Origin: Heterodontus francisci
Taxonomy: Eukaryota
Direction: 5' to 3'
DNA length: 64,000 nt
Assembly (NCBI RefSeq): GCF_036365525.1
Contig: NC_090404.1
Span: forward strand, 3,472,001 to 3,536,000
Positions 1 to 64,000 of the stretch are shown one piece after another. The translations under genes and the position numbers were made by a program. The notes below the pieces were generated by a model. It worked only from the letters and a program-made list of their open reading frames with translations, did not search any database and was not told the DNA's origin. Each line of letters begins with the position of its first letter. Positions within the stretch are counted from its first letter, which is position 1.

Positions 1-1515
1 AGGATTCCTAGCCTCTGATCTGCTCTTGTATTCACGGTATTTATATGGCTACTCTAGTTCAGTTTCTGGTCAATGGTAACCCCTAGGATGTTGATAGTGT
101 GGGATTCACCAATGGTAATGCTGTTGAATGTCAAGGGGGGATGGTTAGATTCTCTCCTTTTGGAGATTTTCATTGCCTGGCACTTGTGTGGCGCGAATGT
201 TACTTGCCACTTATCAGCCCAAGCCTGGATATTGTCCAGGCCTTGCTGCATTTCTGCACGGACTGCTTCAGTATGTGAGGAGTCACGAATGGTGCTGAAC
301 ATTGTGCAATCATCCGCTAACATCCCCACTCTGACCTTATGATTGAAGGAAGGTCATTGATGAAGCAGCTGAAGATGGTTGGGCCTAGGACACTACCCTG
401 AGGAACTCCTGCAGTGATGTCCTGGAGCTCAGATGATTGACCTCCAACAACCACAACCATCTTCCTTTGTGCTCGGTATGACTCCAGCCAGTGGAGGGTT
501 TTCCCCCTGATTCCCATTGACCTCAGTTTTGCTCGGGCTCCTTGATGCCATACTCGATCAAATGCTGCCTTGATGTCAAGGGTAGTCACTCTCACCTCAC
601 CTCTTGAGTTCAGCTCTTTTGTCCACGTTTGAACCAAGGCTGTAATGAGGTCAGGAGCTGAGTGGCCCTGGCGGAACCCAAACTGATCGTCACTGGGCAG
701 GTTATTGCTAAGCAAGTGCTGCTTGATGGCACTGTTGCTGACACCTTCCATCACTTTACTGATAAGAGAGAGTAGGCTGATGGGGCGGTAATTGGCCGGA
801 TTGGATTTGTCCTGCTTTTTGTGTACAGGACATATCTGGGCAAATTTCCACATTGCAGAGTAGATGCCAGTGTTGTAGTTGTACTGGAACAGCTTGTCTA
901 GGGGCACGGCAAGTTCTGGAGCACAGGTCTTCATTAGTGTTGCCGGAATATTGACAGGGCCCATAGCTTTTTCAGTATCCAGTGCCTTCAGTCATTTCTT
1001 GATATCACGTGGAGTGAATCGAATTGGCTGAGGTCTGGCATCTGTGATGCTGGGGACTTCAGGAGGAGGCCGAGATGGATCATCAACTCGGCCCTTCAGG
1101 CTGAAGATTGTTGCAAATGCTTCAGTCTTATCTTTCGCACTGATGTGCTGGGCTCCTCCATCATTGAGGATGGGGATATTTGTGGAGCCACCTCCTCCAG
1201 TTAATTGTTTAATTGTTCACCACCATTCATGACTGGATGTGGCAGGGCTGCAGAGCTTAGATCTGATCCGTTGATTATGGGATCGCTTAGCTCTGTCTAT
1301 CGCATGCTGCTTACGTCCTGTGTTGCAGCTTCACCAGGTTGACACCTTATTTTGAGGTATGCCTGGTGCTGCTCCTGGCATGCCCTCCTGCACTCTTAAT
1401 TGAACCAGGGTTGGTCTCCTGGCTTGATGGCAATGGTAGAGTGGGGAATATACTGGGCCATGAGGTTACAGATTGTGGTTGAGTACAATTCTGCTGCTGC
1501 TGATGGCCCACAGAG
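1..1515 (-). mobile_element. CR1-supergroup (L2/Crack-like) LINE fragment, RT region, frameshifted
   Basis: ORFs 317-964 and 54-329: NPANYRPISLLS, QFGFRQGHS, LDIKAAFDRVWH, GVPQGSVLGP, (L)ADD; near-identical to 17230-18750. Confidence 0.9.
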
Positions 1516-1749
1516 CATTCGGAATATCATCCTTTCAGAAAATGGCATTTCTCTGATTTGCTATCCCTTCACTTTTCATAAATTCAGCGTATTTTTCAAC
1601 ACAGAATTTAGTCATTGTCTCAGCAATCTCGCTTTCTTTCATTAAAATTTACGGCACAGAGAAAAGGCCACTCAATCGAGTTTGTGCACTACCTATGCTC
1701 CACAGGATTCTCGTTGAGCAATTTCTTGTTTCTTATTGCATTATACCAA

Positions 1750-2230
1750 GCCTCTCTTTATATCCCACGAGAGCCTATCTCATTTATTACAGCACTGGAT
1801 TGTGTCTCTGTTTATTTTACACTAGACCATGTCTCAGCTATTATTGCATTCAGTATGCCTCTATCTGCATTACACTTTGCTATTACTGCTCCTGACCATG
1901 CCTTTGTTTATATTGCATTCATTGCTGTGTTTGGTTTTGCTGCTATAGACCATGTCTTATGTTTAGATTACACTCGGCCATGTCTCAGTCATTGCTGCTG
2001 GAGCGACAAAGTCTTGTGTCATAATAACTGAAACAGGGTCTAGTGCACTAGTAACTGAGGCAGAATCCTGCATACTATTAAGAAAGGCACAATCGAGTCT
2101 GGAAATAAATCAGATAGGGACAGGTGTAATGATGTATTCGATAAGGCCTATTGTAATATCAAGGGAGACATGGCATCGTGCAGTAATACCAGAGGCAGAA
2201 CACAGTATAAATTATAAATACAGACATGAA
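1750..2230. repeat. Degenerate ~27/54-bp minisatellite, same family as 46880-48300; orientation flips near 2010
   Basis: 1750-2000 carries reverse-complement units (TGTCTCAG.TATTA.TGCA.TAGACC); 2020-2230 carries forward units (TAATAACTGA.ACAGGG.CTAG). Confidence 0.65.
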
Positions 2231-2244
2231 CATTCATAGTCAAA

Positions 2245-3195
2245 ATGTCATAGAATCATTTACAACATAGAAGGCGGTTATTCCACCCAACAGGTCTACC
2301 GGCTCTCGGTGGCGCAATCTAGTCTAACCCACTCGATCCCCGAAGTCCTGCACGTTTATTTCCTTCAAGTGGCCATCCAATTTCCTTTTGAAATCATTGA
2401 TTATCTGTACTTCCACCACGCTCGTGGGCAGCGAGTTCCAGATTATTACCACTCGCTGCGTAAAACGTTCTTCCTCATATTCTCCCTGCATCACTTGCCC
2501 AATACCATCAATCTGTCCTTGTATCATCAGTTAGTGATAACAGCTTTCCCTTGCCTATCTTATCTAGGCCTGTCATAATCTTCTACACCTCTATTAATTC
2601 TCCCCTCAATCTCCTATGCTCTATGAGAACAACCTCAGCTTTTCCAACCTACCCCCAAACTAAAATGCCCCATCTCTAGAACCATTCTGGTAAATGTCCT
2701 CTGTACCCTCTCAAGGACCTTCACATCCTTCCTAAAGCGTGTGACCAAAACCAGTTGCATTACACTAGTTGTGCCCTAACCAGAGTTTTGTAAAGGTTCT
2801 GCATGACTTCCCTGTTTCAGCACTTTATGCCTCTATTTATGAAGCCCAAGATCCCACATGCTTTGCTAACCACTTTCTCAATATGTCCTGCCATCTGCAA
2901 AGATTGATGCACATGCATTCCAGATACCTTTGTTTCTGCACACTCTTTAGAACTGTGCCATTAAGTATACATTGCCTTTCCCTATTCCTTCGGCCAAAAT
3001 GCATCACTTCACACTTGTCAGTATTAAACTCCGTCTGCCATCTGTCTGTCCGCTCAGCTAGCCTAGCTATGTCCTGTTGCAGGCGGTTCGTATCATGCTC
3101 AATGTTTGCCATACCTCCAGGTTTGGTGTTATCGGCAAATATTGAAATTCTACTCCGTACTCTAAGATCCAAGTCATTTATATATTGCAAAAAGG
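2245..3195 (-). mobile_element. CR1 LINE 3' fragment
   Basis: ORFs 2837-3190 (YINDLD, FADNTK, WQTEFN) and 2324-2527 (FTQRVV.IWN.LP); CTATGA-type tail. Confidence 0.85.
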
Positions 3196-3690
3196 GGCTA
3201 TTGTAACATAAACAGAGACATGGCGTCGTTTAATTTAAAGATGTTCATGCGCTATTGTAATAATAATTGTAACAGAGCCTAGTTTAATATAAACAGTGTC
3301 GGGGTCTAGTACAGTAATAACTGAGACAGGGCCTAGTGTAATATAACCAGTGACATTGTCTAGTGTTATAATCAGTTGAAGCAGCGCCTTGCTTAATGTA
3401 TCAGAGATGCATTGTACTTTAATATAAACCGCGGCATGGCCTCATGTAAAAGTAACTGAGAGAGGACCTAGTTTTATTTAAACAGAGACAGGGTGTGGGT
3501 CTAATATAAACAGATACATGATGTTATTTGATATAATCAGAGACAGGGTCGAGTACAATATAGAGACGAGGTCTAGTGTGATATAAACAGAGGCAGGGTC
3601 TAGTTTAATACACACAGAGAAAGAGTCTTGTGTAATATAAACAAGACAGGGTCCAGTGCAATAATGACGGAAACAGCGCCTGTTTCGTGT
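3195..3690 (+). repeat. Degenerate ~27/54-bp minisatellite (continuation after the CR1 insertion)
   Basis: Repeated GGTCTAGT...AATATAAACAGAGACA and TAATAACTGAGACAGGGCCTAG units. Confidence 0.75.
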
Positions 3691-3695
3691 AAAGA

Positions 3696-3710
3696 CTGCC
3701 ATCTTCTGGC
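3696..3710 (-). promoter_or_regulatory. CTCF-like motif
   Basis: Minus strand GCCAGAAGATGGCAG, one mismatch to CCASYAGRKGGCRS; motif match only. Confidence 0.35.
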
Positions 3711-4914
3711 TACAGTTTGCCACTGCAGCTACAATAAAATGTCGATGCCAATCGCTGATTATTAATCTGCCAAGAAACGGTTTGCACTGATAAACCAGCT
3801 CATCACCTTCTGCGGGAGGTTCCAAAAGATTTAATTACCAAAGGCCGATGTTTACACAGGAACAACAGGATTGGAGCAAAGCTGTTCAATTCCTGTTAAT
3901 GTACTTTGGTTGATGTTGGTTCAAGGGTGGAATGTTGATCAGGATACGGTGTGGTGCCATGGGAGCTTTAATATCCACCTCATCAGAAAAGGGGAGGGAG
4001 AGAGTTTATTGGTCCACATTGTCCCTGGGAAGGTACTGCCTTTTAAGCATTGCACCTATTTAAAGCCTGGTTAATATGATCAGGTTCTGAGGTTGAAATG
4101 GAATTCACAATCTACTGATCTCCACAGCCCTGAATATTTTTCCTTTTCAATTATATCCCCTTTGAAAGTTGCTGTTAAATTTGCTTCAATGCCATTTCAG
4201 ATCATGTGTTCCAACTCATAAGAACTCGCTGCATAAAAAGAACAACTCATCCCCTCCCTCTTATTCTTTGGGCATTTATCTTGACTCTGTGCCCTTTGGT
4301 TACCGACACTCCTGCCAGTTGAAACCGCATCTCACCACCAATACTATCAAAATCCTTCAAAGTTGTGAACACTACCTTGAAATCTCACTTTAAAATTATC
4401 TGTTCTAAGGAGAACAAACCCAGCTTCTCTAATCTCTCCACATAACTGAGGCCCCTCAACAGTGGTCCAAGTGTATTGAGTCTCCGCAGCAACCTCTCCA
4501 AGGCCTTAGAACACTGTCTGAAATGTGGATTGGAATAAAGTCAGTCATTATTTCTCCTTCAGGTTATTTCTATGGGTTCGTGATCCGAAAATTGGGCTGC
4601 GCAGTAATCTGCGTATTATTAATATTGATAACAATAATATTCCTTTGTCTGACAGTACAGACAGTGACTTGGTGTGCAATATCGGCATCTTTAGGTTCCT
4701 GTTTCAATGAGATCACTGTCCCTAACGGCTGAGGGGCGCTTCATTTTATGAATGCGTGTGGGATAAATACATGCATGCAATGGCATTACCATTGCTGAAT
4801 GTGCAAAAAATGTGCAAAAACCGAACAGATTGTTTGTGATCATTAAAAAAAAATTTCCGACCAAGCGGATGAGAATTATCTATTGGGAGAACATTATTAC
4901 CCTACCAGAGCCCT

Positions 4915-7075
4915 TGCAAGTGTTAGTGTTCCCATGCATCTGCTGCCATTGTCCTTTTAGGTGGTAGAGGTCGTGGGCTTGGAAGGTACTGTGGAAGGAG
5001 CCTTGGCGATTTGCTGCACTACATCTTGTAGGTGCTACACTTTGCTGCCACTGTGCGCATGATGGTGGAGCGAGTGAGTGTTTAAGGTGGTTAATGGGGT
5101 GCCGGTTAAGAGGGATATTTTGTCTTGGATTGTTTCGAGCTTCTTGAGTGCTGTTGGAACTGCACCCATCCAGGCAAGTGGAGAGTATTCCATCACGCCC
5201 CTGACTAGTGCCTTGTAGATGGACAGGTACTGGGGAGTCAGGAGGTGACTCAGAATTCCCAACCTCTGACCTGCTCTTGTGACCAAGTATTTGTATGGCC
5301 AGTTGGTCCAGGTAAGTTTCTGCTCAAAGGTGACTCCCAGATGCTGATGGTGGGGGATTCAGCAAAGATAATGCCATTGCATGCAAGGGGAAATAGTTAG
5401 ATTGCTTCTTCTTGGAGAAGTCAGTGCCTGGCACTACTGTCATGCGAAAGTTTCTTGCTACTTATCATCCCAAACCTGAATGTTGTCCGGATCTTGCTGC
5501 ATGTGAGACGGAATGCTTCAGTATCTGAGCAGCCATGAATGGTACAAAACACTATACAATCATTAGCGATATCCACTCTTCTGACCTTAAGTTTGGGAGA
5601 AGTACATTGATGAAGAAGCTGAAGATCGTTGGACCTAGAACACTACACTGAGGAACTTCTGCAGCGATGCCCTGGGGCTAAGATGATCGGCCTCCAACAA
5701 CCACAACCCTTTTCCTTTGCGCTAGGTATGACACTAACCAGCGGAGAGTATTTCCCCGATTCCCATTGATTTTAATTTTGCTCGGGTTCCTTGATGCCAC
5801 ACTGGGTCAAATGTTGTCTTTGTATCAAGGGCAGTAACTCTCACCTCACCTCTGGAAGTCAGCACTTTTGTGCATGTTTATACCAATGAGGTCTGCAGCT
5901 AGGTAGCTCTGGTGGAACTCAAACTGAGCATCGGTGAGCAGGTTGTTGCTGAGTAAGTGCCATTTGATAACACTGTCGAAAACACCGTCCATCATTTTGT
6001 TTTTATTGAGGGTAGGCTGATAGGGTCCTAATTGGCTGGATTGGATTGGTCCTGCTTTTTGGCGACAGTATATACTTGGGCAATTTTCCACATTGTCAGG
6101 TAGATGCTTATGTTGTTGCTGTATTGGAACTGGTTGGCTAAGTGCACGGCTAGATCTGGAGCACAAATCTTCAGTACTACAGCTAGGATGGTATCAAGGT
6201 TCATAACCTTTACTGTATTCAGTGCCTTCAGATGCCTCTTGATATCACGTCAAATTAATCTAATTGCTCATAGACAGGCATCAGTGTTGGTGGAGACCTC
6301 AGGAGGAGGCCGAGATGGATCATCCACTGAGCACTTCTGGCTGAAGATGGTTGCAAACACTTCAGCCTTGTCTTTTGCACTGACGTGCTGAGTTCCCCAA
6401 AATTGAGTACGGGATTTTGGAGCTTCCTCCTCCAGTTAGTTGTTTAATTTTCCACCACTATTTACGACTGTATATCCTTGATCTGTTCCGTTGTTTGTGG
6501 GATCACAGGTTTGTCTATCACATGCTGCTTCAGCTGTTTTAGAATGCATGTAGTCCTGTGTTGTAATTTCTTTAGGTAGGCAACATATTTTTAAGTATGC
6601 CTGATGCCGCTCATGGTTTGCTCTCCTACACTGCTCATTGAACCACAATTGGTCACCTGGCTTGATGTTAAAGGTAGAGTGGGGGACATGCCGGGCTATG
6701 TGGTTAGAGATTGTGGCTGAAGATATTTCTGCTGTGGCTGATGGTCTACAGTGCTTCATGGATGCGCAGTTTGAGCTGCTAGATCTGTTCTCACTCTATC
6801 CCAATAAGCGCATTGGTAGAGTGTCCTCAGTATGAAGACGGTACTTCGTCTCCACAAGGACTGTACAGTCACTCCAACCAACACTGTCATGGACAGATGC
6901 ATCTGCATTAGGTACATCTTTGAGGAAGATGTTGAGTCGGCTTTTATTCCTTTTGTTACTTTCCTCATCACCTACCGTGAGCTAGGTCCAGCAGTAGATC
7001 TAGGTCCTTCAGGACTCGGCCAGCTCGGTCAGTGGTGGTGCTGCCCAGCCACTGTTCGTGATGGACATTGATGTA
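4915..7075 (-). mobile_element. Older, degraded L2/Crack-like LINE copy
   Basis: ORF remnants AGQRLGIL, MEYSPLAW, IKPGDQLWFNEQC; colinear with 16900-19080. Confidence 0.85.
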
Positions 7076-7089
7076 CCACTTCCTGCTCG

Positions 7090-7720
7090 CACAATGTTAC
7101 CTTTGCTGTCCTCCAAGGTGCTATCCTTTCCCCCTTCTAATTCTGCTCTGTATGATGCCACTTGGTGACATCATCGCGTGTACACTGACATCGAGCTCTA
7201 TCTCACCATGACCTCTCTCGATCCATTTACTGCTTTTGATTTGTCATCCTACTTTTCTGCCATCCAGTAATGGGTGAGCAGAAAGTTCTACCCTGCGCTC
7301 ACGAATCTGTATTGGGTCCTATTTCAGCAATTCCTCGATTTAGACATTCTCGTTCTTGTGTTCAATTTCCTCCATGAACGCACCTCTCACTCTCTTTGTA
7401 ATCTCCACCAGCCCCACAACATTCCGAAATATCTGCTCTTCTCTACTTCCGGCCACTTGAACATCCCTGTTTTTCATTAATCCACCAATGGTTGCCGTGC
7501 ATTCAGATACCAAGGCACTATCTTTGGAATTCCCTCCTTAAACCTCTCTGTTCTCTACTTTTAACTCCTCTCCTTTACGATACTCCTTAAAACTGCCTCT
7601 TTGAGCCAGCTTTTCCACATCTGCCCTAATATCGCCTTACATGATGCAGTCTCAATTTGCTTGATAACTCTCCTGTGAAGCGCCTTTGGACATTTTACCA
7701 CATTAAAGGTGCTATGTTGT
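7090..7720 (+). mobile_element. Degraded L2 LINE 3' fragment
   Basis: Remnant YADD-like motif (TACACTGACATCGAGCTCTATCTC) and L2-type 3' end (GTGAAGCGCCTTTGG...AAAGGTGCTAT); similar to 62200-63250. Confidence 0.6.
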
Positions 7721-8243
7721 TGTTAACAAGTTGTTGTTATTGTGAGGGAATACTTTGTATTGTGTGGGTGCTCATTGGCTAAGTGGATATAACTTGCATT
7801 TTGTGGAGACACTGTGTCATGTGTGAGCATATTTTCTAATATATAAGAACAGTCAGTAGTGTGTGACTTTCACTGTCATTCTGCTTCCCGCCTGGTCTAG
7901 ATGTCACTGAGCTAAGGTGGGTTCAGCTTCATAGCTAGTGATACTCCTTTGTTGTCTCACAGAAATGAACATTCTGTATGCATCAGCCCACCTTAGTTTT
8001 ACCCAAACTAACGAATTACATTCAAAATAACCTGGGATGCATGAAGACCTCAAGCATTGATAGCTGTCTCCCAAAATGAGCATGGAAAGTAGCTGCTGAA
8101 TCTGTTTGTTCAAGTAACTGGAAATATTTGTGGAGACTAATTGCCTCTCTGTGGATTTACATCATGTACAAATGAGGGGCTTTGTCAGTATGAGGAATCG
8201 CTGAACTACTGTCAACAGTAGAGACCATCGCTTCTTATAGAAA

Positions 8244-8313
8244 ATGCATGGCCGAGTAACTGGTGCAGTGTATGCCATTTACTACCCAATTCTTGCTGCC
8301 ATTGGAGTTCCAG
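8244..8313 (+). CDS. Orphan class A GPCR (GPR139/GPR142-like) gene 1, coding exon 1
   Basis: ATG at 8244 encodes MHGRVTGAVYAIYYPILAAIGVP, then phase-1 donor G|GTGAGT; splices in frame to 15360 to give GVP-VNL (TM1 with conserved Asn). Confidence 0.88.
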
Positions 8314-8861
8314 GTGAGTCATTGCACGAAATAATTAATTGTGTTCATTACTATTTTATGAATTTACTGCTGACACTGACATTAGCAACGAGACACATTC
8401 ATTTCCAGGTGTTTGTTATAAAGTCGCTTGGTCGGGTTTACTAAGTTTCTATTATTTTAATAGCTATTTTGTTTTATGCACGCTGCAATCATTGAGTCTT
8501 GGACACATGCAATATAATGCCGCAACTACTTGTCACTGGCCTTGTGCCAGGCTGATAATATCCTTTGAGTGATTAAAAAAACATCGTGTTTTGTTGACTT
8601 TAAAGAAAACATATAGTTCATCAGGATAATTCTGCAGGTAGCAAATTTGAGAACACATTTCCAACAATAACATCTAACTTTAACTTTCCGTGTTAGTCTC
8701 AATTGGGCAATAGCAAGGAGGCAGCCCGTTTGAATCTCGCTTGAATTATGTTTCCATTGATTTCAGTAGAGATTCAGGAGAGATGTTAAATAAGCTGTAG
8801 ATTCACTATCAACCGTTTCACACTTTCACTCAAAGTCAAGATTTGTCCGATGGAAACGGTG

Positions 8862-9017
8862 AGGGGTGAAATTGATCTTGACCAGTAAAGCAAATCGGTG
8901 GCCAGTTCAACACTTCATCCAGTTCTGCACCCCTGTCCCATATCAGAGAGGTAGAAAACCGGACCGCGAGTAAAACAGGCGGCCCCTTCGCCCCAGCCCA
9001 AAACCAATTTCACCCCT
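8862..9017. mobile_element. Short MITE, probably PIF/Harbinger-like
   Basis: Inverted repeat AGGGGTGAAATTG (8862-8874) / CAATTTCACCCCT (9005-9017); TGA/TTA flanks; related ends near 11230 and 16340. Confidence 0.55.
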
Positions 9018-9505
9018 TATTTCCCCGGATTATCAATCCAGGCCGACTAAATGACTAGTCCAGTGACATAACAGCAATGCTACAGTTCCCTTTCTCATTA
9101 CACTCTTCCATTATTATTTCCCATTCTGCGCTAAAATTGGCCTTTAATTTGGATCGTTATAAATTTGCTGATGGAAACGATGATTGTGTTTATCATGATA
9201 GACATGAAGCTATAAACTAAATACTGACAAATTTTGTAAATGAATGTGGAGATCTGAGCAAAAGAATCACAGGTGTTGCGTGTTTTTAAAAGTGGCTGTT
9301 AAATCTATATACTAGCTCAATCTTCACGTTTACCGAGTAAGTAAGCATAAGTTATTCTGCTTAAGTTGTAGAATAATTATTAATTGAGTGAGTCATTTCA
9401 CTATGAAATCTAGTAAATAGCTTACCTGCTAGAGAGTACCTTGCTAAGGTGTCGCTGGGTTTTTCTTTGGGTGGTGAATGGCGTTTCTACGCTCTGTTCT
9501 GAGAG

Positions 9506-9852
9506 GGGCAGCACAGTGGCACAGTGGTTAGCACCGCAGCTCCAGCGACCCAGGTTCAATTCTGGGTACTGCCTGTGTGGAGTTTGCAAGTTCTCCCTGT
9601 GTCTGCGTGGGTTTCCCCCGGGTGCTCCAGTTTCCTCCCACAGCCAAAAGACTTGCAGGTTGATAGGTAAATTAGCCATTATAAATTGCCCCTAGTATAG
9701 GTAGGTGGAAGGGGAATATAGGGACAGGTGAGGATGTGGTAGGAATATGGGATTAGTGTAGGATTAGTATAAATGGGTGGTTAATGGATGGCACAGACTC
9801 GGTGGGCCGAAGGACCTGTTTCAGTGCTGTATCTCTAAAACTAAAACTAAAA
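9506..9852 (+). mobile_element. tRNA-derived V-SINE (HE1-like)
   Basis: A box TGGCACAGTGG, B box GGTTCAATTC, V-core GTGTGGAGTTTGCA...TCTGCGTGGGTTTC...TTTCCTCCCA, CR1-like 3' end, (CTAAAA)n tail. Confidence 0.9.
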
Positions 9853-10027
9853 CAGTGGTTAATGAGGGAGCAGGATAGGAGAGAGGAAATGTTGTTAGTT
9901 TGTTCAACACATTACAAAACCCCAAAATATAACCAAGGTGAATCGGGTTTGAAAGTAATATCATTGAGGCTGAATATCGTGAGATTCGAATTGCACATGG
10001 ACCTGTGATGGGAATCATGTTATGTTG

Positions 10028-10410
10028 TGGGGGCAGAAACGTAATGGTTATGTTACTGAACTATTGATCCAGAAACATGTGTTCATCTCTCACCATGGCG
10101 GCTGGGAAATTTAAATTTTATTAATTAATAAATCTGGAATAAAAGGTTAGTCTCAGTAATACTAGTTGTCATAAAATCCAGCTGGTTCACTCGTGTCCTT
10201 TAAAGGATGAAATCGGCCGTCCTTACCTGGTCTGACCTACATGTGACTCCAGACCCGCAACAACGTGGCCGACTCTTAACCGCCAGCTGAAATGACCTAG
10301 GAAGTATTCAGTTGTTAAGAAGGTGGCTGAACACCACCCTCTCAAGGGCAACTAGGGATGGAGAATATATGCTGGCCCGGCCAACCAAGCCCATATCCGG
10401 TTAATAAAAG
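10028..10410 (+). mobile_element. tRNA-headed Deu-type SINE (SacSINE1-like), degraded
   Basis: Core CCTTACCTGGTCTGACCTACATGTGACTCCAGAC shared with 13835-14212; 3' end matches the L2-like LINE 3' end. Confidence 0.75.
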
Positions 10411-11349
10411 GCATCCAGGTGAAAACATTAGCGGCCATGCATGTTGATATAAACAATGGTCAACTTTGATGTTTGTCTCATGTAAATATTATGTGTAGCT
10501 GTAAATAAGTAGTTATAACGTTTTAGTGAGGAACGAAGTTTACATATAAACCAATAAGCCGCAAAAAATATGGATCCTCATTACATATTTGCATCTCATT
10601 CAGTGTGACAGAAAACCCTGAGCAAAATGTGACACGGAAAGTGCGATGAATGGGAAATTCACATAGAACATAAGGACCCAATAAGGGGGAGATATAAAAT
10701 CGGAGATATGCATGGGGGCATTTTTTGATGCCGTGGACATCTCCAGACTGGTGTCAATCAAACTGATGCTTCAAAACGTGACGTCGCAGTAACAGGCGGC
10801 GAGCTCCAGACTTTCGTCGGCCAAAAGTCAGAATGGACCGCAAAGTTAAGACCAAATGTCAGGGATAAAATTGGTCCTTCGCTGCAGTGCAGAGTTATAG
10901 AGAATCCACGGCAAATTATAAAGTTTAAATTATGTATGATGTGTTATTTCACCCATTGTGTGCTATCTCAAAGAGCAATTTCACAATATTTGATCTGGGC
11001 TCCCAAGAGGGATTGAATTTGACTTTTGCGTGATGAGGGGTGAAGTGCAGGGCCAACACCAAGGATATCAAGTTCCTTTGATGCAGATTTGCATGCTAAA
11101 GGCTGTCTATAGACTGAAGCAAGGAGTGCTCCAGACCTCGAATTGTAGGCGAAGCTCTTCGTTGATGTCAACAAGACCCTAAAGCCATCGCTTCCATTTT
11201 GAGGCCTCCTAATGTCAGGTGGTCTCAGTGAAAATTGACCCCATGTTTATTCTATTTATCCAATTTATACAGGCTTGGACACCAGCGGTGAATCAACGTT
11301 TTGGTTTTATTAATAGCAGTGGAACGTACAAGTATGTCATACAGCTGAA

Positions 11350-12275
11350 TTTTTGATGAAGTAACAGTGAAGGTTGATGGAGGGAATGCGGTGAATGTTG
11401 TTTATTTGGATTTTCAGAAAACATTTGATAAGGTAGCACATAAAAGGCTGGTTAACAAAGTTTAAACTCATGGAATAGGAGAGTGAGTGTACAATTGGAT
11501 TTACAAAAATGGCTTAAAGACAGAAAACAGAAATCATAATGAATGATTGTTTATTTTTCAGAATGGAGGATGGTAGACAGTCCTATTCCCCAAGACCATT
11601 GCATTTTTTACTGTCTATAAATGACTTGGATATTGGAATATAGAGTAGAGCTTCAAAATTTGCCAATAGCACCAGATTTGGAGGTTTGGCAAACAGTGAG
11701 GATGACATAAACAGCAAGAAATAGATAGGCAAGCAGAATGGGCAGACAAGCGGCAGATAGAATTCGATATTGACAAGTGTGAGGTGATGCAGGTGCAGAG
11801 GAGATTTATCAGAATGTTTCCAGGGATTGGGGGTTTTAGCTCTAAGCTTAGGATAGAAAAGCTGGGGTTGTTCTGCTGAGAGCAAAGGAGACTGAGGAGA
11901 GATTTAATAGCGATATCCAAGACTGTGACAGATTTAGATAAGTTAGACAAGGGAAAATGTTCCTACTCACTAAAGGTACAAGGACTCGGGGATACAGATT
12001 GAAGGTTTTGGGCAAAAGATGCAAGGAGAATATGAGGAAAAACTTCTTTACAGAGCGGGTAGTAATGATCTGGAACTTGCTGCTGCAAGGGTAGTGGAAG
12101 CAGAGACAATCAAGGACTTCAAAAAGAAATTGGATGGGCACTTGAATGAAATAAACTTTCAGTGCCACGGAGATCAAGCGGCGTGTGGGTCTGACTGGAT
12201 GACTCCCTGGAGATCCATCATGATTTCGATGGGCCGAATTGCCTCCTTCTGAGCCGTAGATGACTCTATGATTTT
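11350..12275 (+). mobile_element. CR1 LINE 3' fragment, degraded
   Basis: DFQKTFDKV-like remnant, ORF 12019-12252, CTATGATT tail. Confidence 0.8.
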
Positions 12276-13052
12276 AAGCGTACCCATTGCAGTCTGAGAA
12301 CAATAAATCATAACCTAGGCAAGTGCCTAGGTTATTATTTATTGAATTATTGAAATTTAGCAGATTTATATATCTAGGTGGACGATTTGAGATGACCTGC
12401 TGAGATAATTGTCATGTGATCTTTATGTGGTCATGTGTTCCTACAGTTGCAGATGACAATGTGGCACCACATGCACTCCATTCTGACAGGGATGTGAGAT
12501 CTGTTTATGTAGAAGATCAAACAATTTTGCATGGTTATAAATATCACACTCAATAGAATGGAAGCAATTGAAACGGCAACATATTGGCTCCAAACTAGCG
12601 ATTTTTGTTACACAAACCATTTGATGTTTCTTATATTGAATTAGCCTGACACCTCCTGCTTACTGAACATTCCCTGTGGAATTACAATGACTCTCTATCA
12701 CAGAATACATTTTTGCACTACAAATGTATTAATGCTGACGACTCGATTGTTAAGCCAGTTTCCTGTTTTATGATATACCATCAAAAAGTTGGCAGCTACG
12801 TATGAAAAGTAACGTCGAGACCGTCAGTGCTTGGGTCCTAAGCTCTAGAATTTCCTCCCTAACCCTTCCTGCCTCTCTTCCCCTGTATACTTCTTTAAGA
12901 CGCCCTTTAAAACCTATCTTTCTGATCAACCTTTTGATCATCTGCCCTAATCTCTCCTTATGTGGCTCAATGTCAAATTATATCACTCCTGTGAGACGTC
13001 TTGGGATACTTCATTACGTTAAAGGGGTTGTGTAAATACAAGTTGTTGGTCA

Positions 13053-13440
13053 TAAAAGCAAAATACTGCAGATGCTGAAAATCTGAAATAAAAACAGAAA
13101 ATACTGGAAATACTCAGCAGGGCTGGCAGCATCTGTGGAGAGCGAAGCAGAGTTAACGTTTCAGGTCAGGGCCTTTCATCAGAACTGGCAAAGGTTAGAG
13201 ATGCAATGGGTTGTTAGCAAGTAAAGCGAGTGTGGGGGGCAAGAGAACAAAAGGGAAAGTGTCTGATGGGACAGAGGGCCATATAGATTAACTGACAAGG
13301 AGGTCATGGGCAAAGGCAAAGAGTGTGCTAATGGTGTCGTAAAAGACAAATAATTAGTACAGAGGGAGTGTTAATGGCAGAATAATGAACAGCCCTAGCC
13401 AAAAGCACAAACATGAAAAGAAGTAGGCAGGCACGTGGTA
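13053..13440 (-). mobile_element. Penelope-like element terminal-repeat fragment
   Basis: Same motif as 58240-58460 and 60315-60410 (CAGCATCTGTGGAG...GTTAACGTTTCAGG); contains a hammerhead core. Confidence 0.65.
13151..13186 (-). ncRNA. Minimal type I hammerhead ribozyme motif (Penelope-type)
   Basis: Minus strand AGUU-CUGAUGA-AAGGCCCUGACCU-GAAA-CG-UU-AACU: both core boxes, stem I AGUU/AACU, short stem II AGG/CCU. Confidence 0.55.
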
Positions 13441-14650
13441 ACAAAGGTTGCGTGTGATTTGGACACTGTTTATAGAGGCTCACCTTGTGACGATGAGGTC
13501 CAGCTGGTGCTAACGACGTGAGCTTGGGTGTCTCTATGAAACCTGGTGACAGGGTTTAGTATGAAAGAACGAGTTAGTGATGCAGAGTTTGCGATAGCTA
13601 CACAATTCCAGCAGTCTCTGCCCATTCTCATTCATCCTTCCAATGCCATAGCGCCCAAGGCAGGAGGGTCATGAGCCATGGTCGGCCCCAGCCCTGGCGT
13701 TAAAGTCCTCCAGCAGGAACCAATGCTCGGTATTAGGAATGCTATTAATGATATTATGGAGTTTCTCATAGAACTGGTCTTTAATTTCAGGTGAGGAGCA
13801 GAGTGTTGGAACATAAATGTTGAATAGGTGTGCTTTTTTTATTCTTTCATGGGATGTGGGCGTCGTAGGCCAGGCCAGCATTTATAGCCCATCCCTTATT
13901 TCTCTTGAACTGAGTGGCTTGCTAGGCCATTTCGACGGCATTGATGTGGATCTGGAGTCACATGTAGGCCAGACCAGGTAAAGACAGCAGATTTCCTTCC
14001 CTAAAGGACATTAGCGAACCAGATGAGTTTTACAACAATTGACAATGGTTTCATGGCCATCATTAGACTATCTTTTAATTCCAGATTTTTATCAATTAAA
14101 TTCAAATTCCACCTTCTGCTGTGGTGGGATTCGAACCCATGTCCCCAGAGCAATACCTGGGTCTCTGGGTTACTAGTCCAGTGACAATGCCAGTACGCCA
14201 CCGCCTCCCCTGGACTAGAGGGGGTGAACAGTCGGATGGACAGTATGCGTTCTGAGCCATTTGAGGGTGGCTCTATCATGCTGAGCAAAGAGCTCAGTGG
14301 GCGAAGCCCACTCCATGCTGTCTTGGTTCTTCAGGATCCCTACCCTGCCAGAAGAAAGTGTAGTCTTGCTCTCTTAGAGATCATCTCGCAGGGAGGAATG
14401 TCTCCTGAAGTGCTGCAATGTCCACATTGAGTCTACTGAGCTCGTTGTTAATGATGACAGTCTTCCGAGAGTCGTTGATTTGTGTATGGTCTTCCAACAG
14501 GCCAGGACACATAGTTCTGACGTTGCAAAATGAAGGGCTGCTACCTTCTTTCCTTTTTCTGTCATGCTGTCTGGTGCGGTGTTGCCGTCCACTTGTCAGG
14601 CAATGACCCTGAGCTCCAAGCACCCATTGATGCAGGTGGACAGTGGAGGG
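13440..14650 (-). mobile_element. RTE-clade LINE endonuclease fragment, split by a SINE
   Basis: CNVRTM...ELSRLNVDIAALQET and YVPTL...KDQFYEKL...EDFNARAG (APE motifs of RTE type). Confidence 0.75.
13835..14212 (-). mobile_element. tRNA-headed Deu-type SINE (SacSINE1-like), full length
   Basis: A box TGGCGTACTGG, B box GGTTCGAATCCC, conserved core, 3' tail CCCACATCCCATGAAAGAATAAAA shared with the L2-like LINE. Confidence 0.85.
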
Positions 14651-14659
14651 ACAGAACTA

Positions 14660-15195
14660 TTCTGTAAATCGCTGCTTCAATTGAAGGGAGTGTTTGGGGC
14701 CTAGGATAATGAGGAGCGAGGAGTTAAAAGGGCAAGTACACCTCCTGCACGTGCATGGGAAGGAGTTGCAGGAAAGAAAAAAGGTGTCAGGGGTAATGGA
14801 GGAGTGGTTGAGGGCCCTGTCAACTGCAGTCTGGGGGGGCATCCTCGGTTGAGTAAAAAGGAAGACAAATCAGAAGCGCTGTTGTGCAAGGTTGCATCCA
14901 GAGCAGATGCGTTGGAGATGGAGAAATTGGGAGAATGGAATGGAGTCCTTACTGGAAGCAAGGTGTGAGGAAGTGTATTCGAGGCAGCTGTGGGAGTTGG
15001 TGGGCTTATAATAAATCTCTCCAGGCCTCTGTCCTCTCAGAAAACTTCACTTTTCTTCTCTTTTCCTCGCCCCCGCTTTATTTGCTTAAAATCGATTACA
15101 TTTCCAACGTTTCCACTTCTGATGAAAGGTCACTGACTGAAACGGTAATTTTGCTTCTCTCTCCACAGATACGGCCAGACAAGTTGTCGGTATTG
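14660..15195. mobile_element. Penelope-like element remnants (coding remnant on -, terminal-repeat remnant on +)
   Basis: Minus strand FLLNRG and SFPCTCRRCTCP zinc-knuckle-like motif; plus strand CTGATGAAAGGTCACTGACTGAAAC at about 15118-15143. Confidence 0.6.
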
Positions 15196-15359
15196 TGGTT
15201 GTTGAGGCACTGGAGATACTGGAAACCCACTAATAATTGTTTTGGTTTCCTCCCATAAACAATGAAGTATCAAAGATGTCACGGAATCCTGTCACACTGA
15301 TGCATTTGCTGGGACTTTCTTTGGTAACTTCCCAATTTTAATTTTGTTCTTCTTCTCAG

Positions 15360-16267
15360 TTAACTTAGTGGCGATTGCGATCCTGTCCCGGGGAAGGTGC
15401 GGTCTCTCCGGATGTATCACTCTGTACCTGGTGTCCATGGCGGTGACGGATCTCCTGGTCGTTATCACTGCAGTGATATTCAATCGGATTACAGGCATTT
15501 ATTTTCCAGTTAGTTTTATGTCCCTGACTCCGGCCTGTACTCTCAGTACCGTGATAATCTACGCAGCCACGGAGAGCTCAGTCTGGTTAACCGTCGCTTT
15601 CACCTTCGATCGATTTATAGCCATTTGTTGCCAGAAGCTGAAAACAAATTATTGCACCGAGAGAACGGCGTCAGTGGTTATAGGTATGGTCGGTTTTTTG
15701 AGCTGTTTAAAAAGCGTTCCTTGGTACTTTATTTACGAACCTCTGTATATAATTAACAATGTGCCATGGTTTTGTAATATAAAATCCAGCTTCTATACTT
15801 CACTCGCATGGACAGCCTATGACTGGTTTGCACGTGTTTTAAATCCCGGCCTCCCTTTCTTCCTGATTCTGTTGCTCAATGCCTTGACCGTCAGACACAT
15901 CCTAGTGGCCAGTAGAGGTCGCAGGAGACTCCGGGCTCACAGCAACGGAGAGAATCAGAGTGACCCAGAGTTAGAGAACCGGAGAAAGTCCATCGTTTTA
16001 CTCTTCGCCATCTCTGGAAGTTTCGTCCTGTTGTGGATGACGTATGTTGTAGATTTCCTGTATGTGAAAATCACAAACGAATCTTATTTCGGAGGTTCCA
16101 ATTTCAATGACCCAAAATTTATTCTCCAAGAGAGTGGAAACATGCTTCAGCTCATGAGCTGTTGCACCAACACGTGTATCTATGCAGTGACCCAGAGAAA
16201 ATTCAGAGAGGAGTTGAAGAATGCGGCAAAATATCTTGGGAATCGAATTGTTAAGTTCGTATACTAG
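15360..16267 (+). CDS. Orphan class A GPCR (GPR139/GPR142-like) gene 1, coding exon 2; spliced protein 325 aa, intact
   Basis: Acceptor TTGTTCTTCTTCTCAG|TT; TM2 YLVSMAVTDLL, TM3 FTFDRFIAIC, ECL2 WFC, TM5 LPFFLILLLNALT, TM6 FVLLW, TM7 CCTNTCIY, helix 8 KFREEL. Confidence 0.93.
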
Positions 16268-16649
16268 GACAGCATTTCGTTTTGGCTTCAATGACGACTG
16301 GGATAATAACTTGTCCTTCCTTTCTTCATCCTGACATGCCGGGGTGAAATTGGCCTTTAGCAGCCTTTTGAAAAGAGCGCTAAATAATCTGCTGCCAGTT
16401 ATGCATCCAACTGCACTGACGTGACAAGAGATGAACATCGGACTACATGTCAAACTAATTAGATGTCTTTAGGCTTGTGCTACAGTCCCTTCAGGTCTAC
16501 CCCAGTCCCCTTGACAGATTTCCTCTTAAGAACAAAAGACTGTTGGACGGTATCAAACAACATGTCCCTTCCGCTGCTCGCAATGGGCAATGTACAGGCA
16601 GTACCCAACCAGCCCGTGCTTGCGAAATTCAAAACACAGTGTCCAACAT

Positions 16650-19600
16650 TTTTTAAAAATTCATTCATGGGATGTGGGCGGCGCTGGCGAGGCCAGCATT
16701 TATTGCCCATCCCTAATTGCCCTTGAGAAGGTGGTGGTGAGCTGCCTTCTTGAACCGCTGCAGTCCATGTGGGGTAGGTACACCCACATTGCTGTTAGGA
16801 AGGGAGTTCCAGGATTTTGACCCAGCGACAGTGAAGGAACGGCGATATAGTTCCAAGTCAGGATGGTGTGTAACTTGGAGGGGAACTTGCAGGTGGTGGT
16901 GTTCCCATGTATTTGCTGCCCTTGTTCTTCTAGTTGGTAGAGGTTGCAGTTTTGGAAGGTGCTGTCTAAGGAGTCTTGGTGCATTGCTGCAGTGCATCTT
17001 GTAGATGTTACACATTGCTGCCACTGTTAGTCGGTGGTGGAGGGAGTGAATGTTTGTCGATGGGATGCCAATCAAGCGGGTTGCTTTATCCTGGATGGTG
17101 TCGAGCTTCTTGAGTGTTGTTGGAGTTGCGCCCATCCAGGCAAGTGCAGAGTATTCCATCACACTCTTGACTTGTGCCTTGCAGATGGTGGACAGGCTTT
17201 CGGGAGTCAGGAGGTGAGTTACTCGCCGCAGGATTCCGAGCCTCTGACCTGATCTTGCAGCCACGGTATTTATATGGCTACTCCAGTTCAGTTTCTGGTC
17301 AATGGTAGCCCCTAGGATGTTGATAGTGGGGGATTCAGCGATGGTAATGCCGTTGAATGTCAAGGGGAGATGGTTAGATTCTCTCTTGTTGGAGATGGTC
17401 ATTGCCTGGCTCTTGTGTGGTGCGAATTTTACTTGCCACTTATCAGCCTGGATATTGTCCAGGTCTTTCTGCATTTCTACACTGACTGCTTCAGTATCTG
17501 AGGAGTCACGAATGGTGCTGAACATTGTGCAATCATCAGCGAACATCCCCATTTCTGACCTTATGATTGAAGGAAGGTCATTGATGAAGCAGCTGAAGAT
17601 GGTTGGGCCTAGGACACTACCCTGAGGAACTCCTACAGTGATGTCCTGGAGCTCAGATGATTGACCTCCAACAAATACAACCATCTTCCTTTGTGCTGGG
17701 TATGACTCCAGCCAGCAGAGGGTTTTCCCCCTGATTCCCATTGATCTCAGTTTTGTGAGGGCTCCTTGATGCCATACTCGATCAAATGCTGCCTTGATGT
17801 CAAGGGCAGTCACTTTCACCTAACCTCTTGAGTTCAGCTCTTTTATCCATGTTTGAACCAAGGCTGTAATGATGTCAGGAGCTGAGTGGCCCTGGCAGAA
17901 CCCAAACTGAGCGTTACTGAGCAGGTTGTTGCTAAGCAAGTGCCGCTTGATGGCACTGTTGATGACACCTTCCATCACTTTACTGATAATTGAGAGTAGG
18001 CTAATGGGGCGGTAGTTGGCCGGGTTGGATTTGTCCTGATTTTTGTGTACAGGACATACCTGGGCAATTTTCCACATTGCAGGGTAGATGCCAGTGTTGT
18101 AGCTGTACTGGAACAGCTTGGTTAGGAGCGCGGCAAGTTCTGGAGCACAGGTCTTCAGAACTATTGCCGGAATATTGTCAGAGCCCATAGCTTTTTCATA
18201 TCCAGTGCCTTCAGTCGTTTCTTGATATCACGTGGAGTGAATCGATTTGGCTGAAGTCTGGCATCTGTGATGCTGGGGACTTCAGGAGGAGGCCGAGATG
18301 GATCATCAACTCGGCACTTCTGGCTCAAGATTGTTGCAAATGCTTCAGTCTTATCTTTTGCACTGATGTGCTGGGCTCCCCCATCATTGAGGATAGGGAT
18401 ATTTGTGGAGCCACCTCCTACAGTTAGTTGTTTAATTGTCCACCACCATTCTCGGCTGGATGTGGCAGGACTGCAGAGCTTATATCTTATCCGTTGGTTG
18501 TGGGATCGCTTAGCTCTATCTATTGCATGCTGCTTACGCAGTTTGGCATGCAAGTAGTCCTGGATTGTAGCTTCACCAGGTTGACACCTCATTTTGAGGT
18601 ATACCTGGTGCTGCTCCTTGCATGCCCTCCTGCACTCTTCATTGAACCAGGGTTGGTCTCCTGGCTTGATGGTAATGGTAGAGTGGGGGATATGCCGGGC
18701 CATGAGGTTACAGATTGTGGTTGAGTACAATTCTGCTGCTGCTGATGGCCCACAGAGCCTCATGGATGCCCAGTTTTGCATTGCTAGATCTGTTCGAAAT
18801 CTATCCCATTCAGTGCCACACAACACGATGGATGGTATCCTCAATGTGAAGGCGGGACTTGGTCTCCACAAGGATTGTGTGGTGGTCACTCCTACCAATA
18901 CTGTCATGGACAGATGCATCTGCAGCAGGCAGATTGGTGAGGACGAGGTCGAGTATGTTCTTCCCTCGTGTTGGTTCCCCCAGCACCTGCCGCAGACCCA
19001 GTCTAGCAGCCATGTCCTTTAGGAATCGGCCAGTTCGGTCAGCAGTGGTGCTATCGAGCCACTCTTGGTGATGGACATTGAAGTCCCCCACCCAGAGTAC
19101 ATTTTGTGCCCTTGCCACCCTCAGTGCTTCCTCCAAGTGGTGTTGAACATAGAGGAGAACTGAGTCATCAGCTGAGGGAGGGCGGTAGGTGGTAATCAGT
19201 AGGAGGTTACCTTGCCCATGTTTGACCTGATGCCATGAGACTTCATGGGGTCCAGAGTCGATGTTGAGGACTCCCAGGGCAACTCCCTCCCTACTGTATA
19301 CCACTGTGCCACCACCTCTGCTGTGTCTGTCCTGCCGGTGGGACAGGACATACCCGGGGATGGTGATGGCAGTGTCTGGGACATTGTCTGTACGGTATGA
19401 TTCCGTGAGTATGACTATGTCAGGCTGTTGCTTGACTAGTCTGTGGGACAGCTCTCCCAACTTTGGCACAAGCCCCCAGATGTTAGTAAGGAGGACTTTG
19501 CAGGGTCGACAGGGCTGGGTTTGCCATTGTCGTTTCCGGTGCCTAGGTCGATGTCGGGTGGTCTGCCGGTTTCATTCTTTTTTATGGACTTTGTAGCCAT

Positions 19601-19930
19601 TAGATACAACTGAGTGGCTTGCTAGGCCATTTCAGAGGGCATGTAAGAGTTAACCACATTGCTGTGGGTCTGGAGTCACATGTAGGGTCACATGTAGTCC
19701 AGACCAGGTAAGGACAGCTGATTTCCTTCCCCAGAGGACATTAGTGAACCAGATGGGTTTTTACAACGATCGACAATGGTTTCATGGCCATCATTAGACT
19801 AGTTTTAATTCCAGATTTATTAATTAAATTCAGATTCCACCTTCTGCTCTGGTGGGATTCGAACCCATGTCCCGAGAGGAATACCCTGGGTCTCTGGTCC
19901 AGTGATAATACCACTACGCCACCGCCTACC
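16650..19930 (-). mobile_element. Near full-length CR1-supergroup (L2/Crack-like) LINE, single APE-RT ORF with a few disruptions, tRNA/SINE-like 5' head
   Basis: Consecutive ORFs 18810-19469 (APE: PDIVILTES, YRPP, GDFNVHH, LDLVLTN, SDH), 18161-18919, 17820-18188, 16713-17819 (RT: GVPQGSVLGP, FADD); 3' CCCATGAATGAA tail; 5' A and B boxes at about 19855-19920. Confidence 0.92.
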
Positions 19931-20119
19931 CTAGATGCGATTCCGCGATTTGACAACATTTGCAAAATATTCCTCAGTGTGCTAAGAATTACGCTCACAA
20001 CCAACTTAAGATTGTCAGTCAGGTTCCCATTGTGGCGCATTTGCACGTACTGGAATAACATATTTTAAAACACAGGGCCCTGCTCATTTCAGACAGAAAG
20101 AACATGTTCACATTGTGCC

Positions 20120-20455
20120 TGTTTCAGCTAAACAAAATAACTGATTGCTATTTGCTTGTTCATTCCTCAAGGCAATGCTTTGACCGATTGGAGTCAAGCT
20201 GCCTCGATTAAATTCCAAACACGGCTTGGCAGTTAACTGTCAGTCATCATAAAGTGGTGCATTATCTATGGCAATGCCTGTACTAAGCAGAGTTTACTTG
20301 CCAACTAATCAGCACTCTTTTCTTATACTGTATACTTGTGTTGTTTCTCTTACATTGGTATTTTTGTGATCTGTCCTGATGAATGCAAGGCGAAAAGCTT
20401 GAACAAAATGTCTCCACTTTCAGCAATACTCAAGTACTGTACTACCAAATGACTC
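20120..20455 (+). mobile_element. Probable Penelope-like fragment with a degenerate hammerhead core
   Basis: TGTC-CTGATGA-ATGCAAGGC-GAAA-AGCTT at about 20372-20400. Confidence 0.4.
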
Positions 20456-21109
20456 TTAACAAAAGAATTAGGAGCAGGGAGAGGCCATTCAGTTCCTCAC
20501 CGTGCTTCGCAATTCAATAAAATCATGACTGAACCTCTATACCAAAGACGCAATTTAGCCAGGCCCCAGACTTTTGATTCCCATTGTGCTCAAACGTCTA
20601 TCGCTTACAATCTTTAATGTACTCAATGACTGAATATCCACAGCCCTCTGGAATGGAGAATTCCCAAGATTCACAAATCTCCATGTGCAGATATTTCTCC
20701 TCATCTCAGTCTTAAATGTCCTGAAACTATGACCCTTAGTTCAACACTCTCCAGTCAGGGAAACAGCCTCTCAATGCCTACCCTGTTAAGCCCGATAAGA
20801 TTTTTTCCCCTTTTATTGAGATTACCCCTTATTCTTTGAAACCCCAACGCGTATAGACCTATTCTACTCAATCTTTACCCTCTCTCTTTGGCACAAAGCA
20901 GCTATTTCCCACCTCCCTCCGTGTTAAACCTCGGGATACCAAAAAGTGTGGTGGTGTAAAATGATCTGCTAGATATTCTGATCAATAAAGGTCGCAAAGG
21001 AACGCGAAAAATGAAATACATTCCTTGGTGCTTTAAGTTTTCCCGAGTCATTAAACTATTTACAATGAGCGTGCTAAGCCTTTTGTAAAAACAATGAACA
21101 CACCAATGT

Positions 21110-22360
21110 TAGAGTTAGAGTTATTTGAGGACGTAACTAGCAGAATAGATAAGGGAGATCCAGTGGCTGTGATGTATTTGGAGTTTGGTAAGAGTTTCAA
21201 TAAGGTCTCACACAGGTCAGTAAGCAAAATTGGAGCACATGAGATTGGGGGTAGCATACTGACATGGATTGAGAATTGGTTAACACACAGAAAACAGAGA
21301 GTAGGAGTAACCAGGTCATTCTCTGGTTGGCTGGCTGTGACTAATTTGGTGCCACAAGGATCAGTGCTTGTGTGCCAGCTATTCACAGTCTATAAAACTG
21401 ATTTGGATGTGGGGATCAAATGCAATATTTTTAAGTTTGCTGATGACAAAGAACTAGGTGGCAATATGAGTTGTGAGAAGGATGCAAAGAGGCTTCAAGA
21501 GGATTTAAACGGGCTAAGAGAGTGGGAAAGATCATGGCAGATGGCATATAATGTGGAAAAATGTGAAGTTATCCACTGCAGTAAGAAAAAGGCACAAACG
21601 CAGGGCATTTCTTAAATATAAAGAGTTTGGGAAATGTTCATGTTCAAAAGGATCTTTGGGTCTTTGTTCATAAGTCACTGAAAGCTAACATGCAGGTGCA
21701 ACAAGAAATTAAGAAAACAAGTGGTATGTTGGCCTTTATTGCAAGAGGATTTGTGCACTGAAGTAAAGAAGTCTTTCTGCAAATATATAGAGCCTTGATG
21801 AAACCGCACCTAGAGTATTGTGTACAGTTTTGATCACCTTATCAAAGGAAGGGTACACTTGCCGTTGAGGGAGTGCAATGGACGTTCACCAAACTGATCC
21901 TTGGGATGGCAGGATTGTCCGAGAGGAGAAAGTGAGGAGACTGGGCCTATATTCACTGGAGTTTAGAAGAATGAGAGGTGATCTCAATGAAGCATACAAA
22001 ATTCTTACAGCACTCGACGAGGTAGGTGCAAGAAGGAAGTTTCGACTGGCTGGTGGATCTGGAACCAGTGGACAGTCTCAGAATAAGAGGTATGCCATTT
22101 AGGACTGAGATGAGGAAGAATTTCTTCACCCAGAGGGTGGTGAATCTTTGGCATTATCTACCCCAGAGGGCTGTGGAGGCTCAGTAATTGAGTATACTCA
22201 AGACAGAGATCGATAGATTTCTAGATATTAAAGATATCAAGAGATATGGGTGTATTGTGGAAAAATGGCGTTGAGGTAGAATATTTGCCACGAACTTGTT
22301 GAATGTTAGAGCCGGCTCGAGGTGCAAAATGACCTACCTCTGCTCCTATTTCCTATGTTC
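21110..22360 (+). mobile_element. CR1 LINE 3' portion (RT to 3' UTR)
   Basis: ORF 21094-21615 (VPQGSVL, KFADD, WQMAYNVEKC), ORF 21878-22102 (SLEFRRMRGDL), TTCCTATGTT tail. Confidence 0.88.
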
Positions 22361-22911
22361 AATGTCAAGAGCACAAGAACAAACGTCACCATTGGAAAAT
22401 CTGTCCTCCTATTACTGTTACAAATTCCACCATATGCTCCTGAAACTCCACATTGAGCTTTAATCCAGTCCTACTGAGGCTGGCAACGCTAGGGTACCCA
22501 AAAATAGTGTCAGCAAACACAGTCACAACTACAGTTTCTTTCATTCTACTTCTTTTCACCAAATGAAGGGGTTTTGAATTCTGGGATTGTCTGCTCACCG
22601 AAGTGAACAAGTCGAGCTTGTCAACAATGTTCAGTCCTGAAAGATCACCATGTCACATCCATAACCAGGCAATTGGGATGTAGATGGTGTTTTGCACTAA
22701 GAATTTTTCAATGTCCATTGACAAAACAATAGGGTCTCTCTAAGCCACTGTGGGACATCAGCATTAGCGGGATCATACTACACCACAACTAGGAATGTCC
22801 TGTTCTAACCTCACTCAATTATTATCATCAATCCATGGGACCAAATATGGTTCAATGAATGCAGAAAGAATCTCTGAAGCAGCATCAGGCCTAGCTGGTG
22901 AACTGAACAAC

Positions 22912-25900
22912 CATAGAGTCATAGAGTCATAGAGTCGTGCAGCATAGAAACAGGCCCTTCGGCCCACCGCGTCCATGCCGACCATAATGCCTATCAAAAC
23001 TAATACCACCTGCCTGCATTAATTCCATATACCTCTATGCCTTGCTCATTCATGTACCTGTCCAGATGTCCCTTAAATGTCGCTACTGTTCCTGCCTCTA
23101 CCAGCTCATTCCAGATAACCACTATACTTTGTGTGAAAAATTTACCCCTTTGATCCCCTTTAAACCTTCTCCCTCTCAACTTAAATCTGTGCCCTCTACT
23201 TTTAGTCACCCCTACCATGTGAAACAGACTCTGGCTATCTACCCTATCTATGCCTCTCATAATTTTATATACCTCTATCATGTCCCCTCTCAGCCTCCTT
23301 CGCTCCAGGAGAAACAGACCAAGCGTATCCAATCTCTCTTTCTTACTCAAGCCCTCCAAACCAGGCAACATCTTTGTGAATCTTTTCTGCACCCTCTCTA
23401 GCTTAATCACATCTGTCCTGTAGTGCGGTGACTAGAACTGCACACAGTATTCCAAATACGGCCTAACCAACGTTATGTACAACTGTAACATGACGTCGCA
23501 ACTCTTGTACTCAATGCCTCAGCCGATGAAGACAAGCATGCCATACGCCTTCTTCACCACCCTGTCTACCTGTGTTGCCACTTTCAGGGAACTATGTACC
23601 TGCACCACAAGGTCTCGCTGCTCAAGAACACTCCCCAGGGCCCTGCCATTCACTGTCTATGTCCTGCCCCGGTTTAACTTCCCAAAATGCATCACTTCAC
23701 ACTTGTCTGCGTTCAATTCCATTGCCACTCCCTTGCCCACTTTCCCAGTTGATCTATATCCTGTCGTAACCTTAGACAACCTTCTTCACTGTCCACTATG
23801 CCACCAATTTTGGTGTCATCTGCAAACTTACTAATCGTGCCCTCTACATTCACATCCAAGTCACTAATATATATGACAAACAACAGAGTGCCCAGCACCG
23901 ATCCCTGCAGCAAACCACTGGTCACCTGCCTCCAATCTGAAAAGCAGTCCTCCAATACCACCCTCTGCCTCCTATCACCAAGCTAACTTTGTATCCAATT
24001 TGCTAGCTCACCCTGGACCCCATGTATTCGAACCTTCTGGACCAGCCTACCATGCGGGACCTTGTCAAAGGCCTTGCTAAAGTCCATGTAGACAACGTCC
24101 ATCTCCCTGCCCTCGTCAATCCTCTTGGTCACTTCCTCGGAAAACTCAATCAAATTCGTAAGACATGATTTCACACGCACAAAGCCATGCTAACTATATC
24201 TAATCAGACCATGCCTTTCCAGATGCCTATAAATCCTGTCTCTCAGAATCCCTTCCAATGACTTTCCCACCACTGATGTAAGGTGCACCGGCCTCTGGTT
24301 CCCTGGCTTCTCCCTGCTGCCCTTCTTAAATAAAGGCATAACATTAGCTATCCTCCAGTCTTCCGGTACCTCACCTGTGGCTAATGATGATGCAAGAATC
24401 TCTGTCAGGGCCCCAGCAATCGCCTCCCTTGCTTTCCATAGCATCTGAGGATACACCTGCTCAGGCCCTGCGGATTTACCCAGCTTAATGCGCTTCAAAA
24501 CCTCCAACACCTCCTCCTTTGCAATGTTGATATGCTCCAGGATATTGGTGCTCCCTCCTTTGAACTCACGAGCTTCCATGACCTTCTCCATGGTAAATAC
24601 GGACGAGAAAAATTCATTTAAGACCTGGTCAATTTCCCGTGGCTCCACACATAAATTGCCACATTGATCCTTAAGGGGACCTACTCTTTCCCTAGCTACC
24701 CTTTTACTCTTAATATGCTTAGAGAATCTTTTAGGATCCTCCTTTATCTTATCTGCCATGGAAATCTCATGGCCCCTTTTCACCCACCTAATTTCCTTTT
24801 CAAGTGTAGTCCTACATCCCCTATACTCCTCGAGGGACTCACTCGATCCCAGCTGCCTATACCTGACATATACCTCCTTCTTTGTCCTGACCAGATCCTC
24901 ACTATCCCTCGTCAACCAAGGTTCCCTAAACTTGCCAGCCTTGCCCTTCCATCTAAGAGGAACTTTCCGGCCCTGAACTCTTCCTATCTCACTTTTGAAA
25001 GCCTCCCACTTGCCAGACGTCCCTTTACCTCTGCCATTCAACTTTTGAGAATTCCTGTCTGATGTCATAGAAATTAGCCTTCCCCCAATTTAGGACTTCA
25101 ACCTGATGATTAGTCCTATCCTTTTCCATAACTATCTTGAAGCTAATAGAGTTATGGTCACTGGTCCCAAAGTGCTCCCCCACTGACTCATCAACCAACT
25201 GCCCATCCTCATTTAGTTTAGTTTAGTTTAGAGATACAGAAGTGAAACAGGCCCTTCGGCCCACCGAGTCTGTGCCGACCATGAACCACCCATTTATACT
25301 AATCCTACACGAATCCCATATTCCAATAACATCCCCACCGGTCCCTATATATTTCCCTACCACCTACCTATACTAGGGGCAATTTATAATGCCCAATTAA
25401 CCTATCAACCTGCAAGTCTTTGGCATGTGGGAGGAAACCGGAGCACCCGGAGGAAACCCAAGCAGACACAGGGAGAACTTGCAAACTCCGCACAGGCAGT
25501 ACCCAGAATCGAACCCGGGTCCCTGGAGCTGTGAGGCTGCAGTGCTAACCACTGCGTCCCTGTGCCGCCTCCTAAGAGGAGGTCGAGTGTAGCCCCTTCT
25601 CTAGTCGAGCCTTCCACATACTGCTTCAGAATACTATCCTGGACACACTTAACAAGTTCTTCCCCATCTGATCCCTTAGCACTAAGGCAGTCCCAGTCAA
25701 TATTAGGGAAGTTAAAATCACCTACTATTACAACCCTATAATTCCTACAGCTATCGGTGATTTCCCTACATATATGCTCCTCCATTTCCCTCTGACTACT
25801 GGGGGGGACTATAGTATAATCCCATCAAAGTGATTACCCCTTTCTTATTTCTAAGATCTACCCATATGGCCTCGCTGAACATTCTCCCCGCGATATCCTC

Positions 25901-27630
25901 TCTAAGTACTGCCGTGATGTCCTCCCTAATCAATAGTGCAACTCCCCCTCCTCTCTTACCTCCAGCTCTGTCACATCAGAAGGATCGGTACCCCAGAACA
26001 TTGAGCTGCCAGTCCTGCCCATCTCTCAACCACGTTTCCGTAATAGCTATAATATCACAATTCTATGCACCGATCCATGCTCTGAGTTTATCTGCCTTAC
26101 CTGTAAGGCTTCTTGCATTAAAGTAAATGCAGTTTAACCTACCACACCGTCCATGTTCCCTGTCCTGCCCCTGCCCGGCCTGCCTACTGGACTTGCTTGC
26201 TTTAACTTCTACATTTGCCTCAACTATCTCATCTGAGAGACCATTACTTTGGGTCCTACCCCCCCCCCCCTGAAAGACTAGTTTAAACCCTCCCGAGTAG
26301 TACTAGCAAACCTCCCCGCAAGGATATTCGTCCCCCTCCAGTTTAGATGCAACCCGTCCCTCTTGTACAGATCACCTCCGCACCAGAATAGATGATCCAA
26401 GTAGCTGAAGCCCTCCCGCCTACACCAGCTCTTTAGCCATGCATTCGTTTACCTAATCCTCCTATTCCTACCCTCACTAGCACGTGGCACAGGGAGTAAT
26501 CCTGAGATTACAACCGTCAAGGTCCTTCTTTTTAACCTTCTGCCTAACTCCCTCTATTCATTTTGCAAGACCTCGTCTCTTTTCCTGCCTATGTCGTTAG
26601 TACCAATATGAACCACGACCTCTGGCTGCTCACCCTTCCCTTTCAGAATGTCCTGCAGACATCCGAGAGATCCTTGATCCTAGCACCAGCGAGGCAACAT
26701 ACCATCCTGGAGTCTTGTTTGTGGCCACAGAAACGCCTATCTGTACCCCTTACGATAGAATCCCCTATCACTATAGCTCTTCCAACTCTTTTCCTCCCCT
26801 GCTGTGCAGCACAGCCCTCCATGGTGCCACGAACCTGGCTGTTGTTGCTTTCCCCTGGCAGGTCAACCAAACCCCACCCCCCCCCCCCCCACGCCGCCCC
26901 CCCGCCCCCGCCACCCAACTGTATCCAAAGCAGTATATCTGTTTTAGAGGGGGATGGCCACAGGGACTACGTGCCTGTGCCTACTACTCCTTCTGGTGGT
27001 CACCCATCTCTTTTCTGCCTGTGCAGCCATTACCTGCGGTGTGACCACTTAGTAAACATGCTATCCACGACGTCCTCAACATAGCAGAAGCTCCACAGTG
27101 AATCCACCCTCAGTTCCAGCTCCGTAATGCGGGTAGCCAGTAGCTGCAGCTGGATACACTTCCTGCGCACATGGTCATCAGTGATCCCTGATTTCCCACA
27201 TCGTGCAGGAGGAGCATATCACAAGGCTGAGCTCTCTTGTCATGACTTACCCTTAGGTTAATTAGTTACTCCCTTAATTAAAAATTACTAATTATACTAG
27301 GGGCCTTGTTCTACCCACTTCAATCTAAAGTCCTTAAAAAACATTTTAGTAGTACTCACCTTATGACCAGAGAATCTTTTTTCCAACAAAAAAAACAACT
27401 TTCCCCTTTTGTTTCAGATATACTAACAGCTGCTACTAACTGCAATCACCTTGCAGCTCTCCTCTGACGTCACTGTTTGCTTTTTTTTCAAAACTCCGGC
27501 GATGTTGGAAGAGCTCTGCTCCTCTCGCGGAAGGTAAGAGACTGGGCCTCGATCCTCGGGGTCGATATCTTGGCTCTGCTCCCGGCATTTTCCCCACAGG
27601 TCCGCGCCTGTCCGCTCCGCTCCACTCCCG
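22912..27630 (-). mobile_element. Near full-length CR1 LINE (ORF1 zinc finger/esterase plus ORF2 APE-RT), inactivated
   Basis: IVIGDSIVRGTD (ORF1), VGDFNFP, MDFSKAFDKVPH, LQGSVLG, KFADD, ERRRLRGD; (CTATGACT)n tail; GC-rich 5' UTR. Confidence 0.92.
25212..25569 (-). mobile_element. HE1-like V-SINE nested in CR1
   Basis: Reverse complement of the 9506-9852 family; (CTAAA)n tail. Confidence 0.9.
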
Positions 27631-27659
27631 TTGCAACTCAAGACTAAATGCATGATAAA

Positions 27660-29660
27660 CAGCGAAAGCAGCTACAATAAACAGAGCTAAGGAACATGCG
27701 AAGGAGGTTCAATGATATCCCCGCTGCAATGATTGACGGAGACCAGCGCATTAGTGCAATCAGCAAGACTGAATCACTGGCAGCCATAATTAGTCAGATC
27801 AGCCGAGTCGATTCCCACCATCAGAGATGGCAGTCTTCAGCTAGTGTGATTCAGCTAGTTTGATGGGGACAGTGTAGAGGGAGCTTTACTCTGTATCTAA
27901 CCATGTCTTTTTAAATTTTTTTAAATTTATTTTTTTATTTTACAGTGTAGAAGGAGATTTACTCTGCCTCTGACCCGTTTTCTTATGGGGACAGTGGAGA
28001 GGGAGCTTTACTCTGTGTCTAACCGCGTTTTTTTCCCGTGTTTTTTCTTTTTGTCCTGGGAGTGTTTGATAGGGACAGTGTGGAGGGAGCATTACTCTGT
28101 GTCTAACCCCGTGCTGTACCTTTCCTGGGAGTGTTTGATGGGAACAGTGTGGAGGGAGCATTACTCTGTGTCTAACCCCGTGCTGTACCTTTCCTGGGAG
28201 TGTTTGATGGGAACAGTGTAAAGGGAGCAGCTCGACATACAACACACAGCAAAGGTTACGAGTCCATACAACATTCCGGCTGTAATGCGGAAAACCTATG
28301 CTCAGGAACTAGTCGCACCTCAAGCAAAATTGTCACGGCAACTCTACACGATCGGTATTTACCCAACAAATTGGAAAACTACCCACAAAAAGTGGAGAAA
28401 GTGAAACTGGCCAATTACTCTCCGTCAGTCAAATCTCAGTCTTCGGCAAAGTGACAGAAGGATTTGTCGACAGTGCTATCGAGTGACACTTACTCACCTA
28501 TAACCTGTTCAGCAATGCTAGTTTGGGTTCTGCTGGAATCATTCAACTCCAGATTTCATTGCAGCTTTGCTACGAACAAGGGCATAGGAGTTGAATTGCA
28601 GAGGTGGAGTGAAAGGGCCGACCCCCGATGTTAAGGAAGGATTTGATGTTGTGTGCCGCCAAAAGAGTTTTTGTAAAGCTGAAGTCAGTGGGGTTCAGGG
28701 AGAAAACTCGCCACTGGCTGTAATTATACCAAGCACAAAGGAAGACGGTTGTAGTTGTTGGCAGCCAATCATCTCACCTCCCAAGACATCACTTCAGGAG
28801 CAGCTCGGAGCAGTGTAATAGGCCCAACTATCGTTAGTTGCTTCATAGATGGTCTTCCCTCCATTCTTAGTGGGGATGTTGTAGTCGCCTGCATGCAATG
28901 CGACCTTCACAACGTTCACGTTGGACTGATAAGTGGGAAATGACATTCACGCCATACAATGGCAAGCAATTATAACTCCACAAGAGAGGGCCTAAACATC
29001 GCCCTTTGACATTCAACGACATTTCCATTGCTAAGCCTTTTACCATCAACATACATGAGGTCATCATTGACCAGAATTGTAGCGGGACCAGCTACATGAC
29101 TGATATGTCTATTGCAGTATATCAGATGCAAGGCATTCTTTTGCATGTATCTCACATTCTGACGTCCCCAAAGCCTCGCCACCAACTACAAAGCACAGGT
29201 CAGGAGTATGATACAATACTTTCTGCTTGTTTGCAGTTGTTCAGCTCTAACAATATCCAGGAAATTCGACACCATCAGGGAAAAAGCAGTCCGCCTGATC
29301 AAGACCCCATCCATTCTCTGCAGCTGGAGCGCACTATGGCGATGACGTTTACCATTCACTGTATGCTCTGCATCCTCAACAGCTCCTTCGAAATCTAATA
29401 CTCCTGCAACCGAGAAGAACAAGGACAACAGGCGCATGGGAAAAATATCACCTGCAAATTTTTCCTCTGGGGCGGCACATGTTTCTGACGTCATCGTCAC
29501 TGTTTCCAATTCCAATAGTTCCCGATTTAACAGTACTGTGGGCGTACGTTCACCACGCAGACTGCAGCAGTTCAAGCAGAAGGAACTGCAATACCTTATA
29601 AAGGTCAACACGGGATGGCAAATACATCAGGATCTTTAAAAAGACACTTACATACAGAGA
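27660..29660 (+). mobile_element. Old, highly degraded L2/Crack-like LINE, interrupted by a tandem repeat
   Basis: Colinear remnants such as SVIGPTIVSCFIDGLPS and TFNDISIA. Confidence 0.7.
27858..28228 (+). repeat. 69-bp tandem repeat (about 3 good units plus partials)
   Basis: CCTGGG recurs at 28055, 28124 and 28193; unit GGGAGTGTTTGATGGGAACAGTGTGGAGGGAGCATTACTCTGTGTCTAACCCCGTGCTGTACC. Confidence 0.85.
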
Positions 29661-30059
29661 ATTAATTAACGTAATACTCTTTCCTGGCGCACTCTATCAT
29701 TGTGTACTTGCCTGCACTGGCATTTCTCAGCAACCTCCTCCCACTCCTAATCTTTAGGGGTTTTTTTGCACTCTTTTCCCATCCCCTCTATGACTCTTGT
29801 CTAGGTTCAAATTTTTGTGCTCTCTCCCCGTGCTCCCCGTGCACCTTGCCTGTGCCTAGTTTGCCCTGGTTTATGGGTTCAGGTTTTTACCCGCTCTCCT
29901 CGTGCTGTGCATCATGTGTCAGTGTCATACTAGCACTGCAGGGGGCCTGGGACAGACGCAGTGAGGCAGAGCACAATGAAAGGGTGCAGGGTATTGGGCA
30001 GCTAGATATAGTTTTCAGAAGTAGAAAAGAAGTGCACAGAGGACTGAGAAAGGCACTTA

Positions 30060-30785
30060 GATTTAGTTATGATAATTATGTAGGAGAATAGAAAATGCAA
30101 TGGTGTCTACGTTAGTTTTGGAGTGCACGTGTGTAAAACCACGAAATGCTGTTAACAAAGTTAAGAAGCTGCATGTGCAAATAGAAACGTAGGAATATGA
30201 TGGAGTGAAGGATGGAAGGCTTAATATTCTTGGGTACATCGTATTCAGGAAAGATAGGGATGGACAAAGTGAGGGTGGGTAACAGTTTTGATGAAAGAAA
30301 ATATTACAGTGCCAGAAAGAGACACTGTCTTTGAGAGTTCAGAGACAGAATTAATTTAGTAGGAGTTAAGAAATATTCGAGGATCCATTTCGCTTCTTGA
30401 TGTATTTATCGACCACGAGATAGTGGGAAGGTGACGGTGGTGCATTAACGATGGAGTAGTGATAATAGCAGTAATAAATCGGACAGTGATTGTCTAAGGC
30501 CAGAGAAAGGAAGAAATGTCCAATTTGTGTTCAGGAAATGTTTCTTGATCAGTATGTTTCCTGCCCAACAAGGGGGGAGAGATTGCTGGATTTAGGCCTG
30601 GGGAAAGAAGAACTCTGTTACGCAGCGAGTGTTTAGGATCTGGAATGCACTGACTGAAAGGATGGTGGAGGCAGATTCAGTCGTGGCTTTCAAAATCAAA
30701 ATGGACATGCACGTGAAGGGAATAAAATTGCAGGGCTATGGGCAAAGAGCGAGGGAGCGGAACTAACTAAATCGCTTTCCACTCA
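30060..30785 (+). mobile_element. Degraded CR1 fragments (APE region and 3' end)
   Basis: Remnants resembling LNILGY..FRKDR and QRVFRIWNAL. Confidence 0.6.
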
Positions 30786-31229
30786 ACCTGAAGTAAGACC
30801 CGCTGAGAGAGCTAGTGAGTAAAAGACAGGGAGACAAAACCAGAGAAAGCGATGCAGAGAGGCAAAACAGAGAGAGGGAGACACGCACACATACGTACAG
30901 AAATAGAGAGAAGGAAAGACACACAGACAAATGGAAAAACCAGAGGGACACTGACAGAGAGAAACAGAGCTAGAGAAAAGCAGATGACACAGTGTCCTGT
31001 ATATCGAAATAGAAAGAGAGTGTGTCAGCAAGGAATAGAAGGAGACAAAGAGAGGTTCAGACATAAAGATGTGGGAGTTATTCTGAAAGACTGACAGGAG
31101 AGAGAGAATCACATATAGATAACAACTGTCGAATGCTTTAAACGTTATGCACATATCACATATCTGGAGAGGTTCCAAGCGGTTACACGTTGTGTGGAGT
31201 CCGGATGTCACATTTAAAAGGCAGGGAGA

Positions 31230-31268
31230 GCTTGTTGTATGGGTTTCTCGTGGTCTGGTAACATTGTG
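31230..31268 (-). promoter_or_regulatory. 23-RSS of V pseudogene
   Basis: Minus strand CACAATG + 23 nt (TTACCAGACCACGAGAAACCCAT) + ACAACAAGC. Confidence 0.75.
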
Positions 31269-31533
31269 TGTCCGAGAACATGCTTTCAGTAGTGCTTCCC
31301 AAAGGCAGTTAGAGTAGTCAGGAGCTCTTTGTTTTTGCAGTAGATATTGCGGGTTCTCTTCTGGGCGGTGAATTTACCAGAAATAAAAGGATGAGGATGT
31401 GATGCCGAATAATTACAGTTTAAAGACACACTGCCCCAGTCTCTCACCAGGACGCCAGTAGGTCCTAAAACACGGATCCCATTTTCTCACTGGACTGAAT
31501 AAGGAGCATAAATATTGGAGTCAAAGGCAGCAT
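31269..31533 (-). pseudogene. TCR alpha/delta-type V pseudogene (not in the ORF track as a V)
   Basis: Pieced translation MLPLTPIFMLLIQSSEKMGSVF*/GPTGVLVRDWGSVSLNCNYSAS/SSFYFW*IHRPEENPQYLLQKQRAPDYSN...GKHY*; frameshifts, stops and FR3 deletion; TATAAA at 31571-31576; followed by a 23-RSS. Confidence 0.75.
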
Positions 31534-32424
31534 GTTATCAACAACAGAGGCTGCAGTCCACAGCAGCAACTTTATAAACCTGGTATCACACGACATTGAC
31601 ACACCTACCCTCAACGTGAACAGGGAAGTTACGTGAGGCAACCACCTGCCGGGTGGACAGGAATAGACATTTCTGTGACCCATGAGCGAAAACGGCAGCT
31701 TCGATCATAGACTGAAATGGTTTGTGATATTCAACACGTTTATCCTGCTTGGTGTTAACCGTGGCTTGGTGGCTAATGTTCCCACGTCAGAGTCAGGAGA
31801 TGTTGAGCCCAAGTCTGAATTCAGAGACTTGAGCGCAAAAGTGTAGCCCGATGCTCCAGTACAGTACAGAGGAAGTGCTGCACAGTCAGAGTTGCCGTCT
31901 TCGAGACAAAGTGCTAAAATGAAACACGGCCCTGCCTATCCTTTCACAGAACGAATCGCAGGTAGAGGATCAATGGAATGTTCCCTGGTGCCCTGGCCAA
32001 CGTTTTTCCTTAACTGAAATTGTTTACCTGGTCATCATCACCTTGTTGCCTGTGAGAGATTGCTTTGCTTTTCCTACATTACAACAGCGAATACATTTCA
32101 AAAACTTCATTGGCTGTAAAATACTTTGAAACATCCTGATGTCATGGAAGGTGCTATAAAATGCAACTCTTTTCATTATTGTTTGTGAGAGTTAGATCGG
32201 GCAAATCGAGTCAGAAGAGAGCACTTAACGCGTTCTACTGATTACAGTGTGAACCGTTATGTTTTAGGCAAAGTCAGAACTTTCTGTATATTTCCCCATC
32301 TTTTTGCATCTCTTTGTTTCGCTGTGTAGCTTTCTATGCCCATATCTCCGTATATCTGTCCCTCGCTGTCTCTTTATCTCTCTCTCGCTCTCTCTCGGTC
32401 TGTCTCTTTTGCTGACCGTTTTTT

Positions 32425-33080
32425 TGATCACTCGTGGGACGTGGGTGTTGCTGACAAAGCCATAATTTATTCCCCATTCCTAATTGCCCTTGAGAAGCTG
32501 GTGATGAGCTGCCTTCTTGAACCGATACACTTCATGAGATGGTGGTACATCTACACCTATTAGAGAGTGTGTTCCAGGATTTTGACCCAGCCACAATGAA
32601 GGACCCAGTGATATATTTCCAAATCATGATAGTATATGACTTGGAGGTGAACTTGTAGGTGGTAGTGTTCCCATGCAGCTTTTACCATATCCTTCCAGGT
32701 GGTAAAGGCTGCAGTTTTGGCATTTTCTGCTGAAAGAGCCTTGGCGATTTGTTGCAGTGAATCATGTAGATGGTACTCAGTCTGCCCCTGTGAACCGTTG
32801 ACAGAGGGAGTTAATGCTAAAGGTTGTGGTTGGAGTGCCAATTAAGGCTTTTAGGTTGAGGAAAGTCTTTTTGAAATCAAGAGATCAGTTATGCACTGCA
32901 GAATACCAAGCCTCTGACCTGCTCTTGCAGCTGCAGTATTTATATGGTTGGACCAGTTAGGTTTCTGGACCTTGGTAACCCCCAGAATGTTGATGGTGAG
33001 GGATTCGGTAATGGTAATGCCATTGAATATCAAGTGGCTGTAGTTTGTCTGTCTGTTGTTGGATATGGTAATTGCCTGAA
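32425..33080 (-). mobile_element. L2/Crack-like LINE 3' fragment
   Basis: ORF 32851-33105 (FNGITITES, INILGV, AGQRLGIL) and family 3' end. Confidence 0.8.
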
Positions 33081-33184
33081 GTAGATGTTTTAATAATGAA
33101 GGCAACGGTTGCGATCAGCAATGTCTGAATTCAGCGTTGAGTCCGGAAGGCTGTAAAAGTGCTCAGAAGCTGTATCATATATTT

Positions 33185-33200
33185 GCCAGCAGAGGGCAGT
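33185..33200 (+). promoter_or_regulatory. CTCF-like motif
   Basis: GCCAGCAGAGGGCAGT, full match to CCASYAGRKGGCRS; motif match only. Confidence 0.5.
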
Positions 33201-33399
33201 GGGAGGATGATTTCCCTGGAAGAAAACAGCGAAATACTGCCGATGCTGGAAATCTAAAATAAAAACCGAAAGGGCTCGAAACTCTCAGCAGGTCTGGCAT
33301 TATATGTGGAGAGAGAAACGGAGTTGATTGTTCCAATCCGGTATGACCTGCTGACCATTTGCAAAATTGTCTGTTTATATTTCATATTATATATTATCA

Positions 33400-34259
33400 T
33401 TTTTGTTCGTTCCTGTGATGTGGACGTCGCAGGCTAAGCCAGCCTTTATTGTCGATCCTTAATGGACCTTGAGAAGATGGTGGTGCGCTGCCTTCTTGAA
33501 CTGCTGCAGTCCATGTGGGGTAGGTACACCTATAGTGCTGTTAGGAAGGGAGTTCAAGGATTTTGACTGAGACAGTGAAGGAACAGCAGTATAGTTCCAA
33601 GTCAGGATGGTGTGTGGCTTGGAGGGGAATTTTCAGGTAGGGGTGTTTCCATGCATTTGCTGCCCTTGTCCTTCTAGATGGCAGAGGTTTGGAAGGTATT
33701 GTCTAAGGAGCCGTGGTGCGTTGCTGCAGTGCATCTTGTAGATGGTACACACCGCTGCCAATGTGCGTCGGTGGTGGAGGGAGTGAATGTTTGTGGATTG
33801 GGTTGCAATCAAGTGGGCTGATTTGTCCTGGATGGTGTCGAGCTTCTTGAGTGTTGTTGGAGCTGCACCCATCCAGGCAAGAGGAGAGTATTCCCTCACG
33901 TTCCTGACTTGTGCTTTGTAGATGATGGACAGGCTTTGGGGAGTCAGGAGGTGAGTTACTCGCCGCAGAATTCCTAGCCTCTGACCTGCTCTTGTATCCA
34001 TGGTATTTATGTGGCTACTCCAGTTCAGCTTCTGGTCAATGGCAACCCCCAGGATGTTGACTGTGGGAGATTCAGCGATGTTAATGCTATTGAATGTCAA
34101 GGGGAGATGGTTAGATTCTCTCTTGTTGGAGATGGTCATTGCCTGGCACTTGTGTGGCGCGAATGCTACTTGCATTCAGCCAAAGCCTGGATATTTCTAC
34201 ATGGACTGCTTCAGTATCTGCGGACTCGCGAATGGTGCTGAACATTGTGCAATTATCAA
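33400..34259 (-). mobile_element. L2/Crack-like LINE 3' fragment, 5'-truncated
   Basis: ORF 33633-34175 matches the C-terminus of 16713-17819. Confidence 0.88.
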
Positions 34260-35016
34260 CTGTCGAAGTAACAAAATAAGCTGAATCTCAGGATTGACCC
34301 ACCCCCTCACACTCAGTGTTTCTCACTAACACCAGCTCACACCGTCTCTGAGCTCACACTCTGTCTGATGATGTCTGATCATCTGTTTGTTGATCGCATT
34401 GTATTGTTTTCAATGCTGTGGAGAATTTATGAGTGAGCACATTGTTCATTAACTTAATGAAAGGTGATTAAGGAAACAGATTCAGAAATAGAGGCATTAC
34501 TTTGAAGTTGATGAAAAGACGTCACAGTTCATTATTTTTTTATTATGGTTGTCATGGTTATTTAACTGTTGCCATGTTGTAGATACTAACATGAAAAGTT
34601 TACGTGCCATCCATTTGGTGAACGATATCGGTTCAAACTTTACAAATGACGTTATGGGACTGATATGAGGAAATTACCCTTCACACGCAGTGAGTGATCA
34701 ATGTGCAGAACAGTTTCATTCAGAATGGAGGAGATAAGTACACTGGATTCTTGCATGCTACAATAGAAGGCGAGAGTTAGCATCACTCAGAATAATAGAG
34801 CCATGCCAGGAAGGAGGAAAGGTTTTTCTCATTTGTAGCTATCTTTTAACTTACACTGAAGCGGGAATTGGCAGCAGTTACTACACCACACAATTACCAG
34901 TATTCGCTGCAAGAGAATCAGTGAGAAACATTAAATGTGCATTCAGAGAGAGAGTGTGAGCTCAGAGACATTGTGAGCTCATGGCGCTATGAGCTCAGAT
35001 TCAATGTGATCTCAGA

Positions 35017-35275
35017 ACCATAGAAGCATAGAAAACTTACAGCACAGAAGGAGACCATTCGGCCCATCGTGCCGGCGCCGGCCGAAAAACTAGCCCCCCA
35101 ATCTAATTTCACCTTCCAGCACCTGGGCCATAGCCTTGCCAGTTACTGCACTTCAGGTGCATGTCCAGGTATGTTTTAAAAGAATTGAGCATTTCTGCCT
35201 CCACCACTGTTCCTGGCAGTAAATTCCAGACACCCACCACCCTCTGGATGAAAACGTTTGCCCTCATCACAGAAT
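35017..35275 (-). mobile_element. CR1 3' end fragment
   Basis: FIQRVVGVWNLLP and CTATG-type tail. Confidence 0.8.
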
Positions 35276-35276
35276 C

Positions 35277-38200
35277 ACAGAATAATTCAGTGCAGAAGAG
35301 GCCCTTCGGCCCATCAAGTCTGCACCGATGCATTAAAGACACCTGACCTCTCTACCTAATCCCATTTGCCAGCACTTGACCCATAGCCTTGAATGTTATG
35401 ACGTGCCAAATGCTCATCCAGGTACTTTTTAAAGGATGTGAGGCAACCCACCTCTACCACCCTCCCAGGCAGGGCATTCCCGACCATCACCACCCTCTGG
35501 GTAAAAAAGTTCTTCCTCAAATCCCCCTTAAACCTCCTGCCCTCACCTTAAACTTGTGACCCTCGTAACTGACCCTTCAACTAAGGGGAACAGCTGCTCC
35601 CTATCCACCCTGTCCATGCCCCTCATAATCTTGTACACCTTGATCAGGTCACCCCTCAGTCTTCTCTGCTCCAGCGAAAACAACCCAAGCCTATCCAACC
35701 TCTCTTCATAGCTTAAAAGTTCCATCCCAGGCAACATTCTGGTGAATCGCCTTTGCACTCCCTCCATTGCAATCACATCCTTCCTATAATGTGCTGACCA
35801 GAATTGCACACAGTACTCCAGCAGTGGCCTTACCAAAGTTCTATACAACTCCAACATGACCTCTCTGCTTTTGTAATCTATACCTCGATTGATAAAGGCA
35901 AGTGTCCCATATGCCTTTTTCACAACCCTATTAACCTGCTCTTCTGCCTTCAGAGATCTATGGACAAACACGCCAAGGTCCCTTTGTTCCTCGGAACTTC
36001 CCAGTGTCAGGCCATTCATTGAATACTTCCGTGTCACATTACTCCTTCAAAAGTGTATCACCTCACACCTTTCAGGGTTAAATTCCATCTGCCACTTTTC
36101 TGCCCATTTGACCATCCCATCTGTATCTTCCTGTAACCTGAGACACTCAACCTCACTGTTAACCACTCGGCCAATCTTTGTGTCATCCGCGAACTTATTG
36201 ATCCTACCCCCCACATAGTCATCTGTGTCGTTTATATAAATGACAAACAATAGGGGACTCAGTACAAATCCCTGTGGTACGCCACTGGACATTGGCTTCC
36301 AGTCACTAAATCAGACGTCTGTCATCACTCTCTGACTCCTACAGCTAAGCCAATTTTGAATCCACCTTATCAAGTTACCCTGTATCCCATGTGCATTTGC
36401 TTTCTTGATAAGTCTCCCATGTGGGACCGTGTCCAAGGCTTTGCTGCAATCCATGTAAACTATAACAACAACACTACCCTCATCGACACACCTGGTCACA
36501 TGCTCAAAAAAATAAATCAAATTTGTTTGGCATGACCTCCCTCTGACAAAGCCATGCTGACTATTCCTAATCAAATTTTGCCTCTCCAAGTGGAGATAGC
36601 TTCTCTCCTTCAGAATTTTCTCCAATAGTTTCCCTACCACTGACATGAGACGCACTGGTCTATAGTTCCCTGGCTTATCTCTACAACCTTTCTTAAATAG
36701 TGGGACCACATTAGCTGCTCTCCAGTCCTCTGGCACCTCCCCCGTGGTGAGAGAGGAATTAAAAATTAGGGTCAGTGCCCCTGCAATCTCCACCCTCGCC
36801 TCCCACAGCATCCTGGGACACAAATCGTCCAGACTTGGAGATTTGTCTACTTTTAAGCCTGCCAAAACCTCCAATACCTTGTCACTCCCTATGACAATTT
36901 TCTCAAGAACCTCACAGTCTCTCTGTTTGAGTTCCATATCTACATCCTCATTCTCTTGGGTGAAGATAGATGTGAAGTATTCATTCAACATCCTACCAAT
37001 ATCCTCTGGCTCCACCCACAGATTTCTCCCTTGGTCCCTAATGGGTCCTACTCTTTCCCTGGTGATCCTCTTCCCATTGGTATACTTAAAGAACATCTTG
37101 GGATTTTCCCTACATTTACCAGCCAGAGCTTTCTCATTTCCCCTCTTTGCTCTCCTAATTGCTTTCTTATGCTCCATCCTACACTTTCTGTACTCCACTA
37201 ATGCTTCCGTTGATTTCCTCTCCTTATATTTGCTAAAAGCCTCTTTTTTCCTTCTCAGCGTATCCTGAAGGTTTCTGGTCATCCATGGTTCTCTGGGTTT
37301 GTTGCTCCTACCTGTTACCTTCGAGGGTAAATGTTGGACCTGTACCCTTCCCATTTCCTTTTTGAATGCCCCCCACTGCTCTTCTGTAGATTTCCCGACA
37401 AGTAACTCTTTCCAGTCTACCTTGGCCAGATCCTGCCTGATTTTACTAAAATTCACTCTCCCCCAATCTAAAACCTTTTTTTGCAACTTGTCTATCTCTT
37501 TCTCCTTAACAAGTTTAAATTGTATCATGTTGTGGTCGCTATCACCAAAAATGCACCCCCACCAACACATCAACCTCCTGTCCGGCTTCATTCCCCAGAA
37601 TTACGTCCAGCACTGCACCCTCCCTTGTTGGAACCTCTACATATTGAGCTAAAACGTTCTCCTGTATACATTTTAAGAACTCCACTCCATCTAAGCCCTT
37701 AACACGATGACTATCCCAATTATAGTTGGGTATGTTGAAATCACCTAATATAATTACCCTATTATTTTTGCACACCTCTGCAAATTGCGCACTTATTTAG
37801 ACCTCAATTTTCCGCTGACTATCGGGGTGTCTATAATAAATGCCTAGCAATGTGGCTGTCCCTTTTTTATTCCTAAACTCTAGCCATAAAGCTTCATTTG
37901 ATGCCCCCTCCAAGATATCATCTCTCCTTACTGCAGTAACTGACTCCTCAACTAATATCGCAATGCCCCTTCCTCTTTTACCCCCTCCTCTGTCTCGCCT
38001 GAAGATTCTATAGCCCGGGACATTGAGCTGCCAATCCTGCCCCTCCCTCAACCATGTTTCCGTGATGGCTACTATATCACAATTCCACGTGTCAATCCTT
38101 GCCCTTAACTCTTCCGTTTTACCTGTAGTACTCCTGGCATTAAAGTAGAGGCCATCGATCCTGGTCATACTCCCTTGAAACTTACTTCCGCTGTATTCCC

Positions 38201-39480
38201 TCTGACTTGTTTGCTTTCCTGTGTTTAGCTGTGTCCCTATACTGCTAGGAGTCTGTTCCCCTCCCCCTGCCAAATTAGTTTAAACTCCTCCCAAGAGCAC
38301 TAGCAAACCCACCAGCAAGGATGTTAGTCCCCCTCTGGTTCAGATGAAGACCGTCCCTCTTGTACAGATCCCACCTTCCCCAGAAATGGTCCCAGTGGTC
38401 CAGGAATCTAAAACCCTCCCTCCTGCACCAATTCTTAAGCCACGCATTCATTCTCCTATTTCTATACACGCTAGCACGTGGCACTGGGAGTAATCCAGAG
38501 ATTACAACCCGAGAGTTGCTGCTTTTTAGTCTGATGCATAACTCCCTGAATTCTTGATGCAAGACCTCATCCCTCTTTCTACCTATGTCATTGATACCAA
38601 CATGTACCCTGACCTCCGCCTTATCACCCTCCCCCTTCAGGATGCCCTGCAGCCGTGCAGTGACATCCCGGACCCTGGCACCAGGGAGGCAACACACCAT
38701 CCTGGAGTCACGTTGACGGCCACAGTAGCGCCTATCTGTTCCCCTGACTATAGAATCCCCTATTACTATTGTTCTTCCTCTCTTTCCCCTTCCTGTGCAG
38801 ACAGGCTGCTTGTGGTGCCCGAAGCTTGGCTCTGTTCACTCCTGGGAGGAACCAGCCTCATCAGCCTCCAAAATGGAATACCAATTTGCAAGCGGGACAT
38901 CTGGGGACTCCTGAACTACCTGCCTGATTTTCTTGGACTGCCTGGTGGTCACCCATTCCCTTCCTTCCTCAAGTCCCTTCTGCTGCGGTGTGACCACCTC
39001 TCTATACGTGCCATCCACGATGTTCTCAAACTCGCGGATGCTCCACACTGTTTCCAGCCGCCGTTCCAGCTCTGAAACCCGAGCTTCCAGGAGCTGCAGC
39101 TGGACACACTTCCTGCACACATGCTGGTCCCGGGGATTGGAAATGTTCCCAGATTCCCACATGCATCAAGAGGAGCAAACCACGGCGTTAAGCTCTCCTG
39201 CCATGACTAAACCCTTTAAATTTAAAACTTTAGAAGACTATTATAGTAAAAAATAAATCAACTAAGTCCTGCTAAAACAATGACTTACAATTCAATCCAG
39301 CTTGAAAAATACCCACCAGGACTTACTCACCAGTCAGCTGTGCTCTGTGGAAACTCTCAGCTCCCCTCACACTCTTTGAGGCCAGGTAGGAAATGAAAGG
39401 AGCTCCTCGCTCCCTCCTCACTGAACTCCCTCATTCACAAAACTCCTACTTTGGCACTCTAACCCAACCCACGTCAGCTC
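35277..39480 (-). mobile_element. Near full-length CR1 LINE, inactivated
   Basis: ORF1: CRKCVQLQLLE, VHVGINDI, DGLHLN (zinc finger, coiled coil, SGNH esterase); ORF2: YFNARS, GDFN, PGNYRPV, GVPQG, FADD. Confidence 0.92.
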
Positions 39481-40570
39481 TCATGTCCCCTCTTAATCCT
39501 TCTACCAACCACCTTAAATCTGTGCCTCCTGGAAATTGACCTCTCTGCTAGGGGAAATAGGTCCTTCATGTATACCTTAGTTAGGCCCCTCAAAATTTTG
39601 TACACCACAATTAGGTCACCCTCAGCCTCCTCTGTTCTCAGGAAAACAACCCTAACATATCCAATCTTTTCTCATCGCTGCAACATTCAAGCCCTGGCAA
39701 CATTCTTGCAAATGTCCTCAGCACTCTCTCCACAGCAACTATGTCCTTTCTGTAATGTCGCGAACGGAACTGTACGCAATACTCCATCTGTGACCGAACC
39801 AATGTTTTATACAGTTCCAACATTACATCCCTGCTTTTGTATTCTATACTTCAGCCAATAAATGAAAGCATTCCATATGTCTTCTTCAGAACTTTATCTA
39901 CCTGTCCTGCCACTTTCAGGGACCTGTGGAAATGCACTCCAAGGTGTCTCACTTCTTCTACTCCGCTCAATATCCTCCCATTTATTTTGTATTCCCTCGC
40001 TTTATTTGCCCTCCCCAAGTGCATCACCTCACATTTCTCCAGATTGAATTCCATATGTCACTTTTCCGCCCACTCAACCAAACCATCAATATCATTCTGG
40101 AGTCTACAGCTATCCTCTTCACTATCAAGTAAACGACCAAATGTTGTGCCATTAGCAAATTTCCCAATCATGCCTCCCACATTTTAGCCCAAATTAATAA
40201 TATATACCACAAACAGCAAGAGGCCCAACACTGAGCCCAGTGAAACGCCACTGGAAGCAGCTTTCCATTGACAACAACATCCGTCGACTACTACCCTTTG
40301 TTTCTTATCGCTGAGCCAATTTTAGATCCAACCTGCCATAACCCTATATCCCATGGGCTTTTATTTTGCTGACTAGTCTGCCATGTGGGACCTTGCCTTA
40401 CTAACATCCATGTATACCACATCCACTGCACTACCTTCATCAATCTTCCTTGTTACTGCCTCAAAGAATTCAATTAAGTTAGTAAGACATGACCTTCCCT
40501 GAAAAAACCTATGCTGACCATCACTCATCAGTCCGCGCATTTTTAAGTGGCAGCTTATCCTGTCCTTCAG
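39481..40570 (-). mobile_element. CR1 RT/3' fragment
   Basis: ORFs 39851-40054 (MEFNLEKCEVMH) and 39638-39823 (LYKTLVRSQMEYCVQF). Confidence 0.85.
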
Positions 40571-40901
40571 TTCAAAGACCGTATGAGCTCAGAGACAGAG
40601 TGAGCTCAGATTCACTGTGAGCTCAGAGAGAGTGAGAGTTCAATGTCAATGTGAGCTCAGCAACAGTATGAGCTCAGATACAGTGTGAGCTCAGAGACAG
40701 TGTGAGCTGGTGTCAGTTGGAAACACTGAGTGTGAGCTGCCCTGGGTGGGTTTATCCCAAGAATCAGCCTATTTCGTTACTTCGACAGGATGAAGCCTCT
40801 GATCTGGATCTGAAGCGGGAGTTTGGCACCTTGCTAATTCTGCTGAATAGAAAACCCTGAGTCTTACCCGACTTCCCTGTACAATTCTTTCTGCTGCGAT
40901 A

Positions 40902-41236
40902 ATGCTCCGGATATACAGCGTTTCCTTGCTGTTTTGCACCCTGATCGGCACAGAGGTGACGGGTGAAGATGAGGTGATGCAGTTGCCTCGGCGGGAGATT
41001 GTTACTGAAGCTGGAATCGTCTCCATGAACTGTAGCATTACCGTTCCGTTCAGCGTCCTGCACTGGTACAGACAGCTCCCGAATCAGCCCCTCCAGCATC
41101 TGGTGATGGCCACACGCGGGACCGATGAACACGGGAGGATCACTGCTTCAATTGGGGGAAGGAACCAACTCAGTGCCCTGACTGTGAGAGACGCCCGAGT
41201 GACAGGCACAGCCACCTAACTCTGCGCAATCAGGGC
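40902..41236 (+). pseudogene. TCR alpha-type V pseudogene with apparently intronless leader
   Basis: MLRIYSVSLLFCTLIGTEVTG-EDEVMQ...SMNC...LHWYRQLP...SALTVRD...TAT*LCAIR; TAA at 41217-41219 replaces the Tyr of YxC; similar to V 44447-44728. Confidence 0.85.
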
Positions 41237-41275
41237 CACAGTGTAACGAACAGATGGAGAGTCCGTACAGAAATC
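41237..41275 (+). promoter_or_regulatory. 23-RSS
   Basis: CACAGTG + 23 nt + ACAGAAATC. Confidence 0.9.
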
Positions 41276-41297
41276 TGCATCGAGTGGGAGATCCGCT

Positions 41298-41720
41298 CAT
41301 AGAGTCATAGAGTCCTACAGCATAGAAACAGGCCCTTCGGCCCACTGCGTCCATGCCGCCCATAATGCCTATCTATACTAATCCCACCTGCCTGTATTAA
41401 TTCCATATCCCTCTATGCCTTGCTTATTCAAGTACCTGCCCAGATGCCTCTTAAATGTTGCAACTGTTCCTGCCTCCACCACCTCCTCAGGCAGCTCATT
41501 CCAGATACCCACTATTCTTTGTGTGAAAAATTTGTCCCTTTGATCCCCTTTAAACCTCCTCCCTCTCACCTTAAATCTATGCCCTCTAGTTTTAATCATC
41601 CTTGCCATGGGAAACAGACTCTGGCTATCTACCCTATCTATGCCTCTCATAATTTTATATACCTCTATCATGTCCCCTCTTAGCCTCCTTTGCTCCAGGG
41701 AAAACAGACTCAGCCTATCC
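41298..41720 (-). mobile_element. CR1 3' fragment
   Basis: Near-identical to 22912-23345; EQRRLRGDMIEVYKI. Confidence 0.9.
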
Positions 41721-42467
41721 AATCTTTCCTTATAACTCACAGGGAAGGGCCTCAAAAATAGCACATAGAGAAGAGAGGTAACGAAAACAAGAAATACAGC
41801 GATTTGGAAACAGAGAGAACAGAGAGTGTGAAAAGAAAAATGAGAGCGAGAAAGAGAAAATAATTTACTGAATCGTATAGAGGACAGCAAATAAGGAAAT
41901 AAGGAAAGAAAAATGAAAACAAAACTGAGAAAAGCGAGAGCGAGATGCAAAGTTCAACGGCAAGAGAAAGCCGTAACGAAAATGATTCAGCAATAAAGTG
42001 AAGTACTTTTTCCTTTCAACTGAGTCACATTTTCCTTACTCCTATTTACACAGTTGATTTATTTGGAACACGTCTCTCAGTAGAAGACCGCTGGGATACT
42101 GCCGCATAGATGAACTTACTTTGTCCATTATCCGAACAGTGTAACGTTTCCAGAGTCACCACCAGGAGGCTCCATGGTCACACACTTTTTGCTATTTTTT
42201 TGCTAAAATCTGATTATACTATGGTCGCTGCATATTTATATATCTCTGTCAATTTATTTTTCAGTCGATGAGTCTGGCTGTCTGTCTGTGTGAACATCAT
42301 TTGCCTGTCTGAACATTTATCATATATCTGATTTTCAATCTATCTGTTGAACTGTCGATCTATGTATCTATGTGTCTACCAAACTGCTTGCTGGTTTGTG
42401 TGTCCAATATCTGTCAGTTTGTCTATTTTTCATGTATCTATTTGTTTGCTAATCTATCTCTTGTTCT

Positions 42468-42469
42468 AA

Positions 42470-42513
<44 letters not shown>
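42468..42513. repeat. (TATC)n microsatellite
   Basis: About 11 perfect TATC units. Confidence 0.95.
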
Positions 42514-42612
42514 GCTGCACTTCTCCTTCGGACTACGCACTGATATTGGGTAATGAAGCACTATGATAGCGAGAGTTCACTGTCACAGTCTCTCCCGTGC
42601 TAGAACACCTGC

Positions 42613-42651
42613 AGTTTAAGTATAGGCTCTTGACCTACATACACCACTGTG
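42613..42651 (-). promoter_or_regulatory. 23-RSS
   Basis: Minus strand CACAGTG + 23 nt (GTGTATGTAGGTCAAGAGCCTAT) + ACTTAAACT. Confidence 0.88.
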
Positions 42652-42950
42652 CGGTGTTAAGACACAGAAGTATTTCCTGGAATCCCCAGCTGTCACCTCT
42701 GAAACCGTTAAACTGATGGCTCTGTATGTTTTGGCCAGAGATGAGATGAAGCGGCGTCTGGCAAATTTGGCGCTGTCACTGAACCCGTCAGTACAGCGAA
42801 TGAGAATATACTCCGGGGCCACGGACAGACCGTCCCGGTACCAGTACAAGCAAGCGCTAGCCACCTCTGTATAGGAACAGGTGATAGTCGCGATGTCTCC
42901 CTCCTGAACGGTCACCTCTGTCTTTGGTTGGTGAGTGATCAATTCTGGAG
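42652..42950 (-). CDS. TCR alpha/delta-type V exon, open frame, two non-canonical cysteines, leader uncertain
   Basis: Acceptor poly-T...TCCTTTAG|CT; PELITHQPKTEVTVQEGDIATITCSY...ACLYWYR...PEYILIRC...RF...SLTVSEVTAGDSRKYFCVLTP; canonical C, W and C; 23-RSS follows. Confidence 0.88.
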
Positions 42951-43069
42951 CTAAAGGACAGAATAGAAAAAAAAAACATGAGATAAAGTGCAGATACCAT
43001 GAATCATAAACACCAACAGGCAGGGAGACAATCACTAAGATTACCATCGTTTGTTAGCATTTTCTTAAT

Positions 43070-44100
43070 TGTTTATGGGGATGTGGGCAAGTCTGGTATT
43101 TATTTCCCATTGCTATTTCCCTTCGATAAGGGTCTTGAACCACTGCAGTCCAGTGTGGTCAAGGTATTCCTGCAGTATCGTTCAGAAGGAAGTTCCAGGA
43201 TTTTGACCCAACAGCAGTGAAGCAATGGCAATACATCTCCAAGTTGGGATGGCGTGTGACCTGGAGGAGCAGTTGGAAATGGTTATGTTCCCATGTGTCT
43301 GCCGCCTTTGCTCTTCTAGGTAGGAGAGGACGCGGGATTGGGAGGTGCTGGTAAAGAAGACTTGGCGAGATGTCGCAGTGTATCCTGGAAATAGTAAACA
43401 CTTCAGCCACGCTGGACCGGTGGTGAAGGCACTGGATGTTTAACATCAAAAATAGTATCAGGAGTAGGCCATAGAGCCCATCGAGCCTGCTCCACAATTC
43501 AAAATGTCCGAGGCTGATCAGATCTTCGTTTATCTCCAGTTTCCTGCCTTTTCTCCATAACGCTTGACTTACCTATAGTTTAATAATCTATCCTAGTGCT
43601 GACTGCATCCAATGGCTCAAGCTCTACTGCTCTCTGGCGTAAGAGTTCCCAAGATTCACGAGCCATTGATAGAAGAGGTTTCTCCTCATCGTCGTCTTAA
43701 ATGGGGGAACCCTTATTCTGAAGCTGTGCCTCCCGTTCTAAATTTGCCCACGAGGTGAAACACTCGTTTGAGAGTTGTGCCTTTAATGGCATTATCCAAA
43801 CACACGGATATGACGGGTTTTGATTGTAGAGTAAATCGGGAGAAGCGTTTTCAATTGTCAGAAGCTCTGGTCACCAGAGGACACACACCTCAGATCATTG
43901 GCAAAACAATAAGAGGACGGACCCAACAGAATATTTTCTAAGCCATCCTGCAGTTATGGTTTGGAATGCACTGCCAGAAATGATGGTGGAAGCAAGCTAA
44001 ATGATAACTTTCAAAGGGATCAGGATATATTTTTTATATTGGAAATTTTGGAAGGAATTTGGCCAAAGAGCAGGGAGGGATGCTAATTGGACATCTATTT
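43070..44100. mobile_element. Cluster of degraded LINE 3' fragments (L2-like on -, CR1 on - and +)
   Basis: Family 3' end motifs at 43070-43445, 43450-43760 and 43770-44100. Confidence 0.65.
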
Positions 44101-44407
44101 CAATATTGTTAATACAACAGAAAATACAAGATAAGGGAATGAAATGGGAAATTGAGAAGCTAATAGGCAAACTATCCTTCATTAATGTCCTCATGTTAAG
44201 AGGATATTGGTCACTGTATATAGAAAGAGGATTTGCTCTAGTCGCTATGGGTATGGTCACGGTAATTAATTGCATCAATATCTGTACACTGTGCCTGCAC
44301 ACAGCAACCCGTTCACCGTTCGTGTGTTTTTCAGACAGGACATGCTGTGGTTCTGATATTGCTGGAGTTGAGATGGGTAGGCAGTCGGTATTGCCTTTGA
44401 CTGTCTG

Positions 44408-44446
44408 CATTTTTGTAGTGGCTCCCCACTGGGCTGTAACACAGTG
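44408..44446 (-). promoter_or_regulatory. 23-RSS
   Basis: Minus strand CACTGTG + 23 nt (TTACAGCCCAGTGGGGAGCCACT) + ACAAAAATG. Confidence 0.88.
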
Positions 44447-44728
44447 CGATCACCGCACACAAGTAGATGCCAACATCTGATGCAGCAATGTCTCTAATGG
44501 TCAGAGCGCTGTACTTCTGGGCTCCATGAAGAGTAGCCCAAGTCTTTCCTGCTTTTACAGTGCTGTCCAGTGCAGTCGCGACCAGTTGCAGATGCCGTCC
44601 GGGATAATACCGGTACCACTGAGTGTAGCTGAGCAGGATATTGGTGCTGCAGTTCATTGTAATGGAGGACCCTTCCACAGCAACCAATGTCGGAGGAGAC
44701 TGGGAGATCTCATCTTTGGCCAGGACAT
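44447..44728 (-). CDS. TCR alpha-type V gene, V exon (apparently functional)
   Basis: Acceptor TGTTGCAG|AT; DVLAKDEISQSPPTLVAVEGSSITMNC...QWYRYYPG...SALTIRDIAASDVGIYLCAVI; no stops; RSS follows. Confidence 0.9.
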
Positions 44729-45072
44729 CTGCAACATGTAATCAAATGCATGGGCCAAAGAATGGGAATTGTTAACCGTTCATGCATTTATGTAGTTGGG
44801 ATCACATTGAATTTGACAGCACAGGGACGAGTCATATGCCCCAGCAAGGCAATACTGGTGTTTACCCTCACAAACTATTTTTTCACCCGATCACATTATC
44901 CTTCTATTTCTTTCACTCCTCTTCAAGGCTATTTTCCTCAATAACTCCTTGTGATAGGGAGTTCCATTATCTGAGCAAAGAGGTTTTGACTAAATTCCAT
45001 AATGGATTTATTAGTCACTATCTTATACTTATGATCCAGAGATTTCATTTCCCACTCCTAAAGCTAGTAATG

Positions 45073-45440
45073 ATTTAGATTTAGATTTTTTAGATTTAGA
45101 GATACAGCACTGAAACAGGCCCTTCGGCCCACCGAGTCTGTGCCGATCTTTAACCGACCATTAGTGTATACTAATCCTACACTAATCCCATATTCCTACC
45201 ACATCCTCACCTATCCCTATATTCCACTACCACCTACCTATACTAGGGGCAATTTATAATGGCCAATTTACCTATCAACCTGCAAGTCTTTTGGCTGTGG
45301 GAGGAAACCGGAGCACCCGGAGGAAACCCACGCAGACATAGGGCGAACTTGCAAACTCCACACAGGCAGTACCCATAATTGAACCCGGGTCGCTGGAGCT
45401 GTGAGGCTGCGGTGCTAACCACTGCGCCACTGTGCCGCCC
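45073..45440 (-). mobile_element. HE1-like V-SINE in the V leader intron
   Basis: Full-length reverse-complement copy with A and B boxes and (TCTAAA)n tail. Confidence 0.9.
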
Positions 45441-45588
45441 AAACTTATATATTTTTTAAATCCAACACTTAAATTTGGTCAACCACGAGTAAAATGACTA
45501 AAGGATCTTTCGTCGAAGTCCAATTGTATAAAGAAGTGTACAGAGATGGCCTGAAAGTTAATGTGGGAGAAACTACAGTGTAGCTCAC

Positions 45589-45646
45589 CTGAGAAGATTG
45601 TTGTTAGATGGAAGATAATTAAAGTTATTCGGATCTCCATCTTCAT
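45589..45646 (-). CDS. Leader exon of V 44447-44728
   Basis: MKMEIRITLIIFHLTTIFS + G|GTGAGC phase-1 donor, in frame with the V exon (G+AT=Asp). Confidence 0.85.
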
Positions 45647-45694
45647 GTTCTGCTTAAAGGGGCTCTGACCACGAAGTAAGCAGCAGCACTCACC

Positions 45695-45700
45695 TTTATA
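45695..45700 (-). promoter_or_regulatory. TATA box of V promoter
   Basis: TATAAA about 50 bp upstream of the leader ATG; same arrangement at the 31533 V pseudogene. Confidence 0.55.
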
Positions 45701-46879
45701 GTGGGGACAAGGCTCAGACAGGATGTGCAGTTGTCATACTTCCATCCAACCACTAACTTAAAAGCAAAGCCTAGTAGACTGCTATGCACAATGTTAGTTA
45801 AACTTATTTTGCAACAGTGGAGTCAATGAAGAGAGAAATACTATCAGAAAGCTGCTGAACAAACAAGTTTAAAAAGTTACAATTAAGGGCTGCGGCTATC
45901 ACGGTATTTCCGTTGTGATATATTAAATAAAGGTGAACATTAGTACAATGATTTTAAGAGGTATCGGCAGAGGGAGAGAGATAAAGATGAGACTGAGTAC
46001 AGTGATACAGAGAGACACCAACAGAGGGAGTTGTATTCAGCTGTGTGCATACAAAGTCACAGAAAGTGAACAGTGCTGTCTCATCCCCCGACGTTGACAA
46101 ATGTGGTAAGAGGATTGGCACTGTGCTGTGCAATCCAAATGGACAATGGGAGGACTAAACACAGCCTGACTGAGGTAGAGTGACTCACAGGGACACAGAG
46201 AGAAGAAACTGACGCCGATGGAAGTTCAGTGACACACATACAGAGTACAGATTGTACAGTGTCACAAGGGGAAATGGCAATGTGTGGAAATGTAGGAACT
46301 ATATAAGGAATGGGAAGGATGGGGAGAAACGAGCAGAATGTTTTGGGGAAATCATTTAAAATAGAGTTTGAAAAAAGCTGATAGGCAACAAAAAAAATTG
46401 CAGGTCAAAATAAAACAGTTTCTTCCTATGGAATAGAACAATACAAGTGATTGAATGAAAGGGTGACCTGATCCCTGGGCAGGTGAATGCAAGTTCCCTC
46501 GGTGAATCAGCTGAGGGACAAGTTGTACTCAAAAATTAAATGTTGATCGCCAGGGAACAGTTCAAAAAGTGACATTCCAGCCGCACACAGGCTCAGAAAC
46601 AAACCGCTCGGGCATACTGGCACATGGTAGAAGGTTTCACCGCCCCATCACCAGCGTCAACGCAGCGAACTCCCCTTGAAATCCTCTACAATTGGGCGGC
46701 GGGGTCGAAGACACGGAAAGCTGTTACTTGGTCTAAAACTGGACGGGGCAGAGCGTAGATTGAGTTCCAAGCCTTTGCAATATTAGGACAAGTCAGAGCC
46801 ACTGATCTGAAGTCAGGTCGATAAATGTCTCTGTCCCTTTAAACTCCTTGTCTCACTGCACAGGGATTGAAAATGTACT

Positions 46880-48300
46880 GTACGTCGCCAGAATATAAAT
46901 AAAGACGTTGTCTAATGAAGTAATAGTTGAGATGGAGCCTAGAATGTTATAAACGTGAAATGGTCTAGTGCTTTATTCGTAGCGGGATGTCTAGCAATAA
47001 CAAAAGCAGTCCTTAGTCTAACATAAACAGACACATATTCTAATGCAGTAATAAGTGAGACTAGGCCTAGCGTAATGCAAACTGAGATATGGTCTAATTG
47101 CAGTAATACCTGAGACAGAACCTAGCGCAATACAAACAGAGATATGGTCTAATGCAGTAATAAGTGAGACAGAACCTAGCGTAATATAAACAGAGATATG
47201 GTCTAATGCAGTAATAACTGAGGCAGGGCCTAGCGTAATATAAATAGAAATATGGTCTAATGCAGTAATAACTGAGACAGAACCTAGCGCAATATAAACA
47301 GAGATATGGTCTAATGCAGTAATAACTGAGGCAGGGCCTAGCGTAATATAAATAGAGATATGGTCTAATGCAGAAATAACTGAGACAGGGCCTAGCGCAA
47401 TACAAACAGAGATATGGTATAATGTAGTAATAACTGAGGCAGGGCCTAGTGTAATATAAATAGAGATATGGTCTAATGCAGTAATAACTGAGGCAGGGCC
47501 TAGTGTAATATAAATAGAGATATGGTCTAATGCAGAAATAACTGAGACAGGGCCTAGCGCAATACAAACAGAGATATGGTCTAATGCAGTAATAACTGAG
47601 ACAGGGCCTCGCATAATATCAACAGAGATATGGTCTAATGCAGTAATAACTGAGGCAGGGCCTAGCGTAATATAAACAGAGATATGGTCTAATACTGTAA
47701 AAACTGAGACAGGGCCTAGCGTAATACAAACAGAGATATGTTATAGTGCAGGAATAGGTGAGGCAGGGCCCAGTGTAATATTAACGGAGACATGGTCTAG
47801 TGCAGTAATAACTGAGTCAGAGCCTAGTTTAGAGATACAGCACTGAAACAGGCCCTTCGGCCCACCGAGTCTGTGCCGACCATCAACCATCCATTTATAA
47901 CTAACCGTACACTAATTCCATATCCCCACCTGTCCCTATATTTCCCTACCACCTACCAATACTAGGAGCAATTGCAAATGGCCAATTTGCCTATCAACCT
48001 AGTGTAATACATATATAAAAAAAGAGTTGGTCAAATGCAATAATAAATGAAACAGGGTTCAGTCAAATACAAAGAGAGACATCGTCGACTGTACCATAAA
48101 CAGAAACGGAGATGAGTGCTGCAATAGCAAAGAAAGAACCTAATTAGCATGAACAGACAGGGGGCCTCGTGCAGTAGTAATGGGACAGGGCCTAGTCCAA
48201 TACAAAGAGCAGCATCGTTTAGTTCAGAAATAATTGGATTTTGTAAAATAAACAGTGATATACCGGAGTGCATTAATAACTGAGACTGATCCACTCGTGA
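46880..48300 (+). repeat. 54-bp minisatellite (homogeneous core about 47040-47825, degenerate flanks)
   Basis: Unit GAGATATGGTCTAATGCAGTAATAACTGAGRCAGGGCCTAGCGYAATAYAAAYA; 18-aa periodicity in the spurious ORFs 47018-47614 and 47094-47567. Confidence 0.95.
47826..48000 (-). mobile_element. 5'-truncated HE1-like SINE inserted in the minisatellite
   Basis: GAGATACAGCACTGAAACAGGCCCTTCGGCCCACCGAGTC... matches the SINE 3' half. Confidence 0.85.
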
Positions 48301-48697
48301 AATTAAACTAGGCAAAAGATACTTTTTATCGTGCGAATGGATTTTACACTTCTCATCAAATCATCTTAAATCAGCTTGTAAAGGAAGTGTCATAATTGCA
48401 GATAGAATTAGATTTGTAGAAGTGACCAAACTCAAATTCTTCTCCTTCGGGACCATCGAGTGCGACAGATGCTGGAAAATCCATTTACCAGAGGATAGAT
48501 GCACTCCTCAATTTAATCCGTGTGAGTTCTAGGAGCACAATAAGATTTGACACCTTTCAGATGCTGATAAACAAGTCCCAGCCCTGCCAGTGGGCGAAGC
48601 TGGAACCTTACCTCAGCAGTGAATGGGCGACTCTCCGTATAATAGTGGCAGAGATCAGCGGTTCCAGACAGATGCTGCCGGGTTTTTCCTGGACGTG

Positions 48698-48714
48698 TGC
48701 CGCCATCTGGTGGA
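48698..48714 (-). promoter_or_regulatory. CTCF-like motif
   Basis: Minus strand TCCACCAGATGGCGGCA, full match to CCASYAGRKGGCRS; motif match only. Confidence 0.55.
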
Positions 48715-48949
48715 ATAAGTCAGTATTTCTCCCCAGCAAGTTTTCCACCAATTCGGAGAACTATTGCAGAGGCGTATCTTTTATTCGACATTTAAAAGGA
48801 GAAAGTGCCAAAACCATTGAGGTAATTAAATAGTTGTATTTAGAACAAACAAAACACAGTTAACAATATTAGGTTGCTAAAACTCTTACCAGCTAAGGCA
48901 ATAGAGACAGTGTCGAGACATGACCCGAGGAGTCGAGGCCTTCACTTAA

Positions 48950-51900
48950 CTTGGACCGGAGCGACAGCGGCAGTCGACCGGCTCTCTCTCTGTTCCAGCG
49001 CGCACTGAGTTTCAAAGGAGCAGGAAAAAAAGACTTACAGTGACATCACGGGAAATCTGTAAGCTGATTGGCTGGGTAGGTAACGGCTCATGGTGCCTGT
49101 AAGTAGCTTAAAAAATCAGGGGGGAGAAAGTTCTTCTTTTTCGAAAGTAAAAAGGTTAGTACTACTAAAGAGTGTTTTTTGTTTTTAATTAGTATAATTT
49201 ATTAATAATTACTAGTAATTAGTACTTTATATAAATAGTAAGTAGGGGTTTTTAAGGAATCAAGGTCTGTAGTGTAAATAATCTCAATTTGTTTTGAATA
49301 AACTAAGGGTAAGTCATGGCAAGGCAGCTCGGCAACGTGGAGTGCTCCTGCTGTGCAATTTTGGAAGCCAGGGACACTTCCAGTGCCCAGGGCGAACACG
49401 TGTCCAGGAAGTGTCTCCAGCTGCAGCTACTCGGAATCCACGTTTTGGATCTGCAGTGGTGGCTGGGGACACTGCGGTGCATGCGCGAGGCAGAAATAAC
49501 CGTGGATACCACATACAGGGAGGTGGTGAAGACTGCTCAGGCAGAAAGGGAATGGGCGACCAACAGGCAGAGTAGAAGAACAAGGCAGATAGGTTAGGAA
49601 GCCCCTGGGTCCATCTCCCTCTCTAACAGATGTTCCACTTTGAGTACAGTTGGGGGAGACAGCTTCTCAGGGAAATGTAGCAAGAGCCAAGTCCATGGCA
49701 CCATGGGTGGCTCAGCTTCACAGGAGGGGAGGAAAAAGAGTGGGAGAGCTATTGCGATAGGGTATTCTATTGTAAGGGGTACAGATAGGCTTGGGTCAAG
49801 GATGTCATGGAACAGCTGCAGGACATTCTGGAAGGGGAGGGTGAACAGTCAGAGGTCGTGATTCATATTGGTAACAACGACATAGGTAGAAAGAGGGATG
49901 AGGAGTTCCAACAAGAATTTAGGGAGCTAGGTAGCAGACTAAAGAGCAGGGCCTCAATGGTTGGAATCTCTGGATTACTCTGGGTGCCACATGCTGGTGA
50001 GTATAGGAATAGAAGGATAGAACAGATGAACGCGTGGCTGACAACATGGTGCAGGAGGGAGAGCTTTAGTTTCCTGGATCGCTTAGTCTAGTTCTGGTGA
50101 TGATGGGACCTGCACAAGTTGGAAAGTTTGCACCTGAACCAGAACAGCATCCCTGCTGGGAGGTTTGCTAGTGCTGTTAGTGGGGGGTGGGGTGGCGGGG
50201 GGTTAAACTAATTTGGCAGGGGGATCGGATACAGAGTGGAGGTACAATAGGGGGCGATGCACAGCCAAATATGGAAGAGAAATTAAGCAAGTCTGGCAGG
50301 CAGAGCAAATATAGACCTGTTAAAGGCACAAGTGAATAATGCAAGGCTGGATAGCATTTATTTTAATGCAAGCAATCTTACATGTAAGGCAGATGAATTG
50401 AGGGCGTTGATTAACACATGAGAGTATGATATTATTGTTATCACAGAGACATAGTTGAGGGAGGGGCAGGACCTGCAACTCAATATTCCAGGATATAGAA
50501 TCTTAAGGCGTGACGCGGGATGGGGGAGGCACGGGTATAAAAGAGGAGGTGGCATTGCACTTTTTATCAAGGAGTCAATTACTGTTGTAAGGAGGGATGA
50601 TATCTTAGATGGTTCCTCAAATGAGGCCATATGGGTAGAACGTAAAAACAAAAAGGGGGCAATCACTTGGCCGGGAGTTTGCTACAGGCCTCCAAATAGT
50701 CAGAGAGAGATAAAGCAGCAGATATGTAGGCAAATCTCAGAGAGGTGTAAAATAATGGGGTAATAATAGTAGGGGATTTCAACTTTTAACTGGGCTAGTC
50801 TTAGTGTAAAAGGGGTGGAATTCTTAAAATGCATGGAAGAGATTTTTGAGCCAGTATGTAGAAGGTTCTACAAGAGGAGGGGCAGTACTCGACCTAATCT
50901 GAGGGAATGAAGCCGGACAAGTGGTAGAAGTGTCAATGGGGGAACATTTCGGGGATAGTGACCATAACTCCGTAAGATTTAAGGTAGTTATGGAAAAGGG
51001 CAAAGATGGACCAGAAATAAAGGTACTGAATTGGGGGAAGGCCGATTTCAATATGATAAAACAGGATCTGGCAAAGTGGACTGGGAGCAGCTACTTGTAG
51101 GAAAGTCTACATCAGACCAGTGAAAGTCATTCAAAAAGGAAACAGTGAGAGTTCAGAACCAACATGTCCCCGTAAAGGTGAAGGGTAGGACCAACAAGTC
51201 CAGGGAACCCTGGATGTCAATGGATATACAGGATTGGATAAGGGAAAAAAAGGAGGCTTGTGGCAGATTCAGGGGGCTGAAAACAGCAGAGGCCCTAGAG
51301 GAGTATATAAAGTGTAGGGGGTTACTTTAAAAAGTAATTAGGAGAGCATAGAGGGGACATGAAAAAAACACTAGTGGGCAAGATAAAGGAAAATCCCAAG
51401 GCATTTTATAAGTATATTAAGGGCAAGAGGATAACCAGGGAAAGAGTAGGGCCCATTAGGGACCAAAGTGGCAATCTGTGTGTGGAGCCGAAGGATGTCG
51501 GCGAGATTTTAAATGATTACTTTTCCTCTGTGTTCAATATGGAGAAGGACGATGTAGATGTAGATCAGGGAGGGGAATTGTGATATACTCGAAAAAATTA
51601 GCATTGAAAGGGAGGAGGTATTAGCTGTTTTATCGGGCTTAGAAGTGGATAAATCTCCAGGCCCAAATGAGATGTATCCCAAGTTGTTAACTGAGGCAAG
51701 GTAGGAGATAAAAGAGGCTCTGACACAAATTTTCAAATCCTGTCTGGCCACAGGAAAGATGACAGAGGACTGGAGGACAGCGAATGTGATACCATTATTC
51801 AAGAAGGGTAGAAAGGTTAAATGAGGTAATTACAGAGTGATGAGTCTAACACCAGTCGTAGGGAAATTATTGGAAAAAATTCTGAATGACAGGATTGATC

Positions 51901-53212
51901 TCCACTTGGAGAGGTAGGAATTAATCAAGAATAGTTAGCAAGGCTTTGTCAGGGGAAGATCGTGTCTGACAAACTTGATCGAATTTTATGAGGAGGTGAC
52001 TAGATGTGTAGTTGAGGGTAAGGCAGTTGACGTAGTCTACATGGACTTCAGTAAGGCTTTTGATGAGGTCCCGCATGGGAGATTGGTTAAGAAGGTAAGA
52101 GCCCATGGGATCTAGGGCAATTCGGTAAATTGGATCCAAAATTGGCTTAGTGGCAGGAGGCAGAGGGTGATGGTCGAGGGTTGTTTTTGCAATTGGAAGC
52201 CAGTGACCAGTGGTGTATCGCAGGGATCTGTACTTGGACCCTTGCTGTCTGTAGTGTGCATTAATGATTTGGACGTGAATATAGGAGGTATGATCAGTAA
52301 GTTCGCAGATGACACCAGAATGGGTGGTGTTGTAAATAGTGAGGAGGAAATCCTTAGATTGCAGGACGATATAGATGGTCTGGAAAGATGGGCAGAACAG
52401 TGGCAAATGAAATTTAGTCCTGAGAAGTGTTAGGTGATGCATTTTGAGAGGACGAACAAGGCAAGAGAATACACAATGGATTGTAGGAACCTAGGAAGTA
52501 CAAAGGGTCAGAGGGACCTTGGAGTACTTTCCCATAGATCACTGAAGGGAACAGCACAGGTAGATAAGGTGGTTAGGAATGCATCAGGGATGCTTTCCTT
52601 TATTAGCCAAGGCATAGAATATAAGAGCAGGGACGTTATGATGGAGCTGTATAAAACGCTGGTTAGGCCACAGCTGGAGTTCTGTGTACAGTTCTTGTCG
52701 TCACACTATAGGAAGGATCTGATTGCACTGGAGAGAGTGCAGAGGAGATTCACCATGTTGTAGCCTGGGCTGGAGCATTTCAGCTATGAAGAGAGACTGG
52801 ATAGACTAGGGTTGTTTTCCTTAGAGCAGAGAAGGCTGAGGCGAGACCTGATAGAGGTATACAAAATTATGAGGGGCATAGATAGGGTAGATAGGAAGAA
52901 ACTTTTTCCCGTAGCGGAGGTGTCAATAACCAGGGGGCATAGATTTAAGGTAAGGGGCAGGAGATGGCTAGGGGATTTTTTCACCCAGAGGGTGGTTGGA
53001 ATCTGTAACACACTGCCTGAAGGGGTGGTAAAGGCAGGAACCCTCACAACATTTAAACAGTATTTAGATGAGCGCTTGAAACGTCATAGCATACAAGGCT
53101 ACGGGCCAAGTGCTGGAAAATGAGATTTCAATAAATCGGTGTTTGATGGTCGGCACGTACACGATGGGCCGAAGGGCCTGTTTCTGTGCTGTATAACTCC
53201 ATGACTCTATGA
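48950..53212 (+). mobile_element. Near full-length CR1 LINE, inactivated
   Basis: ORF1 CSCC...RKCLQLQLL, IHIGNNDI; ORF2 GVSQGSVLGP, KFADD, EQRRLRRDL; CTATGAC tail; many stops. Confidence 0.92.
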
Positions 53213-53789
53213 CCCGATCCCACTGGTATGCACTGCCTGAAAGTGTGGTGCAGGCAGATGCAACTGAGGCCTTCAAAAGAGAATTGGATAATTATCTGAA
53301 GAGAAAATGTTCAGAGTTTCAGGCAGAAGGTAGTAATGTGGGACTAAGTGAGTTGATGTTACAGAGAGCCTGCATGGACACAAAGGGGGGAATGGCCTCC
53401 TTCATTGTTGGAACCATTCTACGATTCTGTAAGTCACATTACCCTTTCCACTGGAAGGAGCGTTGTTCTCCTGTTCATCGATTGACTCAAGCCTTTCACG
53501 ATTTTGAACTTTGCTGTGTGGTATAGGTTATCATCTTAATCAAATCATTTAGACATGATAATATGCAAATATTTTCAGGAGATATTTTTAATTAGTATTG
53601 AACTCATTAATTCATTAAATCATCTTGTAAATACTGCCATTCTGTTTAGTGAATGTGTGTGCCATGTTCTAGTCTTTGTCCACGGTATTTTCAATGTTTT
53701 CTGCCTCACTATCGCAAACTTTCTGCTGCTTTTATAATTGGCATTTTGTATTCAGTCTCACTTCTGACCCTCTGAACTGATACACAGAA

Positions 53790-55560
53790 CACTCCAGTAT
53801 TGGCTCTAGGAGCTGCATCCGTTGGAGGACTTTTGTCGGTAGGAGGATCCGCACTGGTCAGCAAGGTTGTATCAGTTGGAGCGCCTGCTTCTGTGATAAG
53901 GGCTGTATTGGTTGAGCAGTCTTATTGGTTGTAGGGACTGTATCAGTTGGAGCTCTGCATCAATTGAAAAGACTCTGTCTTTTGGAGGGTCTGTATCAGT
54001 TGGATGAGCTGCATCAGTTGGAGGAGCTGTACCGTTTTAAGGAGCTGTGTTAGTTAGAGGTCTGTTTTTGTTGGAGGGGCTGAGTCAGTTGAAGGAGCTG
54101 CACCTGATACTGAAGTAGTCCATGCAGAAATGCAGCAAGACCTGGACCATATCCAGGCTTGGGCTGATAAGTGGCAAGTAACATTCGCGCCACACAAGTG
54201 CCAGGCAATGACCATCTCCATCAAGAGAGAATCGAACCATCTCCCCTTGACATTCAATGGCATTACCATCGCTGAATCCCCCACTATGAATATCCTAGGG
54301 GCTACCATTGACCAGAAACTTAACAGGAATCGCCATATAAATACCGTGGCTGCAAGAGCAGCTCAGAAGCTCGGAATCCTGAGGCGAGTTACTCACCTCC
54401 TGACTCCCCAAAGCCTGTCCACCATCTACAAGGCACAATTCAGGAGTGTGATGGAATATTCTCCACTTGCCTGGATGGTGCAGTTCCAGCAACACTCAAG
54501 AAGCTCGACACCATCCAGGACAAAGCAGCCCGCTTGTTTGGAACCCCATCGACAAACATTCACTCCCCCACCTCCGAAACACAGTGGCAGCAGTGTGTAC
54601 CATCTACAAGATGCACTGCAGCAATGCACCAAGGCTCCTTAGACAGCATCTTCCAAACCCGCGAACTCTACCAACTAGAAGGACAAGGGCAGCAAATGCA
54701 TGGGAACACCACCACCTGTAGGTTCCCCTCCAAGACACACACCATCCTGACTTGGAACTATATCGCCGTTCCTTCACTGTCGCTGGGTCAAAATCCTGGA
54801 ACTCCCTTCCTAACAGCACTGTTGGTATACCTAACCCAAATGGACTGCAGCGGTTCAAGAAGGAAGCTCACCACCACCTTCTCAAGGGCAATTAGGGATG
54901 GGCAATAAATGCTGGCCTGGCCAGCGATGCCCACATCCCATGAATGAATAAAAAAAACAGTTGTAGGTTCTGTTTTCTGGCAGGGGCTGATTAGGTTGGA
55001 GGAGCTGTATCTGTTTGAGCAGCTGTTTCAGTTGGAGATGCCATAGCCCTTTGATGGACCATACCAGTTGCAGAGGATACAATAATTTGAGGGCCTGTAT
55101 CAGTTGGAGGGGCTGTGCCAATTTGAGGCATTGCACCAGCTGGAGGGGCTCTATTAGTTGGAGGGGATGTGTCTTTTGCTGTTTCTGTATTGATTGGAGG
55201 GACGGTAACAGTTGCAGGGTCCGTATCGAATGGAGGGATATATTGGTTGGAAGGACTGTATTGGTTGTAGGGGCTGTGTTACTTGGAGCGTCTAGATCAG
55301 TTGAAAGAAGCTGAGGGGGTCCATATCGTTTGGACTGATTTTAGTTGTTTGGAGCGTGCGGATCTGTTAGAGGGCCTGTATCGTTTGGAGTGGTTGCATC
55401 AATTAAAAAGGTTGTATATTTTTGACGGTCTCTGTAGGTTGATTGGGCTGAATCTATGGGAGGATATGTATTACTAGAGGTGTTCTTTTGACTTCAAATG
55501 TTATATTAGGTACAGATGCTGTATTATTTTGAGATACTGTATCTGTGTGAGGTATTGAAA
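53790..55560 (+). repeat. Degenerate ~20-bp minisatellite (GGAGCTGTATCAGTTGGA), split by a LINE fragment
   Basis: Repeated CTGTATCAGTTGGAG variants at 53790-54100 and 54960-55560. Confidence 0.75.
54103..54958 (+). mobile_element. L2/Crack-like LINE 3' fragment
   Basis: ORF 54130-54642; 3' end CCCACATCCCATGAATGAATAAAAAAAA. Confidence 0.9.
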
Positions 55561-56097
55561 TCATTTCAGATGCTTTATTTGTTGAATTTCGTTGTTCACA
55601 ATCATAAATAACACACTTTAATCACTTAAGTGAATGGCCACTGTTCGAGAGGCCAGCCATATTCTAGAGGGCAGTAGAGTAGTCCTGAGCGAGACACTCT
55701 GACATTTCCAATGGTCAGAGCTGAGAGACGGACATCACAGAAAGAACATGAGATCTAAATATGGGCCTGAAAGTGTCCGAATGAACTATCTCAATCGCTG
55801 GGAGAATATAGTTTCTAATTTTCATTAGTTAATTCATGTGATCACAATTGTCCAGTGTTTTGGATTTTTCAATTCAATTTCGGAGATAAATGTATTCTAC
55901 CACATCAGGGACTCAACCCGATGTCATAATCTGTTTGTTCAAATTTAAAACAAAACAATCTGAACCATGTTGCAAACTCAATATCCCCATGGAGATTCCA
56001 TGGGGTATAAATTAGAGGCTTTGCAAATGTATCACCTCCAAGTTTCATTCAGAGAGATTGCCTGCAGCACGAAGGGGCAGATCACTTCACACAGAAA

Positions 56098-56164
56098 ATG
56101 CTTGAAACATTTCACAGTGTCAGGAAAGTATACTACATGATACTTGCTGTTATTGGTGTTCCTG
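56098..56164 (+). CDS. Orphan class A GPCR (GPR139/GPR142-like) gene 2, coding exon 1 (too short for the ORF track)
   Basis: AGAAAATG context as in gene 1; MLETFHSVRKVYYMILAVIGVP + G|GTAAGT phase-1 donor; homologous to gene 1 exon 1 (YY.ILA.IGVP). Confidence 0.88.
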
Positions 56165-58239
56165 GTAAGTGACTATAACCATTGTGGTTGTGTAAGTCTG
56201 TGTGTGAGTAGGTCTCTGGTTTGGTTCTGTAACTGATAACGTTCTATATTGGTCTAGTGGTCTCTGTTATACACAAACCTGATCAATGATATAATTTCGA
56301 TAAGTCAAATGTCCTGAATTATCATTGTGCTGTTTTTCCATTTCCTTAATTGAAAAGAAACGTCTGTTTCTAACCCACAGTTCACTGAATTATCAGGTTA
56401 TTTAATTTAGTGGAACATAGTGTATTGTTGAATCAGACCTCAGTGCAGGAAAATCTAAAAGCGAGGAGTATCTGTCTTTATAGAATTGACTCAGTGTCAG
56501 CCCTAACCGGGGTGGAACACCAGATCCCACTTTTCAGTCCGTACTGGGCGTATACACTGTAGAATTTCACTGAGTTGGGATCACTAACCGGAGTGCAACA
56601 GCTGCCCCGTTGTCCATGTATTTCTGGGAGTATCTCTTACTGTGAAATTGTACTGAGAGTCACTATCTGGAGTGGAACAAGCCAGTTCTACTTTGAACTC
56701 ATTGTTTCATGGAGCTTTTCTCTTCACTCCGTGGAGTTGGTTTCATGTTGTAGGAATGTAATCGATTGCAAAGTGCAAGATTTTTTGTTGTTGGTTGAAG
56801 ATGTTTAGGAATAAATGTATAAAGGGAAATGTGTTGACATTGCTTTGTTTCTAATAGAACTGCTACACAGCAGGACATCACTGTTAAAATATCCAAATCA
56901 TCTGTGTCATGATTTATGTTTACTCGAGGTATCGTTATTGTAAACACTTCCTGTGTTGATTCATCCTATTTCCCCAACATGTCCTGGAATCTATGGTTCT
57001 TGAGTTCTGAACATTTTTGCCTTGCTGTTACACAGGATGAATAGTGGGCTGTGGTTATTTTTATTTTGCTGCTGTCATTGGTTAAGTTTTGAGGAAGCAG
57101 TTCTTACCTATGATTCAGAATCTCTACACATGGAAGCTGCACCGATTTCTGCCCTTAGCTCAGTGAGCTGTGTCCCTACAAAGGGACACATAGAACCGAG
57201 AAATATGCATTTCGTGTTTTCATAATGCATAGATGAGTCGGAGGGCAGTAAACAATAACATTAATAAACTGTTAATAATGAATAAATAGTGCAATGCTTC
57301 ATAAAATAAACTGCCATGATTACGACATCTATTATGAATGAACTGATGACTGTGATTAATTAATGCAGAAGTTACAGAAAAGTATAGAATTTGCAGCACA
57401 GAATCTGGCCATTCAGCCCATTATGTCTGTCTTTAAACTTTGCACGAATCTCTCACCATCCTAGCCCATCTGAGCTTATCGAATATCCAATTATTTTCTC
57501 CCTCATAGAGCTATCTACTTTCCCCTTAAATGCTATTCACCTCAACTACGTCCTGTTGTAGTAAGTTCCATATTCTCACCACTGTGAGTGAAGAATTCTC
57601 TCCTGTATTCTTTCTTGGATTGAATAGTGACAGCCCTATATTGAAGAACAACATGTTTGGTCTTCCGCACAAGTAGCAATACCTTCCCCACATTTCGTCT
57701 ATTCAACTCCTTTATGATTTTAAAGGCCTATATTAGATCAGCCCTCAACCTTCTCTTATCTATCGAAAAGAGCCACTACCTGTTCAATTTCAACTCTTCC
57801 ATAACCAATGTTGTAGTTAAGTTTCATATAACCTCTTTGCTTTTAAATCTTGCTCTCTAGAAATGAGCCCCAGTGTTTTCAACATATTTCTAATGTCGTG
57901 TTATCCTTTGTCACTAATTCAAATCATTTATGAATCGATATCCCCGGAATACTTTGGCCTTTCAATACTTTATCAATTATTTGCCTCATTTCTGGCATAA
58001 GTTTGTTGGATGTGATTGGTGGATTCATTCAGTTATTTCGTAGCAATTAGCTCCTCCTCTCTCAGATCTCTCAGTCTTCTTCAGCCTCTGAATCCTCACC
58101 AACTAGCTAACTCTATCCATACCTTCCATCAACGCATGTAGCTTCCTTCCTTCTGATTTCGGAGCTGAGCTCAGATGTTCATTTATATATCTTCCCATGT
58201 CAGTACGACCCTCTCTGATCCAAAGTTAAGTGAACGCGA

Positions 58240-58460
58240 AATAAAAACTAGAAATGCTGGAAATACTCAGCAGGTCTGGCAGCATCTGTGCAGAGAGAAG
58301 CAGAGTTAACGTTTCAGGTCAGTGACCCTTCTTCAGAACTCTGACCTGAAACGTTAACTCTGCTTCTCTCTGCACAGATGCTGCCAGACCTGTTGAGTAT
58401 TTCTAGTATTTCTTGTTTATATTTTAGATTTCCAGCATCTGTAGTATTTTGCTTTTATTT
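58240..58460. repeat. Long inverted repeat (hairpin) built from a Penelope-like terminal repeat
   Basis: 58271-58322 is the perfect reverse complement of 58341-58392 (52 bp), extending imperfectly to about 80 bp; 18-nt loop. Confidence 0.9.
58304..58340 (-). ncRNA. Minimal type I hammerhead ribozyme motif (Penelope-type)
   Basis: Minus strand AGUU-CUGAAGA-AGGGUCACUGACCU-GAAA-CG-UU-AACU. Confidence 0.6.
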
Positions 58461-59109
58461 AAGTGAGATGCCGCTAAACTCACAGCAGGCGGGATCTTTA
58501 CTGGCGCACAGGAATAGGCGTTGCCCAATCAATTTCCCTGCAGAGTCTCCTGTGGATACATTCCGAGGGCCCTATGTGATATTTGTTAGCTTCGTTCTGT
58601 ACACGCACACCACTCCCGCTGACACTCCTCTTTCCCGCATTGGCTCTGGGCTGCTCAGGCTCCTTGCCTCGCCACTTTCCCAGTACAATGATCAATGTTT
58701 GGTGCCGATTTCCTTCTTTCACACTGAACTGGAAAACAGTGCTTCTAAGTTACGGCCACCCTCGCCTTCACATGCTCATTCGCAGATACTTCCCGTCCCT
58801 TCCTCGAATTCTCTATCTCCATTTCACAGCATAGGCTTTCCACCAACATCTATTGTAAGTCCACCGACTCCCACAGCTCCCTTGACAGCACTTCCTCTGT
58901 CAGATCTCACGTTGTAAAATTGCTATTGTAAATCATTGGAAGAAGCTCACGGCACTACCTTCGGGATTGCTGCTGCAAAGTGAGCCTTTATCATCGACTC
59001 TCCCGAGTGGCACACTGCGATTGCTACACTAAACATGTACAGTGGCTTCCAATGAACAGTACTATACATATCAAATGAACAATATACTATATTCTCCAAC
59101 CCCACTTCC

Positions 59110-60410
59110 TGTCAAGAGTCGGTTCTGTTCTCCCATTTCTCCGAAGCCTTTGCATCTGTTTCCACGATGTCACCTTCCAGACCCATGTTTCCGAAGAGTC
59201 TTTATTCGCTTCAGCTGAGGGTTCACCTCCGCTGTGGTTGTCAGGAGTTTGACCATGTCCGTCCCATTTCCCGCGTTGCTGCCCTCACCACCTCCATGCC
59301 AGAAACTTGACAATGTACCCTTTGCTCTCATCTTCAACAGATCATCCTTCCTCCCATTTCCACCGTGTCAGCCAAACCCACCATCAAACACATCTTCCTC
59401 TCAGCTCCTTTCCCCCATGCCTTGTGGCATACTGGTTCACTCTTCCATCAGCCCCAATATCAGTTCCCTTCCTGCCGGCACTTTCCTATGCAAGCACAGG
59501 AAATGCAACATCTGCCCGTTTCCCTCCTTGCATTCCACCTTCCGGGGTCCCAAGCCCTTTATCAATTTACTTGCACATCTTTCACTTTAGTTACGGCATT
59601 CATTTCACTGCCCTGGAATCAATGTCCGCTACCTTGGAGAAGACTAAACACAAATTGAGTGATTGTTTTGGTAAACACTTCATTTAAGTTCGGGAGCACA
59701 TTCCTGAGCTTCCAGTCGCTGGCTATTATATATCTACATCCCACTCCAGCTGTGGCTTGACTCTCCTCGGCCTGCTGCATTGTTCCACTTCTAAGATTAA
59801 CGTTGAAAAGCACATTATTTGTCGAGCAAGTACTTTATTGCCTGCCGGATTCAGCACTGAGATTAAAAACTTCAGATCACAACAACAGATCCTATTTTAT
59901 CTCAGGATGCTGTCTGCTGGTAAGGGAGGATGGCTACACCAGGGCCACTGGGAGAGGAGAATGTGCGTGCTGGTACTTGGGTCTGGATTCCCTATTGGCA
60001 CACGGCTGACTGGCTGGTCCATTCCCTTGGGTCTACCCACCTTTCTCCACCACATTTCATGACCACTGGAGCCCTCTCCTCTGAACTAGATTTCTTTGGT
60101 CCATTCCACTTTGTTATTCTGCTGTAAGCATTTACACCTCTTCTGGATCCATCTTTACTTGTCCCATTTGCCTTGCACCATCATCCCTTTTGTCATTGAC
60201 TCACTCTTGCACTCCACCCGAACACTAACCTTCTCCTTTGTTCTTTCCTCCCCTTATATCTCACTCTTTACTGGCTCTATCATTGTTTTGAAACTGTTAA
60301 TCTCTACTATCTTCCAGTTTTTATAAAAGGTTATCAGGCTGAAACGTTAACTTTGTTTCTGTCTCCACAGATGCTGTCAGAACTGCTCAGTGTTTTCAGC
60401 ATGATTTTAT
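59110..60410 (+). mobile_element. Penelope-like element remnant (GIY-YIG region and terminal repeat)
   Basis: GTFLCKHRKCNICP zinc motif, frameshifted YLGE/KTKHKLSDCFGKH (YIGETKR-like), terminal repeat at 60315-60410. Confidence 0.7.
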
Positions 60411-61226
60411 TTACAGAGGTCTCAGTTTTTCCATTTTGCCCAAATATTTAGACTAGGATCCTAACGGGGCTGGGTTACACAGATGGTGGTTGGGGATGGC
60501 GGGCGCGGTGGGGGAGTGATGGGGGAGTGGTGTTTTGTTGGGGTCAAAATTTCAAAGACAGGCTTTCCCCCCACACTGTGCAGTTTTTTTTTTGTTTCAC
60601 GGGGTGCGTCTTTCGTCCTTGTCAGGTTCCTTGACAGGAAGTTAACCTGACTGGCAAGTTTGTCATCCAGTTATTGGGCGTGATCCCAGGTAGGTCCCAT
60701 CCTAGACCCCGGAGGATCTGTCCGATCCTGGGTAATCTGATCATGGACATGGGAAAGGTTCCAATCCCCAACAGGAGGGGTCTTTGCCTGAGGGGAGTCC
60801 GATGGGGGCTGAGCTTGGGAGTCCAGGAGGAACCACTCCTGCTAATCTTGGCATACAAGCAAGGGTGTAGTGGGAACTACCGTGTCTCTAAAACTGCTTT
60901 CACCTCTCTTCAGCTGCTGAGTTTCCTGTGGCCTAACAATCCCGGCTGGGCAATGTCAAGCCTTTAAATCAGTTTCAATCAGAGGTTGCCAGTCTCTTAA
61001 AATATTTAACATACCGACCTGGCTCCTGGGAGCGATCAGCTGCTCGCTCCCTGTCCTGTCTCTGTTAACGTGGATGAGTTGGAGTTAGGTTGAGATTCTT
61101 TCATCTCTGACCCAATTCCAACCCACAATGGTTTGGTCCTAAATTCCAGCCCTTACTGCCTGGGCTCAGAATCGGAGAATATTTGATCAGTAAATTCGTG
61201 TCTCTTTTCCCTTCTCCCTCTTACAG

Positions 61227-62170
61227 TTAATTTAGTGGCGATTATGATCCTGTCCCGGAGAAAGTGCGGACTCTCCACCTGCACCACTCGCTACCTGGTG
61301 TCCATGGCAATAGCGGATCTACTGGTCATTATCACTGAGGTCATACTGCTCCGGATCAATTATTATTATTTCCCAGGATCTTTCCTGGACATCACCCCTG
61401 TGTGTACAGTTATGCACGTACTGATTAATGCAGCCACGGACTGTTCTGTCTGGCTCACTGTCACGTTCTCCTTTGATCGATTTGTCGCCATTTGTTGCCA
61501 GAAGCTGAAAACAAGATATTGCACTGAAAAATCGGCAGCTGCTGTTGTGGCAACAACCTGCATTCTGCTCTGTTTAAAAAACATCCCTTACTACTTTACA
61601 TATGAACCTGGAGAGATAATCGACAATGTACCATGGTTCTGTTATGATAAGCCTAGCTATTTTACTGAGCCCGGATGGGTGGGAATGGATTGGTTTGACA
61701 AAGTTTTAACTCCATTGCTTCCATTCCCTTTAATTCTGTTGCTCAATGCTCTGACAGTCAGATACATTTTAGTAGCCAGTCGGGTCCGTAAGGGACTGAG
61801 GGGTCAGAGCAAGGGAGAGAAATGCAGTGACCCAGAGATGGAGAGCAGAAGGAAGTCTGCTATTTTACTCTTCACCATTTCGGGCAGCTTCATACTTCTG
61901 TGGTTGTCATATGTTATAGATTTTTTATATTACAACATTGCAGGTACAGCTCCCAACAATTACAATGCTTCTTTATATATCTTTGGACAAGTCGGATTTA
62001 TGCTGCGGACCTTAAATTGCTGCACGAACACATTTATTTATGGGGTGACACAGTCCAAGTTCAGAGAGCAGTGCAAGAGCATAGTGAAATATCCGGTTAC
62101 ATCAATTATTCAGTTGATCGCTAAACAAAATAACAGAGAGCAACGCAGAGGCGGGTCCCAGTGTTCCTAG
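61227..62170 (+). CDS. Orphan class A GPCR (GPR139/GPR142-like) gene 2, coding exon 2; spliced protein 336 aa, intact
   Basis: Acceptor CTTCTCCCTCTTACAG|TT; YLVSMAIADLL, FSFDRFVAIC, PWFC, LPFPLILLLNALT, FILLW, NCCTNTFIY, KFREQ. Confidence 0.93.
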
Positions 62171-62199
62171 GCCATGAATGTAATATTCATCCACAGATT

Positions 62200-63250
62200 T
62201 CCTTCAACTAAATGACACCAGGAATCCTTTTCGACCTGTCTGCAGCCTTTGACACACTATCCTCTTCCTGCACCTCTCCATTATTGTCCTGTTGGATGGA
62301 GCTGTATTCGGCTGGTTCTATTCTTATCTATCTAACCACAGCAAGAGGATCGCTATCAATGGCTTCTCTTCCCTATCCCGCATCTTACTTGCTCCTCTCT
62401 TTTTTTTTATCTACATGCTGTCTCTCACCTGCAATGTCCGGTTTCACATGTATGCTGATAACACTCAGCTCTACCTCACCACCACATTTTTTGTTATCAC
62501 GTTTGCTTTGTTGAAAGTATCAGGCTACTTTTCCGACAACCAGTACTGGGTGAGCAGAAATTTCCTCCAACTAATATGGGAAGACAGAAACCATTGTCTT
62601 CGGCCCCTGCTATAATTCTATACCCTAGCTACTGAGTCCTGCCCTCTCCCTGGTAACTGTATGTGACTTAACCAAACAGTTTTCAATCTTGGTATCACAT
62701 TTGACACCTGCATGAACTTCCAACCACATATCAGCGACATCACTAAAACCTATTTCCACGACTGCACAACATTGCACAACTTTGTCCCTCCCTCAGTTGA
62801 ATCCTGCTAAAACCTAAATTCATGCGTTTGTTACTTCTAGACCTAATTATTCCAATGCACTCGTCAACAACAACCCACAATCAACTTCAATAAACTTAAG
62901 GTTGTCCCAAACTCTGCTGCCCGTCCTTATCCCACCAATTCCTTTTCGTCTATCACCTCTGCTCTCGCTGACCTACTTTAGCCCCCAGTCAAGCAATGCA
63001 TCGATTTTAAACTGTTAATCCTTGTTTTCAAAACTCTCCATGACCTCTCCCTTCATTATATATGTAAAATCATCCAGCTACGACAAAACTCTCTACATGT
63101 ATAACTTTCTGAAGCCCCTACAACCCTCTGAGATATCTTCTCTCCTCTAATTCTGGCCTCTTGCACAACCCTAATTTCAAAGACTCTACTATTAGCGGTC
63201 GAACTTCCAGCTGACAGGGCAGTAATCTCTGGAAATCCCTTCCTAATCGT
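62200..63250 (+). mobile_element. Degraded L2 LINE RT/3' fragment
   Basis: LFDLSAAFDT, WFYSYLSN, MYADNTQLY. Confidence 0.8.
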
Positions 63251-63404
63251 CTCTGCATCTCTTTATCTCTCTCTCTCTCTCATCCTATTGAAAGCTAGTT
63301 GCATGAAACTATCACTGATTGTGGTAAAAGCCCATTTGGTTCACTAATGTCCTTTGAGGATTGAAATCTGCCATCCTTACCAGGTCTGGCCTACATACGA
63401 ACAT

Positions 63405-64000
63405 AAATAGATACAAATTAGGAGCAGAAGTAGGACATTCGACCCCTCAAGCCAAGTTCGACCGGTGTCTGCGTGGGTTTCCGCCGGGTGCTCCAGTTTC
63501 CTCCCACAGCCAAAGACTTGCAAGTTGATAGGTAAATTGGCCATTGTAAATTGCCCCTAGTGTAGGTAGGTGGTAGGAGAATGGTGGGGATGTGGTGGAG
63601 AATATGGGGTTAATGTCGGATTAGTATAAATGGGTGGTTGTTGGTCGGCAGAGACTCGGTGAGCCGAAGGGCCCGTTTCAGTGCTGTATCTCTAAACAAA
63701 TAAAAAAATAAATAAATAAAAGCCTGCTCCACCATTCAATAAGACCATAGCTGATCTGTTAGTGTTTCACACTCCCACCTGCCCGCGATAACTTTTGAAT
63801 CACTTGTGTAACAAGAATCTGTCTAACTCCACCTTAAAAATATTCAGTGACCAGTCTCCACCTCCTTCTGAGGCAGAGAGTTCCGAAGCCGCACAACCCT
63901 CTGAGAGAAAAAAAAATTCTCCTCGTCTCTGTCCTAAAAGGGCGACCCATAATTTTCAAGCAGTGACCACAAGTTCGGGGCTCACCTACAAGAGGAAACA
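63405..64000 (-). mobile_element. CR1 3' fragment with a nested HE1-like SINE piece (63466-63720, + strand)
   Basis: CR1 3' UTR motifs on either side of the V-SINE core and its A-rich tail. Confidence 0.75.

Follow-up and report, generated by a model that had tools for sequence, protein, structure and literature searches.

TCR alpha/delta-type V segments lie between two GPR139-like GPCR genes on a horn shark chromosome

Two GPR139-like genes and their family

The window that we analysed, a 64-kb stretch of a horn shark (Heterodontus francisci) chromosome of 59,489,666 bp (59.5 Mb), carries four TCR alpha/delta-type V segments, each with a 23-RSS, between two intact two-exon class-A GPCR genes, G1 and G2, both on the plus strand. 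Exon 1 of G1 (8244..8313) opens with the ATG at 8244 and encodes MHGRVTGAVYAIYYPILAAIGVP plus the first base of a Val codon, with a GT donor at 8314; exon 2 (15360..16267), behind the acceptor ttcttctcag, runs from the remainder of TM1 to the C-terminus, stop included. G2 is built in the same way: its exon 1 (56098..56164), located by a motif search that included the splice donor, encodes MLETFHSVRKVYYMILAVIGVP plus one base and ends at a GTAAGT donor, and its exon 2 (61227..62170, stop included) follows the acceptor cctcttacag. Similarity searches were run for each exon separately, and the joined exon models were compared with RefSeq proteins. The joined models are identical at every residue to RefSeq P0121 / XP_067869824.1 for G1 and to RefSeq P0001 for G2, both named “probable GPR139”, and G1 and G2 match the full 7tm_1 profile of Pfam. 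Between the second exons of G1 and G2, dN/dS is 0.27; purifying selection acts on both intact genes. The first-pass annotation had thus correctly placed two intact GPR139-like genes on either side of the V segments, and the limits that it gave, 8244 and 62170, coincide with the start of G1 exon 1 and the end of G2 exon 2.

In a sequence search of the structure database, GPR139 ranks first among solved chains for G1 and G2 and is their nearest solved relative, and for G1 it is the sole solved chain at E<=1e-6. The match reaches only 46-48 bits, with about 25% of aligned residues identical, and spans the TM1 YY..L...G.P.N motif, the DRF/DRY motif and the NPxxY motif minus its proline. With more than 2000 matches at E<=1e-10, the shark genes form a family and are no conserved single-copy orthologue. 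G1 and G2 are not one-to-one orthologues of vertebrate GPR139, since they score about 47 bits against human GPR139 and are multicopy; judged by these comparisons, their proper name should be GPR139-like, not GPR139. We also considered membership of the olfactory receptor family and rejected it, because the 55 solved chains that match at E<=1e-3 include no olfactory receptor chain.

Each GPCR query retrieves more than 2000 proteins at E<=1e-10, and among the best 120 matches per query nearly all are elasmobranch proteins (sharks, skates, rays). The family is therefore a large elasmobranch expansion, in line with the earlier proposal of a lineage-expanded GPCR family; we found no description of this expansion in the searchable literature. 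G1 and G2 share 59% identity and are deep paralogues, one from each of two deep clades that have 100% support each in our tree. G1 and its 93% identical twin are nested within an orthologue group of sharks, skates and rays, to which catshark P0123, manta P0128 and little skate P0131 belong, and G2 and its 91% identical twin are nested in a clade located elsewhere in the genome. Both twins are on the chromosome of the window. In the G1 clade, 37 of the 53 horn shark matches are on this same chromosome; the G2 clade is mainly on others, its horn shark members occupying more than 20 different chromosomes or scaffolds. RefSeq accessions are consecutive for G1 (XP_067869824), G2 (XP_067869825) and the G1 twin (XP_067869826), and the accession of the G2 twin (XP_067869869) is further off in the numbering.

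Four V segments and their recombination signals

All four V segments share one layout, in which the V is followed directly by a heptamer, a 23-nt spacer and a nonamer; heptamers score 6-7/7 and nonamers 6-7/9. V31 (31269-31533, minus strand) is a decayed pseudogene with its leader ATG at 31533, stops and neither FR2 nor CDR2, and it retains its 23-RSS (31230-31268; CACAATG / ACAACAAGC). V41 (40902-41236, extending to 41275 with the RSS) lies on the plus strand, opposite to the other three. Its leader and V form a single frame with no leader intron, and it is a pseudogene in which TAA replaces the Tyr before Cys104; its 23-RSS (41237-41275) reads CACAGTG / ACAGAAATC. V42 (42652-42950, to 42613 with the RSS; minus strand) is an open V exon with an extra Cys in each of CDR1 and CDR2 and a 23-RSS at 42613-42651 (CACAGTG / ACTTAAACT). 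V44 (44447-44728, to 44408 with the RSS; minus strand) is likewise an open V exon, and its 23-RSS (44408-44446) reads CACTGTG / ACAAAAATG. The leader exon (45589-45646, minus strand) encodes MKMEIRITLIIFHLTTIFS plus one base and ends at a GTGAGC donor; its phase (phase 1) is compatible with both V44 and V42.

The first-pass annotation had listed four V segments with 23-RSSs at 31.2-45.6 kb. All four are present, but an open V-set frame with Cys23, Trp41 and Cys104 is found only in V42 (Pfam V-set E 1.5e-10) and in V44 (E 1e-08); V41 is interrupted by the TAA before Cys104, and V31 by a deletion and stops. Identity from V to V is 25-28%, and the four belong to different V families. V44 sits within the intron that separates the leader exon from V42. 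It is unusual for one V exon to be nested in the leader intron of a second V, and this layout bears on the sharing of V promoters and leaders.

As the earlier reading had proposed, V41, V42 and V44 are of TCR alpha/delta type: TCR alpha V domains are their best solved matches in a phmmer search of PDB. V42 also matches V delta 1, and a few scFv antibodies score about equal to TCR alpha chains for V44, V42 and V41, so that the matches do not separate alpha from delta. V31, too decayed for structure matching, was called from motifs and RSS alone. A protein search with V44 gave no match, probably since annotated proteins do not include V segments of such length, and an exhaustive protein search returned distant V-set models only, mostly long gene models of chained Ig domains. 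The best of these V-set models are at most 52-53% identical, so the exhaustive search provides no cDNA evidence. The names of such chained-Ig gene models, for example hemicentin and NCAM2, are misleading.

The window holds no D, J or C, as had been stated before. Motif scans of the 64 kb found neither an FGxG-type J nor a 12-RSS nor a D-like double RSS, and none of the 202 stop-free stretches of at least 75 aa contains a C1-set domain.

RNA from V42

We mapped four runs over the V region, using contigs from coded, unlabelled samples; the runs are taken as RNA only because depth on unique intergenic DNA is zero. V42 yields a transcript in which it is spliced to the leader exon, located 2.6 kb upstream. 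The evidence is one contig from one run (X1), 358 nt long at depth 13.6, which matches 42657-42950 with zero mismatches and whose match ends exactly at the V42 splice acceptor. Its other 64 letters explain the depth of 5.7 in the leader-exon bin exactly (13.6 x 64/153), so that the contig runs from the leader exon at 45.6 kb across 2.6 kb into V42, skipping V44. At its other end it breaks off 5 nt short of the heptamer, and RNA depth is zero over the V42 RSS and beyond; contigs of this kind cannot show a J or C part. Such an end fits diverse V-J junctions rather than read-through germline transcripts, which suggests that rearranged TCR transcripts or chains make use of V42. No RNA from V44 was seen in the four runs.

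We also considered that V42 might be the supporting V delta of a NAR-TCR. This was rejected, since the stretch between V44 and V42 has no J, D or extra V-set frame, and since the supporting V delta is leaderless and V42 is spliced in the RNA to an exon for a signal peptide.

V segments and GPCR genes in a shared region

We consider it likely that the window is an ordinary stretch of the horn shark antigen-receptor chromosome, where independent birth-and-death families share a repeat-rich, duplication-prone region. TCR alpha/delta-type Vs, some live and some dead, would here be neighbours of genes from a class-A GPCR family that is very large in elasmobranchs, with LINE and SINE debris separating the Vs from the GPCR genes, and each family would undergo birth and death independently in the common region. 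Seen from the three minus-strand Vs, G1 lies on the side of their RSSs, and deletional joining toward lower coordinates would therefore remove it; when a minus-strand V joined to a J at lower coordinates, G1 would presumably be lost on that allele as a functionless by-product. The interpretation given in the first-pass annotation is partly supported overall, and nothing shows that V segments and GPCRs work jointly.

That annotation had the GPCR family co-duplicating with the V genes. This is not visible in the window, where identity is 25-28% between the Vs and 59% between the two GPCRs and self-comparison recovers only transposon copies and the pair of second exons of G1 and G2, with no repeating unit of V plus GPCR. 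Outside the window, the concentration of the G1 clade on this chromosome and the consecutive accessions indicate that larger V+GPCR blocks may duplicate together and that the association may be old. A large unit holding GPCRs and Vs, through which both families expand in step here, would preserve the structural half of the earlier idea and does not require a functional link. It would account for the similar divergence of the G1 and G2 twins (93% and 91%) on one chromosome, and the consecutive accessions XP_067869824-826 hint at the gene order G1-G2-G1'. Accession order is a weak guide to position, however, the G2 twin is numbered further away, and the Vs inside the window come from different families, with no V+GPCR unit repeating there; we therefore regard block co-duplication as a tentative possibility, somewhat less probable than not.

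The remaining alternatives are weaker. The Vs could be a dead orphon cluster, its relics remote from any D-J-C and at no time rearranged, as two of the four being pseudogenes, the window being free of D, J and C, and V44 being silent in the four runs might indicate. At least one V, however, is not dead: V42 is correctly spliced to its signal-peptide exon with RNA that stops at the V end, and both V42 and V44 retain open frames and good RSSs, which makes a dead cluster unlikely. A functional coupling, in which V(D)J recombination sets a clonal GPCR complement or locus opening co-regulates GPCR and V, draws on geometry only, namely the position of G1 relative to the minus-strand Vs. GPCR loss would follow automatically from V-J joining, as a by-product, and would affect one allele only, the olfactory receptor genes in the mammalian TRA locus are a working counter-example, and the spread of the same GPCR family over many chromosomes argues against a specific tie to TRA/TRD; we hold such coupling to be extremely improbable. 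Hardly better placed, and very doubtful, is the proposal that a G1-type clade has been part of the TCR alpha/delta-IgH complex since before the shark/ray split, is regulated with V(D)J recombination or clonally removed by it, and is expressed in T cells, whose clones would then differ in such a GPCR. An assembly mis-join that mixes a cluster of GPCR genes with one of TCR Vs is conceivable in so repeat-rich a region, but its probability is close to negligible: the window has zero N runs, the RNA contig agrees with the assembly in bridging leader and V42 over 2.6 kb, and both GPCR introns (5-7 kb) yield exact RefSeq models. An ordinary stretch of antigen-receptor chromosome, with two families living and dying independently, thus remains our preferred reading.

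The nearest parallel is the mammalian TRA/TRD locus, where human OR10G2 and OR4E2 are located between TRAV genes, mouse Olfr1507-1509 are located between TRAV1 and TRAV2, and V-J joining that starts from distal Vs deletes the olfactory receptor genes among the human and mouse TRAV as a by-product (PMC4574546). In both settings, intact birth-and-death class-A GPCR genes are found between RSS-bearing TCR alpha/delta Vs. The mammalian genes are olfactory receptors at the 5' end of the locus, whereas the shark genes belong to a GPR139-like family and have two coding exons. The mixing of GPCRs and TCR Vs known from mammalian olfactory receptors thus also occurs in a shark, with a different GPCR family, although the huge elasmobranch GPR139-like family and the nested layout of V44 may matter more than the interleaving itself. 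In elasmobranchs, IgH clusters are linked to and mixed with TCR alpha/delta-type Vs (PMC12227049). The antigen-receptor complex described by Flajnik et al. 2025 (PMC12227049), in which IgM/IgW/IgNAR clusters are linked to TCR alpha/delta and TCR-type Vs lie between Ig clusters, does not include horn shark and makes no mention of GPCR genes; the feature that it has in common with our window is TCR alpha/delta-type V exons away from any D-J-C. Our observations fit the view that antigen-receptor V arrays sit in duplication-prone regions that gather other birth-and-death families.

V segments between two GPR139-like genes

The window, which has no N runs, carries four TCR V segments between two intact GPR139-like GPCR genes, G1 and G2, as the first-pass annotation had described. 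A 23-RSS (heptamer, 23-nt spacer, nonamer) lies directly 3' of each V segment, and a scan of the window for J segments (FGxG plus donor), 12-RSSs, D-like double RSSs and C1-set exons found none. V44 (exon 44447-44728, minus strand) has an open frame that ends in YLCAVI, with the RSS CACTGTG/ACAAAAATG. V42 (exon 42652-42950, or 42613-42950 with its RSS, minus strand) is open as well, ends in YFCVLTP, is followed by the RSS CACAGTG/ACTTAAACT, and has an additional Cys in both CDR1 and CDR2. V41 (40902-41236, with RSS to 41275, plus strand) reads through leader and V in one frame and has a TAA at the site of the Tyr preceding Cys104; its intronless structure could stem from intron loss, or the segment could be a processed copy derived from a germline V transcript. 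V41 and V42 are convergently oriented, with ~1.3 kb between their facing 23-RSSs. V31 (31269-31533, minus strand) is a remnant with stops that lacks FR2 and CDR2; its decay is too advanced for a structure match, and it was identified by motifs and RSS alone. The best solved-structure matches of V41, V42 and V44 are TCR alpha V domains, with V42 matching V delta 1 too. Pairwise identity among the V segments is only 25-28%.

Pfam searches of stop-free stretches of at least 75 aa returned two matches each to 7tm_1 and V-set, the reverse transcriptase and endonuclease of LINEs, and a presumably LINE-borne GDSL/SGNH esterase, and nothing else. Compared with itself, the window shows many LINE and SINE copies, the pair of GPCR exon 2 sequences and one 54-bp satellite (47019-47827; 15 copies, 86% match), which is a source of long artefactual minus-strand open frames. 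Two mutually inverted LINE copies of ~4 kb with 70% identity (35267-39216 and 49305-53212) bracket the V41-V44 group, and related fragments occur at 22.9-26.9 kb and 39.5-40.5 kb. A single tRNA-derived SINE is present at 9420-9850, 25210-25570, 45080-45440 and 63450-63710, in copies 83-91% alike.

RNA over V42 and its leader

Contigs of four sequencing runs were mapped to 40850-45700. We treated these runs as RNA because depth is 0 on unique intergenic DNA and climbs to between 10^4 and 10^6 on SINE and LINE parts; the SINE copy at 45080-45440 has a contig depth of 10^5 to 10^6 in 4/4 runs. In run X1, a 358-nt contig (depth 13.6) matches 42657-42950 with 0 mismatches, and the match stops precisely where the V42 exon starts. 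The V42 bin depths in X1 are 11.5 (13.6 x 137/162) and 13.2 (13.6 x 157/162). The bin 45548-45700 is covered in X1 only, at a depth of 5.7, which equals 13.6 x 64/153 and therefore places the other 64 letters of the contig on the leader exon (45589-45646, minus strand) plus 6 nt of 5' UTR. From this depth arithmetic we infer that the contig joins the leader to V42. The first-pass annotation had given this leader to V44, and its phase is compatible with both exons. With the leader spliced to V42, the V44 exon and its RSS thus lie within the 2.6-kb leader intron of V42, which also holds the tRNA-type SINE (about 45080-45440).

RNA depth on V44 is zero in 4/4 runs. The V42 contig ends 5 nt short of the heptamer, and depth on the V42 RSS or beyond is zero; this fits the assembly of diverse V-(D)J junctions, not read-through germline transcripts, and is good, if not conclusive, evidence that V42 is in use. 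Run X3 has a low-depth contig over roughly 40850-41090, in the V41 region.

The GPCR genes and their family

G1 (8244-8313 and 15360-16267) and G2 (56098-56164 and 61227-62170), both on the plus strand, are already in the RefSeq annotation: the models are identical to XP_067869824.1 (P0121, 325 aa) and XP_067869825.1 (P0001, 336 aa), encoded on a Heterodontus francisci chromosome of 59,489,666 bp. The outer limits of the V/GPCR interval proposed earlier, 8244 and 62170, are exact gene boundaries. The long frames start within TM1, right behind a polypyrimidine tract and AG; motif search recovered the short first exon of each gene, with GT at its end, and both genes match the full 7tm_1 profile. 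G1 and G2 are 59% identical with a dN/dS of 0.27 and dS near saturation, which indicates that both have been maintained as coding genes. Among solved structures, both are closest to human GPR139 (E 1e-11 for G1, 1.6e-9 for G2), and none of the matched chains is an olfactory receptor. "GPR139-like" is a fair name; at ~47 bits and with some 25% of residues identical, the match is too distant to call them GPR139 orthologues.

Searches with G1 and with G2 each yield over 2000 proteins at E<=1e-10, and almost all of the best 120 matches per query are shark, skate or ray proteins. A FastTree phylogeny of best matches only (137 proteins, midpoint root) splits into two deep clades, both supported at 100%. 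G1 and its 93% twin P0122 are nested among single sequences of Heptranchias, whale shark, catshark, Mustelus, skates and rays, so that the gene lineage is older than the shark/ray split. This orthologue group (P0121-P0135) has one copy per listed species at 78-88% identity, a stability that is out of the ordinary in a birth-and-death family. G1's clade includes 53 horn shark proteins among the best matches, 37 of them encoded on the window's chromosome. G2 and its 91% twin P0002 fall in the other deep clade (P0001-P0120), where the remaining 72 horn shark members among the best matches are spread over more than 20 other chromosomes or scaffolds, are 75-80% identical and have protein lengths that fit the same short two-exon gene. 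We found no description of an elasmobranch GPR139-like expansion in the literature searched.

Origin of the arrangement and known parallels

The first-pass annotation had read the region as a TCR alpha/delta V array (or an orphon cluster) co-duplicating with a GPCR family, and had suggested that locus opening could couple GPCR expression to V choice. The TCR alpha-type V segments with RSSs and the GPR139-like family support part of this reading; G1 and G2, which belong to separate deep clades, are not each other's local duplicates. Most likely, two independent multigene families occupy one repeat-rich, duplication-prone region. The structural half of the idea may still hold on a larger scale. 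G1 and G2 have one twin each, of similar divergence (93% and 91%) and on the same chromosome, and the RefSeq accession numbers of G1, G2 and G1's twin are consecutive; a block of at least 50 kb with V segments and GPCRs may therefore have duplicated whole. The proposed functional coupling is unsupported: no observation links expression of the GPCRs with T cells. The RSSs of the three minus-strand segments (V31, V42 and V44) face lower coordinates, and if J-C lies there, joining would delete G1 on that allele and retain G2, by geometry alone and with no function required.

GPCRs among TRAV segments in mammals and V/Ig mixing in elasmobranchs are both already published. Flajnik et al. 2025 (PMC12227049) showed that in elasmobranchs TCR alpha/delta is linked to the IgM, IgW and IgNAR clusters and that the intervals between Ig clusters hold TCR-type V exons; the study makes no mention of GPCR genes. 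New here are the GPCR family involved and a leader common to the V42 and V44 exons, with V44 lying in the intron between that leader and V42. In human, OR10G2 and OR4E2 are located between TRAV1-1, TRAV1-2 and TRAV2, and in mouse, Olfr1507-1509 are located between TRAV1 and TRAV2 (PMC4574546). These genes are a direct parallel to the horn shark GPCRs among V segments, although the family differs: GPR139-like in horn shark, olfactory receptor in the mammalian TRAV region.
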